Source: an uncultured Nitrospiraceae bacterium
Lineage (GTDB): Bacteria; Nitrospirota; Thermodesulfovibrionia; Thermodesulfovibrionales; SM23-35
Length of the DNA: 64,000 bases
Direction: 5' to 3'
Assembly (NCBI GenBank): GCA_963727775.1
Contig: CAVSHB010000004.1
Location: 1 to 64,000, forward strand
A program made the translations under genes and the position numbers. Shown here piece by piece: positions 1-64,000 of the stretch (within the stretch, counting starts at the first letter, position 1; every line of letters begins with the position of its first letter). The notes under the pieces are model-generated. The model did no database searches, was not told the origin of the DNA, and saw only the letters and a list, made by a program, of their open reading frames with translations.

Positions 1-44
1 GTAAATGAACCCCAAACCTAACTGTATCAAGCGCTTACAGCATT

Positions 45-107
45 TACTTTGGATAATATTTTACTTTTGATAAGGCGGATTATCCAAAGCTTTGGATAAT
101 CCGCCTT
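45..107. repeat. Perfect 36-bp palindrome (72-107) plus repeated (A/C)TTATC(C/A)AAAG boxes; probable end of a tyrosine-recombinase (RIT-like) element running off the left edge
   Basis: AAGGCGGATTATCCAAAG|CTTTGGATAATCCGCCTT is self-complementary. CTTTGGATAAT recurs at 47-57. The intron RT loses homology exactly here. Confidence 0.55.
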
Positions 108-675
108 GAGGAGTTCCGCAAGTCCGTTCCAGAAGATGGCCCTCTTCATCTTGCATGGGGGCCTTGAGCCATCGCTCAATATACAGCAGCACCCATGAAA
201 TTTGACAATGTTTACGAACCGCTCGCATAAGGAGATCATGGTCGATATTGTCGAAGAGACCCTTGATGTCGAACTCAACAACCCAGTCGTATTCCCAGCT
301 TCTCCGTCTTACTACAGCAACCGCATCAAGGGCTGAATACCCCGGTCGGTATCCGAAGGAGTTTCGGTGAAACATGGGTTCGAGCATCGGCTCCAAGACA
401 AGTTTGACCACAGTTTGAGCGATCCGGTCAGCTACCGTGGGCACACCAAGCATGCGTACCCCTCCTGATTTCTTCGGAATCGGCACCCCTTTGACCGGCG
501 GCGGAAAATAACTGCCGGAACAAAGCCGATTCCAGAGCTTATACAGGTTATCACGAAGCCGACTCTCAAATTCTTCGATCGACTCCAAGTCTACGCCTGC
601 TGCCCCACCATTTGCCTTAACACACTGATACGCTTCCCACACAAGAGTCTTGGGAATGCTATACGCCTTTGTCAT
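61..675 (-). pseudogene. ltrA: Group II intron reverse transcriptase/maturase, C-terminally truncated before YADD
   Basis: KANGGAAGVD, IPKKSGGVRMLGVPTVADRIAQ, SFGYRPG, EFDIKGLFDNIDH and GTPQGG are present, then abrupt divergence and a stop. Likely start is MTKAYSIP at 675. Confidence 0.9.
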
Positions 676-1190
676 GCTAATCGGTTCCTCCTGCCTGAGC
701 AGTTGACTGATAAACATAACTGAATAACGCGACCCCTTCGCTCCGTCCCCATTACAGGGACTTCACCGCTACTACAGGTCGCTCCGCCCCTTGACGGCTC
801 ATCGGTACTATCGGCCTCACTATTTGCGTTTGTGCCTTTCCCTTTGCATCGCCGCCGAAGGTTCCCGCAGTTCAACATAAGAGCCAAAACCAAGCTGACG
901 CTGCCTCTATGCCGGACACCACCCGCCCCGTAAGCAGGTATCGGACAGGCTTATCCTGGATTAACATAACCCCTCCAGTTTCGATGTCATCTGAGCACTT
1001 TCGACACTTGAACGGCAGTTCACTGTTGTTCGTCTTCTTTGGTTCACACCTGATGCCTAATGGCACCTTTTCCGTAACGCTCACGACCAAGGCTTTTGAC
1101 CCAAGCCGCTTACGGTGGTTTGCAACCTGCTCCTGCAAGCCGATTGCGAGGGACCTACCCTCATCTCTTATGCCGCTTTCTGCGGCACAC
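100..1190 (-). mobile_element. Group II intron (bacterial class D/RmInt1-like), 5' part only, 3' end lost
   Basis: Minus strand begins GTGTGCCGCAG at 1190 (GUGYG consensus), followed by about 510 nt of structured RNA and then the RT ORF. An EBS1-like loop (963-969) is complementary to the last 7 nt of the 5' exon. Confidence 0.88.
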
Positions 1191-1554
1191 TTATATCGGT
1201 TGCCCAAACGTGGTTGGCGCGGTTAATCTCCAGCTCCCGCAGGAGATAGGGATAAATTTTGTGCTCCGGATTCGGTTTCGACAGCCTGGGTTTCGGGTAT
1301 AAGGCCCTGATGCCCATCTTCTTCATCAAGGTGCTGACATGGCTGCGTCCTACGTCATGTCCGAGGTCCCGAAGTTCATTGCGTATCCGCCGAATGCCGT
1401 AAAACGGATACTTCAGGTGGATCTCATCGATCAGAAGTATAAGTTCCACATCCCGCTTGCTGGTCGGAACCGCCTCGTAGTACAGGCTCGATCGGGATAG
1501 CTCAAGTATCCGGCTTTGCCGCGTCAGCGGTAAGGTATGCTCAGGGTCGATCAT
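1191..1554 (-). pseudogene. IS3-family transposase OrfB, N-terminal part (interrupted)
   Basis: LSRSSLYY, PFYGIRRI, HKIYPYLLR and NHVWATDI, then intron sequence. Confidence 0.88.
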
Positions 1555-1853
1555 TTCCTTGCGCTCGGCTCGGCTATCCGCCCGAGCGCGATTGATAAAA
1601 AATCGTTCTCCATGGCGAGTTGTCCTATCTTGGCGTGGAGCTCCTTAACACTCGATCCTTCTTCCGTCTTCTTATCCCTGGAAAACACTTCTGCTGCCCG
1701 CTCCAAAAGCTGTTTCTTCCACTCAGTGATCTGGTTAGGATGCACTTCGAAGCGCTCCGCCAATTCAACTATCGTCTGTTCTCCCTTGATTGCTTCCAGT
1801 GCTACCTTTGCCTTGAATGCCGCTCCGTGGTTCCTTCTCGGTCTCTTTGCCAT
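1551..1853 (-). CDS. IS3-family transposase OrfA (HTH)
   Basis: [46 protein letters not shown]6 run near its 3' end is a possible -1 frameshift site. Confidence 0.9.
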
Positions 1854-2380
1854 CTTAGCTGCTCCTTTTTCCTTTCTGCAGGGTCAAACGGCAAAATAGG
1901 CTTCGCCATTTGCCCTATACGGGGCAATCAGACAATGTCTCGATCTCTGATACCCCTGCGTTTTAGTTTAGAGCAGTTTTACCACTTATGTCTCTGTCCA
2001 GTTTTTCCCGGCCAGCTCTAACAAACCTACCATCTTTGTTACGGTGCATACTAAGCAGGTTCCTTTATTTACTCACGATAGGCAACCTTTCGTAGGGGTA
2101 TCCACACAATTTTTGAATAATTATGCATTCATAATTCTTTCACATTTCCTTCGACAGTTCTTCATATTCTTTCTGTAAACTTAAACATAGAAAATAACTT
2201 TCTTCATTTTTTAGGCAGCCAGTACCCCTCCTACTGGCTGCCAACCTCCAAAGCAAAAAATACGAGATGTTTTTCTGAAGCTGCCAACCCAATTGAATTG
2301 ACCTAAAAATAAATGTATGTTTTAACCTATAATTAAGTTCTGTATATGAAAGAAGAGATTATGCAAAAGCAAAGGTTGAA

Positions 2381-2734
2381 ATGAAAACTTTCAAAGTTTT
2401 TAAGCATTCTGCCCTTGGTTATCGAGCTGTGAAGGTTGGATTCTCATGGCCGGGGTTCTTATTTTCTGTCATTTGGCTCTTAATAAAGAAGCTTTGGGGG
2501 CATGCACTTATCTTTATATCCATCATCATTCTGCTCGCTTTAATCGAACTGTTTTTTGATAACACACAAACCTCTGTAATGGTACTTCTATTAGAGTTTG
2601 GCGTTTATATTTTTGTTGGAATCAATTGTAACGGATGGTGTGTGACCAATTTACAAGAGCATGGTTTCGAACTTGTAAATACATTGCAGGCGGAGACACC
2701 TGATGCAGCAATCGGTAAAATAGCTAAAGCGTGA
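2381..2734 (+). CDS. DUF2628-like small membrane protein
   Basis: AVKVGFSWPGFLFSVIW motif, two TM segments, C-terminal GFELV..LQAETPDAAI. Confidence 0.7.
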   Translation: MKTFKVFKHSALGYRAVKVGFSWPGFLFSVIWLLIKKLWGHALIFISIIILLALIELFFDNTQTSVMVLLLEFGVYIFVGINCNGWCVTNLQEHGFELVNTLQAETPDAAIGKIAKA

Positions 2735-2770
2735 GGTTAAGAGATAGAGATTCCTCCCCTGAATAACGAA

Positions 2771-4078
2771 TTACTCCGCTGGACTCCGCTTCGCTCTTAC
2801 GAGGTCCGTGAATATATCTTTTATGCTCTGATATCTGTCTTCTCTAACTTTCCGCAGGCACCGAATCACGATATCATCGAGCCACTCGGGAACATCTTCC
2901 ACAGTATCAATAACACTGATCGAGCCCAAACCATTGAGGCTGCCGGTCAGCATTTCATAGAGAATGACACCTGCTGAATAGATATCAGCCCTTTCATCCA
3001 GATCAACTTCCTTCAAAATTTCCGGCGGGATATAATCCGGAGATTGTGTTCTTTTCAGAAATGATATGTCATTCTTTGCATCAATAATTATATTGTCCGG
3101 ATTTAGGATACCGAAAAGCCAGCCATCCTTATATGCTCTCTGCAAACTTTTAAGGATCTGTACCCAGAGCTTCAAACTGTATCGTGGCTCGATTCTGCCC
3201 TTCCGGATAAAGCTTCTGAGGGTTGTCTGCCCTTCAGGAATTTGCACTTCCGGAGAAGGTGGCATCATAAGGGCCTTAAGTCTGTCGTTCACATCTCTGA
3301 ATACAGGGTTAAGCTTGTTTATCTCCTTAAAAACCTCGACTGCCTTCTCAATTTGTCCTGTGTTCTCAAGCATCAGGGCATAGGAGTAAAAATCCTCAAG
3401 GTTTGAGCTTTCCGGATTTTTATCATAAAGATAAAATCCGAACATCTCCGCAGCCTCTTTCAGCATACCTTTCTGCTTGAGCAATGCCGTAGCTTTCTTA
3501 TATTCTCCAGCTTCTCTTAAAGCCTTCACTGCATAGATTGTTTTTCCTGATTGCTGCATAACTTTTGCCACATCAATTTTCTTCCCAGCCTTATCATAGA
3601 GGGTTGCTGCCTCATCAAACTCGCCTTCCATTAGAGCAACCTCTGCAGCGTCCTCAAGATTTCCGGCCTTTTCATACATTTCTTTAGCTTTATCGCTCAT
3701 CCCCAGGAGGTCATACAGCATCGCAGCCTGTTTATAATCGCCGCCTTTTTCATACAGCACTGCAGCCTTACGGTGATCTTTGAGTGTATCATCATAAATA
3801 TGTGCAGCCGAGACAAATTCACCAGCTTTTTCATGCACTTCGGCTTCTTTCTTAAAGTCCTGCATTACAGTAGTTTTAAGTTTCTTGCCGATGGTTTGCC
3901 TATATATGAATCTGATCAAAAAGAACAGGGCTATGAGAACAGGAATGAGGATGACAACAAAAACGGCAATAAAACCTTTTGATGCTCTTTCTTCAACTGA
4001 ACCTTCTGAGACAGCAAGCTGGACAAATATAGTGTTTAAATTTTGTATCAGAAAATCAAACAATTTGACTCTAATCAA
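2771..4078 (-). CDS. Membrane-anchored TPR/helical-repeat protein with a degenerate Ser/Thr kinase C-lobe
   Basis: TM segment, repeated AA.LYEKAG units, YIPPE, ADIYSAGVILYEMLTG, RCLRK..EDRYQS. TTG at 4078 with upstream GAGG is preferred, because the GTG at 4099 lies in a repeat. Confidence 0.75.
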   Translation of the reverse strand: MIRVKLFDFLIQNLNTIFVQLAVSEGSVEERASKGFIAVFVVILIPVLIALFFLIRFIYRQTIGKKLKTTVMQDFKKEAEVHEKAGEFVSAAHIYDDTLKDHRKAAVLYEKGGDYKQAAMLYDLLGMSDKAKEMYEKAGNLEDAAEVALMEGEFDEAATLYDKAGKKIDVAKVMQQSGKTIYAVKALREAGEYKKATALLKQKGMLKEAAEMFGFYLYDKNPESSNLEDFYSYALMLENTGQIEKAVEVFKEINKLNPVFRDVNDRLKALMMPPSPEVQIPEGQTTLRSFIRKGRIEPRYSLKLWVQILKSLQRAYKDGWLFGILNPDNIIIDAKNDISFLKRTQSPDYIPPEILKEVDLDERADIYSAGVILYEMLTGSLNGLGSISVIDTVEDVPEWLDDIVIRCLRKVREDRYQSIKDIFTDLVRAKRSPAE

Positions 4079-4087
4079 AGCATTACC

Positions 4088-4150
4088 TCTAACCCACACT
4101 ATTCATAAGATTGCCGACAGATGCAGTATTTGTCGGCACCTGCATATTTG
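4088..4150. repeat. Short (internally deleted) copy of the MITE-like repeat at 17801-17965
   Basis: TCTAACCCA.ACT.TT..TAAGATTGCCGACAGATGCAGTATTT is shared with 17801-17844. Hairpin TGCCGACA/TGTCGGCA. Confidence 0.7.
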
Positions 4151-4246
4151 TAAGCTAACTCTCTTTTCCGTGCCGTATATTATCATATTTCAACAAAGAT
4201 CTACCCGTCTTTGTGATATAATTTTATACAGTACAACTGGCACGAA

Positions 4247-4969
4247 ATGATAATCAGACAGGAAAAACCGGCAAATCTGGATTTCATTAATAAACTTCGG
4301 GCGGTCGTCGGCCTATCGATAATCGTGATTTTATTATCGGCATTTTTTGCCATATCAACTGGTAACACTCTTGTGTTTCCCGGGCGTACAATGTCAGCTT
4401 CGTATTCAACTGATGAAACACCTCCACCATTAAAAAACTTTCATGGATATAAAGATCAAAGTCTATCGGCAGGCAAATTCTTAGTCGCAAGTGAAAAAAT
4501 AAGAGATCCGCGTTTTGCGAATACAGTTATTTTACTGGTCAATTATGACTTCCGAGGCACTGTCGGGTTAATCATCAACCGGCCTACCGAGACAAAACTT
4601 TCTCAAGTATTGCCGAACGTCAAAGGGATTGAAAAAGCGCCTGACAATTTGTATCTCGGCGGGCCCGTTGCTTTTAACCAGATAACTATGATCATTCAAT
4701 CTCAGTGCAAGCCGGAGAACTCCGAAAAGGTATTCGATGATATATACATTAGCAAGAGCATCACCCTACTGGAACAAATAATAGAGAATCAAAAGCCTGA
4801 TCAAAGGTTCCGTCTTTACATCGGTTATGCCGGATGGGGCCCTGGCCAACTCGAATCCGAAATTGCAAGGAATGACTGGCTTATTCTGAAAAGCGACCCG
4901 GATATTCTTTTCGATAAGTCGCCGGACAAAATCTGGCAGAGGTTTGTTCCCCAGAATATTAGCATTTAA
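4247..4969 (+). CDS. YqgE/AlgH (DUF179) family protein with N-terminal signal/TM extension
   Basis: GKFLVA...DPRFANTVILL, GLIINRP, LYLGGPV, FRLYIGYAGWGPGQLESEI...W. Confidence 0.85.
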   Translation: MIIRQEKPANLDFINKLRAVVGLSIIVILLSAFFAISTGNTLVFPGRTMSASYSTDETPPPLKNFHGYKDQSLSAGKFLVASEKIRDPRFANTVILLVNYDFRGTVGLIINRPTETKLSQVLPNVKGIEKAPDNLYLGGPVAFNQITMIIQSQCKPENSEKVFDDIYISKSITLLEQIIENQKPDQRFRLYIGYAGWGPGQLESEIARNDWLILKSDPDILFDKSPDKIWQRFVPQNISI

Positions 4970-5148
4970 GTCCGGAACAGCAGAGAACTGGAAATAGGTT
5001 CCATAGTATCTCCCGGATATTTTACGAGAGCAGCGTTTCCGTCCTGCTCTGTAACGACCTCCCAAAGAAACAGAAATTGTGCGGAGTACGAACGTTAATC
5101 GAGATGGGGATATGAAAAAGGTCGAGGAAAGAGAGAGGGAGATAAGGA

Positions 5149-6222
5149 ATGTGTCCTTTAATGTCTATGAAAGCTGAAACGAACGTGCAAAGACAGTCGC
5201 AAGCGATACATATCCGCAATCTGAGGATCGATCCGCCGCTTCTGCTTGCGCCGATGGCGGGCCTTACCCACAGCGCCCTCCGGCGGATTATGATCGGCTT
5301 CGGCGGGGTCGGCCTGTTGTCGACCGAAATGCTCTCGGCAAAAAGACTGCCAACTGAAAATCCCCGCATCTCCCCATATCTGATCAGAACCGACAGGGAA
5401 AGCCCATTGTCCTATCAGCTCCTGACTTCCACTGACAAAGAGATAGGCCGGGCCATTGATGCGCTTCATGCATTTAAGGCTGACGCTGTTGATTTGAACA
5501 TGGGCTGCCCAGCGCGGGCGGTCGGCAAGTTCGGCGCGGGCGGCATGCTGATGGAACGACCGGATGAGGCTCGCCGCATCGTGGTCGAGGCCAGAAAGCG
5601 CACCGCCTTGCCCCTGAGTGCGAAAATTCGTCTCGGCAGCGACGCCGACAGCGGGAAATTAAAGACGTTCTGCTCCATGCTCGAAGGTGAGGGCGTTGAT
5701 ATGCTTACGGTGCACGCCCGGTTCAAACATGAGCCCTTTGCAAGAAATCCGCGCTGGGCATATATAGCCGAAATAAAGGAATGCATTAAAATACCTGTCA
5801 TCGCCAATGGAGGAATTTTCTCGGTAGAAGACGCGGAAAGATGCCTGAGAGTATCAGGCGCCGACGGATTGACGCTCGGACGGGGGGCGGTGATAAGACC
5901 CTGGCTCTTCGCCGAAATTACCAGAAGTGTATTTGGCGGCGATATCACAGAGCGCGTAGTGTCGCTGCCGGATGTTTACGCGGCCTTTCTCGAAGCTTTG
6001 AACGCGGATTATCGCCCCATATACCGCTTGGGCAGGCTGAAGGAATTTACCCACTACTTCGCCCGGAACTATAAATTCGGACACTCTTTGGCGACCAAGA
6101 TCCAGTCAAGCAGCAGCATGGATGAAGCAAGGGAACGGTCCGGGACGTTCTTTGCGAACAATAGTATGGAGAGCATGGCCGCTACAGGGGCCAGAGTTGG
6201 CGATAACGAAAGCATTGGGTAA
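5149..6222 (+). CDS. tRNA-dihydrouridine synthase family protein
   Basis: LLAPMAG, DLNMGCP, GAGGMLM, SAKIRLG, TVHAR, PVIANGGI, LGRGAVIRPWLF. Confidence 0.88.
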   Translation: MCPLMSMKAETNVQRQSQAIHIRNLRIDPPLLLAPMAGLTHSALRRIMIGFGGVGLLSTEMLSAKRLPTENPRISPYLIRTDRESPLSYQLLTSTDKEIGRAIDALHAFKADAVDLNMGCPARAVGKFGAGGMLMERPDEARRIVVEARKRTALPLSAKIRLGSDADSGKLKTFCSMLEGEGVDMLTVHARFKHEPFARNPRWAYIAEIKECIKIPVIANGGIFSVEDAERCLRVSGADGLTLGRGAVIRPWLFAEITRSVFGGDITERVVSLPDVYAAFLEALNADYRPIYRLGRLKEFTHYFARNYKFGHSLATKIQSSSSMDEARERSGTFFANNSMESMAATGARVGDNESIG

Positions 6223-6269
6223 CCGCTTGTGTAAGGATTCAGAATGAGAAGTTGACAAAAATCCTATGT

Positions 6270-6431
6270 TATACCGAATCGGTTTTTAGTCCTTATTACC
6301 ACAATATACCGAATGCCGCCTGATAAAACATGTTGATATTATTAAATTCTTAACTTTTTGTTACTTTTCAGATGTGCTATAATTTCGCCATAAAACCAAA
6401 AAATAAGGTATCGGTATAATCATTGTTCTGC
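6270..6431 (+). other. Putative attI-like site
   Basis: Direct repeats TATACCGAAT (6270-6279, 6305-6314) and inverted TCGGTATA (6411-6418), then GTTCTGC at 6425, directly upstream of the attC array. Confidence 0.35.
6375..6383 (+). promoter_or_regulatory. Extended -10 promoter (TGcTATAAT) facing the cassette array, candidate Pc
   Basis: Consensus TGnTATAAT about 40 bp upstream of the putative attI crossover GTT. Confidence 0.4.
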
Positions 6432-6443
6432 ATGATATACAAG

Positions 6444-7008
6444 TGAAGAACCCTGCGGCAGAGACCGCAGGGCGTCAGAAGTCAAACAACCTCAACTGCC
6501 CAACATCCTTCTCTCTGCCTTGGTTCTTTATGTATTTCTCAATCACTCCTTTATTCCCTTTACCGCTGATCGTTGCTATGTAGTACCCGTCTGTCCAGAA
6601 CTCACCACCCCAAAGTTCTTTTTTTACCTCGGGGGCCTCTTCATATACTCTTTTCCCACTTATACTCTTTATTATCTTGATCACCTCCCCCCCAGAATAC
6701 TTCGATAAATATCGACACAGAATATGCACATGGTTTCGATCAAATCCAACTGTATTGATCTCTATCGCATACCTTTCTTTCAATCCTTTCAGCGCTCCAA
6801 CTATAGCCCCTTCTACTTCTTTACTCAAAAGTGACTTGCGGTATTTCACCGTTATTTGAATGTGATAGTAACACTCCGATATATTGTGATACCATCGCCA
6901 TATATCGTCGTCAAGAGTTACCATCGTCTCTTTATTCTATCAGTCTACAGGTCTTTCCCTCCATTTACTCTACATACATCGGATCCTGCGGCAGAGACCG
7001 CAGGGTGT
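6444..7008 (-). mobile_element. IS200-type element (TnpA only, no TnpB)
   Basis: Identical hairpins CCTGCGG-CAGAGA-CCGCAGG at 6452-6471 and 6985-7004. TTGAT lies 5' of the left end and TTCA at the right end (minus strand). Confidence 0.85.
6475..6924 (-). CDS. tnpA: IS200/IS605 Y1 transposase
   Basis: YHIQITVKYRK, HUH motif NHVHIL, ELWGGEFWTDGYYIAT, YIKNQ. Confidence 0.93.
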   Translation of the reverse strand: MVTLDDDIWRWYHNISECYYHIQITVKYRKSLLSKEVEGAIVGALKGLKERYAIEINTVGFDRNHVHILCRYLSKYSGGEVIKIIKSISGKRVYEEAPEVKKELWGGEFWTDGYYIATISGKGNKGVIEKYIKNQGREKDVGQLRLFDF

Positions 7009-7026
7009 ATCAATTATAAACTGATG

Positions 7027-7117
7027 GGTTAACAACAGCATCCAGCCGACAGGGGATAACGCTTTTTTGTTTTCAGTCTTAGCTTGATGGCCCGGCGGCT
7101 GATGCTGGTCGTTAGGC
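7027..7117 (+). other. attC site 1 (91 bp)
   Basis: R'' GGTTAAC, arms CAGCATCCAGCCG/CGGCTGATGCTG with an extrahelical base, R' GTTAGGC. Confidence 0.85.
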
Positions 7118-7136
7118 GTCAAAAAGAATAACGAAT

Positions 7137-8024
7137 ATGATCGAAAATAAGAAAACAGATTTACCACCAAAACTTCAAAGTCTTTATAAGACTCGCGAAC
7201 AAAATGCGCTATCGTTCGTCGATAAAAATGATTATAGCGCAGCAGAACGAGAGTATAGAACTTTACTTTCTGAGTTCCTTGCGGCCCAAGGAGCAGCCAC
7301 AAGATACCACAAAGGAGGTATTTATCATCAAATAGGATATTGTTTGTTCTTACAGGAAAAAACTGCGGATGCTTTGAACTATTTCAAGTATGCATTTATC
7401 GAAGACTGCATTAGCGACATCGATTTCGCAAATCTCCCGGCCTATTCTAACTTGCATAATTATTTTAGAATCAGCGCAATAGAACTCGATAATCTAGCAC
7501 AGAGAATAAAAGTCGATACAGATAACAACAACCCGCTAATTTTAAATGCTGAAAGTTATCTCAACGACTATCCTGAAAAAGGGTACGAACTGGGTTCACC
7601 AACAATAGAGAAAAACAAACGAGTCTTCGTAGGTGGCAGTTATAAGAATATTGCCATTCTTAGGTATATTGGGGATAGCGTTCGTGAATGCGATTTCAGC
7701 CCGATGCTGCCAATAGACTTCGAAGTATCCCATGATAAATCTATCTATCCAGATGCCATGTCACTTTTACACAATTGTGGGAGTGCAATTTTTGAAGTTA
7801 CATTTGATTCAGGTCACTTAATGGAAATTGAAAGGGCAAGAAATTATAAATTGTTTCCGAACGAAAATATATTACTCTTATTTCAAAAAAGAAACAATGA
7901 TAGTGAATCTTATGTCACAAAAATGTTATTAGGTGTTGGAATAATACCAGTGGGCTACATGAAGATTGAAGAAATACCGGAACTGGTTAAAGATTTTCTT
8001 GGAAAAATCAGACGGGACATTTGA
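7137..8024 (+). CDS. Gene cassette: TPR-like N-terminus fused to a nucleoside 2-deoxyribosyltransferase/TIR-like domain
   Basis: Lies between GTTAGGC and the complementary GCCTAAC. Helical YHQIGYCLFLQEK..DALNYFKYA, then RVFVGGSY...CGSAIFEVTFDSGHLMEIERA. Confidence 0.65.
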   Translation: MIENKKTDLPPKLQSLYKTREQNALSFVDKNDYSAAEREYRTLLSEFLAAQGAATRYHKGGIYHQIGYCLFLQEKTADALNYFKYAFIEDCISDIDFANLPAYSNLHNYFRISAIELDNLAQRIKVDTDNNNPLILNAESYLNDYPEKGYELGSPTIEKNKRVFVGGSYKNIAILRYIGDSVRECDFSPMLPIDFEVSHDKSIYPDAMSLLHNCGSAIFEVTFDSGHLMEIERARNYKLFPNENILLLFQKRNNDSESYVTKMLLGVGIIPVGYMKIEEIPELVKDFLGKIRRDI

Positions 8025-8040
8025 GACGACACACGAGCAC

Positions 8041-8131
8041 GCCTAACCCAGCGTTCAAGGCGACAGGGATTAAACGTTTTTTGTTTTCGTTCAAGCCTCT
8101 GTGCCCCTGCGCCTTAACTTTATCGTTAGAT
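8041..8131 (+). other. attC site 2 (91 bp)
   Basis: R'' GCCTAAC, GTTCAAGGCGACAGGG/CCCTGCGCCTTAAC arms, R' GTTAGAT. T-rich centre shared with attC1. Confidence 0.9.
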
Positions 8132-8141
8132 TGGAGTAATA

Positions 8142-8669
8142 ATGAATAAATTGCTATCTTGCCTTCTTTTGTTATTTGCCTTCTCAGCTCATGCAGGAGA
8201 ACTGGCATCTGAGAAGCCGATACCGGAACAGGAGAAGAAGAGAGTTGCTGGGGTACTCAAAGATGTGTTAAGTGATAAGACCATCACACAACGCCAGTAC
8301 CAACAAGCAATGGTTTGGTTAAACTCCACACCCTGTAATGGTGTTGATCGCAGCCTGAGTGAATCCAGCAAAAAAGAACTCGCATCCGCAATTTTAAAAC
8401 AAGAGGGATTAGAACGTGTGGATGTCTTGCAATCGTTCAAAAGCGATGGATGGACCATTGTGTACGTAAATACCTATATTTCAGACGAACCTTACCTTTT
8501 CTATTCAGGTAACCCAGCAATGGCGAAACGCCCCATAACGGCATGGAGCGGTGTGGCCTTTGTTTTCGAAACGAGCAAGATCAAGGACTGGGTATTGAAA
8601 AATGCCCCTGGCATTTCTGATCGGTTAGCAAGCTGTTTCGCGTGGCATGTCACTCTGAATCGAGATTGA
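8142..8669 (+). CDS. Gene cassette: secreted hypothetical protein
   Basis: Sec signal MNKLLSCLLLLFAFSAHA, GGAG RBS just after R', two Cys in the mature part. Confidence 0.75.
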   Translation: MNKLLSCLLLLFAFSAHAGELASEKPIPEQEKKRVAGVLKDVLSDKTITQRQYQQAMVWLNSTPCNGVDRSLSESSKKELASAILKQEGLERVDVLQSFKSDGWTIVYVNTYISDEPYLFYSGNPAMAKRPITAWSGVAFVFETSKIKDWVLKNAPGISDRLASCFAWHVTLNRD

Positions 8670-8693
8670 GTCGCTAGTGAAACTCAATGATGA

Positions 8694-8755
8694 TTCTAAC
8701 AAGGCGGATTCACAGCGACGCGCCAGAAGGCGGCGCGTGACCCGCGTCGTTAACC
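8694..8755 (+). other. attC site 3 (62 bp)
   Basis: R'' TTCTAAC, GCGGATTCAC..GCGCC/GGCGCGTGACCCGC arms, R' GTTAACC. Confidence 0.8.
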
Positions 8756-9073
8756 AGCATGAAAATTAATAAAAGGCAAGTGGCATGATCAAAACTATCA
8801 GTGATTTACTCCAAGGACTGAAGAAGATCGAGGAACAGCGCATAGCCTCTTTCATGCCTATACCTCACGCGCCTACTATTGGTGCAATGTATGAGGGTGC
8901 AACACGGACTCTTCTCGATAAAGCACTTTTTGATGGCTTGAATCTCACAATCAGTAATGGCTTTATCAGAAACAGCAAGAATGAGCTAAGCAGGCAAATT
9001 GATTGTATGGTCGCCATTGGAACGGGCACAAAAATTCCCAATACGGATAATTACGTTTATGACGTTTCAGATG

Positions 9074-10439
9074 GGCGCATCTGGGTTCTTCATGGGTCTA
9101 TGCAATATATAGTGGTTTGAGTATCCTATGTTCATGGATGAAAAAGTGTTTTATACAAAGATATTGGGAATCAAGCTGCCTTGGGTTTGTAAAACAGGTT
9201 ATTATGGACGAAGCAACTCAGCGAATCGACATTTATATGGAGCATGAGAAAGATATACGCGTCAGGTGTCCGGAATGTGGTGCGTTTTACGGCATGTACG
9301 ATCACGCACCTGAGCGCGTTTATCGTCATTTGAACACCTGCCAAATGGAAACCTACATTCATGTTCGGCCACCGCGAGTAAACTGCCCTACGCATGGAGT
9401 TAAGCAGATAGAATCGGCGGTTGGTGAGAACGGCTCGGATATGAGTCATGCCTTTGAGAGTCTGGTCATTCGTGTTGCTCAAGAGTGCAGCATCGAGGGT
9501 ACGGCCCGGCTTTGTGGATTGAGTTGGGATAAAGGATGGAATGCTCTGGAGCGAGCGGTTAATCGTGGTCGCGGACGCAAGGTGCATCGCATCCCAAGCC
9601 GTATCGGAGTGGATGAGAAGTCCATTGCGAAGGGACACAAATACGAGTCTCTGGTTTACGATCTTGATGCAGGGACTGTTGAGTTTGTATGGGATGATCG
9701 TGGCCAGGAAAGTCTTGAAAGCTATTACCGGCAGTTTAGCAAGGAAGAACTGTCTGACGTTAAAGCTGTGGCAATGGACATGTGGGACCCGTATATTGCG
9801 GCTACAAAAGCTTATGTACCTGGTGCGGAAAGGAAGATCGTCTTTGATCGTTTTCATGTGATGAAGCATGTTCTGGCTGCGGTGGATGAGGTCAGAAAGA
9901 GAGAACATCGTGAACTTTCGGAGTGCGGAGAGCAAACTTTGAAGGGAACCAGATATCTGTGGTTGTGGAGCGAGGAGAATATTCCATCGTGGCGACGTGG
10001 AGAGTTTGAGGCATTGCGAGCCAAAGACTTGCAGATATGCCGGGCGTGGGCTATAAAAGAGAACCTTCGGCATCTGTGGGAGTATCGGTATGAGGCCCAT
10101 ATGAGAAACTATTTCAAGCGCTGGTATTTTTGGGCGACTCATTCTCGACTTGAGCCTATTAAGAAAGCGGCTAAGACGGTTAAGTCCCATATAGACAATA
10201 TCGTTACTTACGCACGGCATCGCATTACCAACGCCTTGGGCGAGGCAATCAACGGCAAGATTGAGAAAGTTAAACGAATGGCTTGTGGTTTTCGCAATCG
10301 CTCCCATTATAGAACCGCCATTTATTTTCATTGCGGCGGACTGGACTTGTTTCCCAAACCGCCTGCTCAACCAACACTATGCTTTCGAGCAACTTAAACA
10401 CTATCTGTTGGGGGTATCCATTAAAATGTCTGTTCCGGC
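9074..10439 (+). mobile_element. ISL3-family insertion sequence
   Basis: 8-bp TSD TTCAGATG (9066-9073, 10440-10447) and degenerate terminal IRs. Confidence 0.9.
9134..10397 (+). pseudogene. ISL3 transposase with a probable frameshift near 9184
   Basis: CPECG..CPTHG zinc finger, IGVDE, AMDMW, FDRFH, EAINGKI...GFRN. The natural N-terminus MDEKVFYTKILGIKLPW is one base out of frame with FVKQV. Confidence 0.8.
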
Positions 10440-11445
10440 TTCAGATGTGATTGCAGTCGTTGAAGTAAAGAAGAATTTATACGGCGAATTAGAAGATGTC
10501 ATGGACTGGTCACGAGACTTTCAAAATCGAATTTGGGAGCCTCCGGCAAGTCAAGAAATAAATTTGGTGCGGGATGCGTGGCGCACCATCACTGGGCAAG
10601 AACTGCCTGAACGGCAGGATATCTCTTCGTTGCCATATTACTTGGAAATGATATACCACACTCTTGTGGTTGAGGCATCGACACCTGTCAGAATATTTAT
10701 CGGGTATGAGGGATATGTGAGCGAAACCAGTTTTCGTAAAGGGCTAATCAAATACCTAAACGATCTTATCATAGCAGGGAAGCAACAGTTAGGCGGACCC
10801 AGATCGCTTCCTGATGTTATGATTTGTAGAGACTCAACAATTTTCAAATTGAATGGCATGCCCTATCCAGGTCCGATTACAGAGAAAGATTATTGGTTCT
10901 ATTTGGGAAGTCGCGGAATTGACCCACTCCATATCCTACTTGAGGTTCTTTGGACTCGTCTGAGCTATAAATTTGGAATATCATCAGATATCTTCGGCGA
11001 AGATTTGGAAAGCGAAGGAGTCAACCCGTTATTGATGATGAAAGTGGTTCAGCACGGAGAAAAACAGGGATGGGCATATGAGTATTATGAACTCACGGAA
11101 GAAAAACTTCTTGAGGGTAATACGAGTAAGCCTTGGGAGCCAGTTGAAGTTTCTGCGATAGAAGGATCTATATTGTTTGCTCTTGGCAAGAAACATGAAA
11201 TAAATATCAATGAAGATGATTTTGTTGATTATATAAATAGTCAAGGAGCGAATGTAATAGATATCATAAAGGCGTTGTGTGACAAACGACTAATTTATTA
11301 TCAAAATGATGTGATTAAATATTTGACAGATTCTTGTGTTGTAATCTTCTTGCCTGATGGCCGCGCAGTTGCAGGTGACAATAAGTCGGGTCAGATGACA
11401 AGATGGATGCTTAAGCAAGAAAACAATAAAAAATAAACCATGGTT

Positions 11446-11935
11446 AACACTTATAAGGCCCTGCCCTGTCAAGAGAAAAAACGATCCTGATCGGAAATAA
11501 AATAAAATTCTATTTCTTTTTTTTAAAAGACCATCGCCAGCTCTGACTTGGTTTCAAATGCGGCGTTAGATCAATGTCTGCACCAAACACTTATCGAGGT
11601 TCAATAGCCATGAGAAAGAGAACTGTTTTCACAATCTCTATCCCCGGCGACAGTGGAGAGAGCAATTGCCCTTGTTCTCCACGACCTAGAAACACTTATA
11701 AGGCCCTGCCCTGTCAAGAGAAAAAACGATCCTGATCGGAAATAAAATAAAATTCTATTTCTTTTTTTTAAAAGACCATCGCCAGCTCTGACTTGGTTTC
11801 AAATGCGGCGTTAGATCAATGTCTGCACCAAACACTTATCGAGGTTCAATAGCCATGAGAAAGAGAACTGTTTTCACAATCTCTATCCCCGGCGACAGTG
11901 GAGAGAGCAATTGCCCTTGTTCTCCACGACCTAGA
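11446..11935. repeat. 245-bp tandem duplication (11446-11690, 11691-11935) of the IS110 right end
   Basis: Two consecutive copies, identical on reading, each starting AACACTTATAAGGCCCTG and bounded by AACA microhomology. Confidence 0.92.
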
Positions 11936-11944
11936 AACAATTTA

Positions 11945-12210
11945 GTACCCTTGTACCGTCCTATTCAAAGGTCTGGTTCAGGTCAGTGGCCTCATCCAGT
12001 TAGTATCAGGCTCGGGTAAGGGGCAGAACCTTAACAATCTTTATATGTTATGAGGGACCGGATGTCCTAATCAAAGCGTATTTGCGCCGGGCATAATATT
12101 CCAGGATGATCGAAGGGCAGTCGAAGCTGCAAACATATGATGTTTACGAGCATCTATCGGACTTCACCCTAATGGCGCCAGTTAGACGAACAGGCTCACC
12201 CGGTCCCAGC
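11945..12210 (-). ncRNA. Putative bridge/seek RNA of the IS110 element (two homologous stem-loop modules)
   Basis: Two modules GAGCC-UG-guide-UAACUGG...CUUUGA(U/A)UAGGAC. Guides are UGUUCG (attC-like) and UGAUACU (exact circle-junction match). Confidence 0.7.
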
Positions 12211-12211
12211 T

Positions 12212-13258
12212 TTATTTCGCAAAGAATACTTTAGGATTAAACACCTCCTTTTTCTTGAGGATATTATAGACAGCCCTTGCAAGCTTATGAGCAAGGATGG
12301 TCAGAGACTTTGCCTTGCCGTGCTTTCGCTCCAGCTTTGCGCGGTATTTTACGGCTTCTGGGTTTCTCCTGAGGAAAAGCACAGCAACTTCGGAAAAGGC
12401 CCATTTCAGATGGGCATTGCCGATCTTCTTGCCGGATGCCCCGATTATTTTCCCAGCCGACTCCTTGGCGGATTTCACCAGTCTGCAGTATGAGACAAAA
12501 TCCTGTACGCGAGGGAAGCGGTTGATATCATGTATCTCATAGAGGATGGTGAGGCCGAGGATCCTTCCGACGCCTGGAATAGAGCGGAGGCGGAAATAGG
12601 AATCGGCATCATGCACTTTCGCAATAAGAGAGAGTTCATGTTCGAGATGGTTTAGGAGTTTATCGTAATGCTCGATAAGGGTGATATCGAGCTCTATGCT
12701 TTTTTGTACGCTGGGATCGGTGAAGCGGTCGGCAACGCCTACTTTGATTCTGTCGCATTTCCTTGCGATCCTTCCCATATCGGCGAAGTTATACTGGTGA
12801 TTGGTGTTTTGGATATGGGCAATGAGTTCAGCCCTTTTTCTTGCGAGGTGAGTGCGCCGCCTGAGCAGATCTCTGGTGGAGCGCATATCGGAAGGATAAA
12901 CATAGGCCATGGGCATCATGCCGCCCCGAAGCAGGGCTGCTATCTTATATGCGTCTATTTTGTCGTTCTTGGCTTTGCCGCCATGGATGGCTTTCATATA
13001 GAGAGCATGGCCAAGGACGAAGGAAATATTCTCTTTACAGCAGAGATCGGCGAGCCAGTACCAGGTGAAGATGCACTCAACGGCAACTACGATGTCCTCA
13101 CGATATGGCGCGATCGTCTTGAGAAAGATGTCGGGGTCTGTCTTGATGTCCCTATGCAGGACGATCTTTCCTTCCTGGTTGAGGATGCAAAGGTACATAG
13201 TCCTTGCGTGAAGATCGATACCGCAGTAAAATTTGTGCTGCTTGATGTAAAATCTCAT
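12212..13258 (-). CDS. IS110-family DEDD recombinase/transposase
   Basis: CGIDLH, VAVEC, KNDKIDA, LRSIPGVG, KESAGK (catalytic Ser), GNAHLKWAF. AGGAGG RBS precedes MRFY. Confidence 0.93.
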   Translation of the reverse strand: MRFYIKQHKFYCGIDLHARTMYLCILNQEGKIVLHRDIKTDPDIFLKTIAPYREDIVVAVECIFTWYWLADLCCKENISFVLGHALYMKAIHGGKAKNDKIDAYKIAALLRGGMMPMAYVYPSDMRSTRDLLRRRTHLARKRAELIAHIQNTNHQYNFADMGRIARKCDRIKVGVADRFTDPSVQKSIELDITLIEHYDKLLNHLEHELSLIAKVHDADSYFRLRSIPGVGRILGLTILYEIHDINRFPRVQDFVSYCRLVKSAKESAGKIIGASGKKIGNAHLKWAFSEVAVLFLRRNPEAVKYRAKLERKHGKAKSLTILAHKLARAVYNILKKKEVFNPKVFFAK

Positions 13259-13340
13259 TTGAGGCCTCCTTTTGGTAAATGATTTCGGTTCCTGAATCAT
13301 ACCTGATTCGGGTATGGTTCAGGGGGGCCTTAATGAGTAT

Positions 13341-13430
13341 CAAAGGCATCGAGAGGGACGCGGGAACAGCCATCTTTCTTTTTCATTCTTTGCGTGGTTG
13401 CTCCCGCGCCCCTCATGCCCGGCGTTCGGT
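13341..13430 (+). other. attC site 4, distal part (R'' stranded at 11442-11447)
   Basis: GGCATCGAGAGGGACGCGGGA/TCCCGCGCCCCTCATGCC arms, R' GTTCGGT. Confidence 0.85.
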
Positions 13431-13618
13431 TCACAATATGACAAACGAGAACGAAGAAATTGAGTTTGATTCGAAAACTGGATGGTATTTTGAGAGCCTT
13501 ACTTTTCGTCCGGGACATGGCCTTGCGGCCGATGCACTCTTTCACGATCATAACAACCGAAAACTCTGCCTCAGCAGTAGCGTTCAGTGGGTAACCATGA
13601 TCGGGAAAGCGAGGCGAA

Positions 13619-14095
13619 ATGACTAAGAAGAATCTGGCAATGATAATGGAGTGGATTCGGCCTACCGCCATAGGAGTTGTTATTTTTGTCGCCTACTATT
13701 TTGGCCATGATGCGATATCGCGATTTCATATTCTAGGTCCATTCGTAGTCATGCTCATGTCAGGCACTGTGGCCTTTGAATCTCTGAAATTGGGAGAAGT
13801 GGCCTCTGTGATAATTGGCTATGAACCCCATCGTGCTTATCAAATTCAATCGGGTCTGTCCAATGCGGCCACCGCCATCACGGCCTTGCTTGTTTATGTC
13901 CTGGATTGGGGGCGATATGCGGATGCCACCATCGTTACAGCGATGTTGATGTTCTTTACTTTCTCGGCTGCAAATCACGTCGCCACAGCCATCATGGAGG
14001 GGAATATGAAAACTGTCAATTTACTGCGCCCGGCCATGGCGTTGTTATTGATTGGAATTCTGCTTCCCCCTATGATCAAAGCACTGACTCAGTAA
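13619..14095 (+). CDS. Gene cassette: multi-pass membrane protein of unknown function
   Basis: About 5 hydrophobic segments and a YQIQSG motif. Bracketed by GTTCGGT and the complementary ACCGAAC. Confidence 0.72.
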   Translation: MTKKNLAMIMEWIRPTAIGVVIFVAYYFGHDAISRFHILGPFVVMLMSGTVAFESLKLGEVASVIIGYEPHRAYQIQSGLSNAATAITALLVYVLDWGRYADATIVTAMLMFFTFSAANHVATAIMEGNMKTVNLLRPAMALLLIGILLPPMIKALTQ

Positions 14096-14124
14096 AGCCT
14101 CGCACCGCAGTTATGAGAACAGAA

Positions 14125-14159
14125 ACCGAACCAACAAATCCACCTGACGCTCGTTCCTC
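14125..14159 (+). other. attC site 5, left half only
   Basis: R'' ACCGAAC + CAACAAATCCACCTGACGCTCGTTCCTC. The complementary arm is absent. Confidence 0.6.
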
Positions 14160-14281
14160 TCCATAGATAGAGCCCCATACTGTCTCGCCTTCAAAGCGCT
14201 GACTTTTTGCGAACCATTGCGCAGCGGTTCTGCTCCCGGAAGTCTTCACATGATAATTTGCTATAATAACTCGGAATGAAC

Positions 14282-15664
14282 GACAGTGTCAAGTCTTTTC
14301 TGTAAATTCTCTTCAGGGCTTTATTCTCAAGGGTTTTCATTGATACGATTATGCCGCAACCCTTTGCATCCTTGATGCCCGGATCCTCGTAAGGATTGCC
14401 TTTGCCTCCTTGGTCATGCTTACACCGTTCCATCTAAGTTCGTGGAGCTGCCAGTAAACCATGGTGAGCGCACGCTCCTCCTTCTGAAACCGGCCTGCTA
14501 CCTTTACCCTTCGCTTCACCTCCTTGAAGCTCCTCTCCACTATATTGGTCGTCCGAATTCTAAGCCAGTGCTGGTAAGGATATTTGTAATAGGTCAGACA
14601 GTCTTCTATATTTTCAGTCAGGCATTCCACTGCCGAAGGATATTTCATGCGCCACTTCTTCTTGAACATTTCCACGGCCTCCTTTGCGTGCTCATAGGTC
14701 GAGGCGTAAAACACCTTCCTTACTGACTCTTTTACTGATGCCTTGTCCTGTTCCAGTACTTTATCCAGCACGTTTTCAGTCCTGTGCTTCGTGCAGCGCT
14801 GTTCGTCTGATTCAGGGAAGACTTCATCCACCGCCTTGATAAGGCCGGGACAGCCATCGATAACCGTGAGCATTGGTTCACTTATGCCCCGTTTCGTGAG
14901 ATCCTCCAGAAAACCTTTCCACGCATTGTACGATTCACTGTTGCCAAGGGACACGCCCACGAGCTCCCGGCTGCCGTCCTCCAGAAACGCCCAGGCCACC
15001 AGCACCGCCTCTTTCTCCTTGGTCCCGGCCCTTACTCCCATCCGTACGCCGTCCAGAACAAGATACACCACCTGCAGCATCGATAAGTCCCGCTTCTTCC
15101 ATGCATTGAACTCATCGACGATCCTGCCGCTGATCCTTATGACATTCTGATGGCTCAGGCCTTTCTTGCCTATGAGTTTACCCACAGCTTTCTTTACCTT
15201 CCTGCTGGACAGGCCGTTCATATACAAAAGAGGGATGATTTCCTGTATTTCATCCATCTGGGTCATCCGTGGCGGCAATATCCGGGAATGAAATGGGCCA
15301 CCGGCATTCCTTACCTGCGGCATCTTTAGCCCTATATCACCGCTACCGATCTTCACGGTTCTGGGCTTCGATCCACTCCGGCTTCCTTTAGCGCAGGCAT
15401 TCCTCTCATAATAGTCTCTCTGAAGATATGCCGTCACTTCTTCTTCCATCGCCGACTCTAACATCATCCTCGCTCCGATCCTCGTCAACTCCGCTAACGG
15501 GGGCATCGCCATAAACTCCTGCACTCCATCCTCAATGACTTTTTTCGCCTTCTTTGATAAAATTCTTCTCATGGGTATAATTCTCCTTTCTCTCTTTGAG
15601 AGATTGCTTTTTCCATTGAGAATTATACCCTGATTCATATTTGCAGAATTGATCTTACGCTATC
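14282..15664 (-). mobile_element. IS256-family insertion sequence
   Basis: 8-bp TSD GAATGAAC (14274-14281, 15665-15672). IRs GACAGTGTCAAG.../GATAGCGTAAG... Confidence 0.92.
14349..15572 (-). CDS. IS256-family (Mutator) transposase
   Basis: LYMNGLSSR, YLVLDG, VIDGCPGL, QRCTKH, RTTNIVERSFKEVKRR. Confidence 0.92.
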   Translation of the reverse strand: MRRILSKKAKKVIEDGVQEFMAMPPLAELTRIGARMMLESAMEEEVTAYLQRDYYERNACAKGSRSGSKPRTVKIGSGDIGLKMPQVRNAGGPFHSRILPPRMTQMDEIQEIIPLLYMNGLSSRKVKKAVGKLIGKKGLSHQNVIRISGRIVDEFNAWKKRDLSMLQVVYLVLDGVRMGVRAGTKEKEAVLVAWAFLEDGSRELVGVSLGNSESYNAWKGFLEDLTKRGISEPMLTVIDGCPGLIKAVDEVFPESDEQRCTKHRTENVLDKVLEQDKASVKESVRKVFYASTYEHAKEAVEMFKKKWRMKYPSAVECLTENIEDCLTYYKYPYQHWLRIRTTNIVERSFKEVKRRVKVAGRFQKEERALTMVYWQLHELRWNGVSMTKEAKAILTRIRASRMQRVAA

Positions 15665-16260
15665 GAATGAACAAATACATATATCAATTTCATTGTTAAT
15701 AAGAAACAAATTTGGCGCAAAAACATATTACAAATTCCGTCTTAAAAGAAATATACTCTTTGCCGAATTATGAGCAGTTTAGGGTATTAGACCTCAGTTG
15801 CGGAGAGGGAGAAATTCTTGAAACACTTGCTAAAAGGGGATGCATAGTCGAGGGAACACACTATAAAATTAATGATTATATAATAAACAAGATTCCTAAG
15901 AATATAAAAATACATAATGATATAAATTTAGATAAAACGCTTCCATTTAATGATGAAACTTACGATTTAGTCATTTGTACGGAAGTCTTAGAACACTTAA
16001 CAACACATTTTATAATAATCCCGGAAGTTGGAAGAATATTAAAACCTGGAGGTTATTTTATTTTTTCGTCTCCGAACATATATAGATTGCATTCACGACT
16101 CAAGTTCTTTTTAACAGGAACCCATAAACTGATTAGACGCAGAGCTGGATGGGACCTTAAACGAGATGACCTTTATGCATATCATATAAATCCTCTTGAT
16201 TTTCCTACACTACATACTTTGTTATTTCAGGCAAATATCAGAATTAGAAAGCTGTCTTTT

Positions 16261-17602
16261 GACAGGGTAAACTTGATTGTGTGAACTTCAAACGAGGGGA
16301 AAAATAAGGGCGCACCTCCTATAAAATATTTTGTTACCACCAATAACAAAAATCAAAAGGAGGAGCACCCATGGAAATTAAGATTAGCGTACCAGAAGTC
16401 GTAAGTTTAATCAAAGAATTGCAGGAGAATCCATCGAGGATATTTGAGATGGCCACGATGAATGTGCAAAAAGATGTAGGCAACTATTTGACGAACCTGA
16501 TGAAAGCAGAACTGACACACATATTGGGGCGTGAGAAGTATGAGCGTGGCAAAGGGGAGAGCAATCATCGGAATGGGAGCTATCCCCGGGACTTCTGTAT
16601 TAAAGGGATAGGGGAAGTGGGTGTAAAGGTGCCGAGAGATCGGAACGGGGAATATCAGACGCAGGTATTGCCGCGTGGCAAGCGTTACGAAAATAGGATC
16701 TCCGAGGATCTGTCGATGATGTATCTGACGGGGATAAGCACGCGGACGCTATCGATGTTAAGCAGAAGGCTTATAGGGCGAGAGATATCCCACGAAGAAG
16801 TGAGCAAGGCGAACATGGAATTGACGGGGTCTGTAGAGAAGTGGCGTAATCGTGATTTATCCAAGGAGAAAATAAAGTACATATTTGTAGACGGCGTAAT
16901 ATTCAAGATGAGATTGAAATGGAGTATAGATAATGTTCCCGTCCTTGTAGCGATAGGAGTAACGGAGGATGGAACAAAGTTAGTGCTTGGTATGCAGAGT
17001 GGAGACAAGGAATCGGCGACGAACTGGCGGGAGTTTTTCAAGGATCTTAAGAGCAGAGGGCTCGATGGGGCATCGGTGCGGCTGGGGATTATGGATGGGC
17101 TATCCGGTCTGGAGCAGGTATTTGAAGAAGAGTTCCCAAATGCAAAGGTACAGAGGTGCCAGGTGCATGTGGCCCGCAATGTGTTGGCGAAGGTACCCCG
17201 TAAATTGAAAAAGGAAGTAGCGGATGACCTGAGATCCATCTTTTATGCCTCTTCCAAGAAAAAAGCGGATGAATTCTATAAGAGCTTTTATAAGAAATGG
17301 AACAAAGAACTCCCATCGGCTGTGAAATCATTAACTCAATCTATAGAGTCATGTTTGACCTTCTTCAAGTTCCCTCAGGAGGAATGGATATCATTGCGGA
17401 CGTCGAATATTATTGAGCGGCTGAATAAGGAATTTAAACGCCGAACAAAGTCTATGGAAATAGTAGCGGGAGAGGATGCCTGTTATAGGCTCCTCGCCTT
17501 TATATCTTTAAAGATGGAGTTGACTTGGAGATCAAATCCGATAGGAAAGGTGCGACCCAATTTGCCCCTTTATCAAATTTACACAAAATAGTTGACACTA
17601 CC
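16261..17602 (+). mobile_element. IS256-family insertion sequence (second, divergent)
   Basis: 9-bp TSD CTGTCTTTT (16252-16260, 17603-17611) and imperfect IRs. Confidence 0.92.
16371..17591 (+). CDS. IS256-family transposase
   Basis: HRNGSY, VPRDR, YLTGISTR, YIFVDG, MDGLSGL, QRCQVH, RTSNIIERLNKEFKRR. Confidence 0.93.
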   Translation: MEIKISVPEVVSLIKELQENPSRIFEMATMNVQKDVGNYLTNLMKAELTHILGREKYERGKGESNHRNGSYPRDFCIKGIGEVGVKVPRDRNGEYQTQVLPRGKRYENRISEDLSMMYLTGISTRTLSMLSRRLIGREISHEEVSKANMELTGSVEKWRNRDLSKEKIKYIFVDGVIFKMRLKWSIDNVPVLVAIGVTEDGTKLVLGMQSGDKESATNWREFFKDLKSRGLDGASVRLGIMDGLSGLEQVFEEEFPNAKVQRCQVHVARNVLAKVPRKLKKEVADDLRSIFYASSKKKADEFYKSFYKKWNKELPSAVKSLTQSIESCLTFFKFPQEEWISLRTSNIIERLNKEFKRRTKSMEIVAGEDACYRLLAFISLKMELTWRSNPIGKVRPNLPLYQIYTK

Positions 17603-17800
17603 CTGTCTTTTACATTATTTAAGTTAAAGCATTCTTATTTAATGCTTTTATATCCATTGTTCCGGTTAGCTTTGTATTTGGAAACCAGTGTTAACAGAAA
17701 ATCTTCTGAGCAATTTCGAGAAGGAGAAAAGGATTTACGAAAATGGATGAGTCATCCTGCATTCCTTTGCAGCGAACAATTGCTTGTTATTGGTAAAAAA

Positions 17801-17965
17801 TCTAACCCAGACTGTTTGTAAGATTGCCGACAGATGCAGTATTTAAGCGGCTTTAAATTCTTTCGAAGAAAGAATTTACCTCGGAGGCCCGATTTGTACC
17901 GGGCCGAGAATGAGCGTAAATACTGTATTTGTCGGCACCCACATATTTTATTAATTAAGTGGGCT
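17801..17965. repeat. MITE-like palindromic element
   Basis: IRs TGCCGACAGATGCAGTATTT / AAATACTGTATTTGTCGGCA. Related copies at 4088-4150 and about 24980-25012. Confidence 0.65.
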
Positions 17966-18009
17966 AACATTAAAGCCACAAACAGATTGTGCTCATCATG
18001 AATAGACTT

Positions 18010-18933
18010 TCAAAGCGCTGAAATTATATGCTCTAAACTCTTTATATCTTCGACGTTCAGAATACTTGCCTCCGGGACTATTCTTTTTATAAGACCCGAC
18101 AATACTTTTCCGGGTCCTACTTCCACAAAAGTATTTATTCCCGAACCCGCCATAGCCTTTACAGAATCTTCCCATAACAGCGGACTATTGAGCTGGCGGA
18201 TGAGTGATGACTTTATTTCTTCAACGCTTCGGAGGAATAAGGCGTCTGCATTGTTTACTACAGGAACAGCCGGTTTTTTGAATTCGATTTCATCGAGTAT
18301 ACCGGAAAGCCTGTGTGAGGCGGCGTACATCAATTTACAATGAGACGGAACGCTGACCGACAAAGCGATTGCGCGCTTTGCGCCCGCGTCTTTACATAGC
18401 TTTATGGCCTCTTCAACGGCAATTTTCTCTCCTGCGATCACTATCTGGCCGGGACAATTATAATTGGCAGGGGCCGCATATCCTGTTTGCAACGATGAAC
18501 ATATCTCGTTGACCTTATTTCTTTCCAGTCCGAGTATCGCCGCCATCAGCCCTTTCCCTTCAGGCACGGCCTCCTGCATGAACTGTCCCCTTTTTTCAGT
18601 AAGTCTTACCCCATCTGCAAACGACAAGCCCCCGGCAGCGACTAATGCCGAGTATTCACCGAGGCTGTGGCCTGCCACAACCGAGGGCTTTATACCTTTT
18701 GACAACAGTACCCTATAAATAGCAATGCTCGTTGTAAGAATACAGGGTTGTGTTCTGAACGTTTTATTAAGCTCTTCCACGGGACCGTTGAAAGATAAAG
18801 CCGCAACATCATATCCCAGGGCATCGGAAGCCGTTGTGAATATTTCCTGCGCTTCAGGAAATTTTTCATATATTTCTTTACCCATCCCGACATGTTGGGA
18901 ACCCTGGCCGGGGAATACAAAGGCGATTTTCAT
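18010..18933 (-). CDS. fabD: Malonyl-CoA:ACP transacylase
   Basis: AFVFPGQGSQ, GHSLGEY, ANYNCPGQIVIAG, VSVPSH, EVGPGKVL. Confidence 0.96.
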   Translation of the reverse strand: MKIAFVFPGQGSQHVGMGKEIYEKFPEAQEIFTTASDALGYDVAALSFNGPVEELNKTFRTQPCILTTSIAIYRVLLSKGIKPSVVAGHSLGEYSALVAAGGLSFADGVRLTEKRGQFMQEAVPEGKGLMAAILGLERNKVNEICSSLQTGYAAPANYNCPGQIVIAGEKIAVEEAIKLCKDAGAKRAIALSVSVPSHCKLMYAASHRLSGILDEIEFKKPAVPVVNNADALFLRSVEEIKSSLIRQLNSPLLWEDSVKAMAGSGINTFVEVGPGKVLSGLIKRIVPEASILNVEDIKSLEHIISAL

Positions 18934-18937
18934 TTTG

Positions 18938-20128
18938 TTATATCCCTTTCGATTCCTTTATCTTCTGTATCAGCAACGGCAAGATTTCATACAGGTCTCC
19001 GACAATACCGTATGATGCGACATTAAATATTGGGGCTTCAGGATTTTTATTGATCGCGATGATAATGTCCGATGACTGCATGCCGACCAAATGCTGGACG
19101 GCGCCCGAAATCCCACATGCAAAATATATCCTGGGACATACCGTCTTTCCAGTCTGACCCACCTGGTGCCTGTAGGGAATCCATCCCGAATCTACCGCGG
19201 CCCTTGAAGATCCGACAGCGCCTCCGAATAGTTCGGCAAGTTCCTGGAGGAGTTTAAATCCCTTAGGGTCTCCAAGGCCTCTTCCACCGGAGACAATAAT
19301 ATCGGCCTCCTGCAGATTGACCGTTATATCGGAGACTTCCTTTATTGTGTCCAGAACTTTCGTTCTGCAGGTCAACCCTTCAGCCTTAACTTCTATAACC
19401 TCTCCTTTATTGCCCTCATCATAATGGCCCCGCTTCATTACCCTCGGTCTTACGGTGGCCATCTGCGGCCTGTTATTCGGGCAGAGGATCGTCGCCATTA
19501 TGTTCCCGCCGAATGCAGGCCGGACCTGGAGCAAGTTACCGGTCTCTTTATCTACTGAAAGCGACGTACAATCAGCGGTCAGCCCGGTCCTCAATCTTGC
19601 CGCTACCCTCGGGATGAAAGAGCGGCCTATCGGTGTTGCACCGGCGAGGACTATCTCCGGTTTATGTTCTTTTATGAGTGATGTGAGCAGCTGTGAATAA
19701 GGCTCATCATTAAATTTTTCCACCATCGGATCTTTTGATATATATACCTTATCCGCACCCCATTTTATAAGCTCCTTTGCTGCATCGTCGGATGGTCCAA
19801 AAAGGACTGCGGAAAGCTCTGTTTTCATATCGTCAGCAAGCTTTTTGCCGATACCCAAAAGCTCATAGGCAACAGGGGAAACCTTGCCGCCTCGTTGCTC
19901 TGCAAAAATCCACACGCCTTTGAACCCCGTGATATGAGCGCCTGCGGGTGATTCTTTCTCAGTTTCAATAATAGCGCCTTCGGGACAGACATTGACGCAG
20001 GTCATGCATGCCTCACAGTATTCATTTACGAATGCTTTGCCCTCCTTCATGACAAGCGCATCAAACGGACACGAAGCAAGGCATTCTTCACAGCCTTTGC
20101 ACTTATTTATATCGACAATTACAGGCAT
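18938..20128 (-). CDS. etfA: Electron transfer flavoprotein alpha subunit with an N-terminal 2[4Fe-4S] ferredoxin domain
   Basis: Two CxxCxxCxxxCP motifs, GLTADCT, RPAFGGN, QVGQTGKTV, GISGAVQH. Confidence 0.95.
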   Translation of the reverse strand: MPVIVDINKCKGCEECLASCPFDALVMKEGKAFVNEYCEACMTCVNVCPEGAIIETEKESPAGAHITGFKGVWIFAEQRGGKVSPVAYELLGIGKKLADDMKTELSAVLFGPSDDAAKELIKWGADKVYISKDPMVEKFNDEPYSQLLTSLIKEHKPEIVLAGATPIGRSFIPRVAARLRTGLTADCTSLSVDKETGNLLQVRPAFGGNIMATILCPNNRPQMATVRPRVMKRGHYDEGNKGEVIEVKAEGLTCRTKVLDTIKEVSDITVNLQEADIIVSGGRGLGDPKGFKLLQELAELFGGAVGSSRAAVDSGWIPYRHQVGQTGKTVCPRIYFACGISGAVQHLVGMQSSDIIIAINKNPEAPIFNVASYGIVGDLYEILPLLIQKIKESKGI

Positions 20129-20901
20129 TTTATCTCCTTCAGTTCCTGCATTAAGGCATACACCTGTTCTTCAGGCGTGCCTTCAAGCATTTTCTTATCG
20201 GACCTTGCTTCGGGTGTAAAAATATTTTTAACCTGTGTAGGCGATCCCTTAAGACCAAGATCGTTCTCATCAGCCATAATATCCGCCTGCCCCCATTTCT
20301 TTATTACAGCCTTCTTGGCAGCCATCTTGCCTTTTAATGACGGCAGCCTCGGTTCATTCAATTCCCTTACTACCGTCAGAAGCACAGGGCACGGGGATTC
20401 AACAATGTCATAGCCCTCGTCCATCATCCTCTGAACCCTTACAGAGCTCTGCGTAACATCTTCAATTTTTCTCACGTATGAGATATGAGGGATATTCAGG
20501 AATTCCGCAGTCTCAGGTCCTACCTGCGCCGTATCGCCGTCTATGGCCTGCTTGCCGCATATGATGATGCCGGCGTCAAGTTTGCCTATTGCCTTTGATA
20601 AGGTAAATGACGTTGCCCATGTGTCGGAGCCTGCAAATGTTCGGTCCGAAAGAAGTATGGCGTCATCGGCGCCCATTGATATTGCGTCTCTCAGGGCTGA
20701 CTCTGCCTGCGGGGGCCCCATGGTTAAGACGGTAACTTTTCCTCCGACCTTTTCCTTGATATGAATTCCGGCTTCAATGGCATGCATATCAAAAGGGTTG
20801 ATAATACTCGGGACCCCTTCTCTTATCAGAGTCCCTGTTTCCGGATTGATCTTAACTTCGGCTGTATCCGGGACCTGCTTAATACAGACAATGATATTCA
20901 T
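20119..20901 (-). CDS. etfB: Electron transfer flavoprotein beta subunit
   Basis: IVCIKQVPD, INPFD, AGSDTWAT, GKQAIDGDTAQVGP, EPRLPS. Confidence 0.95.
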   Translation of the reverse strand: MNIIVCIKQVPDTAEVKINPETGTLIREGVPSIINPFDMHAIEAGIHIKEKVGGKVTVLTMGPPQAESALRDAISMGADDAILLSDRTFAGSDTWATSFTLSKAIGKLDAGIIICGKQAIDGDTAQVGPETAEFLNIPHISYVRKIEDVTQSSVRVQRMMDEGYDIVESPCPVLLTVVRELNEPRLPSLKGKMAAKKAVIKKWGQADIMADENDLGLKGSPTQVKNIFTPEARSDKKMLEGTPEEQVYALMQELKEIKCL

Positions 20902-21005
20902 TATTTCTAATCCTTTCACGATAATTATTATCTATTCTTAAAGGCTGGATTAATATTATACGACGACGATTTTATTGATGTAAAGAAAACCGACAAACAT
21001 TATGT

Positions 21006-21710
21006 TTATTTGAGCCCCACGCGGAAAAGGTAATTCAGATAGTTTAAGACGATCCCGTCCGGCTTAATCTCTTCCAGCTTAACGCCTTCCTGGATATCCT
21101 GCCCCTCTTTCCTTATCTTGCCGTTGATCTTCACCATCCTAGAATTCGGCTCATCGGAATAAATGTAGGCAGAGATAACAAAGGCTGGAAGTTTCTGCTG
21201 CAGAGGCAACGGCAGCTCACTAAGATTATATATTTTATCCGGCGCAGGATTAGGAATGATATTGCTTACTTCAGGCTTAAGTTCAGTCTGAACATTAGGA
21301 CTTTCCTGTGAATGCCGAGGTAGTGGTGGGGCGATCTCCTGTGCCACTTTCATCCTATCTGCCTGCGCCGTTTTCTCTAAAGCGGCCTTCGTCTTGATTT
21401 CATGCTTCTCACCGGCTTCTTTGCCTTCAATCTTGGCTGTGGCATAAGCCGGTTTCATTTCAATCGCTAGGGATTGTTTATCGGCAGGTAATTGTGCAAC
21501 CGGCAGGACTGTCTTTCTTGAATGCCACGGCTCAAACCACAGTACCAGCGCCACAACATTAATCATCAAAGCCCCCATGATCATATAAGTCCACAGAGGA
21601 CGTTTTCCTGTTCCCTTCAGTATGGCGTCCTTAGATCCCGGCAGGTCGGAAACCATGCCTTGAGTGCGCTTTTTCTCCGACTTTTTCAAAGCATCAAGAA
21701 TATAAGACAT
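21006..21710 (-). CDS. gspB: Type II secretion accessory protein GspB/ExeB
   Basis: MSYILDALKKSE N-terminus, TM segment, C-terminal YS..P.SRMVKING...EG. Confidence 0.88.
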   Translation of the reverse strand: MSYILDALKKSEKKRTQGMVSDLPGSKDAILKGTGKRPLWTYMIMGALMINVVALVLWFEPWHSRKTVLPVAQLPADKQSLAIEMKPAYATAKIEGKEAGEKHEIKTKAALEKTAQADRMKVAQEIAPPLPRHSQESPNVQTELKPEVSNIIPNPAPDKIYNLSELPLPLQQKLPAFVISAYIYSDEPNSRMVKINGKIRKEGQDIQEGVKLEEIKPDGIVLNYLNYLFRVGLK

Positions 21711-21716
21711 GATTCT

Positions 21717-23312
21717 TTATCCGCCAGTCCTTTTCAGCACAGGCTCGTCCTTTGCCGTCACGTTGTTCAGAAGGATTACCGTCCGGGCGCCCACAATACC
21801 GTCCGGAGCAAGACCCATTGCAAGCTGAAATTTTTTCACTTCATTTACCAGTTTCTCGCTGTACTTATTATTTTGATCGTTTCGAAGCTTCACACCATGG
21901 ACCAGAGACAAGCGCCCTTTCAGCCACAGGACCTCCGGCCCCCTGTATCCCGGATGGATTGCAATATTATAGTTTTCAGGGGGTCTCCAAAGCAAAACAT
22001 AATCTCCGTTCCATTTTTTATCGATCTCTTTCGTATCTACCGTCTGGTTTTCATCCCCGATTACCAAAGATGCCGTCCTATCCTGAATAGACATTATCGC
22101 GACATAAAACTCATGGCCTCCGTCAAAGATTTTAAGAACAGCCGGCCTGTTCAATCGGACCAATTCGCCGATATTACCACGTCTTTGGAAACATCGCAAC
22201 CCATTGTTTTCAGCCTGCCTGCATACCCTGCTGCCGCCTTCCGGCAGATATGTGACACCCCACTGTTTAAACAATGTTCCGTAAGCCATATCTCTGCTCT
22301 GCTCAATCGATTTGCCTGCAGGCCACTGTAATGTATCAACCTTTACGGATAACGCCTGCTTCGCTTCCCGAACGGGCACGCCCGGAGTCTTTACTGCTGC
22401 TTTATAATTGTAATACGCAGCTGACAGCGCCGCTCCGCACAGAACAATCGCAGCGCTGCTTACCGCCCATCGCAGTAGGTTCTTACGCCGTTTCCGCATG
22501 TCCTTTTGTCCGAATACCTCATGAGCAGCATTGATTAAAGTCCTTCTGTCAACCTTCTCTTTTCCCTGGACATAAGCCCCGAGCAGTGCCCTGTCACATA
22601 TAACGTTAACCAGGCGCGGGATACCCCTGCTCAGCCGATGTAAGGTACCAATAGTTGAATCTGGGAATATTTTATTGTTTGCCCCTGCAACAACAAGACG
22701 ATGGTTTATATATGCATCCGCTTCGTCTTTTGTCAAAGCCCCCATATGATAGCGGGCGGTTATACGTTGGGACAACTGTCTAAGATCAGGCCTTAACAGC
22801 ATATCTTTTAGCTCAGGCTGTCCTATCATGATTACCTGGAGTAACTTTTGCCGGTTTGTTTCGAGATTGGTAAGTAACCGGACCTGCTCCAAGACGTCGG
22901 CGGAAAGATTCTGTGCCTCTTCTATAATAAGCACTGTCTTGCGCCCTCTCGCGTGCGCATCGAGCAGATATTCATTTATACGGTCCACAAAAACTTTTAT
23001 ACTCTTGTTGCCATCCGGGTAGCCTATGCCCAGTTCATCACAAAAGGTGGCCAGCAGCTCCTCAACCGTCATCTTTGGGTTGAGAATAAACGCTATATAC
23101 GAAGTTTGAGGGATCTGCTCCAGCAGGCAGCGGCATATCGTCGTCTTGCCAGTTCCTACCTCTCCGGTCAACAGCACAAATCCGCCGTCACTGTTGATCC
23201 CGTAAATAAGATGGGCCAGCGCCTCACTGTGCTGTTCACTCATATAGAGGAAACGCGGGTTCGGCGCAATGGAAAAAGGAAGTTCTTTAAATCCAAAATG
23301 TTGTTTATACAT
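21717..23312 (-). CDS. exeA: ExeA/GspA AAA ATPase with peptidoglycan-binding domain
   Basis: PFSIAPNPRFLY, GEVGTGKTT, EEAQNL, LTNLET, GQPEL, FQ...GL.PDGIVG. Confidence 0.92.
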   Translation of the reverse strand: MYKQHFGFKELPFSIAPNPRFLYMSEQHSEALAHLIYGINSDGGFVLLTGEVGTGKTTICRCLLEQIPQTSYIAFILNPKMTVEELLATFCDELGIGYPDGNKSIKVFVDRINEYLLDAHARGRKTVLIIEEAQNLSADVLEQVRLLTNLETNRQKLLQVIMIGQPELKDMLLRPDLRQLSQRITARYHMGALTKDEADAYINHRLVVAGANNKIFPDSTIGTLHRLSRGIPRLVNVICDRALLGAYVQGKEKVDRRTLINAAHEVFGQKDMRKRRKNLLRWAVSSAAIVLCGAALSAAYYNYKAAVKTPGVPVREAKQALSVKVDTLQWPAGKSIEQSRDMAYGTLFKQWGVTYLPEGGSRVCRQAENNGLRCFQRRGNIGELVRLNRPAVLKIFDGGHEFYVAIMSIQDRTASLVIGDENQTVDTKEIDKKWNGDYVLLWRPPENYNIAIHPGYRGPEVLWLKGRLSLVHGVKLRNDQNNKYSEKLVNEVKKFQLAMGLAPDGIVGARTVILLNNVTAKDEPVLKRTGG

Positions 23313-23375
23313 ATGGGAAGACTTCTCAGGTCTATTAAAATACTAATATAGTATCCGGGGAAAAAACAATCGCGG

Positions 23376-23765
23376 TCAAGCCGGGAGCGGAATATTCTTT
23401 TTAAGGATTATATGCAAATGTACCTTATCGTCTTTATCGGCATTATTAAATATATCGGTTGCAATGCGCTTCACCTCGTCGATATCATCTACGGCCAGTA
23501 CAATTCTCAGTCTGTTAAACCCTTTTTCGTCCCTCTCTTTCCTGCCGGCAGCAATAAGGACAGGCAGCATTTGTTTCACGGAACCAGAATTATCAGCCTC
23601 GACAACATAGACCAGGAGCCTGTTGCCGATATTTATCCAATTCCTCACTACAAAATCGTCTAATGCCGTATCAGACCTGCATTCTATGTATTGAAATACT
23701 TCTTCAGGGCAACCACACCCTAACGTCTTCTGGACAAAGGTCTTGATTGTTTTATGGTCTTTCAT
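23376..23765 (-). CDS. Hypothetical protein
   Basis: Clean 129-aa ORF with FVQKTLGCGCPEEVF and RD..GFNRLR motifs. Confidence 0.7.
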   Translation of the reverse strand: MKDHKTIKTFVQKTLGCGCPEEVFQYIECRSDTALDDFVVRNWINIGNRLLVYVVEADNSGSVKQMLPVLIAAGRKERDEKGFNRLRIVLAVDDIDEVKRIATDIFNNADKDDKVHLHIILKKNIPLPA

Positions 23766-23889
23766 TTGTTAATTATAGCTTATTGGTAAGGCAAAGAGGG
23801 TCCTTCAGCCGGCAACGGACTTATAACCGGTTTATTCCCACGCGCCATTATGTTGAACAAAATATAGTATCGTGGTATAAATAGCGTTA

Positions 23890-24975
23890 ATGAACAGGAA
23901 AAAAAATACAATTCTCATCGTTGATGATGATCCTTTTATCCTTGGGTCGGCTTCTTCCCTGATAGAGGAATTCGGATATTCAGTCTTGACCAGCGGAAAT
24001 GCCGCAGATGCCATAGCCAGGTTTCAGGAAAATGGAATTGATGTGGTTTTGACCGACATAAATATGCCGGAAGTTTCAGGGATTGAGCTCCTTGAAAAGA
24101 TCCATATTATAAATCCGGAAATGCCTGTAATACTTATGACTGCATACGCTGAATTAGAGGTAGCGGTTGACGCCGTGAGAAAGGGCGCATTTGATTTTAT
24201 TATAAAACCTTATAAACCCGACAATCTCAGGTACTCGCTTGAGAAGGCATTCAAATATTGCAGGCTCTTGAATATGGAGAGAAATTATAAATATCTTCTC
24301 GAAGAAACCGTGCGAGAGAGGACAAAAGAGTTAACGGACGCCTTAAGGATGGTCAAAGATATACGCAGGGAAATCATTGAACGTTTGACTTCAATTGCTG
24401 AATTCAGGGACACCGAAACCGGGGCGCACATTTCCCGTATGAGTCTTTATGCAAAAAAAGTTGCCAAGACTCTTAATATGCCTCACGCGTTTATTGAAAC
24501 AATATCATTTGCAAGCTCATTACATGATATTGGAAAGATCGGCATACCCGACAACGTCCTCTTAAAACCGGGTCGTCTTACGAAAGAAGAGTTTGAAGTA
24601 ATAAAAGGACACACTACTATCGGGGAAAGGATGCTTTCCGGGTCGGAATATGTGGATATGCAAATGGCGGCGTCTATTGCCCTGAACCATCACGAAAGAT
24701 GGGACGGCAAAGGGTATCCGAGAGGCTTAAAAGGCGAGGCAATACCTATTGAGGCAAGGATTGTTATGCTCGCAGATCAATATGACGCACTAAGAAGCAC
24801 GAGACCGTATAAACCGCCATTAGACCATGAGGATGTTTTCAGAATAATAACGGAAGGGGACGGCAGGACAATGCCTGAGCATTTCGATCCGAAGATATTG
24901 GATGTATTCATTACGGTTGCCCCGATATTTGAGATTATATTTAATGAGCATCAGGATCCCCGGCATGATAAATAA
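23890..24975 (+). CDS. Response regulator with HD-GYP c-di-GMP phosphodiesterase domain
   Basis: ILIVDDD, TDINMP, KP receiver motifs. [25 protein letters not shown]. Confidence 0.93.
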
Positions 24976-25014
24976 TGGCGGACGCAGAATTTGAGCGGCT
25001 TTAAATTCTTCTGA

Positions 25015-25218
25015 TTAATCCTCTGTGAGGAAATCCTTCAGCTTTTCCGCTAATGAATCCGGCCAAATCTCTTCATAAAGGATTGCGTTTGTCTCCTCAA
25101 TAGTGAGAGATTTCTTTATTTCACGCGGCAACATTTTAAGTATCTGAACCCTTCCCGGATCAACTTTTCTGCCTTTAGAATTTTCTTTTTCCATGATAAC
25201 CTCTTTTCTTTTTTTCAT
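25015..25218 (-). CDS. Small hypothetical protein (start probably MEKE at 25194)
   Basis: GAGG RBS before the second Met, co-directional downstream of ade. Confidence 0.55.
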   Translation of the reverse strand: MKKRKEVIMEKENSKGRKVDPGRVQILKMLPREIKKSLTIEETNAILYEEIWPDSLAEKLKDFLTED

Positions 25219-25263
25219 ATATTGTCAAAACTTAAACACAGAGAACATTCGACATCATCTATT

Positions 25264-26892
25264 CTATTCAAAAATATCTATAAACTGGAAGGTATCACCG
25301 TCAAATAACCCTTTGTCGCTCATTTTTATTCTGGGAATAACAAGTAAGGCCATGAATGATAAGGTCATATATGGAGCATGCAGGAGAGAGCCCAAAGATT
25401 TGGATATGTTATTAATAGAAGCATAGTCTTCGGCAATCTTATAATACTCTCTATCGCTCATAATTCCCGCAACCGGCAATGGAAGTATCTTTTCCTCCTC
25501 TCCGTATACGGCGCTGACGCCTCCCTTTTCTCTAATGACCAGATTGACCGCGCGGCAAATGTCATCGTCTGTAACGCCCACGGCAATAATGTTGTGCGAG
25601 TCATGAGCGATGCTGGATGCTATGGCCCCTTTTTTCAGACCGAAATTCTTTACAAAACCTATTGCCGGTTTTGAATTGTTATACCGGGTTACCACCGTCA
25701 TTTTCAGGATGTCTCTCTCTGCATCGGACACAACATTTCCACCAACTGCCTTTGGAGTTGCGACAAGCTTGTTCGTAATTAAACTCCCGTCTACGGCTTC
25801 TATAACGCGTATCTTACCTTTGTTATACGAAAGATAAAAATCGGCGGCGTTTTTTTGTACCGCGTTGAAATTGTTCATAATCACCGGTGCTTTTCGGCCT
25901 CTTAAAGGCCTGCCTTCCTCTGCAACAATTTCACCATTGATAAAGGTTTTCAATATATTAAAATCCTTTAAATTATCGACAACAACAAAATCGGCCCTGT
26001 CTGATTTGCGCAACAATCCGACATCCAACCCGTAATGTAAGACAGGGTTAACACATGCGGCCCTCAGTACCTTCATTATGTAGATGCCGTGTTCCAGGGC
26101 CTTTTTTACCATCTCATTTATGTGCCCTTTGACGAGATCGTCAGGATGTTTGTCATCGCTGCAAAACATGCAGCTGTTATAGTGCTTTTCCAAAATGGGA
26201 CAAAGCTCATTCAGGATACCGGCGGCAGATCCCTCTCTGATCTGGATCTTCATTCCAAGTCCGATCTTCTCCATTGCCTCTTCTTTTGTAAAACATTCAT
26301 GGTCTGTGGATATGCCGGCCTGAACATATTTTTCAAGGTCTCTACCTCTCAATCCCGGCGCATGACCGTCGATCATTTTCGAATATTTTTTGGCGATGGC
26401 TATTTTTCTCATTATTTCCGCATCGCCGTTTATCACTCCCGGAAAATTCATTACCTCAGCCAAATACTTTATTTCTTTCATTTTCATGAGCTCATCAATT
26501 TGATCGGGACCTATGACCGCCCCGCTCGTCTCAAAACCGGTCGCAGGCACACAGGATGGAGCTCCAAAATAAATTTTCATAGCAGACGCCTTAGCATCTT
26601 CTATCATGTACTTTACTCCCGCAACTCCCAGGACATTTGCTATCTCATGCGGATCAGCGACCGCGGCCACAGTCCCATGAGTTATTGCCGCCCTTGCAAA
26701 CTCCGAGGGGACAAGCATCGAACTCTCTATATGGGCGTGCGAGTCAATGAAACCCGGAATAATATAAGTGTCATACGGACCTGTATCCCTGACAATATCC
26801 ACTATGCTGCCGTCGATAATCTTCAATTTGCCCGGGTAGATCTCGGAGTTCAAGACATCAACAATATTGCCCGAAACGGTCTTTATATTCAT
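25264..26892 (-). CDS. ade: Adenine deaminase
   Basis: PGFIDSHAHIESS, DPHEIANV, DGHAP, TDHE, SDDKHP, AHDSHN. Confidence 0.95.
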   Translation of the reverse strand: MNIKTVSGNIVDVLNSEIYPGKLKIIDGSIVDIVRDTGPYDTYIIPGFIDSHAHIESSMLVPSEFARAAITHGTVAAVADPHEIANVLGVAGVKYMIEDAKASAMKIYFGAPSCVPATGFETSGAVIGPDQIDELMKMKEIKYLAEVMNFPGVINGDAEIMRKIAIAKKYSKMIDGHAPGLRGRDLEKYVQAGISTDHECFTKEEAMEKIGLGMKIQIREGSAAGILNELCPILEKHYNSCMFCSDDKHPDDLVKGHINEMVKKALEHGIYIMKVLRAACVNPVLHYGLDVGLLRKSDRADFVVVDNLKDFNILKTFINGEIVAEEGRPLRGRKAPVIMNNFNAVQKNAADFYLSYNKGKIRVIEAVDGSLITNKLVATPKAVGGNVVSDAERDILKMTVVTRYNNSKPAIGFVKNFGLKKGAIASSIAHDSHNIIAVGVTDDDICRAVNLVIREKGGVSAVYGEEEKILPLPVAGIMSDREYYKIAEDYASINNISKSLGSLLHAPYMTLSFMALLVIPRIKMSDKGLFDGDTFQFIDIFE

Positions 26893-27212
26893 AATTTGCC
26901 TCTATTAATTAAATTATTTAATTTTACACTATCAGATATATTTGCAACTTATCAATTTTTCAGTATAATCTGATGAAGAGCTTTGGTAATCTTTCGGGCA
27001 TTGTGACTTCAGATATGGCAATTTTCCCGTTTAATGGTTTCCGTTAGCTCTTTTTTTCTTTAAAAATTAAAGTGTTATATCATGGTATCTCTTTTGCTAT
27101 CTGATTATATAACTTTTTTATTATACTGTGGAAACATACAGAGAGAAAAATAATTTGATGTTTTCGAGGGTGGAAAAAATTGAGCAAGAGTTCTTAAGCA
27201 GAGGTTGAGATA

Positions 27213-28130
27213 ATGAAACTCGGGTACATCGGCTTAGGTAAAATGGGATCCAATATGGTGGAGCGTCTTCTCGAACGGAGATACGAGGTCACTGTTTTTG
27301 ATGCAAACAAAGGTGCTGTAACGGATATTTTAAAACGTGGAGCAAACCCGGCGAGTTCATTGAAATCGTTGATTTCAGAACTTATCCAACCCCGCCTAAT
27401 ATGGCTGATGGTCCCGCATCAGGCTGTAGAAACGGTGCTTCAGGGACTAATCCCTCTGCTTCAGGAAGGTGATACGGTAATAGACGGAGGTAATTCCCCT
27501 TATAAAGATTCAATGAGAAGGGCAGCGGAATTAGAGAAAAAAGGGATTGGTTTTTTAGACGCAGGCGTAAGCGGAGGCCCGGGCGGCGCGAGAAACGGCG
27601 CCTGCATAATGGTCGGCGGCAAGAAAGACATTTTCGATAAATATGAGGACCTCTTCAAAGATCTATCAGCAGAAAAGGGCTATGGATACATGGGCAAATC
27701 CGGTACAGGCCATTTTGTGAAGATGGTACATAACGGAATCGAATATGGAATGATGCAGTCCCTTGCAGAGGGTTTCGCGGTCTTAAGGGCTTCCCCATTC
27801 AATTTAGATTTACTAAATATTGCGGAATTATATAACCACAAAAGTGTCATCGAGTCACGCCTTGTAGGATGGCTCAAAGATGCCTTTGCGCAATATGGAG
27901 AAGACCTGACCGATATCGCGGGTTCCGTGTCGCAAAGCGGGGAAGGACTCTGGACTGTCGAGGCTGCCAAGGAGACCGGGATTCCGGTCCCCGTTATTGA
28001 AGGGGCGCTCAATTTCAGGATCCAGTCACAGGGTAAGCCGAGTTATACCGGCCGGCTCATTTCCGCCCTGCGAAATCAATTCGGAGGGCATGAAGTCTAT
28101 AAAAAAGGACAGGAGAAAAAGAATGGCTGA
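27213..28130 (+). CDS. gnd: 6-phosphogluconate dehydrogenase, short-chain decarboxylating (NAD-type)
   Basis: GLGKMG, IDGGNS, GVSGG, KMVHNGIEYG, ALRNQFGGH. Confidence 0.94.
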   Translation: MKLGYIGLGKMGSNMVERLLERRYEVTVFDANKGAVTDILKRGANPASSLKSLISELIQPRLIWLMVPHQAVETVLQGLIPLLQEGDTVIDGGNSPYKDSMRRAAELEKKGIGFLDAGVSGGPGGARNGACIMVGGKKDIFDKYEDLFKDLSAEKGYGYMGKSGTGHFVKMVHNGIEYGMMQSLAEGFAVLRASPFNLDLLNIAELYNHKSVIESRLVGWLKDAFAQYGEDLTDIAGSVSQSGEGLWTVEAAKETGIPVPVIEGALNFRIQSQGKPSYTGRLISALRNQFGGHEVYKKGQEKKNG

Positions 28131-29964
28131 GACCGGCAAAATTGAAATACTAAAAAAATTGGCAGCGCTGATTCGCTATTTTATTCTTGCTTCGACTACT
28201 GAAGCAGTTTCAGGTCATCCTACGTCCTCATTATCGGCAACTGATTTGATGACAGCTTTGTTATTCGGAGGGTTCTTCCGTTATGATCCTGAAGAGCCTG
28301 ATTATCCGAACAATGACCGTCTGATTTTCTCCAAAGGGCACGCTTCTCCCCTATTCTATTCCTTATGGGCGGCAGCGGGGAAAGTGACTGAGCAGGAGCT
28401 CCTGAGCATGAGAAAATTCGGCAGTCCTCTGGAGGGACATCCTACAGTTGATTTCCCTTATGTTGAAGCTGCCACAGGCTCTCTCGGACAGGGATTGCCG
28501 ATCGGCCTTGGAATGGCATTGAATGCCAAATACCTTGACCGTCTCCCTTATAAGGTATTTGTGCTATTGGGTGACAGTGAGATGGCCGAGGGGTCACAGT
28601 GGGAGGCGATACAACTCGCCGCGCATTATAAACTGGATAACCTCATAGGGATCATAGATGTAAACCGCCTCGGTCAGCGCGGAGAAACTATGTACGGCCA
28701 TGACCTTAACGCATACAAAAAAAGGATCGCTTCTTTCGGGTGGAAAACAGTCGTAATCGACGGCCATAATTTTGATGAAATCTTTTTGGCCTATCACAAA
28801 GCCTTACGGTCAAAGGACCAGCCGGTAATGATAATAGCAAAAACGATTAAGGGGAAAGGTGTTTCATTTATCGAAGACAAAAACGGATGGCACGGCAAAG
28901 CGCTCAGTAAAGAACAGTTTGAACAGGCTTTGCCGGAACTGGGTGAGCTCGACAAATCGCTCCGTGGGGAGATAGCCAGACCTAAAAACCTGAAACCCCA
29001 TAGACCCTCCTGTCAGAAAGCCCGTAACGTCGCCTACACCGCCGGCAACCCGGTCTCTACAAGGAAGGCATACGGAAATGCACTGGAACGGATTTTCCCT
29101 CAATTCCACGATATGGTAGTTCTTGACGCGGAGGTCAGTAACTCAACCTACTCCGAGATATTTCAAAAAGCATACCCTGACCGATTTTTCGAGATGTATA
29201 TAGCAGAACAAAACATGGTAGGCGCGGCCCTTGGTCTTCAGTGCCGGGGCAGGATCCCGTTTGTGTCCACATTCGCCGCGTTTTTTACTAGGGCCTTCGA
29301 TCAGATAAGGATGAGCCAGTATTCAAAAGCCAACATAAAATTCTCGGGCTCCCATGCCGGGGTATCGATCGGTGAAGACGGTCCCTCGCAAATGGGTCTT
29401 GAAGATATCGCGATGTTCAGGGCGATTTTAAACAGTGTTGTTTTGTATCCTTCCGATGCAGTATCTACTGAAAAATTAGTTGAAGCAATGGCAAAACATA
29501 GAGGAATTGTTTACATACGTACAACAAGAAAAGATACCTCTGTCCTTTATGATAATAACGAAGAGTTTCCAATCGGCGGGAGTAAGGTACTAAGAAAATC
29601 CGACGAAGATCGGGCCACCATAATTGCGGCTGGGATAACTTTGCATGAGGCCTTGAGAGCATATGAAGAGCTAAGGGAAGAAGGGATACTTGTCCGTGTA
29701 ATCGATCTTTACAGCATTAAGCCGATCGATAAAGAGACCCTTATTGAAGCAGCGCGTAAAACCAAAACAATTATAACCGTTGAAGACCATTTTGCAGAAG
29801 GCGGCCTTGGAGAAGCGGTCAAAAGCGCGCTTGAGGCTTTTCCGATACCGGTCCATTCTTTGGCAGTCGGAAAAATGCCGAAAAGCGGAAAGCCCGATGA
29901 GCTTCTCGACTATGAAGATATATCGAAAAACGCCATAGTAGGGAAAATAAAGGAGGTCGCATGA
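28123..29964 (+). CDS. tkt: Transketolase
   Basis: SGHPTSS, SKGHA, GSLGQG, GDSE..EG, IAEQN, GEDGPSQ. ATG at 28123 follows AGGAG. Confidence 0.94.
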   Translation: MAETGKIEILKKLAALIRYFILASTTEAVSGHPTSSLSATDLMTALLFGGFFRYDPEEPDYPNNDRLIFSKGHASPLFYSLWAAAGKVTEQELLSMRKFGSPLEGHPTVDFPYVEAATGSLGQGLPIGLGMALNAKYLDRLPYKVFVLLGDSEMAEGSQWEAIQLAAHYKLDNLIGIIDVNRLGQRGETMYGHDLNAYKKRIASFGWKTVVIDGHNFDEIFLAYHKALRSKDQPVMIIAKTIKGKGVSFIEDKNGWHGKALSKEQFEQALPELGELDKSLRGEIARPKNLKPHRPSCQKARNVAYTAGNPVSTRKAYGNALERIFPQFHDMVVLDAEVSNSTYSEIFQKAYPDRFFEMYIAEQNMVGAALGLQCRGRIPFVSTFAAFFTRAFDQIRMSQYSKANIKFSGSHAGVSIGEDGPSQMGLEDIAMFRAILNSVVLYPSDAVSTEKLVEAMAKHRGIVYIRTTRKDTSVLYDNNEEFPIGGSKVLRKSDEDRATIIAAGITLHEALRAYEELREEGILVRVIDLYSIKPIDKETLIEAARKTKTIITVEDHFAEGGLGEAVKSALEAFPIPVHSLAVGKMPKSGKPDELLDYEDISKNAIVGKIKEVA

Positions 29965-30827
29965 GACCCGAAAACCTCAAGACAAAGATATTCCTGGATG
30001 GGGGAGATCCGGTCGAGACCACGGAAATTATAAATCTCCTGGGATTTCTTGACGGCCAGACAACAAACCCGACGCTTATTTCAAAAAATCCCGATGCGCG
30101 TCTCCGCATCGAGCGGGGTGAAAAATTCACTGAAAAAGAAATACTCGACTTTTACCGCAACGTGGTCGGAGAGATTTCCGCTCTCATCCCTCGAGGTTCA
30201 ATATCCGTTGAAGTCTACTCTGATCCGACAACCAAGGCGGAACAAATGTTGAAGCAGGGCAAGGAGATGTTCGCCTGGGTCCCCAATGCACATATTAAAT
30301 TCCCGGCGTCTGCTGACGGATTAAAAGCAGCCGGTTATGCAGTACTCGTCGGCCTTAGGATAAACATGACATTGTGTTTTTCTCAGGAGCAAGCAGCAGC
30401 AGTATATTCGGCTACTCGCGGGGCAAAGAAAGGCGATGTCTTTGTTTCACCCTTTATCGGTCGTCTTGACGACCGGGGAGAAAACGGCATGGACCTCATC
30501 TCCCATATCATGAAAATGTATCAAAAAAGCGACGGCCATGTCATGGTATTGACCGCAAGCGTTAGAAATATAGATCACCTCCTGTATGCAATCAAGCTCG
30601 ATTCGGATATCATTACCGCGCCCTTCCAGACATTAAAAGAATGGGCGGCAAAAGGGCTTCCCGTTCCGGGTAACGATTATGTCTATAACTCAAAAGGTCT
30701 GAGCCCAATTCCGTATAAGGAAATCGACCTTGCAAAAGAATGGCAGGAGTACGATATCCGCCACGAATTGACCGTAAAAGGGATGCAAAAGTTCTCCGAC
30801 GACTGGAACTCTTTAATCAGACGATGA
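29961..30827 (+). CDS. tal: Transaldolase
   Basis: FLDG, TTNPTL, SVEV, IKFP, NMTLCFS, SPFIGRLDD. Confidence 0.88.
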   Translation: MRPENLKTKIFLDGGDPVETTEIINLLGFLDGQTTNPTLISKNPDARLRIERGEKFTEKEILDFYRNVVGEISALIPRGSISVEVYSDPTTKAEQMLKQGKEMFAWVPNAHIKFPASADGLKAAGYAVLVGLRINMTLCFSQEQAAAVYSATRGAKKGDVFVSPFIGRLDDRGENGMDLISHIMKMYQKSDGHVMVLTASVRNIDHLLYAIKLDSDIITAPFQTLKEWAAKGLPVPGNDYVYNSKGLSPIPYKEIDLAKEWQEYDIRHELTVKGMQKFSDDWNSLIRR

Positions 30828-32362
30828 TCGAAAGCAAGTTTTTACAGACATGCGACATCCCCGGCGAAGAACTAAAACTTGAACCCTTTACTATGGTCAT
30901 CTTCGGCGCCGCCGGCGATCTGAGCCAGAGGAAACTCCTTCCGTCTATTTTCCATCTCTTCAGGGAAAAAGAACTTTCCAGAGGGTTCTCCATACTCGGG
31001 TTTGATAAGGCTGTGCTGAGCGAAGAACAGTACCGCAATATGATAAAAGAGGCGCTTCAAAAATTCAGAGAACCGTTTGAAGATCAGGTTGAAGAGCAGG
31101 AATGGAACGAGTTCAGCGAGCATCTGTTTTATCTGTCGGGGACTTTTGAAAACGATGAAAACTTTGCGACGCTTATCAGAAAAATAGGAAAGGTTTCCGT
31201 CCCAACATCAAAAGAAACCAGAGACGTTATCTATTATATGGCGGTCCCTCCCCAGGTAACCCAGCTCATTATCGAAAAACTTGAACGTCACAATCTCTGC
31301 AAAGGTATATTCAGCACGAAGCTCATTATCGAAAAACCGTTCGGCAGAGACCGCTCATCAGCGGTAAGGCTGAATAATATCCTCAATGCTTCTTTTAATG
31401 AAAACCAGGTATTCCGTATTGACCACTATCTTAGCAAGGAACCTGTCCAGAATATTATTTTCTTCCGTTTTTCAAACACGATATTTGAGCAGCTCTGGAA
31501 CCGCCGGTATATAGATAACGTACAGATAACAGTGGCAGAGGAATTGGGAATCGAACACAGGGGTGAATTCTATGAAAAAGAAGGCGTTGTCAGAGATATC
31601 GTGCAAAACCATATTATGCAGCTCATGGGTTTGGTTGCAATGGAACCTCCCGTCGGGTTTAAGCCGGAATTTATCAGGGATGAAAAGTTAAAGATATTGC
31701 GCTCTATCAGACCAATAGACGCAGAGCATGTCGATAAATTTATTGTAAGGGGCCAGTACGGGAACGGAAAGATAGGTGGAACTGATGTGCCGGGATACAG
31801 GGAAGAGCCGAATGTTTCTCCCTCTTCGATAACGCCTACTTTCTTTGCCGCCAAATTATACATCGACAACTGGCGTTGGGCAGGAGTGCCTTTCTATGTG
31901 CGCACCGGAAAGCGGATGACGAAAAGAATAACCGAAATCTGTATCCAGCTCAAACAGGTGCCGCTCAGACTTTTTGGCCGGGCATGTGATATACCTGAAC
32001 CGAATATACTCAATCTCACGGTCCAGCCGGACGAGCAGATATCAGTGCGTTTTGGAGTAAAGTACCCATATTCCCAGAATCAGCTTTACTCTGTGAATAT
32101 GGTATTCAACTATCGGGAAACCTTCCGGATGAAACCTCATTTCCCTTATGAACGGCTCTTAATCGACTGTATGAAAGGAGATCTTACACTATTTGTCAGA
32201 CAGGACGCTGTTGAGGCCATGTGGGAAGTTGTTGATCCGATTATAGCCCGATGGGAAAGCACCGCTCCTTCCGGTTTCCCTAATTACGCGGCAGGCACAT
32301 GGGGCCCGAAAGATTCCTTTACCTTGCTTGATCAAGACAGACGCCGCTGGATAACAAGTTGA
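30824..32362 (+). CDS. zwf: Glucose-6-phosphate 1-dehydrogenase
   Basis: GAAGDL, EKPFG, RIDHYLSKE, RDIVQNH, RTGKR, YERL. ATG overlaps the tal stop. Confidence 0.95.
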   Translation: MIESKFLQTCDIPGEELKLEPFTMVIFGAAGDLSQRKLLPSIFHLFREKELSRGFSILGFDKAVLSEEQYRNMIKEALQKFREPFEDQVEEQEWNEFSEHLFYLSGTFENDENFATLIRKIGKVSVPTSKETRDVIYYMAVPPQVTQLIIEKLERHNLCKGIFSTKLIIEKPFGRDRSSAVRLNNILNASFNENQVFRIDHYLSKEPVQNIIFFRFSNTIFEQLWNRRYIDNVQITVAEELGIEHRGEFYEKEGVVRDIVQNHIMQLMGLVAMEPPVGFKPEFIRDEKLKILRSIRPIDAEHVDKFIVRGQYGNGKIGGTDVPGYREEPNVSPSSITPTFFAAKLYIDNWRWAGVPFYVRTGKRMTKRITEICIQLKQVPLRLFGRACDIPEPNILNLTVQPDEQISVRFGVKYPYSQNQLYSVNMVFNYRETFRMKPHFPYERLLIDCMKGDLTLFVRQDAVEAMWEVVDPIIARWESTAPSGFPNYAAGTWGPKDSFTLLDQDRRRWITS

Positions 32363-32367
32363 GGGCA

Positions 32368-33102
32368 ATGGAAGATCGCCGCAAAATCCTTGTATTCGAT
32401 AATGCGGGTGAAATGACGGATTTTATGGCGGAACAGTGGACAAAGCTCTCTATGCAAGCCGTTCGTGAGAAAGGTTCCTTTGTCGTCGCCCTTTCAGGAG
32501 GGGATACGCCGAGAGACTTTTATCGAAAGCTTTCCGGCATTACTGAACAATCGCTATGGGACAGGATACATGTTTTTCTTGCGGACGAACGTTTTGTGCC
32601 CTTTGCCGATCCTGACAGTAACTACGGAATGCTGACCGGTCTCCTTCTGGATAAGGTGAATATGCCGCTGGAAAACCGTCATCCCGTGCCTGTGGATGCA
32701 TTGTCGCCGGATATCTCCGCAAACAAATACGAAAAGGACATGATCATGTTTTTCGGCCTGCGGAATTCCCTTCTGCCTGTATTTGACCTTATCGTGCTCG
32801 GGATAGGGGAAGACGGCCATACAGCCTCGCTTTTCCCGGGTACCGACGTATTAAAAGAAAGGAGACATCTTGCATGCGCCGTATATATGGACTCAATACA
32901 ACATAACAGGATAACTCTTACACTGCCTGTGATTAATAACGCAAAAAATATCATCTTTCTTGCATCCGGCAGAAAAAAAGCGGATGTGATAAGAAAAGTC
33001 CTAAAGGAAAAGCTTGTCTCACTGCCGGCTTCGATGGTTATGCCTGTGCAGGGAAACGTCTTATTTGTACTGGACAATGAGGCAGGTTCATTAAATGTAT
33101 AA
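32368..33102 (+). CDS. pgl: 6-phosphogluconolactonase
   Basis: ALSGGDTP, DERFVP..D.DSNY, LGIGEDGHTASLFP, RITLTLP. Confidence 0.94.
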   Translation: MEDRRKILVFDNAGEMTDFMAEQWTKLSMQAVREKGSFVVALSGGDTPRDFYRKLSGITEQSLWDRIHVFLADERFVPFADPDSNYGMLTGLLLDKVNMPLENRHPVPVDALSPDISANKYEKDMIMFFGLRNSLLPVFDLIVLGIGEDGHTASLFPGTDVLKERRHLACAVYMDSIQHNRITLTLPVINNAKNIIFLASGRKKADVIRKVLKEKLVSLPASMVMPVQGNVLFVLDNEAGSLNV

Positions 33103-33490
33103 CGTTACTCTGTGGCCCGCAGTTGTTTATTTCCTTGCCGTTATTCTCATTGTGGCCGGAATAATGGTCCTATCCTATGTCCTCGGACAGCGACATAAAG
33201 ACAGGGCCACCGGCGAGCCATATGAATCGGGGATTGTTTCAACGGGGTCCGCGCAGGTCCGTTTCGATGTCAGGTTCTATATGGTGGCGATGTTTTTTGT
33301 TATCTTCGATCTCGAATCGGTATTTGTCTATGCATGGGCGGTCTCGGTCCGCGAGCTCGGCTGGCCCGGTTATTATGCTATCCTCATTTTTATCGGTATA
33401 CTTATCATGACTCTGTTTTACTTACTGAGGATCGGCGCGCTGGACTGGGGCCCGTCGAGAATAAAACCTCAAACGACAAAACGGGAGTAA
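33095..33490 (+). CDS. nuoA: NADH-quinone oxidoreductase subunit A
   Basis: [24 protein letters not shown]. Confidence 0.95.
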
Positions 33491-33501
33491 CACTTTTAAT
33501 T

Positions 33502-34140
33502 ATGAAACCGGACGAGGAAAAAACATCAAACACAGTGCTGGCTGATCATGCCTACGGATCCGTTGAAAACGCCGTCGGCAGGTCCCTGATTTTCGCGCGT
33601 CTTCAAGAGCTTCTTGCCTGGGGCAGGAAAAATTCGCTCTGGCCGTTCAACTTCGGCCTTTCATGCTGTTTTGTCGAGATGGCAACCAGCATAACCAGCA
33701 GATATGACATCGCGCGTTTCGGCTCTGAAGTAATTAGGGGCACACCCCGTGAGGCTGATGTAATGGTAATTGCAGGAACTGTTTTCATAAAGATGGCCCC
33801 TGTTATAGAGCGCCTTTATCAACAGATGATGCTTCCACGGTGGGTAATCTCGATGGGTTCGTGCGCAAATTCGGGAGGGATGTACGACATTTACAGCGTA
33901 GTTCAGGGTGTAGACAAGTTTCTCCCTGTTGATGTCTATATTCCCGGGTGTCCTCCCAGACCCGAAGCATTTATGGAGGGGCTGCTGCTGCTCAGTCAAT
34001 CCGTCGGCAAAGAAAGAAGGCCTTTGAGCTGGGTCATGGGTCCGCAAGGTATTGAGACGCCTCGCAGACCATCGATGCGGGACATGAAAAGTGCGGAGAG
34101 AATAAAGGCCACAGAACTCCGTTCACCTGATGAGGTTTAA
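33502..34140 (+). CDS. nuoB: NADH-quinone oxidoreductase subunit B
   Basis: [34 protein letters not shown]. Confidence 0.95.
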
Positions 34141-34159
34141 ATGAATACAAGGAAATGTA

Positions 34160-35920
34160 ATGTCATTTATGCTTAATACCGACCCGAACATATCGGAAGA
34201 ATTGCAGCACAAATTTGCCGGACATATCCTTTCAGAACAGGAAACGCGCGATAACATTCTTACTCTGTGGGTAAAAGAAGAAGGCATACGCGACATTTTG
34301 AGGTATCTTAAAAATGAGGCGACAAAACCTTATCGAATGCTCTACGATATCACGGCGATTGATGAGCGTGTCCGTTCAAACAGGCAGAACCAGCCTGAGA
34401 GCGATTTCACGCTTATCTATCAACTCTTATCTTATGACCGGAATGAATACATCCGCCTTAAAGCTCCCCTCAAAGGCGATTCCCCGTCCTTATCAACGAT
34501 TACAGATATTTGGCCTTCAGCCAACTGGTACGAGAGAGAGGTATGGGACATGTTCGGGATCACTTTTGAAGGACACCCTCATCTCACAAGAATTCTTCTG
34601 CCCCCGACGTGGCAAGGACATCCTCTAAGGAAAGAGCACCCTGCGCGCGCCACTGACATGGGGCCTTTTACCCTTCCTGAAAAAAAAGAGGAAGAAGAGC
34701 AGGAAGCTCTCAGGTTCCGTCCTGAAGACTGGGGAATGCGTTCCGGCGACGAAGACACAGACTTTCTCTTCCTTAATCTCGGGCCGCAGCATCCCGGTAC
34801 ACACGGACTCCTGCGCGTAATTCTCGAATTAGACGGCGAGGAAATAAAGGGCGCTGTACTTGATATAGGGTTCCATCACAGGGGAGCGGAAAAGATGGGG
34901 GAGCGGCAGTCCTGGCATACGTACATCCCTTATACTGACCGGGTTGATTATCTCGGCGGCGTAATGAATAACCTCGCGTATGTGCTCGCTGTTGAACAGC
35001 TCGCCGGGATAGAGGTGCCTGAAAAAGCAAAGGTCATTCGTGTCATGCTCTGCGAACTCTTTCGCATTGCGAGCCATTTGGTCTGGTATGGCACGTTCGC
35101 TCAGGACCTAGGCGCGTTATCGCCTGTGTTCTATATGTTCAGCGACAGAGAACGCATTTTCGATATTATCGAGGCCATATGTGGTGGCCGAATGCACCCG
35201 AGTTGGTTCCGTATCGGCGGGGTAGCGCAAGACCTGCCTAAAGGCTGGGACGGGCCTATCCGAAATTTTCTCGCGTATCTCCCCGGACGGCTTGCAGAGT
35301 ATGACAAGATGGTCATGCAGAACAGCATCTTTAAGGCGCGTACCCGGGGCATAGGCAGTTATACGCTGGATGAAGCCATAGAGTGGAGTATTACCGGACC
35401 GGGTCTGCGCGCGTGCGGCTTTGATTGGGATTTCCGAAAAAGAATGCCTTACTCGGGATATGATCAGTTTGAGTTTGATATTCCGACTGCCGTACACGGC
35501 GATTGTTACGATAGGGCCATTGTCCGCGTGGAAGAGATGCGCCAAAGCCTGCGGATCATTGAACAGTGCCTGAAAAACATGCCCGCTGGGCCGTACAAGG
35601 CAGTGCATCCGTCGGCAACACCTCCTCTTAAAGAACGGACCATGTATGACATCGAGACTTTGATCACGCATTTTCTCAACGTGAGCTGGGGACCCGTCAT
35701 TCCTTCAGGGGAGGCATTTTTCAACATTGAGGCCACGAAAGGCGGCAATGGTTATTACCTGATCAGCGACGGCGGCACAACGTCTTACAGGACACGCATT
35801 CGCACACCTTCCTTTCCTCATCTTCAGATGGTACCTATGGTATGCTGTAGCCGGACTGTAGCTGATTTATTGGCCATCCTGGGGAGCGTGGACTATGTGC
35901 TTGCCGATGTAGACAGATGA
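34160..35920 (+). CDS. nuoC: NADH-quinone oxidoreductase fused subunit C/D
   Basis: [39 protein letters not shown]. Confidence 0.95.
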
Positions 35921-35963
35921 CTGAACACAACCCCTATATTTTTTTGATTAAAGGAGAGCATTA

Positions 35964-36428
35964 ATGCTGTCTGAAGCAGAGAGACGGGAAATTGATTCTG
36001 TCCGCAAAGGATACAAGTATAAACAGGCCGCATGTGTCGAGGCATTGAAAATTATACAACGCAGCCGTGGCTGGATATCAGATGAGGACATAAAAGATAT
36101 TTCAGAATTATTGGACATGACCTCTGCAGAACTCGATAGTGTTTCAACGTTTTACAGCCTTATCTTCAGAAGACCTGTCGGCAGGCATATCATCCTGATC
36201 TGCGACAGCGTAAGCTGCTGGATTACCGGATATGAAAGGATTATTGAGCATATTAAAACCAGACTGGGAATCGAGCTTGGTGGAACAACCTCGGACGGCA
36301 GGTTTACTTTGTTGCCCGTCGCATGCATCGGCGCATGCGAACAGGCCCCTGCAATGATTATCGATAACATTGTTTATGGAGATCTCGACGAGGACAAAAT
36401 CTATGAGATCCTTTCGAGATATGAATAA
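35964..36428 (+). CDS. nuoE: NADH-quinone oxidoreductase subunit E
   Basis: CDSVSC...CIGAC 2Fe-2S ligands. Confidence 0.95.
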   Translation: MLSEAERREIDSVRKGYKYKQAACVEALKIIQRSRGWISDEDIKDISELLDMTSAELDSVSTFYSLIFRRPVGRHIILICDSVSCWITGYERIIEHIKTRLGIELGGTTSDGRFTLLPVACIGACEQAPAMIIDNIVYGDLDEDKIYEILSRYE

Positions 36429-36440
36429 GGGATATCTTTA

Positions 36441-37718
36441 ATGGAACGGCCTTTGACTAAGAATATAAGACCGGGCGAAGGGCCTTTTGATCTCCGGGAA
36501 TATGAGAAAGCAGGCGGCTATCAGGCTGCCCGTAAGGCACTCCTGAATATGACGCCGGAGGAAATAATTTCCGCAGTTAAGGATTCCAATCTGCGGGGCC
36601 GGGGCGGAGCAGGTTTTCCCACGGGATTAAAATGGAGTCTCATGCCGTCTTCAGATAAAGATATGCGCCTTCCAAGGTATCTTATTGCCAATACCGATGA
36701 GATGGAGCCGGGGACATTTAAAGACCGTCTGCTCCTTGAGGGTGATCCGCATCAACTGATCGAGGGCATGATCATCAGTTCTTATGCGCTGCAGGTCGAT
36801 GTTGCTTATATTTTTATTCGTCTCGCTTATATTCTTGCTGCCGAGAGGCTGAAGAAGGCGATTGCCGAGGCTTACACGGGTAATTATCTCGGTCAAAATA
36901 TCTTCGGATCGGGATATAATCTGGAATTGCATCTCCATATGAGCGCAGGCCGTTATATTTGCGGTGAGGAGACCGCATTATTAAATGCCCTCGAAGGAAA
37001 ACGCGCGGTACCGCGCGCAAAGCCACCTTATGCGACTACCTCCGGTTTATGGGGGAAGCCCACGGTCATTGACAATACAGAGACCCTGTGCAACGTACCT
37101 CACATTGTAAATAACGGCGCCGCGTGGTTCAGAAGTCTCAGCCGCTCTCAAGACAGCGGGACCAAGATCTTCGGAGTGAGCGGCAGAGTAAATAAACCGG
37201 GGCTCTGGGAACTGCCAATGGGGACTACAATAAGAGAGCTCATTGAAGAGCATGCGGGCGGGATGAAGGTCGGCCTAAAATTCAAAGGCGTTATCCCCGG
37301 CGGCGCTTCGACCGACTTTCTTATTGAAGAACATCTCGATGTTAAGATGGATTTTGATTCGTTACATAAGGCGGGCAGCCGTCTGGGTACCGGGACCATG
37401 ATTATTCTCGACGATAAGATATGCCCTGTCGGCATGGTACTGAACCTCGAACGTTTTTTCGCCCGTGAGTCCTGCGGATGGTGCACGCCCTGCCGCGAGG
37501 GTCTGCCGTGGATAGAAAAAATACTGAAGGACATGGAGGCCGGCAGGGGACGGCCTGAAGACATCGAGATATTGCATGAGCAGGTTCGGTTCATGGGACC
37601 CGGCCATACATTCTGCGCCCTTGCGCCGGGAGCAATGGAGCCTTTGGAGAGCGCGTTGAAATATTTCAGAGAAGATTTCGAACGGCATATTAAAGAGAAA
37701 CGCTGCCCGTGGAGATAA
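36441..37718 (+). CDS. nuoF: NADH-quinone oxidoreductase subunit F
   Basis: GRGGAGFPTG.KW, DEMEPGT, YICGEET, ESCGWCTPCREG. Confidence 0.96.
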   Translation: MERPLTKNIRPGEGPFDLREYEKAGGYQAARKALLNMTPEEIISAVKDSNLRGRGGAGFPTGLKWSLMPSSDKDMRLPRYLIANTDEMEPGTFKDRLLLEGDPHQLIEGMIISSYALQVDVAYIFIRLAYILAAERLKKAIAEAYTGNYLGQNIFGSGYNLELHLHMSAGRYICGEETALLNALEGKRAVPRAKPPYATTSGLWGKPTVIDNTETLCNVPHIVNNGAAWFRSLSRSQDSGTKIFGVSGRVNKPGLWELPMGTTIRELIEEHAGGMKVGLKFKGVIPGGASTDFLIEEHLDVKMDFDSLHKAGSRLGTGTMIILDDKICPVGMVLNLERFFARESCGWCTPCREGLPWIEKILKDMEAGRGRPEDIEILHEQVRFMGPGHTFCALAPGAMEPLESALKYFREDFERHIKEKRCPWR

Positions 37719-37722
37719 ACTT

Positions 37723-40476
37723 ATGGCAACGATTTATATAGACAACAAACCCTACGAAGTCAAAGACGGGCAGAACCTCCTTCAGGCGTGCCTTTCACTC
37801 GGCTTCAACCTGCCTTATTTTTGCTGGCATCCGGCCATGCATTCCGTGGGCGCCTGCAGGCAATGTGCAGTCAAGCAGTTCAAAGATGAAAAAGATACTC
37901 ATGGCCGAATTGTCATGTCGTGCATGACACCGGCTGCAGACGGCACAAGGATATCGATAGACGATCCTGACGCGTTGAAATTCCGCAGGAGCGTCATCGA
38001 ATGGCTGATGCTTAACCATCCGCACGACTGTCCCGTCTGCGATGAAGGAGGGGAGTGCCACCTCCAGGACATGACAGTCATGACCGGGCATGTTTACCGC
38101 AGGTCCCGGTTTAAAAAACGCACTTATAGCAACCAATATCTCGGTCCTTTTATCAACCATGAGATGAACCGCTGCATTCAGTGCTACCGTTGTGTCAGGT
38201 TCTATCGTGATTATGCCGGCGGACGCGACTTGAATGTATTCGGCGCCCACCATCATGTTTATTTCGGACGGCATGAGGAAGGCGTTTTTGAGAGTGAGTT
38301 CAGCGGTAACCTTGTTGAGGTCTGTCCTACAGGGGTATTCACCGACAAGACATTGAAGAAGCATTACACCAGGAAATGGGACCTGCAAACAGCGCCGTCC
38401 GTCTGTGTCCATTGCGGTTTGGGATGCAACACTATACCCGGAGAACGTTATGGAAAACTAAGGAGAGTACACAACCGTTACAACAGTAAGGTCAACGGTT
38501 ATTTCCTCTGTGACCGCGGCCGTTATGGGTATGAGTTTGTGAACAGCGAGCAGAGAATCCATAAACTTTTATTGGCCCATTTGAAAGAAGATTCCGTTAA
38601 TATGGAACATTCAGCAAATCCTGTCGGCAAAGATATGATACTCAGGCATCTTTCCGATATCCTTTATTTCGGCGCAAAGGTCATAGGAATCGGCTCGCCG
38701 AGGGCTTCAATCGAAGCAAATTTTGCTCTGCGCACATTAGTCGGGCCTGATCATTTCTATGCCGGTATATCCGAAACGGAATACCGCATGGTGGCTCTCA
38801 TTACAGAAATTATGCAGAAAGGTCCTGCGCAGTCTCCGTCATTACATGAGATTGAGATGCATGACGCGGTGCTTGTTCTGGGTGAAGATATTACAAACGT
38901 AGCACCGATGCTGGACCTCGCAATTCGCCAGTCGGTCCGTCAAAAGCCTATGAGACACGCGGACAACCTCGGGATACCCCGCTGGCATGATTACGCAGTG
39001 CGTGATGCAATTCAGGATGATAAAGGTCCTTTGTTCACCGTCACACCGGCGGGCACCAAACTTGACGCCATAGCCACGAAAACATACCACGCGCCGCCTG
39101 ATGACATTGCCCGTCTTGGGTTTGCAGTTGCCCATGAGCTGGATGGCAAAGCCCCGCAGATATCAGACCTTGCGCCGGACATACAGGATATGGCCCGGAC
39201 CATTGCTCATGCATTGAGGGAATCAGAGAGGCCTTTGATTATTTCAGGCGTCAGCTGCAACAGTGAATCCTTAATCCGGTCTGCCGCCAATATAGCATGG
39301 GCTCTCTGCGGCAAAGGCGTCCGGTCCGGACTATCTTTTATTGTTCATGAATGCAACACTACAGGCCTTGGCCTCATGTCTGGAAACAGCCTGAATACGG
39401 CTTTTAAAATAGTGCAGAACGGTGGAGCGGATACAGCCATAATTCTCGAAAACGACCTGTACCGGCGAACAGACAAAAAAACTGCGGATGATTTTTTCAA
39501 GAATTGCAAACACACTATTGCTATAGACAGTATTGAGACACAAACAACTTCAAAGGCGGAGATCGTGTTGCCCGCAAGCGCCTTTGCAGAGACGGACGGC
39601 ACCATTGTAAATAGTGAAGGCCGGGCCCAGCGCTTCATCAAGGTCTTACAACCCCTTGATGACATAGAGGAAAGCTGGAGGTGGGTCCTCGATATGATGA
39701 CTGTCGCCGAGAGGCCGGAAGCATATAAGTGGCGCTTATTCGAAGATATTACATCGGCAATGGCTGAGACTATTCCCGTCTTTAAACCGGCCGCAGCGGG
39801 CGTCCCTCCCGCCGGATTTCGTATAGTTGGGATGAAGATACCGCGCCAGCCTCACAGGTACAGCGGGCGTACCGCAATGCATGCAGATATCAGCGTGCAT
39901 GAATCAAAACCGCCGGAAGACCCGGATTCGCCTCTCTCTTTTTCCATGGAGGGATATGAAGGCGTTCCGCCTTCTTCACTTATTACACGCTTCTGGGCAC
40001 CCGGCTGGAATTCCGTTCAGGCAGTCAATAAATTCCAGAATGAAATCGGAGGCCGCTTACTCGATGGCGACCCCGGCAGGCGATTGATTGAGCCGGAAAC
40101 CGCCAAAGATATTTTATTTTTCAATGAAGTGCCTTCTGCTTTTCATACGCTGCCTGATGAGTACTTAATTGTTCCCCTGTATCACATTTTCGGATCGGAG
40201 GAATTCAGCGCCCTGTCTCCCGGCATAGCTGAACTGGCGCCAAAGCCTTATTTCGGACTTAATCCTGATGATATAAAAAAGTTGAATATAAATGAAGGCG
40301 CAATAATAAGGTGTACCTTAAATGGCGCTGAATTACAGCTCCCTGTTAAATGCATAATAAGTTTATCTCAGGGAACAGCCGGGGTACCGGTTGGTCTCCC
40401 AGGTTTAATCGGTCCCGTTTTACCGGCATCGGTTAAAATTCATATCACAAAACATACGGAGGGCCCAAATGGGTGA
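37723..40476 (+). CDS. nuoG: NADH-quinone oxidoreductase subunit G (long, with N7-type cluster motif)
   Basis: [44 protein letters not shown]. Confidence 0.95.
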
Positions 40477-41425
40477 AACAATTCTTTCACTCATAATTGT
40501 CTTTGGAGTTCTCACCGCAGTCCTATCCGTTGCCGCAGGGCTCATATGGCTGGAACGCAGACTACTCGCAGTCTGGCAGGACAGATACGGTCCGAACCGC
40601 GTCGGTACTTTCGGGTTGCTCCAGGTAGTTACCGACATGATAAAGCTCTTCGCAAAGGAAGACTGGATACCGCCTTTTGCGGACAAGCCCGTCTTTGTCA
40701 TTGCTCCTGCTATCATCATGGTCACTGTTTTGCTTTCCTTTATCATTGTCCCTTTTACGCCATACATAAAAGTGGTAAACCTCAACATCGGCGTGCTTTT
40801 CTTTCTGGCAATGTCGTCCATGGGCGTGTATAGTGTTGCTTTGGCAGGATGGGCCTCGAACAATAAATATTCTTTGATCGGCGGCCTTCGGGCTTCAGCG
40901 CAGATGATCAGCTACGAGATTTTCATGGGACTGTCGCTTATGGGTGTTGTCATACTCGCGGGTTCATTTGATCTGAGTAACATTGTTGAGGCCCAGAAAA
41001 GCTTGTGGTACTGTGTCCCGCAGTTACCCGGTCTTTTGATCTTTTTGATAGCCGGTATTGCCGAAACGCGCAGACTGCCGTTTGACCTGCCCGAAGCTGA
41101 AAGCGAACTGGTGGCCGGGTTTCATTCGGAATATTCAGGCATGAAATTCGGCATGTTTTTTGTAGGAGAGTACATCGGCATTACGCTCGTCTCCGCCATG
41201 ATCGTAACTCTCTTCTTCGGCGGCTGGCTCGGGCCGGTCCTTCCGCCGCTGCTGTGGTTTTGCCTTAAAACACTTTTTTTCATCTGTATGTTCATACTGC
41301 TCAGGGCTTCTCTGCCGAGACCTAGGTTCGACCAGCTCATGTCATACGGATGGAAAATTCTCCTTCCGCTGTCGCTGCTGAACCTTTTAGTAACAGGAGG
41401 GCTTTTACTTGCGACGGGACATTAA
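40469..41425 (+). CDS. nuoH: NADH-quinone oxidoreductase subunit H
   Basis: [31 protein letters not shown]. Confidence 0.96.
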
Positions 41426-41441
41426 AAAGAAAATTAATGAT

Positions 41442-41584
41442 AGGTATAAGGACAGGAAAACCTTTACCAATCGCAATCCGATATTTCGGAGCCAATGCGT
41501 TACAGAGAAAAGCATAAAGCTTTATTTGGAAAGCAATCGTCTTACAAAGGTGGCGATAATAAAGCTTTTCCTGCCCTTATACCT
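41442..41584. repeat. MITE-like inverted-repeat insert between nuoH and nuoI
   Basis: AGGTATAAGGACAGGAAAACCTTTA versus the reverse complement of the right end AGGTATAAGGGCAGGAAAAGCTTTA. Confidence 0.65.
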
Positions 41585-41628
41585 TCTTTATTATAATCAT
41601 AATTACCTCTCGGGGCTAAGGTGATTCA

Positions 41629-42144
41629 ATGCTGAGTTTATTGAGAAGTATCTGGAGGGTGTTCCTGCATATGTTTCGCAAGCGGGAAACCATTCTGTAT
41701 CCCGAGGAAAAGCCTTATATACCGCCGAGATGGAGGGGCCGCATTGTCCTTTCGCGCGATCCCGACGGAGGCGAAAGATGCGTTGCCTGTTACCTGTGCG
41801 CTGTTGCATGTCCGGTGGATTGCATATCTTTGCAGGCGACTGAAGATAAAAGCGGAAGACGCTACCCCGAGTTTTTCCGAATAAACTTTTCGCGCTGTAT
41901 TTTCTGCGGCTTCTGCGAAGAGGCTTGTCCGACTTATGCCATACAGCTTACAACCGATTTTGAGATGAGCGAATACGTCCGGCAGAATCTTGTATATGAA
42001 AAAAAAGACCTCTTAATCAGCGGTACCGGAAAATATCCGGGGTATAATTTTTACAAGGTTGCGGGATTGGCTGTCGCCGGAAAAGGTAAAGGGGAAGCGG
42101 AGAATGAAGAGCCGCCTGTGGACCCAAAAAGCTTAATGCCGTAA
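41629..42144 (+). CDS. nuoI: NADH-quinone oxidoreductase subunit I
   Basis: [24 protein letters not shown]. Confidence 0.96.
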
Positions 42145-42153
42145 AGAGGAATT

Positions 42154-42672
42154 ATGGATGAGGTATTTTTAATTTCCGCCGCAGTGGCGATCATATCGAC
42201 CGTGATGGTCATAACACGGTTGAACGTAGTGCACGCGCTCCTTTATCTCATCGTATCTCTGCTGTCGGTATCATTGGTCTTCTTTACACTCGGGGCCCCA
42301 TTTGCTGCTGCCCTTGAAGTAATCATTTATGCAGGGGCCATTATGGTGCTTTTCGTTTTCGTAATCATGATGCTTAATCTCGGTCCTCAGGCCATTCAGC
42401 AAGAACGACAATGGCTCAATCTGAAAATGTGGACCGGTCCGGCTGTCCTTACATTGATTCTCTTTACCGAGCTGATTTATATGCTCTCACGTCATGCCGA
42501 TCATCCGGCTTTTACAAATATCATCAGTCCGAAACAGTTAGGCGTCGCCCTTTTCGGTCCTTATATACTGGGAGTTGAGATGGCCTCGATGCTCTTGTTG
42601 GCCGGACTTACAGGCGCCTATCACCTTGGCCGGCGTGATGATTCAGCGAAAACGGGTGGGACAATATCATGA
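42154..42672 (+). CDS. nuoJ: NADH-quinone oxidoreductase subunit J
   Basis: VHALLYL, EVIIYAGAIMVLFVFVIMML. Confidence 0.95.
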   Translation: MDEVFLISAAVAIISTVMVITRLNVVHALLYLIVSLLSVSLVFFTLGAPFAAALEVIIYAGAIMVLFVFVIMMLNLGPQAIQQERQWLNLKMWTGPAVLTLILFTELIYMLSRHADHPAFTNIISPKQLGVALFGPYILGVEMASMLLLAGLTGAYHLGRRDDSAKTGGTIS

Positions 42673-42977
42673 TGTCGATTCCTGAACACTATGGTATCAT
42701 CCTGTCCGGAATCCTTTTTGTGCTCGGGTTGACCGGTGTTCTCGTGCGCAGAAATATCATATTTATCCTGCTTTCCGTCGAGATCATGCTGAACGCCTCG
42801 GGGCTCGCGTTTATCGTTGCGGGGGCGCGATGGGGAGATGCGGACGGACAGATCATGTTCATCTTTATCCTGGCTACAGCGGCAGCTGAAGTGTCTGTGG
42901 GTCTGGCGCTCGTTCTTCAGATCTATCATCAAATCAAGACGCTCGATGCGGATTCCGCAAATAAAATGAGGGGATAA
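42669..42977 (+). CDS. nuoK: NADH-quinone oxidoreductase subunit K
   Basis: RRN...SVEIMLN, DGQ, AAAEVSVGLAL. Confidence 0.95.
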   Translation: MMSIPEHYGIILSGILFVLGLTGVLVRRNIIFILLSVEIMLNASGLAFIVAGARWGDADGQIMFIFILATAAAEVSVGLALVLQIYHQIKTLDADSANKMRG

Positions 42978-44848
42978 TGCTTCAACTATTATGGCTGATA
43001 CCTGCCCTGCCTTTTGCCGCTTTCCTTATGCTGGCGCTGTCCGGACGCAGGTTTTCTGAAAAAGTTGCGGCGTTCATCGGGGTAATCTTCGTGGGTATTT
43101 CCGCGATATTGGCGCTCCTGGCAGGAGCAAGTTTCATTTTTGCTACCCCGCCGGGCAATGCATATACACAGACTCTCTGGAACTGGGTACAAGTCGATGG
43201 GTTTGCCCCCATGGTATCACTGCGTCTTGATGCGCTGTCACTGGTAATGATTGTAGTAGTAACATTTGTCGGTTTTCTTATCCATCTTTATTCGATCGAA
43301 TTTATGAAGGGCGATGAAGGGTATAGCCGTTTCTTTGCTTATATGAATCTGTTCGTCGGCTCCATGCTCACACTGGTCTTGGCCGATGACCTGCTTCTTC
43401 TTTACCTCGGATGGGAAGGGGTGGGACTATGCAGCTATCTCCTCATTGGCTTTTGGTATCGTGACCCGGCAAACGGCCGCGCAGCCCTTAAAGCGTTCAT
43501 TGTTACCCGAATTGGTGACGCTTCACTGGCCATAGGTCTGTTCCTGCTTTTTACTAACCTCGGAACATTGCAGATACAGCAGCTGATGCACATCGCCCCA
43601 CAGAAATTGCCTGTCGGATCAGGGCTTGCCGTGGCGTCTGCCGCACTGCTGCTCGGAGGGGCCGTAGGCAAATCCGCGCAGCTCCCTCTCCAGACATGGC
43701 TTCCGGATGCAATGGCAGGCCCTACTCCCGTGAGCGCCCTTATCCATGCCGCAACAATGGTGACCGCCGGTGTTTACCTTCTTGCCCGCACGCACGTGCT
43801 TTTTGCGCTTGCGCCTGTTGTCCAGACTGCAACGGCCATAATCGGAGCGGCGACCTTGCTCCTTGCAGGCTTCAGCGCCCTCACACAGCGCGACATCAAG
43901 CGCGCCCTCGCCTATTCGACTATGAGCCAGATTGGATACATGTTCCTTGCACTCGGTGTCGGAGCATGGTCTGCAGCTATTTTCCATTTCGTGACCCACG
44001 CTTTTTTTAAGGCCCTCCTTTTCCTCGGCGCAGGTGTTGTTATCCTTGCGTTGGACCAGGAACATGATATGCTGAAGATGGGAGGACTCAGAAAACAGTT
44101 GCCTGTCACGTTCTGGACCTTTCTTATCGGTTCGGCATCTTTGTCGGCGTTGCCTATAATTACAGCCGGATTTTACAGCAAGGACCTGATCCTTTGGAAT
44201 GTCTGGGCTTCAAGTTCAGGGAATGTCTGGTTTTATATAGCAGGATTGTCAGGCGCATTCATTACTTCGATTTACACCTTCCGCATGCTGTTTTTGACCT
44301 TCTCCGGAGACGCTGCGACCCAGGTGAGTCGTAAACCCGGTGTATTAATGACCCTGCCCTTAATTATTCTGGCTGCGCTATCGTTGACAGCAGGTTTTAT
44401 TGACCTACCCGGATTCCTTCACACTGTTCTGCCTCCAGTGACCATAGCCACAAAGGACTTGAGCGCCGAAGGAAATTTGCGGTTCGTTGCCTCTCTGATT
44501 GTTCTCATAGGAATTATATTTGCGTACAGATATTTTCTCCATAGCCCCCAACACACGGGCCGCAGAGAGAAGATTATCCGTAATCCGATCGTCTATGCTA
44601 TACACTGCTTCTTATTTCAGGGCTGGAACTTTGATCTGATGTATGACAAAGTGTTTGTGCAGCCTTTTTTATGGACTGCGCGTATCAACAGAAATGATTT
44701 CATAGATGGCATATCACTCGGGATAGCGCTGCTTTGCCGTGCAGGTAATCGCGCCCTCAGTTTCACTCAGTCCGGGAAAATTCGGTGGTACGCAATGGGT
44801 ATCGCTGTCGGCGCAGTCATTATCATAGGTATCGTGGAGATTTTATGA
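42977..44848 (+). CDS. nuoL: NADH-quinone oxidoreductase subunit L
   Basis: GWEGVGLCSYLLIGFW, KSAQLPLQTWLPDAMAGPTPVSALIHAATMV. Confidence 0.96.
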   Translation: MLQLLWLIPALPFAAFLMLALSGRRFSEKVAAFIGVIFVGISAILALLAGASFIFATPPGNAYTQTLWNWVQVDGFAPMVSLRLDALSLVMIVVVTFVGFLIHLYSIEFMKGDEGYSRFFAYMNLFVGSMLTLVLADDLLLLYLGWEGVGLCSYLLIGFWYRDPANGRAALKAFIVTRIGDASLAIGLFLLFTNLGTLQIQQLMHIAPQKLPVGSGLAVASAALLLGGAVGKSAQLPLQTWLPDAMAGPTPVSALIHAATMVTAGVYLLARTHVLFALAPVVQTATAIIGAATLLLAGFSALTQRDIKRALAYSTMSQIGYMFLALGVGAWSAAIFHFVTHAFFKALLFLGAGVVILALDQEHDMLKMGGLRKQLPVTFWTFLIGSASLSALPIITAGFYSKDLILWNVWASSSGNVWFYIAGLSGAFITSIYTFRMLFLTFSGDAATQVSRKPGVLMTLPLIILAALSLTAGFIDLPGFLHTVLPPVTIATKDLSAEGNLRFVASLIVLIGIIFAYRYFLHSPQHTGRREKIIRNPIVYAIHCFLFQGWNFDLMYDKVFVQPFLWTARINRNDFIDGISLGIALLCRAGNRALSFTQSGKIRWYAMGIAVGAVIIIGIVEIL

Positions 44849-46428
44849 TATTACTATATCTTATTCTTATCCCTCTGACAGGTGGCCTGTTGTCGTGGGT
44901 CCTTGGCCGCCGAAATCCCAGGCTACCATTCCGGATTTCATTGATCGCCATGACGTCGGACCTTTTCATCACACTTTTTTTGTGGTTTGCATATTATCAA
45001 AACATAGCTCTTGAAAGTCGCGGGAGATGGCTGATCGAATTGAACTGTAAATGGATTCCCCAATTGGGAATCGGTTTTCACCTGGCCATGGACAGCCTCA
45101 GTCTTGTCCTTGTCACGCTCACGGCTTTCCTCGGCATTATGGCCGTTGCGTCTTCACCGACAGAGATAAAAGAAAAGATCGGGTTCTTTCATTTCAACCT
45201 GATGTTCGTGTTAGCAGGAATTATCGGGGTTTTCCTTGCTATGGATCTGTTCCTCTTCTATTTTTTCTGGGAACTCATGCTGGTGCCTATGTATTTCCTC
45301 ATTGCTGCTTGGGGCCATGAAAACCGAATTTATGCGTCCATCAAGTTTTTCCTCTTTACACAGCTCAGCGGACTGCTTATGTTTGCTGCTATTCTCGGAC
45401 TATATTTTGTCCACGGAAACAATACCGGCATATATACATTCGATTATATGCAGTTGCTCGGGACGTCCATGCCTGCATCCACGGCGATGTGGCTTATGCT
45501 CGGTTTCTTCATTGCCTTTGCAGTTAAACTTCCCGTTGTTCCTGTGCATAACTGGCTGCCTGATGCCCATACAGAAGCGCCGACTGCCGGGAGTGTGATC
45601 CTCGCCGGGCTTTTGCTTAAAACCGGGGCTTACGGATTACTCCGCTTTGTAATCCCGTTGTTCCCCGAAGCAGCAGCTGCTTTCAGTCCTGTAGCCATGA
45701 CGCTTGCCGTCATCGGGATCCTTTACGGCGCCTTTATGGCTTTTGCGCAGACAGACCTCAAGCGTCTTATCGCATATACAAGCGTAAGCCACATGGGGTT
45801 TGTGCTCCTCGGAATATTTGCATGGAACATGCTTTCATTGCAGGGCGCGGTCCTGCAGATGGTATGTCACGGCATAAGCACCGGAGCGCTTTTTATTATC
45901 GCAGGAGCTTTGCAGGAGAGAATACATACCAGGGATATAAACCGCATGGGCGGACTCTGGTCAACCGCGCCGCGCATGGGCGCGACCGGACTTTGCCTTG
46001 CACTTGCATCTTTAGGGCTGCCCGGAATGGGCAATTTCATTGCCGAGTTTCTCGTGCTTTTAGGGTCCTATAGGATAAATATCGCTCTGACAGTATTTGC
46101 AACGACCGGACTTGTTATCGCAACAATATATGCATTGTGGATGATACAGGCGACCTTCTTCGGAGTAAATAAGGAAGGATGGAAGGTCCCTGATTTCTCA
46201 GTACGGGAAACGGCTGTTATGTTTGTAATGATTATGACCCTGCTCTGGCTCGGCATTTATCCGCAACCTTTATTAAACACAACAGGACAATCCCTTGGCG
46301 TCATGCAAAAAACCGTCGAAGAAATGCGCTCTGAAAAATCACCCGCTCAAGCCGGACAATCCTTGAAGGGAGACATTAATAATAACGTTGCCGCTTTTTT
46401 GTCAAAGGTGACCGATGACAATAAATGA
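44845..46428 (+). CDS. nuoM: NADH-quinone oxidoreductase subunit M
   Basis: FFWELMLVPMY, WLPDAHTEAPTAGS, KRLIAYTSVSHMG. ATG at 44845 overlaps the nuoL stop. Confidence 0.95.
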   Translation: MILLYLILIPLTGGLLSWVLGRRNPRLPFRISLIAMTSDLFITLFLWFAYYQNIALESRGRWLIELNCKWIPQLGIGFHLAMDSLSLVLVTLTAFLGIMAVASSPTEIKEKIGFFHFNLMFVLAGIIGVFLAMDLFLFYFFWELMLVPMYFLIAAWGHENRIYASIKFFLFTQLSGLLMFAAILGLYFVHGNNTGIYTFDYMQLLGTSMPASTAMWLMLGFFIAFAVKLPVVPVHNWLPDAHTEAPTAGSVILAGLLLKTGAYGLLRFVIPLFPEAAAAFSPVAMTLAVIGILYGAFMAFAQTDLKRLIAYTSVSHMGFVLLGIFAWNMLSLQGAVLQMVCHGISTGALFIIAGALQERIHTRDINRMGGLWSTAPRMGATGLCLALASLGLPGMGNFIAEFLVLLGSYRINIALTVFATTGLVIATIYALWMIQATFFGVNKEGWKVPDFSVRETAVMFVMIMTLLWLGIYPQPLLNTTGQSLGVMQKTVEEMRSEKSPAQAGQSLKGDINNNVAAFLSKVTDDNK

Positions 46429-47851
46429 TATATTTGTTCTGTTGCCTTTAATTGTGATAGCCGCAACCGCATTGGTCGTCATGCTTGCAATCGCTTTCCA
46501 CCGCAGTCATATACTCAGCGCCATACTGACATCCACCGGAATTGCAGGATCTTTAGCATCACTCGCAAAGTCCTCCACATTATTGCCGCGCCGGGTAACT
46601 TTGCTTTTTGTCTTTGACCATTATGCAATCTTCTTCTCAGGGCTGATACTCATCGCAAGTTTATTTGTAACTGTTTTGTCATATGCTTATCTTAAAATGC
46701 AAGAGAGAAACCGTGAGGAATTCTACATCCTCCTTCTCCTGTCAATACTTGGCGCGATGGTCCTTATTTCCGGCAGCCACTTCGCTTCCTTCTTCCTGGG
46801 GATTGAAACCCTGAGCGTAAGCCTCTATGCCCTTATTGCCTATCTTTGCGCCTGCGAACGCAGCATAGAGGCCGGGATTAAATATCTCATCCTCGCTTCA
46901 GTTTCTGCGGCATTCCTGCTATTCGGCATGGCTCTCATTTATGCGGAATTGGGGACAATGGATTTCGCCCGGATTGCGGCTGGAATTTCCCTTGCGGGAG
47001 TTCATAATATATTTTTTCTCACGGGTACCGCAATGATAATCACAGGAGTGGGATTTAAACTGGCACTGGCGCCTTTTCATATGTGGACCCCTGATGTATA
47101 TGAAGGCGCTCCCGCGCCTGTCACCGCTTTTATAGCGACAGTATCAAAGGGTGCCGTGTTTGCCCTTTTGCTGAGATATTTTACCCTGATGGATATCCAC
47201 CTCTATGATTCGTTGTTCCTGATATTCGCGCTCATGGCGGCTGCTTCAATGTTCATAGGAAACCTGCTCGCTCTGACGCAGAACAATGTCAAGCGTATCC
47301 TTGCTTATTCGTCGATCTCGCATATGGGCTACTTGCTTGTGGCTTTCCTTGCGGTCAAAACATATGCTGTGACAGCCGTGGCCTTCTACCTTACCGCCTA
47401 TTTTATAACTACCCTGGGGGCTTTCGGCGTCGTCTCCGTATTATACGAGGGACACAGGGAAGCGGATGATATCGATGATTATATCGGTATGGCATGGAGA
47501 AGGCCGTTATTGGGCGGCGTTTTTACCTTAATGCTGCTCTCGCTGGCAGGCATTCCACTGACTGCGGGTTTCATGGGGAAATTTTATATTATGGCAGCGG
47601 GGGTCGGCTCGTCTCTATGGCTGCTCGTGATAACCCTCGTGATAAACAGCGCCATCGGACTATTCTATTACCTGAGGATTATTGTTGCCTTATACAAAAG
47701 GAGTGACGAGAAAGATGCTGCTGTTTCAGGTATTTCCTGGTCAAGCGGTATTGCGCTCGCGGCACTTTCGATATTACTTATATGGCTGGGCGTATATCCG
47801 GCCTTTTTTATTGATATGATCCGCATAATTATCAGCGGCAATATTACATAG
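46415..47851 (+). CDS. nuoN: NADH-quinone oxidoreductase subunit N
   Basis: [40 protein letters not shown]. Confidence 0.95.
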
Positions 47852-47873
47852 GGGAATAACGGAGGAATATATT

Positions 47874-48410
47874 ATGGAAGGAAATATCCAAGCCGGCATG
47901 TCTGATAAGCCCGGCGCTACACGTCGCGCTTTTCTCAAGATGCTTATCATGGTGATAACTTTTTTTACCTCACTGATATTGGGAATACCTTTCGTTAGGT
48001 CCCTTATTGTATCAAAGTCCAGCGAAGCCAAACAGGTTTGGCACAGGGTGGCTGAAATTAATTCACTGCCTGAAGGCCGGCCGATAAAGTTGAACTTTTT
48101 TGCTCGCGTCGAAGACGCCTACAGGCATGAAGCCGCGATGCATTCAGTCTGGGCTGTAAAACACTCAGAGTCGGATATAACGGTATACTCTCCGATATGC
48201 ACACATCTCGGCTGTTATTACAAATGGAATGCCGGGACCGGACACTTCGAATGTCCATGCCATGGAAGTATATTTTCAGTAGATGGGAAAGTACTTGGCG
48301 GCCCTGCGCCGCGTCCCCTTGATACACTGCTTTCAAGAATAGATAATGGGGCTTTGTTCGTTGCATGGGAGCAGTTCAAGGTCGGAATACCTGAAAAGGT
48401 GCGGGTATAG
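47874..48410 (+). CDS. Rieske iron-sulfur subunit of a Rieske/cytochrome b complex
   Basis: Tat motif TRRAFLK, CTHLGC, CPCHGS, GPAPRPL. Confidence 0.93.
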
Positions 48411-48418
48411 GGGGTCTT

Positions 48419-50359
48419 ATGCTTACACGAATCCGGATTTGGTTGAATGAAAGATGGCCGTTCTCTGAACTCGTCCATCTCGCGCTCGACGAAGAGATCC
48501 CAGGCGGCAGCCGCCTCACATATACCCTTGGCAGCGCCCTTATCACTGTTTTCCTGCTTCAGGCAATAACAGGGATTCTTCAGCTTTTCTATTACGTTCC
48601 CGCTGTAGACCATGCCTATGACAGTATCAGTTTTTTGAGGACCCAAATCCCTTTTGGCTGGATGATCAACGGTCTGCATTATTGGGGGGCCAATGCCATG
48701 ATCATTATAATAGCGCTCCATATCTCGCGCGTCTTTGTATGGGGCGCATACCAAAGGCCACGTGAGCTGACATGGCTGTTCGGCGTAAGCCTTTTGCTTA
48801 TCGTTATGGCCTTAAGCTTCACAGGAGGGCCTCTGTCCTGGGACCAAAGAGCCTATTGGGAAGCAGAGGTCGGTACAAGTATTCCAGGTTCTATTCCCGT
48901 TGTGGGCGACGCTATCAAACGAATAATGCGCGGTGGGGACGAGATGGGCCAGTTGACCCTATCGCGCCTTTTTATCGTCCACACAGCGGTTCTGCCTGCG
49001 ACCCTGGTTGCATTAATCGCAGCCCATCTCATTGCCTTGCGCCGTTTCGGCAATGTCGGACCATGGGACGAGACCCAAAGGAAATTTAACGGACCGTTCT
49101 GGCCTGATCAGGTCTTCAAAGATGCGCTCATTTCAGCGCTCATAATTCTTTCACTCATCACATTGGTTGTATTCGCTCCGAAACCCTTTAACGGCGCAGC
49201 AGATCCTTTGGATTCCTTATTCATTCCAAAGCCCGAATGGAACTTCCTCTTCCTTTATGAGGCACTCAAATTCTTTCCGGGAAAGCTCGAACCTTTAGGC
49301 GCGGTGGTCTTCCCCCAGGCGCTGGTTTTTTTATTGATACTGCTCCCTTTTCTTGACCGAGGGCCTGAACGCAACCCTCTGAAGCGTCCCTTGATTTTGG
49401 CGTGCGGAATAATATTCTGGTTAATTATAGTGTCGTTGACCATTGCCGGTTATTACAGTAAACCGGCAATGGGAGAAGCCCCTGCGCCTCCTTCACTGGT
49501 GCCCCGGACAATCGCTTCTTCAGCGGCATCTCAGAGCGGAGCTCAGTTGTTTCAATTGCAGGGCTGCGTTGCATGCCATCGTGTAAATAACGCTGGCGGA
49601 ACAGTCGGCCCCGAGTTGTCAGGAGAAGGGCTCAAGGGCAGGACAAAAGAGTGGCTCATCACTCAAATCAGAAATCCAAAGGAACATAATCCTAATACCA
49701 TCATGCCGTTCTTTGCCGCTCTGAGCAATAAGGATGTAGATACTCTTGTTGCTTATCTGCTCGGCCTTAAAGGCGCGCCGGGCAAGCCTTCGCCTCAAAC
49801 GCCGGATATTACCGGCAAGCCGTCGACTTCCGAACAATCATCGTCGCAACCTGCTACGGATGTCTTTCCTCAAACGAACCCGACTGCATCGCCCTCTCAG
49901 GGACAACCGGGGCCTGCAGCCGACATTATCGGCAGCGCTGAAAGGGGGGCCATGCTATTTGGGATGGAGTGTGCGGCATGTCATGGTCCTGCCGGAACGG
50001 ATAAAGTTCCCAATCCTGGCTCGGCTGAGGCATACGTTCCTGCGCTCAATCCGATTGATAAGGAATTATTCAGCAAAGACCCTAAGGAATTCGCGGGAAA
50101 TATCGACAAGTTTATTCAGCACGGCTCGATACCGGAAGGGACCGGACCGCAGCGCCGGATGCCGGCATTCGGAGACACCAATTCTCTCACCCAGCAGCAG
50201 ATATCAAACGTCGAGGCCTATATCCTGGCTTTAAACAATATTGATCGCGCAGAGATAGTTAATCCCGGAATGCCGCCGAAACGGTTTTTCTTTATAGTAG
50301 TGCCGGCAATTATTTTAATTTTATTTATCCTGGGCGGCATATATAAATGCCTTCCATAA
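48419..50359 (+). CDS. Cytochrome b (b6 + subunit IV-like) fused to two c-type cytochrome domains
   Basis: Four heme-b His (LHYWGA..LHISR; VHTAV..AHLI), PEWN, two CxxCH motifs (CVACH, CAACH) separated by a Pro/Ser/Thr linker. Confidence 0.92.
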   Translation: MLTRIRIWLNERWPFSELVHLALDEEIPGGSRLTYTLGSALITVFLLQAITGILQLFYYVPAVDHAYDSISFLRTQIPFGWMINGLHYWGANAMIIIIALHISRVFVWGAYQRPRELTWLFGVSLLLIVMALSFTGGPLSWDQRAYWEAEVGTSIPGSIPVVGDAIKRIMRGGDEMGQLTLSRLFIVHTAVLPATLVALIAAHLIALRRFGNVGPWDETQRKFNGPFWPDQVFKDALISALIILSLITLVVFAPKPFNGAADPLDSLFIPKPEWNFLFLYEALKFFPGKLEPLGAVVFPQALVFLLILLPFLDRGPERNPLKRPLILACGIIFWLIIVSLTIAGYYSKPAMGEAPAPPSLVPRTIASSAASQSGAQLFQLQGCVACHRVNNAGGTVGPELSGEGLKGRTKEWLITQIRNPKEHNPNTIMPFFAALSNKDVDTLVAYLLGLKGAPGKPSPQTPDITGKPSTSEQSSSQPATDVFPQTNPTASPSQGQPGPAADIIGSAERGAMLFGMECAACHGPAGTDKVPNPGSAEAYVPALNPIDKELFSKDPKEFAGNIDKFIQHGSIPEGTGPQRRMPAFGDTNSLTQQQISNVEAYILALNNIDRAEIVNPGMPPKRFFFIVVPAIILILFILGGIYKCLP

Positions 50360-50374
50360 TCCTAAAACAAATAA

Positions 50375-50520
50375 AATAGTGCAGATGTTGTGAAAAAATT
50401 ATTTTTCGATACCTTAGTGTACCTTAAGAAATTATTTGAGGATTATTTTATGAATGCCGCGATAAAGATATTTTAAATATATTCATCGAGATATAATTTT
50501 TGAACAATGTCTGCATTATT
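50375..50520. repeat. AT-rich inverted-repeat (MITE-like) segment
   Basis: AATAGTGCAGATGTTGTGAAAAAATTA versus reverse complement AATAATGCAGACATTGTTCAAAAATTA. Confidence 0.5.
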
Positions 50521-50544
50521 TGTGCTGATTGATAAGGAGGTCTT

Positions 50545-51906
50545 ATGAAAGATTATGATGTCATAGTAATCGGGGCCGGTGTGGGGATGATCGTTGTATT
50601 TAAGGCATTATCAGGCGGGAAAAAGGTCGCGCTGATCGATAAGGGAAATCCAGGCGGCACATGCCTTAATGTAGGATGCGTCCCTTCCAAGATGCTTATA
50701 TATCCTGCCGATAGAATAGCCGAGATAAAGGAATCCGGGAAGCTCGGGATACACGCGAAGATAACCGGCATCGATTTCAGTTCCATTATGGGGCGAATGA
50801 GAAAGACCGTCCGGCTTGGCCGGAAATATCTGACAAAAGCGATAAGAGAGACGGCAAATCTTGATTTTTATAACAAGGAATTTCATTTTGTCGATGGGCA
50901 TACATTGAAGACAAAGAACGAAACCATCAGGGGAAAGCAAATTTTCATCGCGTCAGGTTCCCGTCCCTTAATCCCTCCAATTAAAGGGCTGGACACTATT
51001 GACTATTTAACTAATGAGAGTGTTCTGGAGCTTAAAAAGAAACCGGACAGCATCATCGTTATAGGCGGAGGGTATATAGCGGTTGAATATGCCCATTTCT
51101 TCGCGGCTATTGGGACCAGGGTAACAATACTGGAGATCGGAGAGAGATTACTGTCAGCTGAAGAACCGGAAATATCGGACCTCTTAAAAAAAGAACTGTC
51201 GAAGCGCATGGATATCCGTACCCGCACTGCGGCAGTGGAAGTCAGGAAAAACAGATATGGATGCAGTGTTCTTGCAGTGGACATATCCACCAAAAAAGAA
51301 ACGGTGATAAGTGCTGAAAGAATAATGGTTGCAACAGGAAGAAAGTCCAATGCCGATTCATTAAAGGCTGAAAAAGCAGGCATCGAAACGAACCATTTTC
51401 ATTACATAAAAGTAAACGACCGGCTCGAAACAAACAAAAAACATATTTGGGCCTTCGGCGATGCCGTCGGGAAACAGATGTTCACTCACGCCGGCGACAA
51501 AGAAGCCGAGATCGCGTGGCATAACGCTACTCATAATAAAAAAATAAAAATGGATTTTTCTGCTGTTCCGTACGCGGTTTTCACACATCCCCAGATTGCA
51601 GCAGTCGGTTTGACGGAAGCAGAGGCAAGAATAAATCATGATATTTTAGTGGGGAAAGCAAAGTACTCGGACATTGTGGCCGGTGATACAATGGCCGAAA
51701 CAGACGGGTTTGCAAAAGCGATTGTCGAAAAAAAGACTGATAAAGTCCTCGGGTTCCACATTATAGGACCATATGCCACACATATCATTCAGGAAATCGC
51801 CAATGCCGTTGCAATCGGGAACACGGCCCGGCAGATCACAAACAGCATGCACGTTTTTCCCTCGCTGTCGGAGCTTATAACAGAAGCCCTGAATAACCTC
51901 GGATAG
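50545..51906 (+). CDS. Flavoprotein disulfide reductase (dihydrolipoyl dehydrogenase/mycothione reductase-like family)
   Basis: GAG, GGTCLNVGCVPSK, GGGYIAVE, ATGR, AFGDA. C-terminal HVFPSLSE. Confidence 0.88.
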   Translation: MKDYDVIVIGAGVGMIVVFKALSGGKKVALIDKGNPGGTCLNVGCVPSKMLIYPADRIAEIKESGKLGIHAKITGIDFSSIMGRMRKTVRLGRKYLTKAIRETANLDFYNKEFHFVDGHTLKTKNETIRGKQIFIASGSRPLIPPIKGLDTIDYLTNESVLELKKKPDSIIVIGGGYIAVEYAHFFAAIGTRVTILEIGERLLSAEEPEISDLLKKELSKRMDIRTRTAAVEVRKNRYGCSVLAVDISTKKETVISAERIMVATGRKSNADSLKAEKAGIETNHFHYIKVNDRLETNKKHIWAFGDAVGKQMFTHAGDKEAEIAWHNATHNKKIKMDFSAVPYAVFTHPQIAAVGLTEAEARINHDILVGKAKYSDIVAGDTMAETDGFAKAIVEKKTDKVLGFHIIGPYATHIIQEIANAVAIGNTARQITNSMHVFPSLSELITEALNNLG

Positions 51907-51987
51907 CAAAAGCTCACCAATGCTGCAGTGCAGAATTTGTCTGCTGCCTAACGCGTCTCAACTGGTCCGTCACGCGAAGTACAGCCA

Positions 51988-52380
51988 TTATGTGGAGTTC
52001 CCCGTTATGTGAAGTAAACCTTGCAAGTATATGAATCACAATAATTATCGCTCAATCTACTTCACATAACGGGTAGGCTTACAGTGATTCAAGCCAGCCT
52101 ATGATATCATTGTTGTGTTTGATAAGATGCTGCAGGTTCTCGACCTTGCATGCTGGCGCACAAGTCGAAAGGGCCTTACGTTTCATCTCAAGATCGATTT
52201 CCACATATGCATGGGTAGTATCGAGATTGACATGGCCGAGCCAGTTTTTGATTACAGTGAGATCAACCCCCGACTGGAGCAAATGCATAGCCGTTGTGTG
52301 GCGGAACGTATGGGGGCCAACTTTCTTTTTAGCGAGACTGGGACATTGCTCTGTGGCGGCAGAAATTCGCGCCCGGATTA
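51988..52380 (-). mobile_element. Remnant end of a RIT-like tyrosine-recombinase element
   Basis: Perfect 16-bp IR CCCGTTATGTGAAGTA (52001-52016 / 52058-52073), a third box at 51988-51998, and a recombinase C-terminus. Confidence 0.65.
52079..52380 (-). pseudogene. Tyrosine recombinase C-terminal fragment
   Basis: CPSLAKKKVGPHTFRHTTAMHLLQSGVD...WLGH...TTHAY. The N-terminus is cut off at 52381. Confidence 0.85.
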
Positions 52381-52465
52381 TGTGCTAACGACCAGATAAT
52401 GATACCAAAGATTTGAGGAAATAGGGTGACACTCCAAGTTTAGGTTAACGAAAGGAGTGTCATAG

Positions 52466-54028
52466 ATGGAACCAGCAGAGGGTGTACAAAAGAGCAGTAC
52501 AAAGAGGAAGTTTCCGAAGCGAAGCAATCGTTACGGGCCCGATTTCAAGCTTCAAATAGTCAAGAAGTACGTTGAGGAGAGCGTTCCCGTTCCGGTGATC
52601 CGGCAGGAATGCGGAGTGAGCAGTAATTCGGTAAGACGCTGGGTACGTGCCTATCGTCGTGAGGGCGAAGCCGGACTATCGATGAGGTACACCGGTAAGG
52701 GACGCAGCCTTCCCACTCCAGTGAAAGAGAAGATCGTCGAAATCAAAGAAGGCAACCCGCTTTTCGGTATCAAGCGCATTTCGCAACTATTAAAGAGAGT
52801 GTTTTTCCTTTCCGCCAGCCCTGAGACGGTCCGTAAGACACTGCATGAATCATCCCTCATGACGGCCCCACCCAAGAAGCGGCAGCGTAATATTACCCGT
52901 CCCCGGTTTTTCGAGCGATCAACACCGAACCAGCTTTGGCAGACGGATATCTTTACGTTTCGACTTGGGGGCCGCTATGCGTTTCTGATCGGCTATATAG
53001 ACGATTATTCCCGCTACATAACGGGGCTTGAGCTTTTCCGCAGCCAAACGGCGCAGAATGTTATAGAGGTATACCGTCGGGCGGCCTCCGAGTACAACCC
53101 GCCCAAAGAGATGCTTACGGATAATGGGCGGCAGTATACGAGCTGGCGCGGCAACAGCCGCTTCGAACTGGAGTTAAAGAAAGACAAAATCCACCACATC
53201 AAATCGCAGCCTCACCACCCGATGACATTAGGGAAGATAGAGCGATTCTGGAAGACGATTTTTCTGGAGTTCCTAAGCCGAGCCCAGTTCGGTAGCTTTG
53301 AAGATGCGGTTGAGCGGATACGTCAGTGGGTGAAGTATTACAACCATAAAAGGCCGCATCAGGGTATCGGCGGCTTGTGTCCCGCAGACCGGTATTTTGA
53401 GATCCAGAGCGAGCTTAGAAAGACCATCGAGCAGGGCATCCAGGACAACCTCCTTGAGATGGCGCTAAGGGGCAAGCCGCGCCTGCCGTTTTACATGGTG
53501 GGCCGGATGGAGGGGCAGTCGGTGGTGCTGCGTGCGGAAAAGGGCAGGCTGAGGTTGTCGGTTGACGCCGAAAACGACGACATTACGCAGGAAGTAGTTT
53601 ACAATCTAAATGAGAAAGGACATGACAATGGAGAAGACGGAGAAGATAAAGAGCGAGAAGAAGCGGCAGCCGATGAACTACGGGGCAATGGAAAAGTGCA
53701 AGGCGGTACTGTCTGTATGGACGGAGAGGCGCAGACCGGCGGAGATATGCCGGGAGCTGTCGATCCCCTGGATGGCGCTTGCGCACTGGCAGAGGCGGGC
53801 AATGGAGGGGATGCTCCAGGCGCTGGAGCCGAGGGTGAGCCTGGACAGGGGGCCAGCGCTTTCTCCCCGCTTGCAGGCGTTGCTGGAGAAGAAGCGTCTG
53901 ACGCTCTTGACGAGCACAGTGCAGGGCAGACTGGAAAGGACGCTATCAAAGGCACAGGAAGCAAGGAAAGCGGAGACGCCTCAGTCGAAGGAGATAAAAC
54001 CCTCCGGCGAAGCCTTGCGGAAAACTGA
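52466..54028 (+). CDS. IS481-like DDE transposase (HTH + rve core) with a low-complexity acidic tail
   Basis: PNQLWQTDIF, IDDYSRY, LTDNGRQY, GKIERFW, YN..RPHQG. Confidence 0.88.
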   Translation: MEPAEGVQKSSTKRKFPKRSNRYGPDFKLQIVKKYVEESVPVPVIRQECGVSSNSVRRWVRAYRREGEAGLSMRYTGKGRSLPTPVKEKIVEIKEGNPLFGIKRISQLLKRVFFLSASPETVRKTLHESSLMTAPPKKRQRNITRPRFFERSTPNQLWQTDIFTFRLGGRYAFLIGYIDDYSRYITGLELFRSQTAQNVIEVYRRAASEYNPPKEMLTDNGRQYTSWRGNSRFELELKKDKIHHIKSQPHHPMTLGKIERFWKTIFLEFLSRAQFGSFEDAVERIRQWVKYYNHKRPHQGIGGLCPADRYFEIQSELRKTIEQGIQDNLLEMALRGKPRLPFYMVGRMEGQSVVLRAEKGRLRLSVDAENDDITQEVVYNLNEKGHDNGEDGEDKEREEAAADELRGNGKVQGGTVCMDGEAQTGGDMPGAVDPLDGACALAEAGNGGDAPGAGAEGEPGQGASAFSPLAGVAGEEASDALDEHSAGQTGKDAIKGTGSKESGDASVEGDKTLRRSLAEN

Positions 54029-54038
54029 GAAACCGTAG
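53622..54038 (+). CDS. HTH protein overlapping the transposase tail in another frame
   Basis: AAGGA RBS. KAVLSVW..RRPAEICRELSI.W..LAHWQRRA resembles transposase OrfA-type HTHs. Confidence 0.6.
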   Translation: MTMEKTEKIKSEKKRQPMNYGAMEKCKAVLSVWTERRRPAEICRELSIPWMALAHWQRRAMEGMLQALEPRVSLDRGPALSPRLQALLEKKRLTLLTSTVQGRLERTLSKAQEARKAETPQSKEIKPSGEALRKTEKP

Positions 54039-54182
54039 CGTAGAGACATCCTAATAATGGGGCAAGGCAGAAAACGGGTGATGGTTAAATATGGACCGAG
54101 TTGAGAAAATCGATTGTAGGGCTTCTGAGGAAGGCGATTTTCTCTCAATCCGAAGATTTTTAGTTGTTAAAGGGAGTGTGCT

Positions 54183-54569
54183 ATGAGCGACTCAAAGGAT
54201 AAGGAGCGTGCCCGCCAAAGAGCAGCGGTGGTGTTTGCCGTGCGCAGCGGCCAGATAACAGCCGAGGAGGGTGCGCGCCGACTGGGCGTGTCCCGCAAGA
54301 CCTACTACGAATGGGAAAGCCGGGCATTACAGGCGATGACAGAAGCCATGGAAAACAAATCTGCCGGCAGACCGAACATGCCGCAGGACGAGGAGAAGCA
54401 GCGTTTACAGGAGGAGGTTACCGAACTCCGGAAGAAGTTGTTTGTCGCTGAAAAGACGGTAGAAGTGCGGGATATGTTGCATGCGTATGAGTTGCAGAAT
54501 GCCGGTGATAAGAAAAGCGTCCCGACAAATCGGGAGGAAAAAAAACGAAAGCAAAGGAAGAAACGATAA
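54183..54569 (+). CDS. HTH + coiled-coil protein (transposase OrfA-like)
   Basis: GQITAEEGARRLGVSRKTYYEWE; GGGAG RBS. Confidence 0.8.
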   Translation: MSDSKDKERARQRAAVVFAVRSGQITAEEGARRLGVSRKTYYEWESRALQAMTEAMENKSAGRPNMPQDEEKQRLQEEVTELRKKLFVAEKTVEVRDMLHAYELQNAGDKKSVPTNREEKKRKQRKKR

Positions 54570-54574
54570 CTCGT

Positions 54575-55618
54575 ATGCTTGCCATGATTGACCAGATCAG
54601 GGAGAGGACCGGGATGCCCTACAGAGCGATCTGCTATGCCGTAAGACTGCCCTACCCGAGTTTTATGCGGTGGCGCATACGGCGCAAAAAAGATACGCCC
54701 TTGGTGCGGCAACCTGGTCCTCCCAAGGTCAAGCCACCGGATTTTGGCAAGATTGAGCAGGATATAGCACAGTTATCTCACGGGCACAATCGCACGCAGG
54801 GAACCGGGGCGTTATATGTTCGCTACGGATCCACCGTATCAAGGCGGAAGCTGCATACAATGGTAGCAATGGCGCGGCACGATCTCAATACCTACCATCG
54901 TCAGAATCTGCGGCGCATCCGCTGGAACGTGCCGAACGTCGCCTGGTCCATGGACCCCTGCGAATACGAACAGCGTGACGCAACTGGTGCAAAGGTATAC
55001 CTGAACCAGATGCAAGATCTCGCGTCACGCTATAAGTTTAATCCCATGACGGGAGAAGTTCCCTGCGGCGAAGAGATATCCGGCTATCTTGCGGCAACCT
55101 TCAATCGGTTTGGAGCACCCCTGTTCCTAAAACGGGACAATGGAGGTAACCTCAATCATGCAGCTGTCAATGACGTGCTTGCCGATTATTTTGTCCTACC
55201 GGTGAATAGCCCGGTCCATTATCCGCCTTATAACGGTGCGATCGAAGAGGCGCAAACCGAGCTGAAAAATGGGCTTGCCGCTAAGCTCTCGTACAGGCCC
55301 TTTTGCCCACGAGAACACATAGAGGCATACGCCTCGACGGTTGAGCATGATCTTAATCACCAACCTCGTCCGTGCTTGAACGGTAACAACGCCTGCAGGG
55401 TGTACTTCATCGGAAAAAGAGCTTTTTCCAAATGGGAAAGGAGGGATGCCTATGTTTGGATAACGACCTTGCAGAGTGATATACTTTGCAGTGAAGGGGT
55501 TCAGCCCCAGGCGGCTTGGCGCATCGCCGTGGAGGCATGGCTGAACATGAAAGGCTTTATTACGATTACGATTAATGGAAAAGTGTTACCCAATTTTTTC
55601 TCATTTCGGTATCATTAA
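54575..55618 (+). CDS. Second DDE integrase-core protein
   Basis: WSMD, QDLASRY, LKRDNGGN, PPYNGAIE, LNHQPRPCL. Confidence 0.8.
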   Translation: MLAMIDQIRERTGMPYRAICYAVRLPYPSFMRWRIRRKKDTPLVRQPGPPKVKPPDFGKIEQDIAQLSHGHNRTQGTGALYVRYGSTVSRRKLHTMVAMARHDLNTYHRQNLRRIRWNVPNVAWSMDPCEYEQRDATGAKVYLNQMQDLASRYKFNPMTGEVPCGEEISGYLAATFNRFGAPLFLKRDNGGNLNHAAVNDVLADYFVLPVNSPVHYPPYNGAIEEAQTELKNGLAAKLSYRPFCPREHIEAYASTVEHDLNHQPRPCLNGNNACRVYFIGKRAFSKWERRDAYVWITTLQSDILCSEGVQPQAAWRIAVEAWLNMKGFITITINGKVLPNFFSFRYH

Positions 55619-55633
55619 CTCTTGGCGTGCACA

Positions 55634-57019
55634 GGACACATGAAGAAAACTATTCCCTCACTCGGGATTGTCCTTGACTGCTGTACAAAACCTTCCCATG
55701 ACCTGGGGAGAGAAGATTACTTTGACGCAATGTTCAATGAGATGAAAGACTACCTTGTTAAGAATGGTGTACGGAAGGTTATTGTTGCCTGTCCTAGTTG
55801 TCATAAAATCTTCAGGAAATATGGGGGAGAACTCTCTGTCAGCACCGTGTATGAGTATTTGTCGCAATATGGTATCCCTGATACTGGGAGCATCGCAGGA
55901 ACTATTACTGTACATGACCCCTGTGCACTCAGATTTGAAGAATCTGTCCATTCCGCCGTAAGAGATTTGGCCATAAAGAAAGGATTATCGATTGAAGAAA
56001 TGCCCCATAGCGGGGTTAAGGCACTATGCTGTGGCGAAGGAGGTTCTGTCGGCTGTTTATCACCTGATCTGGCAAAAAACTGGGGTATTCTCAGAAAGGG
56101 GGATACAAACGGAGACAGGATTATTACCTACTGTGCCGGCTGCGCAAACTTTTTAAGTTCATTAGTCCCTATCAGCCACATCCTCGATATCATGTTTGAA
56201 CCACAGGCAACCATGAACGGAAATGTTAAAGTTTCCAAAGCCCCTAAGACATACCTCAACCGCTTGAAACTGAAAAAACAGATGAAGCATATGGTAAATA
56301 ATGGTATAACCCGTGAGAGAACATTTACCTTCGATGAAGAGAACAAAAAAGGCAATATGCTGAAACGTATCCTGTTCCTGTCAGTTATCATTGCTGTTAT
56401 CCTCGCCATACGTCTTACCGGCGCTTCACGTTATATAGAACAGAATGCCCTCAAGGGGTTAATCCAGGGGTACGGAACATTGGCGCCATTGATTTATATG
56501 CTGGCGTATGCGGTAGCTCCTGTACTCCTTCTGCCCGGACTCCCCTTAACCATTGCAGGGGGAATTCTTTTTGGCCCTTTCTGGGGTGTTGTCTATACCA
56601 TAACGAGTGCAACCATAGGGGCCTGTGTAGCATTTCTTATATCACGCTATATTACCAGAGATTTTATAGAAGGAAAATTGAAAAGTCCCAGATGGCGCAA
56701 ACTCGACCAGGGAGTTGAACGGCATGGATGGAAGATTGTTGCTTTTACCCGATTAGTACCGCTGTTCCCTTTCAATCTCCTGAATTACGCCTTTGGTCTT
56801 ACAAAGATTAATTTCCTTCACTATGCGATAACAACCTTCATCTGCATGCTTCCCGCATGTATCGCATTTATCGTCTTTTCAAGTAGTCTTCTCGATGTGA
56901 TCAAAGGGGAAATATCACCGGCATTTTTGGTAGGGTTGGGTCTCATTGTTGCTGTATCATTGATACCCCTATTTTACAACCGCTATAAATTGAAAAATGG
57001 ATTAAACGATCCTTTATAA
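55634..57019 (+). pseudogene. Cys-rich (CCG) Fe-S domain fused to a TVP38/DedA (VTT) membrane domain, 5'-truncated
   Basis: DCC, ACPSC, HDPC, CCGEGG, YCAGC, then GGILFG and RLVPLFPFNLLNYAFGLT. The start is replaced by the element end. Confidence 0.75.
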
Positions 57020-57037
57020 CAAAAACACGGAGGAAAT

Positions 57038-57796
57038 ATGAACAAGGAAGGTATGAGCAGAAACAGTTTTCTTAAGACAGTATTTGTTGGTTCCTGTAGT
57101 TTAGGTCTTCTATCTGTAAACGGATTAAGACTATTCGCCGATGCAGCAGAAAAAGGTGCTCCTAAAACAGCAGCAAAATCCGGATCAGGTGATTCACTGG
57201 TTTTCCCTACAAAAGGAAACCCGATCCTCATTGATGAAAAAGGCAAAAGGGTGCTCATTTACACGGAAGTGCATGAGATGAATGTCCATCAGTCGAATGT
57301 CCACTGGGGAGTTGTGTTTAAAGACGGCAAATTTCAGGACAGAGGAATCTTAAGGGCGTATGCAAACCAGTTGGATTTCCATGATGCCCTGGTGAAAATA
57401 GGTGCAAAACCCGGGAATACTCTGTCAAAAGATACCGTCGGTCAATTTGTTCAGGGAGATACTCTGGATGTAAAAGCAACATGGCCGGGTCTTGGAAAAG
57501 AACTTTCCCTCAACGATATCTTTGTTGATGAAAAAGGTAAGCCTTTTACCATTAAATTCGGCGGAAACAGAAAGGCCTCGGAAGAACAGAAGACAGGATG
57601 CATCACCTGCCTTGAAAGCTGCTGGATATCCATTTCAAGCAATGCAAATTATCCGCAGACGGGACCGATAAAGAGATTCTTGAATCCCAATTCACACTTT
57701 AAGGGAAATGCAAATATTCTTCCCGGAGATGGGAAACCTGTCGTTCTCATATACAAAGTGGCAAGTACGAGCAACAGTAGGATAAAGAGTTCTTAA
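57038..57796 (+). CDS. YdjY-like exported Cys-motif protein
   Basis: Tat-like SRNSFLK leader, HWGVVFKDG, LVKIGAKPGN, FGGN...TGCITCLESC. Lies next to a DedA/TVP38 gene as in ydjXYZ. Confidence 0.7.
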   Translation: MNKEGMSRNSFLKTVFVGSCSLGLLSVNGLRLFADAAEKGAPKTAAKSGSGDSLVFPTKGNPILIDEKGKRVLIYTEVHEMNVHQSNVHWGVVFKDGKFQDRGILRAYANQLDFHDALVKIGAKPGNTLSKDTVGQFVQGDTLDVKATWPGLGKELSLNDIFVDEKGKPFTIKFGGNRKASEEQKTGCITCLESCWISISSNANYPQTGPIKRFLNPNSHFKGNANILPGDGKPVVLIYKVASTSNSRIKSS

Positions 57797-58004
57797 TATC
57801 GAACTTTCGGATGACGTAGTCTCGAATGCGCAGTATAGGGACTAATGAACAACGTTGCAACTTCTCGAACATGGTCATTTAGAGGTGAATCTAAAAGCTG
57901 AAGACGTGTCACTTTGGGGTACGCACTAACCGGATGTCAGATACGATTCAGCTTCTATGACTATGGACTATCCTTAACAGGCGGCAGGGAGTCACCGCAT
58001 AAAT

Positions 58005-59411
58005 TTACGCGCTCACTTCTACCCGGTTCCTGCCTTTTCTCTTGGCATCATACATCGCGTCATCCGCCCTTTTGATAAGGGCATCCTCCGTATCGTCCGG
58101 TTTATACTCGGCTATGCCGAAGCTTACAGTGACCGGGCCGGCATGGTTAAATTTATAGCTCTCAATTTCTTTTCGAATCCTCTCTACCAACACTATGGCT
58201 TTTTCCAAATCCGTATCAGGTGCGATCAGGATAAACTCCTCTCCGCCCCATCTCACAAGATAATCGGTCTCCCTGAGATTCTTCCTGACAATTTTGGTTA
58301 GAGTCCGGAGCACGGAATCGCCGACAGCGTGACCGAAGGTGTCATTTATCTTTTTAAAGTGGTCTATATCAAACATAACAATGGACAGGGGATGAAAGTA
58401 CCTTTTCGCTCTCTCCATCTCCTTTTTGATTACCTCATAAAATTTCGTCCTGTTAAACGCCTGTGTCAATTTGTCCGTTGTAGCAAGTCTTTCAAGTTCT
58501 TTCTCCAATTGTTTTCGTCTTGTGATATTACGCACAATGCCGGAATAGAAGGTCTCTCCTTTGACGTTCCACATGGAAACGGCAAGTTCTATAGGGAAAT
58601 TATGCCCGTCCTTTCTCAGTCCCTGCATTTCATTTACCCTGCCGATATATTTTGATTTACTTGTCGCTTTTAGACGTTCTATCCCCTGTTGATGAGCCTC
58701 TCTGTACTGCTCAGGCATCAAAACCGTTAAAGGCTTTCCCAATATTTCATCTTCCGCATATCCGAATATGTTTTGAGAACTTTCGTTCCAGAAGACAATC
58801 TTTCCGTTGCTGTCGGCCAAAATAATTGCATCTACCGCCGTTTGTGCTATAGTACGGAATCTTTCTTCACTTTCCATATATATGGATTGTGACTTCTCAA
58901 GTTCCATTTTTGCATTGCGTAACGACTCGGTCTCCCGGAGCAGTTCCTCTGCATGCTTGCGGCCTGTGAGGTCTTCACATGCCGTCACAATGCCGACAGG
59001 CGCCCCTTTTGCATTTTTAACTGCAATAGATGTCAAATGCACGGGAAACAGTTCACCGTTTTTACGAATGTTTATGCTGTCCCTGTTCCGAACCCCCATT
59101 TCAAATAACTCCTCAAATGTCAGAGGCTTCCATAATTCAGAAGGAGCAAATATTCTTGCTTCCTTTCCGACCAGCTCTTCAACTGTATAACCGTGGGTTA
59201 CCGCTTCGGCCGGATTTGTATATATAATTTTTCCTTCTGTATCACTGATGGTAATACCGATAGGCAGTGTCTCAATGGCCTCTTTCAACAACCTTAGTAT
59301 ATCCAGCGCTCCCCTGTACCCACTCTGAGATTCCTCAGCTTCGGCAGTACGTCTACTCAGTTCTGCTAATTCAGTCCAGATTTGTTTTCCTGTAATACCT
59401 TTATCTTTCAT
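58005..59411 (-). CDS. PAS-PAS-GGDEF diguanylate cyclase
   Basis: Two PAS/PAC domains, DIDHFK.INDTFGH, RETD I-site, GGEEF. Confidence 0.93.
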   Translation of the reverse strand: MKDKGITGKQIWTELAELSRRTAEAEESQSGYRGALDILRLLKEAIETLPIGITISDTEGKIIYTNPAEAVTHGYTVEELVGKEARIFAPSELWKPLTFEELFEMGVRNRDSINIRKNGELFPVHLTSIAVKNAKGAPVGIVTACEDLTGRKHAEELLRETESLRNAKMELEKSQSIYMESEERFRTIAQTAVDAIILADSNGKIVFWNESSQNIFGYAEDEILGKPLTVLMPEQYREAHQQGIERLKATSKSKYIGRVNEMQGLRKDGHNFPIELAVSMWNVKGETFYSGIVRNITRRKQLEKELERLATTDKLTQAFNRTKFYEVIKKEMERAKRYFHPLSIVMFDIDHFKKINDTFGHAVGDSVLRTLTKIVRKNLRETDYLVRWGGEEFILIAPDTDLEKAIVLVERIRKEIESYKFNHAGPVTVSFGIAEYKPDDTEDALIKRADDAMYDAKRKGRNRVEVSA

Positions 59412-60193
59412 TTTTTATCATTACTCTTTAACGTATTTATTAAATAACCTTTTACGTCTTTTCTCGGCTGGCCATCGGCACATAACAGTTTATTGAATGA
59501 GTCAATAATCGTATTAGGAGAAATCTGTGACCATTCTATATAATCGTCATATGAATTCACCTTTGAGAGGGACCCATCAGGCTTATATTTAATACGGTAT
59601 CTGAGCGAAAAATTTCCGTTATTGCATTTTATGGTAAATTTATCTCTTTCCGACTCTTTTTTTGTATTTTTATTTACGGCCTTCATCCAGAAAGTTACGT
59701 TCAAATTGTTTACGGCCATTCCTCCGGTATTTAAAAAATAGTCATCGTCCTTTGTAGAAACAATATATTCCCATTCAACGGAACAGTATAGTTCATGCAA
59801 TATGTTCACTGCCGATTCTTGTGGTATGAAAAGCCACTCCGGATCTCTCCTGTTCAGACTGTCAATGGCTTTTCCGGCTGAGTCATAATAAGTGATAGAC
59901 CGGATTCTTGATCGTTTACCCGGACAGTCTATTTCAATAAGGTTCACAATGTCCGTCAAATCCGCGTATTTTTCTCCAAGCCTATCTTTTAGCCTTGTAA
60001 AGATCTGCTCACTGTAAACTTCCTTCTGTTTAACTTTCAGGGTACCCTCGGACTTTATAATATTTTCATTATCGAAATAGAAAATAATGTCATTCTTGCC
60101 TGGACCCAAATATTGCCAATTCGCAGCATTTACTAAAGCCGCTACAAAAATTAAGGGTAAGGCAAGAAATATTATTAATGCGCTTTTTCTCAT
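59408..60193 (-). CDS. Secreted protein with two surface-adhesin E-like domains
   Basis: Signal peptide; repeated W.Y...(E/T)I(D/K)C...Y...G...W..I.P...(L)C units. Confidence 0.6.
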   Translation of the reverse strand: MRKSALIIFLALPLIFVAALVNAANWQYLGPGKNDIIFYFDNENIIKSEGTLKVKQKEVYSEQIFTRLKDRLGEKYADLTDIVNLIEIDCPGKRSRIRSITYYDSAGKAIDSLNRRDPEWLFIPQESAVNILHELYCSVEWEYIVSTKDDDYFLNTGGMAVNNLNVTFWMKAVNKNTKKESERDKFTIKCNNGNFSLRYRIKYKPDGSLSKVNSYDDYIEWSQISPNTIIDSFNKLLCADGQPRKDVKGYLINTLKSNDKK

Positions 60194-60283
60194 CTTTTTA
60201 AGTTCTTTCTATTAGGTATTGTTTATCTTATAATCCTTATCCCGCATAATTCAATATACAAGAAAATTTCGTATAATCCGGAG

Positions 60284-61240
60284 CTATCTTGTCAAGGCAT
60301 TTGATGTCTGTTCTACCTGCTTCCACGTTTTATCAGGGTCATACTTTTTCATTGCCTTCGCAATCTCTTCCGTCTTCAGCCCGAGATTCTTTTCATACAC
60401 AATGCCCTCCTGGTTCACAATAAATGTCATGATCCCGGACACCCCGTATTGCGCAGGGTATGCCACTAATCCAAATCCGGCTGTCATTTTGCCGTTGGTC
60501 ACGTATTCCTGTTTACCCCCGGGGGCATTACTGCCCCGGCTTTTCAGGATCTTGAAATAATACCCGTAATATGGCTTATGCTTTTCGCCTTTTTTACCGA
60601 CAGTGTATCCTTCTTCCGTAGCACGGGCAACCAGGGGACCGAGGGGACTCCTGTCCTCTCCCGGTCCGACCTCCCAGTACAGACCATCCTTCTTGCCCTT
60701 GTTACTCACAAAATGTCGAGCGTATTGGAGCACTCCATCACCATTACGGTCCTTCCGGGCATATTCGCGTTGCGCATCTACATAAGCCAGAGCAACCTGA
60801 ATGGTATTTAATTCGTTTCTGCCTATCCTACGGTTTAAGATCTCCTGCTTTCCCTCTTCAGTGGAGAAGATCCATCCCTGCTCCGATTTCACAATGGGGA
60901 TAGGGAAAGGGCACTCGTCTTTTCCAATGACAGGCAGCATTGTCTTGTCGTCCAACTTCGAAAACTTGACCGCGTCCCCTGCTGTCTTGACAAAGCGCTC
61001 ACGGGCGCGCCTATCGGCAACCGCATCCCCTGAGGATACTATGTCTTTGCCTTCGGGTCCGAAGATAGCCGATAATTCTTCAACGTCATTGTTCTTGGTC
61101 GCCTCCACAAGCGCTTTAAATGCGTCTTCCGGGGACTTGAACCTTTTCTGCTTCGTATCTTGAGCATAGGTGAGAAAACTGATAAATGTTATTACAATCA
61201 TAGTCACAATGAAAACAGCTTTTGTTTTATATCTAAGCAT
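60284..61240 (-). CDS. DUF2950 family protein
   Basis: FKSPEDA, IFG, PIPIV, EILNRRIGRNEL, YVDAQ.EY, GLYW, PYYGYYFKIL, YGVSGIMTF. Confidence 0.88.
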   Translation of the reverse strand: MLRYKTKAVFIVTMIVITFISFLTYAQDTKQKRFKSPEDAFKALVEATKNNDVEELSAIFGPEGKDIVSSGDAVADRRARERFVKTAGDAVKFSKLDDKTMLPVIGKDECPFPIPIVKSEQGWIFSTEEGKQEILNRRIGRNELNTIQVALAYVDAQREYARKDRNGDGVLQYARHFVSNKGKKDGLYWEVGPGEDRSPLGPLVARATEEGYTVGKKGEKHKPYYGYYFKILKSRGSNAPGGKQEYVTNGKMTAGFGLVAYPAQYGVSGIMTFIVNQEGIVYEKNLGLKTEEIAKAMKKYDPDKTWKQVEQTSNALTR

Positions 61241-61332
61241 CGGCTTTGTCCTCCATATCAGTAATCTGATTGGTCCCTTGTTTGATTTCTGACCTAACAT
61301 AGTTGGTCTCCGTTGAAGCACAACACATTCTC

Positions 61333-62412
61333 TTAGTGTCTTGTTACTCCACCTCCACCACCGCCGCCACCATGGAATCCTGCGCCTCCACCGCCACCGC
61401 CATGAGAACCTCCTGCGCTGCCACGTCCTGCACCGGGCGTCATACCGGCTTTGGAGCGGCTCTGGAACCCACGGTCGCTCGAATTCCTTTCAAACTGGCT
61501 GTTAGGGGAGCGATCAAAAGCACTTGAGCGCGTCTCAGTCGGAGGTCCTGACGCACCATAGCCTCGATATTCTCTGTATGCTCCTGTAGCGGCACGTCCC
61601 TGGCTCTTATTGAGGATTGCTCGTGCCCCGTTTTTCGCGGAGGGTCCGGCCCCTACTGCGCCTGCCCTATCAGGAAACGTTCCGCCATGAAATCTGTTCG
61701 CCGGGTCGATACGAGATACCCTTCCTGTCTTGGGATCAGCGAAGTGATTGCTGACGCGTTTCCCATGGTCACGATGATGACCATGTCTATGCCTGTCTAC
61801 ATCAACATCAAAATCTACCAGGACAAAGAAACCGGGAAACCATACATCCCACCCCCAAAACGGATAAGGTACCCAGCTATACAAGTATGCATAATCAGGA
61901 GGCGGGGTATAGTAGGTGACCACAGGAGGTCCCTCCTCGTAATAATAATTATTTTCAACCGTAGAGTCAGGATAATCCGGGCCGGCCGCCTCGCCGTCTC
62001 CTCTGCCTGAACTATCCGCTTTCACAGACAGATTATACTCATTCATTGCACCCTGAAATATTTTCAGGGCCGCTTCTTTGTTCACTGCTATCTTGCCTGC
62101 CTCTGCCGCATCACTAATAGCACTCTGCAATTCTTCAGCAATGTCCGGCGTGACCGGGTAATCGGCAATCCAGCCGTTGCCGGGTGTGATATCGACAGCG
62201 GCCAATGCACTCTCCGCCTCGGTTTCGCTCTCCGCTGTCCCAAGCTTAAGCGCTTCAGCCAGTTTTAAAGCCAGGTCGCCTTCACGAATAAGCGGCTGTT
62301 CCAAAGGAGGGTTCCCGGCTGTTGTCTGCTCCGACTGTGCCATTGCAAGACCTGCCATCAGAAACAGACTGCCTGCAATGACAAAAAATGCTCTAATCAA
62401 TTTTATTTTCAT
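61333..62412 (-). CDS. Secreted protein with a Pro/Tyr/Trp-rich middle and Gly/Arg-rich tail
   Basis: Signal peptide, PPVVTYYTPPPDY..Y.WVPYPFW, GGGGG tail. Lies upstream of DUF2950. Confidence 0.7.
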   Translation of the reverse strand: MKIKLIRAFFVIAGSLFLMAGLAMAQSEQTTAGNPPLEQPLIREGDLALKLAEALKLGTAESETEAESALAAVDITPGNGWIADYPVTPDIAEELQSAISDAAEAGKIAVNKEAALKIFQGAMNEYNLSVKADSSGRGDGEAAGPDYPDSTVENNYYYEEGPPVVTYYTPPPDYAYLYSWVPYPFWGWDVWFPGFFVLVDFDVDVDRHRHGHHRDHGKRVSNHFADPKTGRVSRIDPANRFHGGTFPDRAGAVGAGPSAKNGARAILNKSQGRAATGAYREYRGYGASGPPTETRSSAFDRSPNSQFERNSSDRGFQSRSKAGMTPGAGRGSAGGSHGGGGGGAGFHGGGGGGGGVTRH

Positions 62413-62616
62413 AACAATTTTGTCCTCCTTCACATCGGTACTTAATATAGATTATATCACTATATTGTTAAGGAACAAGTGGCGGGAATGTATTAAGAAT
62501 GGAACGGCTTAACAATTCAAACTTTCTTCATCAAATAAGCACACCGGCTATTATTCACTGAGCGCTGATTAGACCTAAAAATCCGCACTCTCATCATTTG
62601 GCGCATGCAAAGCCAC

Positions 62617-63258
62617 ACCGTAAACCTTTATTCATCAAGGCTTAGCTTCTCACGAAAAAAATCAACCTGGATCGCCATGCGGGCTTCCGTTTCGGTCTCA
62701 ATCCTTTATTCATCAAGGCTTAGGTTCTCACATAGATAAGATCACAGACTACCTGGTCTTTATTTAAGTCTCAATCCTTTATTCATCAAGGCTTAGGTTC
62801 TCACTTATCCCGATCGCGCTCAAGGGAGTTGCATATCGGGGTCTCAATCCTTTATTCATCAAGGCTTAGGTTCTCACTTGAACGGAACTCCTTTTGATTT
62901 CAGTATATTCAGTCTCAATCCTTTATTCATCAAGGCTTAGGTTCTCACCCCAAAGCAGGTGATTTCATAATCGTAACTTATTGATTTAGCGTCTCAATCC
63001 TTTATTCATCAAGGCTTAGGTTCTCACGAAGCGAGCATTTCCAGATGTACCCCGGTGGATATACGTCTCAATCCTTTATTCATCAAGGCTTAGGTTCTCA
63101 CCATCAAAGGCGGGGATTGCCGATGCGGATTTTTACAGGTCTCAATCCTTTATTCATCAAGGCTTAGGTTCTCACCTAAAGGATTACATGGCTCGCCATG
63201 GCTTATTGTGTTCAAATCAATGTCTCAATCCTTTATTCATCAAGGCTTAGGTTCTCAC
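62617..63258 (-). CRISPR. CRISPR array: 8 identical 37-bp repeats + 1 degenerate, 8 spacers of 34-46 bp
   Basis: Plus-strand repeat GTCTCAATCCTTTATTCATCAAGGCTTAGGTTCTCAC at 62695, 62768, 62841, 62912, 62991, 63065, 63139 and 63222, with a degenerate copy at 62617. The minus strand ends ATTGAGAC. Confidence 0.97.
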
Positions 63259-63269
63259 GACAAGGAAGC

Positions 63270-63588
63270 TAGGAGTCTGTCGGACTTTCAACATTTCTGA
63301 AAAGTTTACTTCTTGAAGGACACGGCAGTCTCTTAAGAACCTTTATTGCAAACTGGGCAGCAGAAATCTTTTCGGCCTGTAATTATCTAAGTCCGACAGA
63401 CCTGCATGGGCGTTCCTTATGGCATAATAGACAAGCGGCATAAGAATGAACAACAGGAGATCAGCATAATGTTCAAACAATGTGACAGAGAGACGATATA
63501 TTTATTTCCGCCGTCGGTGCAGGAATGGTTGCCCGAGGGTCACTTGGCGAGATTTGTCGTAGAGATAGTGGATCAGCTTAATCTTGAC
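63270..63588 (+). mobile_element. IS1182-family element, left end and N-terminal transposase fragment (ATG 63469)
   Basis: CTAGGAGTCTGTCGGACTT with inner IR AAGTCCGACAGAC. ORF reads LFPPSVQEWLPEGHLARFVVEIVDQLNL. Confidence 0.78.
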
Positions 63589-63676
63589 CGGTTGAAACGT
63601 ATTTTCTTTTTAAAAACTACGAGGAACTCCATATGCTGCAATGATTTGAAGGCGATTTCTAATTTCAAGAAAATGG

Positions 63677-64000
63677 CTACAATTTTACCTTGAGCAGATC
63701 AAGAATCTTTTGCTGACTGTTATCCGGGGTGCAAACAATTCGGCACGAAGAGCCCTGCACTTGAAGTCTCTGCCTTCTCAGGCTCTTTAATCTCTCAATC
63801 ACATACTCAAATGTCCATCTGCGGTGTTTATTTTTTCCGTCAGACTGAAACAGAGGCTTTAGTCTCTGATTCATATGCCACTGCAAGTAGTAGGCAAGCA
63901 TGCAAAGAAACACATGACAGCGGATTCGGTCGTCGGTCTTGTGATAAACGGGCCGCACCTCAAGCTGTACGCTCTTTAAGTTCCGAAACGCCTGTTCTAC
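63677..64000 (-). CDS. IS1634-family transposase, C-terminal part (runs off the window)
   Basis: FRNLKSVQLEVRPVYHKTDDRIRCHVFLCMLAYYL...QQKILDLL. Confidence 0.85.
   Translation of the reverse strand, partial: VEQAFRNLKSVQLEVRPVYHKTDDRIRCHVFLCMLAYYLQWHMNQRLKPLFQSDGKNKHRRWTFEYVIERLKSLRRQRLQVQGSSCRIVCTPDNSQQKILDLLKVKL

Follow-up and report, generated by a model that had tools for sequence, protein, structure and literature searches.

The closest described systems are IS621 and ISCro4 (PMC11208160, PMC11208158, PMC13626964), which, as far as the accessible text of these reports goes, the element described here resembles in its DEDD plus Tnp recombinase and its predicted junction promoter, and also in having target and donor loops, which are predicted to base-pair with the two DNA strands about a 2-bp core and whose handshake dinucleotides match the partner DNA. 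It is also like the IS1111-attC group and its seekRNAs (ISKpn4, ISPst6, ISPa21, ISPa25), for which the available parts of PMC11187229 describe a 3' non-coding region, an attC target and subterminal repeats. A further likeness is to CazIS110-1, where, according to the available sections of 10.1101/2025.10.25.684509, two kinds of target-reading RNA unit cooperate. Multi-branch donor loops are mentioned in the accessible text of PMC11208160, and one locus with several predicted donor loops in that of 10.64898/2026.08.14.744561. How IS110 elements depart from their sites, and how work is shared between short seek RNAs and full bridge RNAs, are disputed in the literature.

In the window, that is, the whole stretch of 64,000 nucleotides that was analysed, an IS110-family element lies in an attC R'' box. 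We propose that a bridge RNA with three loops is encoded in its 3' non-coding end: loop 1 would choose the site, loop 3 would bind the joined ends and loop 2 would read the target flanks, though not for choosing the site. We judge this composite model equally liable to prove right or wrong as a whole. The model is based on sequence, conservation, stem covariation and covariation between guides and DNA, and its parts differ in strength: that loop 1 is the target loop and loop 3 the donor loop is in our estimation very probable, that loop 2 reads target DNA is probable, and the division of labour among the loops hangs in the balance. The features are as follows.

12212-13261, minus strand: gene for an IS110-family DEDD recombinase of 349 aa, start codon ATG at 13261 (PF01548, PF02371, NF033542)
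13325-13342, minus strand: left end, with core TG (13342-13341), ATACTCAT and the 8-bp subterminal inverted repeat TAAGGCCC (13332-13325), from three genome copies
11693-11717, minus strand: right end, inner copy, with TTGACA (11717-11712), the repeat GGGCCTTA (11706-11699), TAAG and core TG (11694-11693)
11448-11692, minus strand: tandem repeat (245 bp) of the right end's 3' part, spanning the internal TG (11939-11938) to the end; missing in copies B and C
11442-11449, plus strand: left half of the split attC, made up of the R'' box GGTTAAC and an A; the cassette gene that ends at 11436 has its stop 5 bp before it
13343-13430, plus strand: rest of the split attC, a hairpin and R'-like GTTCGGT (empty site 96 nt, -21.3 kcal/mol)
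7027-7117, 8041-8131 and about 8695-8756: intact attC-like sites, upstream in the window
12054-12207, minus strand: module 1, predicted target-binding loop, with outer stem (12207-12197/12064-12054), inner stem and a long variable hairpin
12180-12187, minus strand: module 1 5' guide GUCUAAC(U), the complement of core G and right flank, which reads as an attC R'' box
12070-12079, minus strand: module 1 3' guide ACGCUUUG (left flank and core), then handshake AU (the left end's first two bases)
11949-12021, minus strand: module 2, second target-like loop
12006-11998, minus strand: module 2 5' strand AUACUAAC(U)
11974-11966, minus strand: module 2 3' strand AGACCUUUG, with handshake position AA at 11965-11964
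11825-11948, minus strand: module 3, predicted donor-binding loop, outside the coordinates given in the preliminary description
11942-11933, minus strand: module 3 5' strand AAUUGUUUC(U)
11839-11833, minus strand: module 3 3' guide AUAAGUG (right end and core)
11832-11831, minus strand: module 3 handshake UU (the right flank's first two bases)
11784-12030, minus strand: closing helix (12030-12024/11790-11784) enclosing modules 2 and 3

The recombinase residues D15, E61, D100 and D103 could be read off the sequence and S268 aligns with the catalytic-serine motif of IS621, giving a protein with a DEDD RuvC domain and a Tnp domain with catalytic serine; overall, its similarity to the IS621 protein is weak (E 5e-5). 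Three copies of the element are present in the genome, B and C each with at most 2 substitutions relative to the window copy, and their comparison fixes the ends at TG followed by ATACTCAT (13342) and at TAAG followed by TG (11694). The left end is common to all three copies, with one substitution in copy C. Once joined, these ends would give a predicted junction promoter, either TTGACA-17-TGATAC or TTGACA-18-GATACT. No circle junction was present in the genome assembly, the promoter and terminator scan returned nothing exceeding shuffles, Rfam gave no match at gathering score in the guide-RNA region, and no relative of the element was found in viral contigs. Three RNA runs of one study share 5-8% of words, and the contigs, mostly 85-95% alike, come from relatives and show neither ends nor strand; they were given no weight as evidence. 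In copy C the donor-loop inner stem is split by a 1135-bp element (G000:C1:1531236-1532370) with CTAG duplicated; this element has four copies in the genome, and its protein is presumably IS630-like. The tandem duplication of the right end in the window copy (11446-11939) begins at an internal TG-TTT and keeps the true right end, and the core TG of the duplicate (11449-11448) adjoins the attC R'' box. A similar duplication occurs in relative L074 (2/126 insertions). It resembles the half-match repeat expansions described in the accessible text of 10.64898/2026.08.14.744561, and slippage at the shared TGTT may be an alternative origin.

Rejoined flanks of the window copy and of copy B fold like an attC, with the element inserted at the 3' border of the R'' box, while those of copy C lack an attC-like hairpin (attC-like in 2 of the 3 own copies). 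Junctions of the attC branch carry AAC at 72 of 78 sites and the strict RYYYAAC at 33 of 78, and 37 of the 78 empty sites have an attC-like hairpin compared to 29 of 234 shuffles. The empty site is thus an attC with a fixed insertion position. The preliminary description was right in placing the element in an attC-like site and in aiming module 1 at the R'' box. The surroundings form a small gene-cassette array (7027-14095), in which the split attC and the three upstream attC-like sites share the same orientation. The third cassette, which has DUF6602 at its start, is broken by an ISL3 element, and an IS200 and two Mutator-family transposases are nearby. No integron integrase scored above the family cut-off in the genome; the best integron-integrase-like match (G000:C1:926212-928957) is below the cut-off, is interrupted by a stop and lies near a stretch 83% alike to the attC used by copy B. 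Elsewhere, the window contains the 5' part of a group II intron (61-1900, with Rfam D1-D4-2 at 1048-1162 on the minus strand) beside a reverse-transcriptase-like ORF fragment and transposase-like ORFs, these labels having been given by eye, as well as a CRISPR-like array (62841-63260) with six copies of a 37-nt repeat, unlike spacers and a period of about 74.

For comparative analyses we started from 221 relative loci, of which 205 have a recombinase complete to its C-terminus and 153 a recognisable right end, resulting in 126 distinct insertions without N, 107 of them with both ends. Four loci (L083, L151, L203 and L222) were dropped after an anchor check, leaving 122 insertions that include the three own copies and span 52-100% protein identity. 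The best relatives were found in Nitrospirota records, and the set extends to Binatia, Planctomycetota and delta- and gammaproteobacteria. Element ends were searched with patterns from the attC-branch family, the left core being TG by definition, so elements with divergent ends are missing from the set; conservation of the right-end TTGAC is inherent in the end-finding pattern and was not counted as evidence. A distant branch (28 loci, 28-35% identity) provided 20 distinct insertions with a right end, 17 distinct RNAs and, among these RNAs, 13 with a left end, and its targets are not attC R''. Agreement between guides and DNA was scored as observed matches versus permuted pairings, with kinship handled by tree-independent pairs. 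In the distant branch two registers were allowed, for observed and permuted pairings alike, with module 3 as null control. Three loops are present in 122 of the 126 attC-branch insertions and in all 20 aligned distant ones, so that the architecture is three-looped rather than bispecific.

The preliminary description of this DNA had proposed two loops, with the slot UGUUCG of module 1 reading the target and the slot UGAUACU of module 2 reading the donor. Its motifs are all in place (GAGCC-TGTTCG-TCTAACTGG at 12197-12178 and CTTTGATTAGGAC at 12076-12064 in module 1; GAGCC-TGATAC-TAACTGG at 12013-11996 and CTTTGAATAGGAC at 11970-11958 in module 2), both modules and their structure are conserved, with compensatory changes in the stems across the 122 relatives, and the region probably does encode a bridge- or seek-type RNA 3' of an IS110 recombinase with a TG core. 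In the window copy the slots do match, at 7/7 positions of the junction and 4/6 of the target, yet this is no better than chance. Slot 1 agrees with the target at 241/696 positions versus 247 permuted (p 0.91; tree-independent pairs 6:9), and slot 2 with the donor at 419/728 versus 424 permuted (p 0.95; tree-independent pairs 1:2), being exactly TG plus left end in 13 of 104 elements. Covariation of the slots with target flanks and element ends had been put forward as a check, and among the 122 relatives neither slot covaries. Furthermore, the T of slot 2 is a stem base and not a guide, because position 12008 pairs with 11962 with compensatory changes (TA 73, CG 27, GC 11). Module 1 is indeed directed at the target, but the guide positions have to be moved, since parts that had been called constant are the true guides, and the strand logic has to be revised, in that the 5' strand of every loop would pair to the right of the core, with the top strand. 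The donor role given to module 2 falls away, as that module has no donor relation and there is a separate donor loop, module 3 (11948-11825), a conserved part which, like the 245-bp right-end tandem duplication, was absent from the preliminary description. We regard the two-slot model as having almost no chance of being correct; generally, two-loop models would give the donor role to the wrong loop.

In module 1, the 11-bp outer stem (12207-12197/12064-12054) is present in the MFE fold, and the module taken alone is more stable (z -3.06) than the whole 275 nt delimited previously (z -1.61). Its 5' guide is complementary to core and right flank at 529/696 positions versus 463 permuted (z 9.9), and its 3' guide matches left flank and core at 297/594 versus 213 permuted (z 8.2). 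The stretch CUUUG plus AU corresponds to left flank, core and handshake. Among tree-independent pairs, pairing with the own target wins 22:5 with 12 ties (p 0.0008), and in the distant branch 4:0 (six pairs). The handshake equals the left-end dinucleotide in 99/104 elements of the attC branch and in 11/13 of the distant branch; these bases are comparable to the handshake guides of IS621 described in the accessible text of PMC11208158. The structured non-coding end therefore contains a loop that matches both strands of the target.

Module 3 has its inner stem in the UAGG/CCUC region, and its 3' guide matches right end and core at 618/732 positions versus 571 permuted (z 9.4). An unguided mutual-information scan of 451 columns ranked the pair 11836 and 11696 first, the states among the 122 insertions being AA 83, GG 23, GA 7, CC 5 and TT 3, and tree-independent pairs favour the own donor 10:0 with 22 ties (p 0.001). 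The 5' strand matches the left end partially (519/832, 473 permuted, z 6.4); it is weak in the window copy (4/8) and never matched at position +2 (0/104). The handshake agrees with the right flank at 236/242 positions versus 228 permuted (z 9.6), and in the distant branch at 32/34 versus 23. Module 3 is thus a loop matching the joined element ends, and the handshakes of modules 1 and 3 match the partner DNA, independent changes being scarce within the attC branch (2 and 3 pairs). Site choice by loop 1 and junction binding by loop 3 are inferred from this covariation and from IS621. At the right junction the core is variable (TG 96, GG 16, AG 8, CG 2 among the 122), which would fit a one-sided strand exchange at the core, comparable to that of IS621 when viewed on the other strand. 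In one sub-branch (L041, L045, L152 and L210) all three loops, including the donor-loop handshake, have shifted together to a TG-TA target, and this shift is a natural reprogramming event.

Module 2 shares its scaffold with module 1, and its guides are target-like. No relation of module 2 to the donor was detected (5' strand with left end, z -1.3; 3' strand with right end, z -0.5; tree-independent pairs 6:7). A raw target signal in the attC branch (z 2.4 and 3.0) is gone after relatedness (11:11; 8:8 core-proximal) or module 1 (residual p 0.89) is taken into account, and on that residual module 2 as an independent second site chooser in this branch has no support. In the distant branch it matches the right flank at 55/68 positions versus 41 permuted (n=17, p < 0.0001) and the left flank at 33/52 versus 18 permuted (n=13, p < 0.0001), with tree-independent pairs at 5:0 (six pairs, p 0.03). 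Its guides change together with those of module 1 (23:7, p 0.003), unlike the two scaffolds (9:10), and gene conversion between the modules is therefore disfavoured. Of 94 attC-branch sites, 76 are better fitted by loop 1 and 7 by loop 2, with 11 ties; among 16 distant sites, loop 1 is the better fit at 12. For the window copy, each of the two loops matches 7/11 flank bases of the site. Module 2 is retained from 100% down to 28% protein identity, and a loss in distant relatives, which L142 had suggested, was discarded when the wider set of distant relatives proved to have loop 2.

The handshake of module 2 is the left-end dinucleotide in 18/104 attC-branch elements and in 0/13 distant ones (register chosen by own-flank fit), and its first base is the left end's first base in 99/104 elements of the attC branch and the target's first base in 5/13 of the distant branch. 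Tuning of this handshake to the excision product was not borne out in the attC branch, where loops 1 and 2 would share a net direction because the first base is retained and the second is usually equal in donor and target; in the distant branch it is better called unmatched than excision-tuned, because the target's first base is matched in just these 5 of 13. With respect to structure, the closing helix has three pairs that are canonical in 121/121 sequences and one with four pair types, and module 1 is outside this domain, behind a linker with a family median of 37 nt. The single-sequence fold of modules 2-3 differs from the comparative structure.

Based on these observations, in the first step of the cycle the ends would be joined at the TG core. 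The junction of the resulting circle would serve as a promoter, and transcription from it would pass through the recombinase gene and on into the guide RNA. Loop 1 would act as a separable seek-type module and pair with both target strands, its 5' strand with the right flank and its 3' strand with left flank and core, while loop 3 would pair with the circle junction. With a handshake matched to the donor in loop 1 and one matched to the target in loop 3, strand exchange would be biased towards insertion; donor-matched handshakes are described as favouring insertion and suppressing excision in the accessible text of PMC13626964. Loops 2 and 3 would fold as a two-loop unit in which loop 2 has a shorter, core-proximal target match and a looser handshake, and the most likely role of loop 2 would be to keep hold of the old flanks while the circle forms or strands are transferred directly. 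Use of loop 2 at the old site is favoured because it reads core-proximal flanks only, travels with the donor loop and is without the excision-suppressing handshake. The published sections available to us also report that a target-loop-only RNA works alongside the full RNA in CazIS110 (10.1101/2025.10.25.684509), that circle formation by ISEc11 needs flanking target bases (PMC11187229), and that IS621 excision proceeds with donor loops alone (PMC13626964, 10.64898/2026.08.31.748434). A dedicated excision loop would be unnecessary if, as this last report has it, the donor loops of IS621 alone are sufficient. The first handshake base that loop 2 retains in the attC branch also speaks against its use at the old site.

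Two other explanations of loop 2 have to be weighed against its use at the old site. Loop 2 might be a second insertion guide that broadens the usable attC sites, with loops 1 and 3 unchanged, for which speak the first handshake base retained throughout most of the attC branch, the 7 of 94 sites where loop 2 fits better and the tie at the window's site. However, target matches at positions where loop 1 mismatches number 61 versus 68.5 permuted (p 0.89), the best-of-two score of 709 is matched by 712 in permuted pairings, and the handshake equals the donor dinucleotide in none of the 13 distant elements, so that we consider a second guide unlikely. Still less likely is that loop 2 is a duplicate left over or kept for structure, on which the recombinase docks and whose guide-like letters have no need to pair with DNA; the missing independent target signal in the attC branch and a match shorter than that of loop 1 would suit it, but loop 2 is kept across the full range of protein identity, in the distant branch its letters next to the core vary along with the target, and its letters follow the guides of loop 1 and not its scaffold.

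Extended from this element to its relatives, the reading in which loop 2 serves at the old site would make for a whole IS110 branch with two target loops for separate jobs, one handshake-matched for insertion and the other, with a loose handshake and in one fold with the donor loop, for departure from the old site or copying out of it, which we put forward tentatively, as possible but less likely than its opposite. If true, this would be a natural, RNA-encoded answer to the direction problem of bridge recombination. The branch is also a natural test, with three separately mutable loops and a named member, ISGsu4, and contains at least 8000 protein clusters at E <= 1e-50.

At the level of text, we found none of the bridge RNAs described in the accessible literature to have three loops of which two read the target, although the 86 models of the Evo-PIN preprint could include one, and a two-target-loop RNA is likewise not described in the available parts of 10.1101/2025.05.14.653916, 10.64898/2026.10.21.760802, PMC12288879, 10.64898/2026.03.19.712850 and PMC13604230. 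Compared with the IS1111 elements, the long 3' non-coding region and a top-strand match that comes before the bottom-strand match, the criterion given in the accessible text of PMC11187229, are both present, whereas the subterminal repeats, usually 11-13 bp with extensions of 7 and 3 bp, are 8 bp here, with 14 bases between them at the junction. Among the relatives they are mostly 8-10 bp (11 bp or longer in 21/104). By an indirect comparison, the transposase also stands outside the IS1111-attC group: in the identity matrix of PMC11187229, as far as available, ISGsu4 is 17.4, 17.1 and 17.7% identical to ISPst6, ISKpn4 and ISPa21, respectively, and it is through ISGsu4, at this level of about 17%, that the window protein is set apart from them. 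By eye, 37 of the first 60 residues of the window protein are identical to ISGsu4, and the cluster representative of the ISGsu4-like branch carries the same motifs. Judged from sequence, the element belongs to this ISGsu4-like IS110 branch, apart from the IS1111-attC group, and represents a separate attC-homing IS110 lineage. To the same transposase branch belong ISGsu4, ISGsu5, ISMahy12, ISShfr7 and ISShwo5, known here from their proteins in the accessible supplements of PMC11208160 and PMC11187229; in the latter, ISGsu4 is classed as IS110 and ISMahy12 as IS1111.

Compared with the known systems, then, the element differs from the IS1111-attC group in its second target loop, of which the available text of PMC11187229 has no counterpart. 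In contrast to IS621 and ISCro4, the RNA in the window is 3' of the gene, the guide order is reversed relative to the element, the core, on the element strand, reads as TG and there are three loops, not two. Unlike CazIS110-1, where according to the accessible text one target loop is truncated, the window encodes two different target loops in tandem.

Follow-up and report, generated by a model that had tools for sequence, protein, structure and literature searches.

Why would genes for sugar-phosphate oxidation run directly into genes for a respiratory chain in an anaerobe, and where would the electrons go? The locus lies in a window (the whole stretch of 64,000 nt that was analysed) from a member of the Thermodesulfovibrionales (Nitrospirota), and the presence of dsrA and CODH/ACS in the genome bears out the anaerobic host assumed in an earlier note on this DNA. 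Re-reading of 27213..51906 confirmed 21 co-directional genes with tight junctions, gnd being the first and a flavin disulfide reductase gene the last (Table 1). Judged from sequence, the block is likely to be one sigma54-controlled operon with a predicted promoter common to antioxidant genes. It would probably encode an oxidative-stress-induced chain that runs from glycogen through NADH, menaquinone and cytochrome c to O2.

Table 1. Coordinates of the block and of the predicted control region at its head
Feature	Position	Strand	Basis
Two imperfect palindromes, 21 nt apart; predicted enhancer-binding-protein sites	26996..27027	+	Positional enrichment, family-wide pattern
IHF-like site, between enhancer sites and promoter	27065..27077	+	Match to IHF consensus
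Predicted sigma54 -24/-12 promoter, 114 nt ahead of gnd	27083..27098	+	GG-N10-GC box
gnd, short-chain 6-phosphogluconate dehydrogenase	27213..28130	+	TIGR00872, 363.6 bits vs cut-off 297.2; Asp30 fingerprint, NAD type
tkt, transketolase	28123..29964	+	NF004559, 921 bits vs cut-off 488
tal, transaldolase-family protein	29961..30827	+	PF00923; under TIGR00875 cut-off
zwf, glucose-6-phosphate dehydrogenase	30824..32362	+	TIGR00871; alignment to E. coli
pgl, 6-phosphogluconolactonase	32368..33102	+	TIGR01198
nuoA-B-CD-E-F-G-H-I-J-K-L-M-N, clade E complex I	33095..47851	+	Profile matches, N7 motif, tree
Rieske protein, twin-arginine-like anchor	47874..48410	+	PF00355; motifs; single hydrophobic segment
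Long cytochrome b with two class I cytochrome c domains	48419..50359	+	Domains, heme His, motifs
Flavin disulfide reductase, mycothione reductase / lipoamide dehydrogenase fold	50545..51906	+	Profile scores, aligned homologues

Gene order and predicted promoter

Reading frames overlap at gnd/tkt (8 nt), tkt/tal (4 nt), tal/zwf (4 nt) and pgl/nuoA (8 nt); zwf and pgl are 5 nt apart with an ATG start and overlap by 4 nt with a TTG start, and the nuoN-Rieske and Rieske-cytochrome b spacings are 22 and 8 nt. Two longer gaps, which the earlier note did not mention, lie between nuoH and nuoI (203 nt) and ahead of the reductase gene (185 nt). In scans for sigma70-like promoters and for terminators, promoter-like sites were at chance level (24 vs 21.9 and 23 vs 17.4) and terminator-like sites numbered 29 vs 15.4 and 16 vs 15.5, none of them between genes of the block. 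The pgl/nuoA junction has neither a sigma70-like site nor a stable fold; within nuoA there is a weak hairpin of 5 pairs. Of two overlapping pieces of the nuoH-nuoI gap, one gave a fold z of -2.7, and the fold is by eye not conserved in G023, a genome from another genus of the same family.

The only sigma54 site of the whole window stands at the head of the block. By itself the box is not significant in the window (25/100 shuffles) and therefore carries weight only in view of where it stands and of the enhancer sites. Its GG-N10-GC pattern is kept in a relative, and the genome encodes rpoN and 11 GAFTGA-type proteins, which are candidate sigma54 activators. The enhancer palindrome at 27017-27027 is strong; the distal one at 26996-27006 is weak and fails the two-mismatch test. 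A match to the IHF consensus is present in 17/24 family promoters, compared with 10% of control stretches.

The same architecture precedes genes for thiol peroxidase, Fe/Mn-SOD, superoxide reductase and two MsrB-MsrA pairs in this genome (5 of its 13 promoters), sco-coxA in G023 and G017, and ferritin-like and glycogen-synthase-like genes in relatives. This sharing with antioxidant genes makes oxidant exposure, one of the triggers suggested earlier, a likely one. A search of the 4.8 kb ahead of the genome's own sco-coxA gave no such promoter, a point against the proposed chain. None was seen either ahead of nuoA in G213, G214 and G216, or where the clusters of families f2, f5, f6 and f7 and of metagenome loci L189 and L209 begin, some of these loci stopping short of the head. 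Boxes for Rex, Fnr and Crp were absent from 26 upstream regions.

Related regulons have been described. In Geobacter sulfurreducens, according to the summary in the available text of PMC6964889, the RpoS regulon likewise joins oxygen reductases and antioxidant genes, although under a different sigma factor from the sigma54 predicted here. The sigma54 regulons NmpR (PMC11841059) and OrpR (PMC8359166), in the accessible parts of these papers, also combine tandem enhancer sites with O2 or redox responses; their binding motifs (GCGCA-N5-TGCGC and a 17-bp palindrome) differ from the one found here. Against the proposed induction, no rise with O2 is reported for the cytochrome c oxidase of Geobacter and Desulfovibrio in the portions at hand of PMC6964889 and PMC11451228. 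A literature search by title and start of abstract, which covered few subscription papers and no supplements, gave no description of this cluster or regulon, and the available text of PMC13657043 and PMC12342949 lacks the word 'pentose'. What is new is a predicted sigma54 promoter with tandem enhancer sites, in an architecture common to antioxidant genes, at the head of such a block.

Cofactor use of the sugar-phosphate enzymes

The block had been described as containing the pentose phosphate cycle. It lacks rpe, rpi and pgi and therefore does not hold the whole cycle; rpe, rpiB and pgi are encoded on other contigs (C3, C4 and C2). The single zwf of this genome encodes Asp61-Lys62 where the E. 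coli enzyme has Gly-Arg50, and Ala in place of Lys18, so that both determinants of the NADP+-specific E. coli type are missing. In the accessible text of PMC4807051, Lys18 and Arg50 bind the 2'-phosphate. Gnd lies above the cut-off of the NAD+-dependent family, and Asp replaces Asn-Arg in its beta2-alpha2 loop, a cofactor fingerprint whose meaning is given in the available part of PMC8900737. We infer that Zwf and Gnd use NAD+ rather than NADP+, and these fingerprints make NADH, the product named in the earlier note, a likely one. Lys62 of Zwf could still allow NADP+ to be accepted. The NAD type is not universal: NADP-type fingerprints occur in 6/25 linked zwf and 4/29 linked gnd, and the Asp type also occurs in 6/14 unlinked gnd.

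These enzymes might instead be co-regulated with the chain and not coupled to it metabolically. Their product would be NADPH for thiol peroxidase, Msr and the flavin reductase, other sources would provide the NADH that complex I and Rieske/cytochrome b oxidise, and a common stress promoter would be all that joins the two sets. The regulon is indeed rich in repair systems that consume NADPH, carriers such as G193 and G175 have both Zwf and Gnd of the NADP type, and gnd-tkt-(tal)-zwf-pgl occurs without this complex I in G003, G009 and G164. Genomes that carry the reductase have zwf in 29/29 cases but this complex I in only 18/29. Against this stand the NAD-type features of Gnd and Zwf, a Glu at the cofactor loop of the reductase, and Asp fingerprints that recur in the unrelated gnd and zwf of a Syntrophales-like cluster. 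We consider uncoupled NADPH supply unlikely.

The reductase retains the redox-active CxxxxC Cys pair. Its catalytic His before the C-terminal Pro is replaced by Phe438, and Phe stands there in 16/17 aligned homologues, the window's own included. It scores under every NCBIfam cut-off, those for mycothione reductase and lipoamide dehydrogenase among them, and its neighbours in other genomes are mostly unrelated genes.

Respiratory chain and terminal acceptor

The complex I of the window is of clade E by sequence. Its subunits are 43-75% identical to their E. coli counterparts, and the fused NuoCD (586 aa) and long NuoG (917 aa) reported earlier were both found on re-reading. NuoCD matches NF008728 with 1003.8 bits (cut-off 840) and clusters with E. 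coli NuoCD, apart from the split NuoD types, with support of 100 (FastTree, 101 rows); this tree is of a single protein, the published clade E tree of a concatenation. NuoG has the N7 motif at 228 and is close to the clade E mean of 894 aa; NuoE is short (154 aa). NuoF keeps the Glu that matches E. coli E183, a residue with a role in NADH selection, and an NADPH-using complex I was rejected on this ground. The native complex of the genome has 11 subunits without the NADH-input module that the clade E complex possesses.

According to the available text of Spero et al. 2015 (PMC4453560), E. coli-type complex I shares the fused NuoCD, the NuoG of ~900 aa, the N7 motif and the short NuoE, and is often a patchily distributed second isozyme beside the native one, as it is here. 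The complex of the window differs in being coupled translationally to pentose phosphate genes and followed by Rieske/cytochrome b; 'pentose' does not occur in that text (PMC4453560).

The cytochrome b, whose gene adjoins that of the Rieske protein, has its four heme b His at 87, 101, 188 and 203 and C-terminal class I cytochrome c domains with CxxCH at 383 and 518, and lacks CxGG. Rieske 2Fe-2S boxes are kept across 20 Rieske rows. The protein resembles the PEWY-cyt c clade, which spans mixed phyla including Nitrospira, in its length, its C-terminal class I cytochrome c and the lack of a heme ci motif. That clade is defined at Qo by PEWY or PDWY, whereas here PEWN (20/22 aligned sequences) is found together with two c domains. 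The string PEWN did not occur in the literature checked for it. An AlphaFold model of cytochrome b made without an alignment has a mean pLDDT of 41.9 and was set aside.

The earlier note ended the chain at periplasmic c-hemes, which is not likely; an unlinked caa3-type oxidase is the likely end. Acceptors at the level of cytochrome c are this oxidase and a NorCB-like pair, and neither narG nor cytochrome bd was found in the genome. Nor is the module self-contained, as had been claimed, with rpe, rpi, pgi, the glycogen enzymes and the terminal oxidase all outside the block. Glycogen synthase, four phosphorylases, Pgi and MqnC are encoded in the genome.

Nitrogen oxides, and not oxygen, could also end the chain through NorCB (NO), nitrite-reducing multiheme proteins or, in relatives that have it, NarGHI. 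The genome encodes an NrfA-like protein and several octaheme proteins beside the NorCB-like pair, narG-H lies just ahead of the Rieske gene in three genomes of family f5 (G051, G093 and G083), and clade E is enriched with anaerobic respiration in gammaproteobacteria (PMC4453560, available text). A point against the oxygen reading itself is that, of 32 genomes that carry this complex I or cytochrome b, 6 lack any heme-copper oxidase gene, and one that is 97% complete (G015) has Rieske-cytochrome b-nuo but neither type of oxidase nor narG. Against nitrogen oxides, narG is present in only 4 of the 32, the regulon includes SOD and peroxidase, and the recurrent neighbour in long metagenome loci is the oxidase operon and not nor (11/29). 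Nitrogen oxides as the acceptor are, on balance, quite improbable.

As a last alternative, Rieske/cytochrome b and complex I might work backwards, lifting the electrons of a high-potential inorganic donor to NAD+ so that carbon can be fixed. Zwf, Pgl and Gnd already make NADH/NADPH in an irreversible direction, and uphill NADH formation in the same state would therefore be redundant; the regulon is also of a stress type. The host is likely an autotroph (CODH/ACS), and some bacteria operate complex I backwards according to the available text of PMC4453560. We regard reverse flow as exceedingly improbable.

We propose that O2 exposure would switch on the block together with antioxidant genes, so that stored sugar is respired. 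GlgP and Pgm, encoded elsewhere, would convert glycogen to glucose-6-phosphate, which Zwf, Pgl and Gnd, given the observed fingerprints, would oxidise with NAD+ and not NADP+. Pentoses may be recycled by Tkt, Tal and the unlinked Rpe, RpiB and Pgi, or pass through phosphoketolase to acetate. Clade E complex I would transfer electrons from NADH to menaquinone with proton pumping, and menaquinol would be oxidised through the Rieske/cytochrome b-c-c hemes and a small cytochrome c by the unlinked caa3-type oxidase, which reduces O2; genes for these components are present in the genome. The outcome would be removal of O2 and a proton-motive force at times when the O2-sensitive enzymes of sulfate reduction and the Wood-Ljungdahl pathway stand idle. 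For the reductase, an accessory role in this response, as a thiol-disulfide reductase, is likely.

Linkage across genomes and relation to known systems

Linkage goes beyond chance because G023 shares all 21 genes in unchanged order, with rpe and rpiB in front. Across 200 genomes from the order, 28 carry this NuoCD and 172 do not; this cytochrome b occurs in 22 of the former and 1 of the latter, any zwf in 27/28 and 46/172, and CoxA in 19/28 and 33/172, counts that overstate co-occurrence as kin genomes are not independent. Rieske-cytochrome b adjoins nuo in 16/28 carriers; pentose phosphate genes lie within the same stretch in 13/28 and beside the oxidase operon in 2 more. A single run in L189 and L209 reads nuoMN-tal-gnd-zwf-cytochrome c-Rieske-cytochrome b-sco-coxA-C-D-B-cyoE-rpiA. 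CoxA of these loci is 77% identical to that of this genome (oxidase operon 75-78% overall) and their cytochrome c 52% identical to the one that closes its oxidase operon. Proteins of both loci cluster with Syntrophales proteins; gnd is long-chain, unlike that of the window, and zwf forms a separate clade, with Asp-type fingerprints nonetheless. Repeated linkage in altered gene orders upholds the functional link between pentose phosphate genes, complex I and Rieske/cytochrome b-c suggested in the earlier note.

That note also held that nuo genes are not normally coupled to pentose phosphate genes, and pgl directly ahead of nuoA is indeed rare (2/80 nuoA loci). This rarity, the nuo-Rieske-cytochrome b of G213 and G222 with no pentose phosphate genes upstream and the two ~200-nt gaps would suit separate transcription units that are chance neighbours in one lineage. 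The 8-nt pgl/nuoA overlap at a junction free of promoter or fold, the sole sigma54 site at the block head and the recurrence of the linkage in other gene orders argue against it, and we give chance adjacency very little credence.

The survival of sulfate reducers and syntrophs under oxygen has been explained mainly by cytochrome bd, rubredoxin oxidoreductase and ROS enzymes. Fareleira is said to have described, in 1997, O2 uptake by Desulfovibrio gigas with O2 as acceptor; its chain is the cytoplasmic rubredoxin:oxygen oxidoreductase, whereas three proton-pumping complexes are predicted here. In the accessible text of PMC4287179, D. gigas is likewise a sulfate reducer that uses its own glucose-polymer reserve, by Embden-Meyerhof enzymes in contrast to the NAD-type pentose phosphate route predicted here. 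Acetic acid bacteria, as treated in the available parts of PMC8900737 and PMC8546961, have a similar NAD+-linked pentose phosphate catabolism, with a short-chain Gnd bearing the Asp fingerprint, a Zwf without the Arg, and NADH passing to respiration as proposed for this locus. They are obligate aerobes for which this is the main catabolism, whereas the block would be a stress module of an anaerobe, in the same operon as the chain.

More tentatively, and with less than even confidence, sulfate reducers of the Thermodesulfovibrionales and syntrophs of the Syntrophales, both regarded in textbooks as strict anaerobes, may possess an aerobic chain that is complete, inducible and energy-conserving. 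It would consist of clade E complex I, PEWN cytochrome b-c and caa3 oxidase and be tied to an NAD-linked pentose phosphate cycle, with different dehydrogenases in each lineage. In the family of the window this chain would be under a sigma54 activator, not yet described, which would also control glycogen synthesis and ROS defence; these organisms would then be facultative aerobes that draw on what they have stored. The locus bears on the means by which sulfate reducers and syntrophs withstand O2, or profit from it, where the water table of a soil, peat or sediment rises and falls. It offers a concrete alternative to the known answers, in which glycogen is the fuel and passes through an NAD-type pentose phosphate route, the chain pumps protons, and a regulon is marked out by its promoter motif. 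With this motif and the PEWN cytochrome b as markers, members that respire oxygen could be recognised in lineages now scored as obligate anaerobes.

Acquisition as a block, raised as a possibility in the earlier note, fits poorly with a NuoCD that groups with family relatives, a gnd of the family type and parts that are reshuffled. Recent transfer from Proteobacteria was rejected: GC is 45-52% against 45% for the genome, and the tree (FastTree) follows families.

The block and its recurrence across genomes

The 21 open frames and the junctions described in the earlier note are borne out in the window sequence, and Pfam and NCBIfam served as the check on every block gene's family assignment. 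Within the block are two spacers of about 200 nt, one between nuoH and nuoI and one ahead of the reductase; the genes are likely to be co-transcribed. zwf, pgl and gnd are single copies, second copies being absent from the host genome (3.43 Mb, 96.8% complete).

The block is a real and conserved module. G023, a genome of another genus in the same family, repeats the whole 21-gene order and has rpe and rpiB ahead of it. The parts are already known individually; searches of an open-access library found no description of their assembly or of the regulon. Fused NuoCD is patchy, occurring in 4 of 40 relatives, 7 of 55 family genomes and 28 of the 200 genomes sampled from the order. With clade thresholds chosen after the search, at gaps in ranked lists, and with kin that are not independent, the 28 carriers and 172 non-carriers of the last sample can be compared as follows: (i) the window's cytochrome b clade, 22 versus 1; (ii) any zwf, 27 versus 46, and the window's zwf clade, 20 versus 6; (iii) CoxA, 19 versus 33; (iv) the window's reductase, 18 versus 11. 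All 29 genomes with the reductase have zwf, and the reductase adjoins the module in G178 and G193 too.

Linkage takes several forms. Of the 28 carriers, 16 have Rieske-cytochrome b next to nuo, either downstream of nuoN or upstream of nuoA (in some of these with gnd intervening), and 13 have pentose phosphate genes within the fetched stretch; in G199 and G173 the distance from the pentose phosphate genes to the oxidase operon is about 4 kb. The pgl-nuoA junction, for which a synteny search had been suggested, does recur but is rare, with pgl immediately before nuoA in 2 of 80 nuoA loci. The upstream flanks of these loci, which come from many phyla and are often short, hold a window-type pentose phosphate gene in 11 cases and a long transaldolase in four more. 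The closest NuoA matches among genome contigs belong to Thermodesulfovibrionales, Thermodesulfovibrionia and other Nitrospirota; L021, the best of these loci, is the same stretch as G023 and was entered once in the counts. For the cytochrome b, 80 metagenome loci were compared. In the 29 that reach 7 kb or more, pentose phosphate genes occur in 12, oxidase genes in 11, nuo in 7 and any of the three in 19. Two Syntrophales-like contigs (L189 and L209) carry co-directional nuo, tal, gnd, zwf, cytochrome c, Rieske, cytochrome b, an oxidase operon and rpiA; in the 90% clusters that contain their CoxA and Zwf, most of the named members come from Syntrophales.

Cofactor fingerprints, respiratory complexes and terminal acceptor

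The window Gnd scores above the cut-off of the NAD+-dependent family and has Asp in the discriminating loop, a residue interpreted here following PMC8900737. Zwf aligns with Ala at E. coli Lys18 and Asp-Lys at E. coli Gly-Arg50. Cofactor discrimination is lost in the E. coli Lys18/Arg50 double mutant (PMC4807051), and the Arg is missing from NAD+-preferring enzymes (PMC8546961). Among fetched loci, zwf is not of the plain Arg type in 19 of 25 linked to respiratory genes versus 6 of 21 unlinked, and gnd has Asp in 24 of 29 versus 6 of 14; G193 and G175 are exceptions. The Asp state is also present in Syntrophales-like loci, via unrelated gnd and zwf genes. Six such contigs (L189, L209, L193, L184, L197, L202) encode a long-chain Gnd that an HMM scores as NADP-dependent yet has an Asp-Lys/Arg-Asp fingerprint. 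The cofactor use of both window enzymes is predicted from these residues.

The window complex I has clade E features as set out by Spero 2015 (PMC4453560). Its cytochrome b, with four heme histidines, two c domains, PEWN as Qo motif and no CxGG, is similar to the PEWY-cyt c clade but is no match to it. Mycothione reductases are nearest to the reductase among solved structures; its catalytic His is replaced by Phe, as in 16 of 17 aligned homologues. Genes, junctions, linkage, motifs and promoter architecture are observed; the electron route through these parts, like the trigger, is predicted, and the module may support growth or survival only. The host also encodes dsrA, CODH/ACS, MqnC, glycogen synthase, four phosphorylases and, on contig C2, a native nuo cluster of 11 subunits without nuoEFG. 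A separate operon on contig C3 (see table) provides what the block is missing and is likely its fermentative counterpart, taking glycogen to acetate.

On contig C1 lies an oxidase operon, sco-coxA-C-B-cyoE-cytochrome c, whose CoxA exceeds the TIGR02891 cut-off and whose CoxB has a c-heme motif. A NorCB-like pair is encoded in the same genome, where searches for cytochrome bd and narG found neither. In 32 genomes carrying this complex I or cytochrome b, heme-copper family genes occur in 26, cytochrome bd in 21 and narG in 4, and narG-H sits inside the cluster in three genomes of one family (f5). O2 is therefore the likely acceptor in the host and most carriers, and nitrate in some. In G015 (97% complete) a terminal oxidase and narG were looked for and neither was found; its locus runs Usp-Rieske-cytochrome b-nuo, then glycogen synthase-like, GH57 branching, amylase and alpha-glucan water dikinase-like genes (L015/L016).

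A predicted sigma54 regulon

A sigma54 box lies 114 nt upstream of gnd. In G023 boxes occupy the equivalent place before both rpe and sco, and G222 has one before nuoA; the host encodes rpoN. Alignment places a palindromic half-site about 66 and about 87 nt upstream of the box. The host genome has 31 strict boxes, with the half-site at one offset in 13 (two of which had served to derive the motif) and at both in 9; the control gave 410 and 5, respectively, among 20,000 A+T-rich positions. Across 56 family genomes the exact promoter pattern matches 24 times, in 13 of them, and the reversed-control pattern never; 17 of the 24 have an IHF-like site between the half-sites and the box.

Five of the 13 host promoters head genes for defence against ROS or for repair: thiol peroxidase; superoxide reductase; two MsrB-MsrA pairs; and SOD, accompanied by DJ-1 and a thioredoxin-like protein. 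Of the other eight, four stand before regulators, one of these being a second RpoD-like sigma factor; the block and a channel have one each, and two precede unassigned genes. In relatives the same architecture stands ahead of sco-coxA (G023 and G017) and also of genes for SOD, thiol peroxidase, a ferritin-like and a glycogen-synthase-like protein. Among the downstream proteins scanned, 16 of 35 have no Pfam family. Upstream of the host's own sco-coxA operon such a promoter was sought and not found. The trigger could be general stress or starvation instead of O2 itself.

Features of the window and of its own genome (G000; C1-C3, contigs)
Feature	Location	Strand	Remarks
Usp-pgm-glgP-x-ackA-phosphoketolase-rpiB-class I aldolase-pgi-rpe-P-type ATPase-phosphatase operon	L253/L254, G000 C3:237455-253816	-	
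Predicted sigma54 regulon, several members	G000 C1:118127, C3:512750, C3:560677, C1:659337, C2:776301, C3:407387, others		first genes of several are uncharacterised (DUF2934, or family-less proteins of 84-225 aa)
Native NuoD	L114:7751-9235 (G000 C2)		494 aa; ~60-residue insertion common to many family genomes
Octaheme (HAO-like) and pentaheme cytochrome gene cluster	G000 C1:1555155-1561710 and C1:101663-103129		one frame interrupted
nuoH-nuoI spacer	window:41426-41628		203 nt; modest folding (z -2.7), sequence conservation not evident; long in relatives too (230 nt in G023; also G213)
Reverse transcriptase fragment	window:61-717		
IS110 and two Mutator-family transposases	window:12212-17591		
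Integrase-core genes, insertion-sequence-like	window:52100-55620		immediately downstream of reductase
Truncated tyrosine recombinase, apparent	window:~52100-52400	-	by eye
CCG/VTT-domain and YdjY-domain proteins	window:55622-57796		

History of the module

In the NuoCD tree (FastTree, 101 rows, leaving out rows below 55% identity and broken or partial ones), the three members from the host's family cluster with a single metagenome row in one clade (support 95). Families f2 and f5 make up groups of their own, as does part of f6, and E. coli, at the end of a long branch, is placed inside the same large clade. The window Gnd groups with stand-alone copies from the host's family, and Zwf falls in an order-wide clade enriched in carriers. 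The earlier note had envisaged acquisition as a block; these groupings instead favour old inheritance, with many losses and reshuffling, over a recent 25-kb capture. Further downstream in the window, the CCG/VTT-domain protein aligns with the C-terminal region of a selenoprotein-neighbour oxidoreductase family and is possibly truncated by the insertion sequence.
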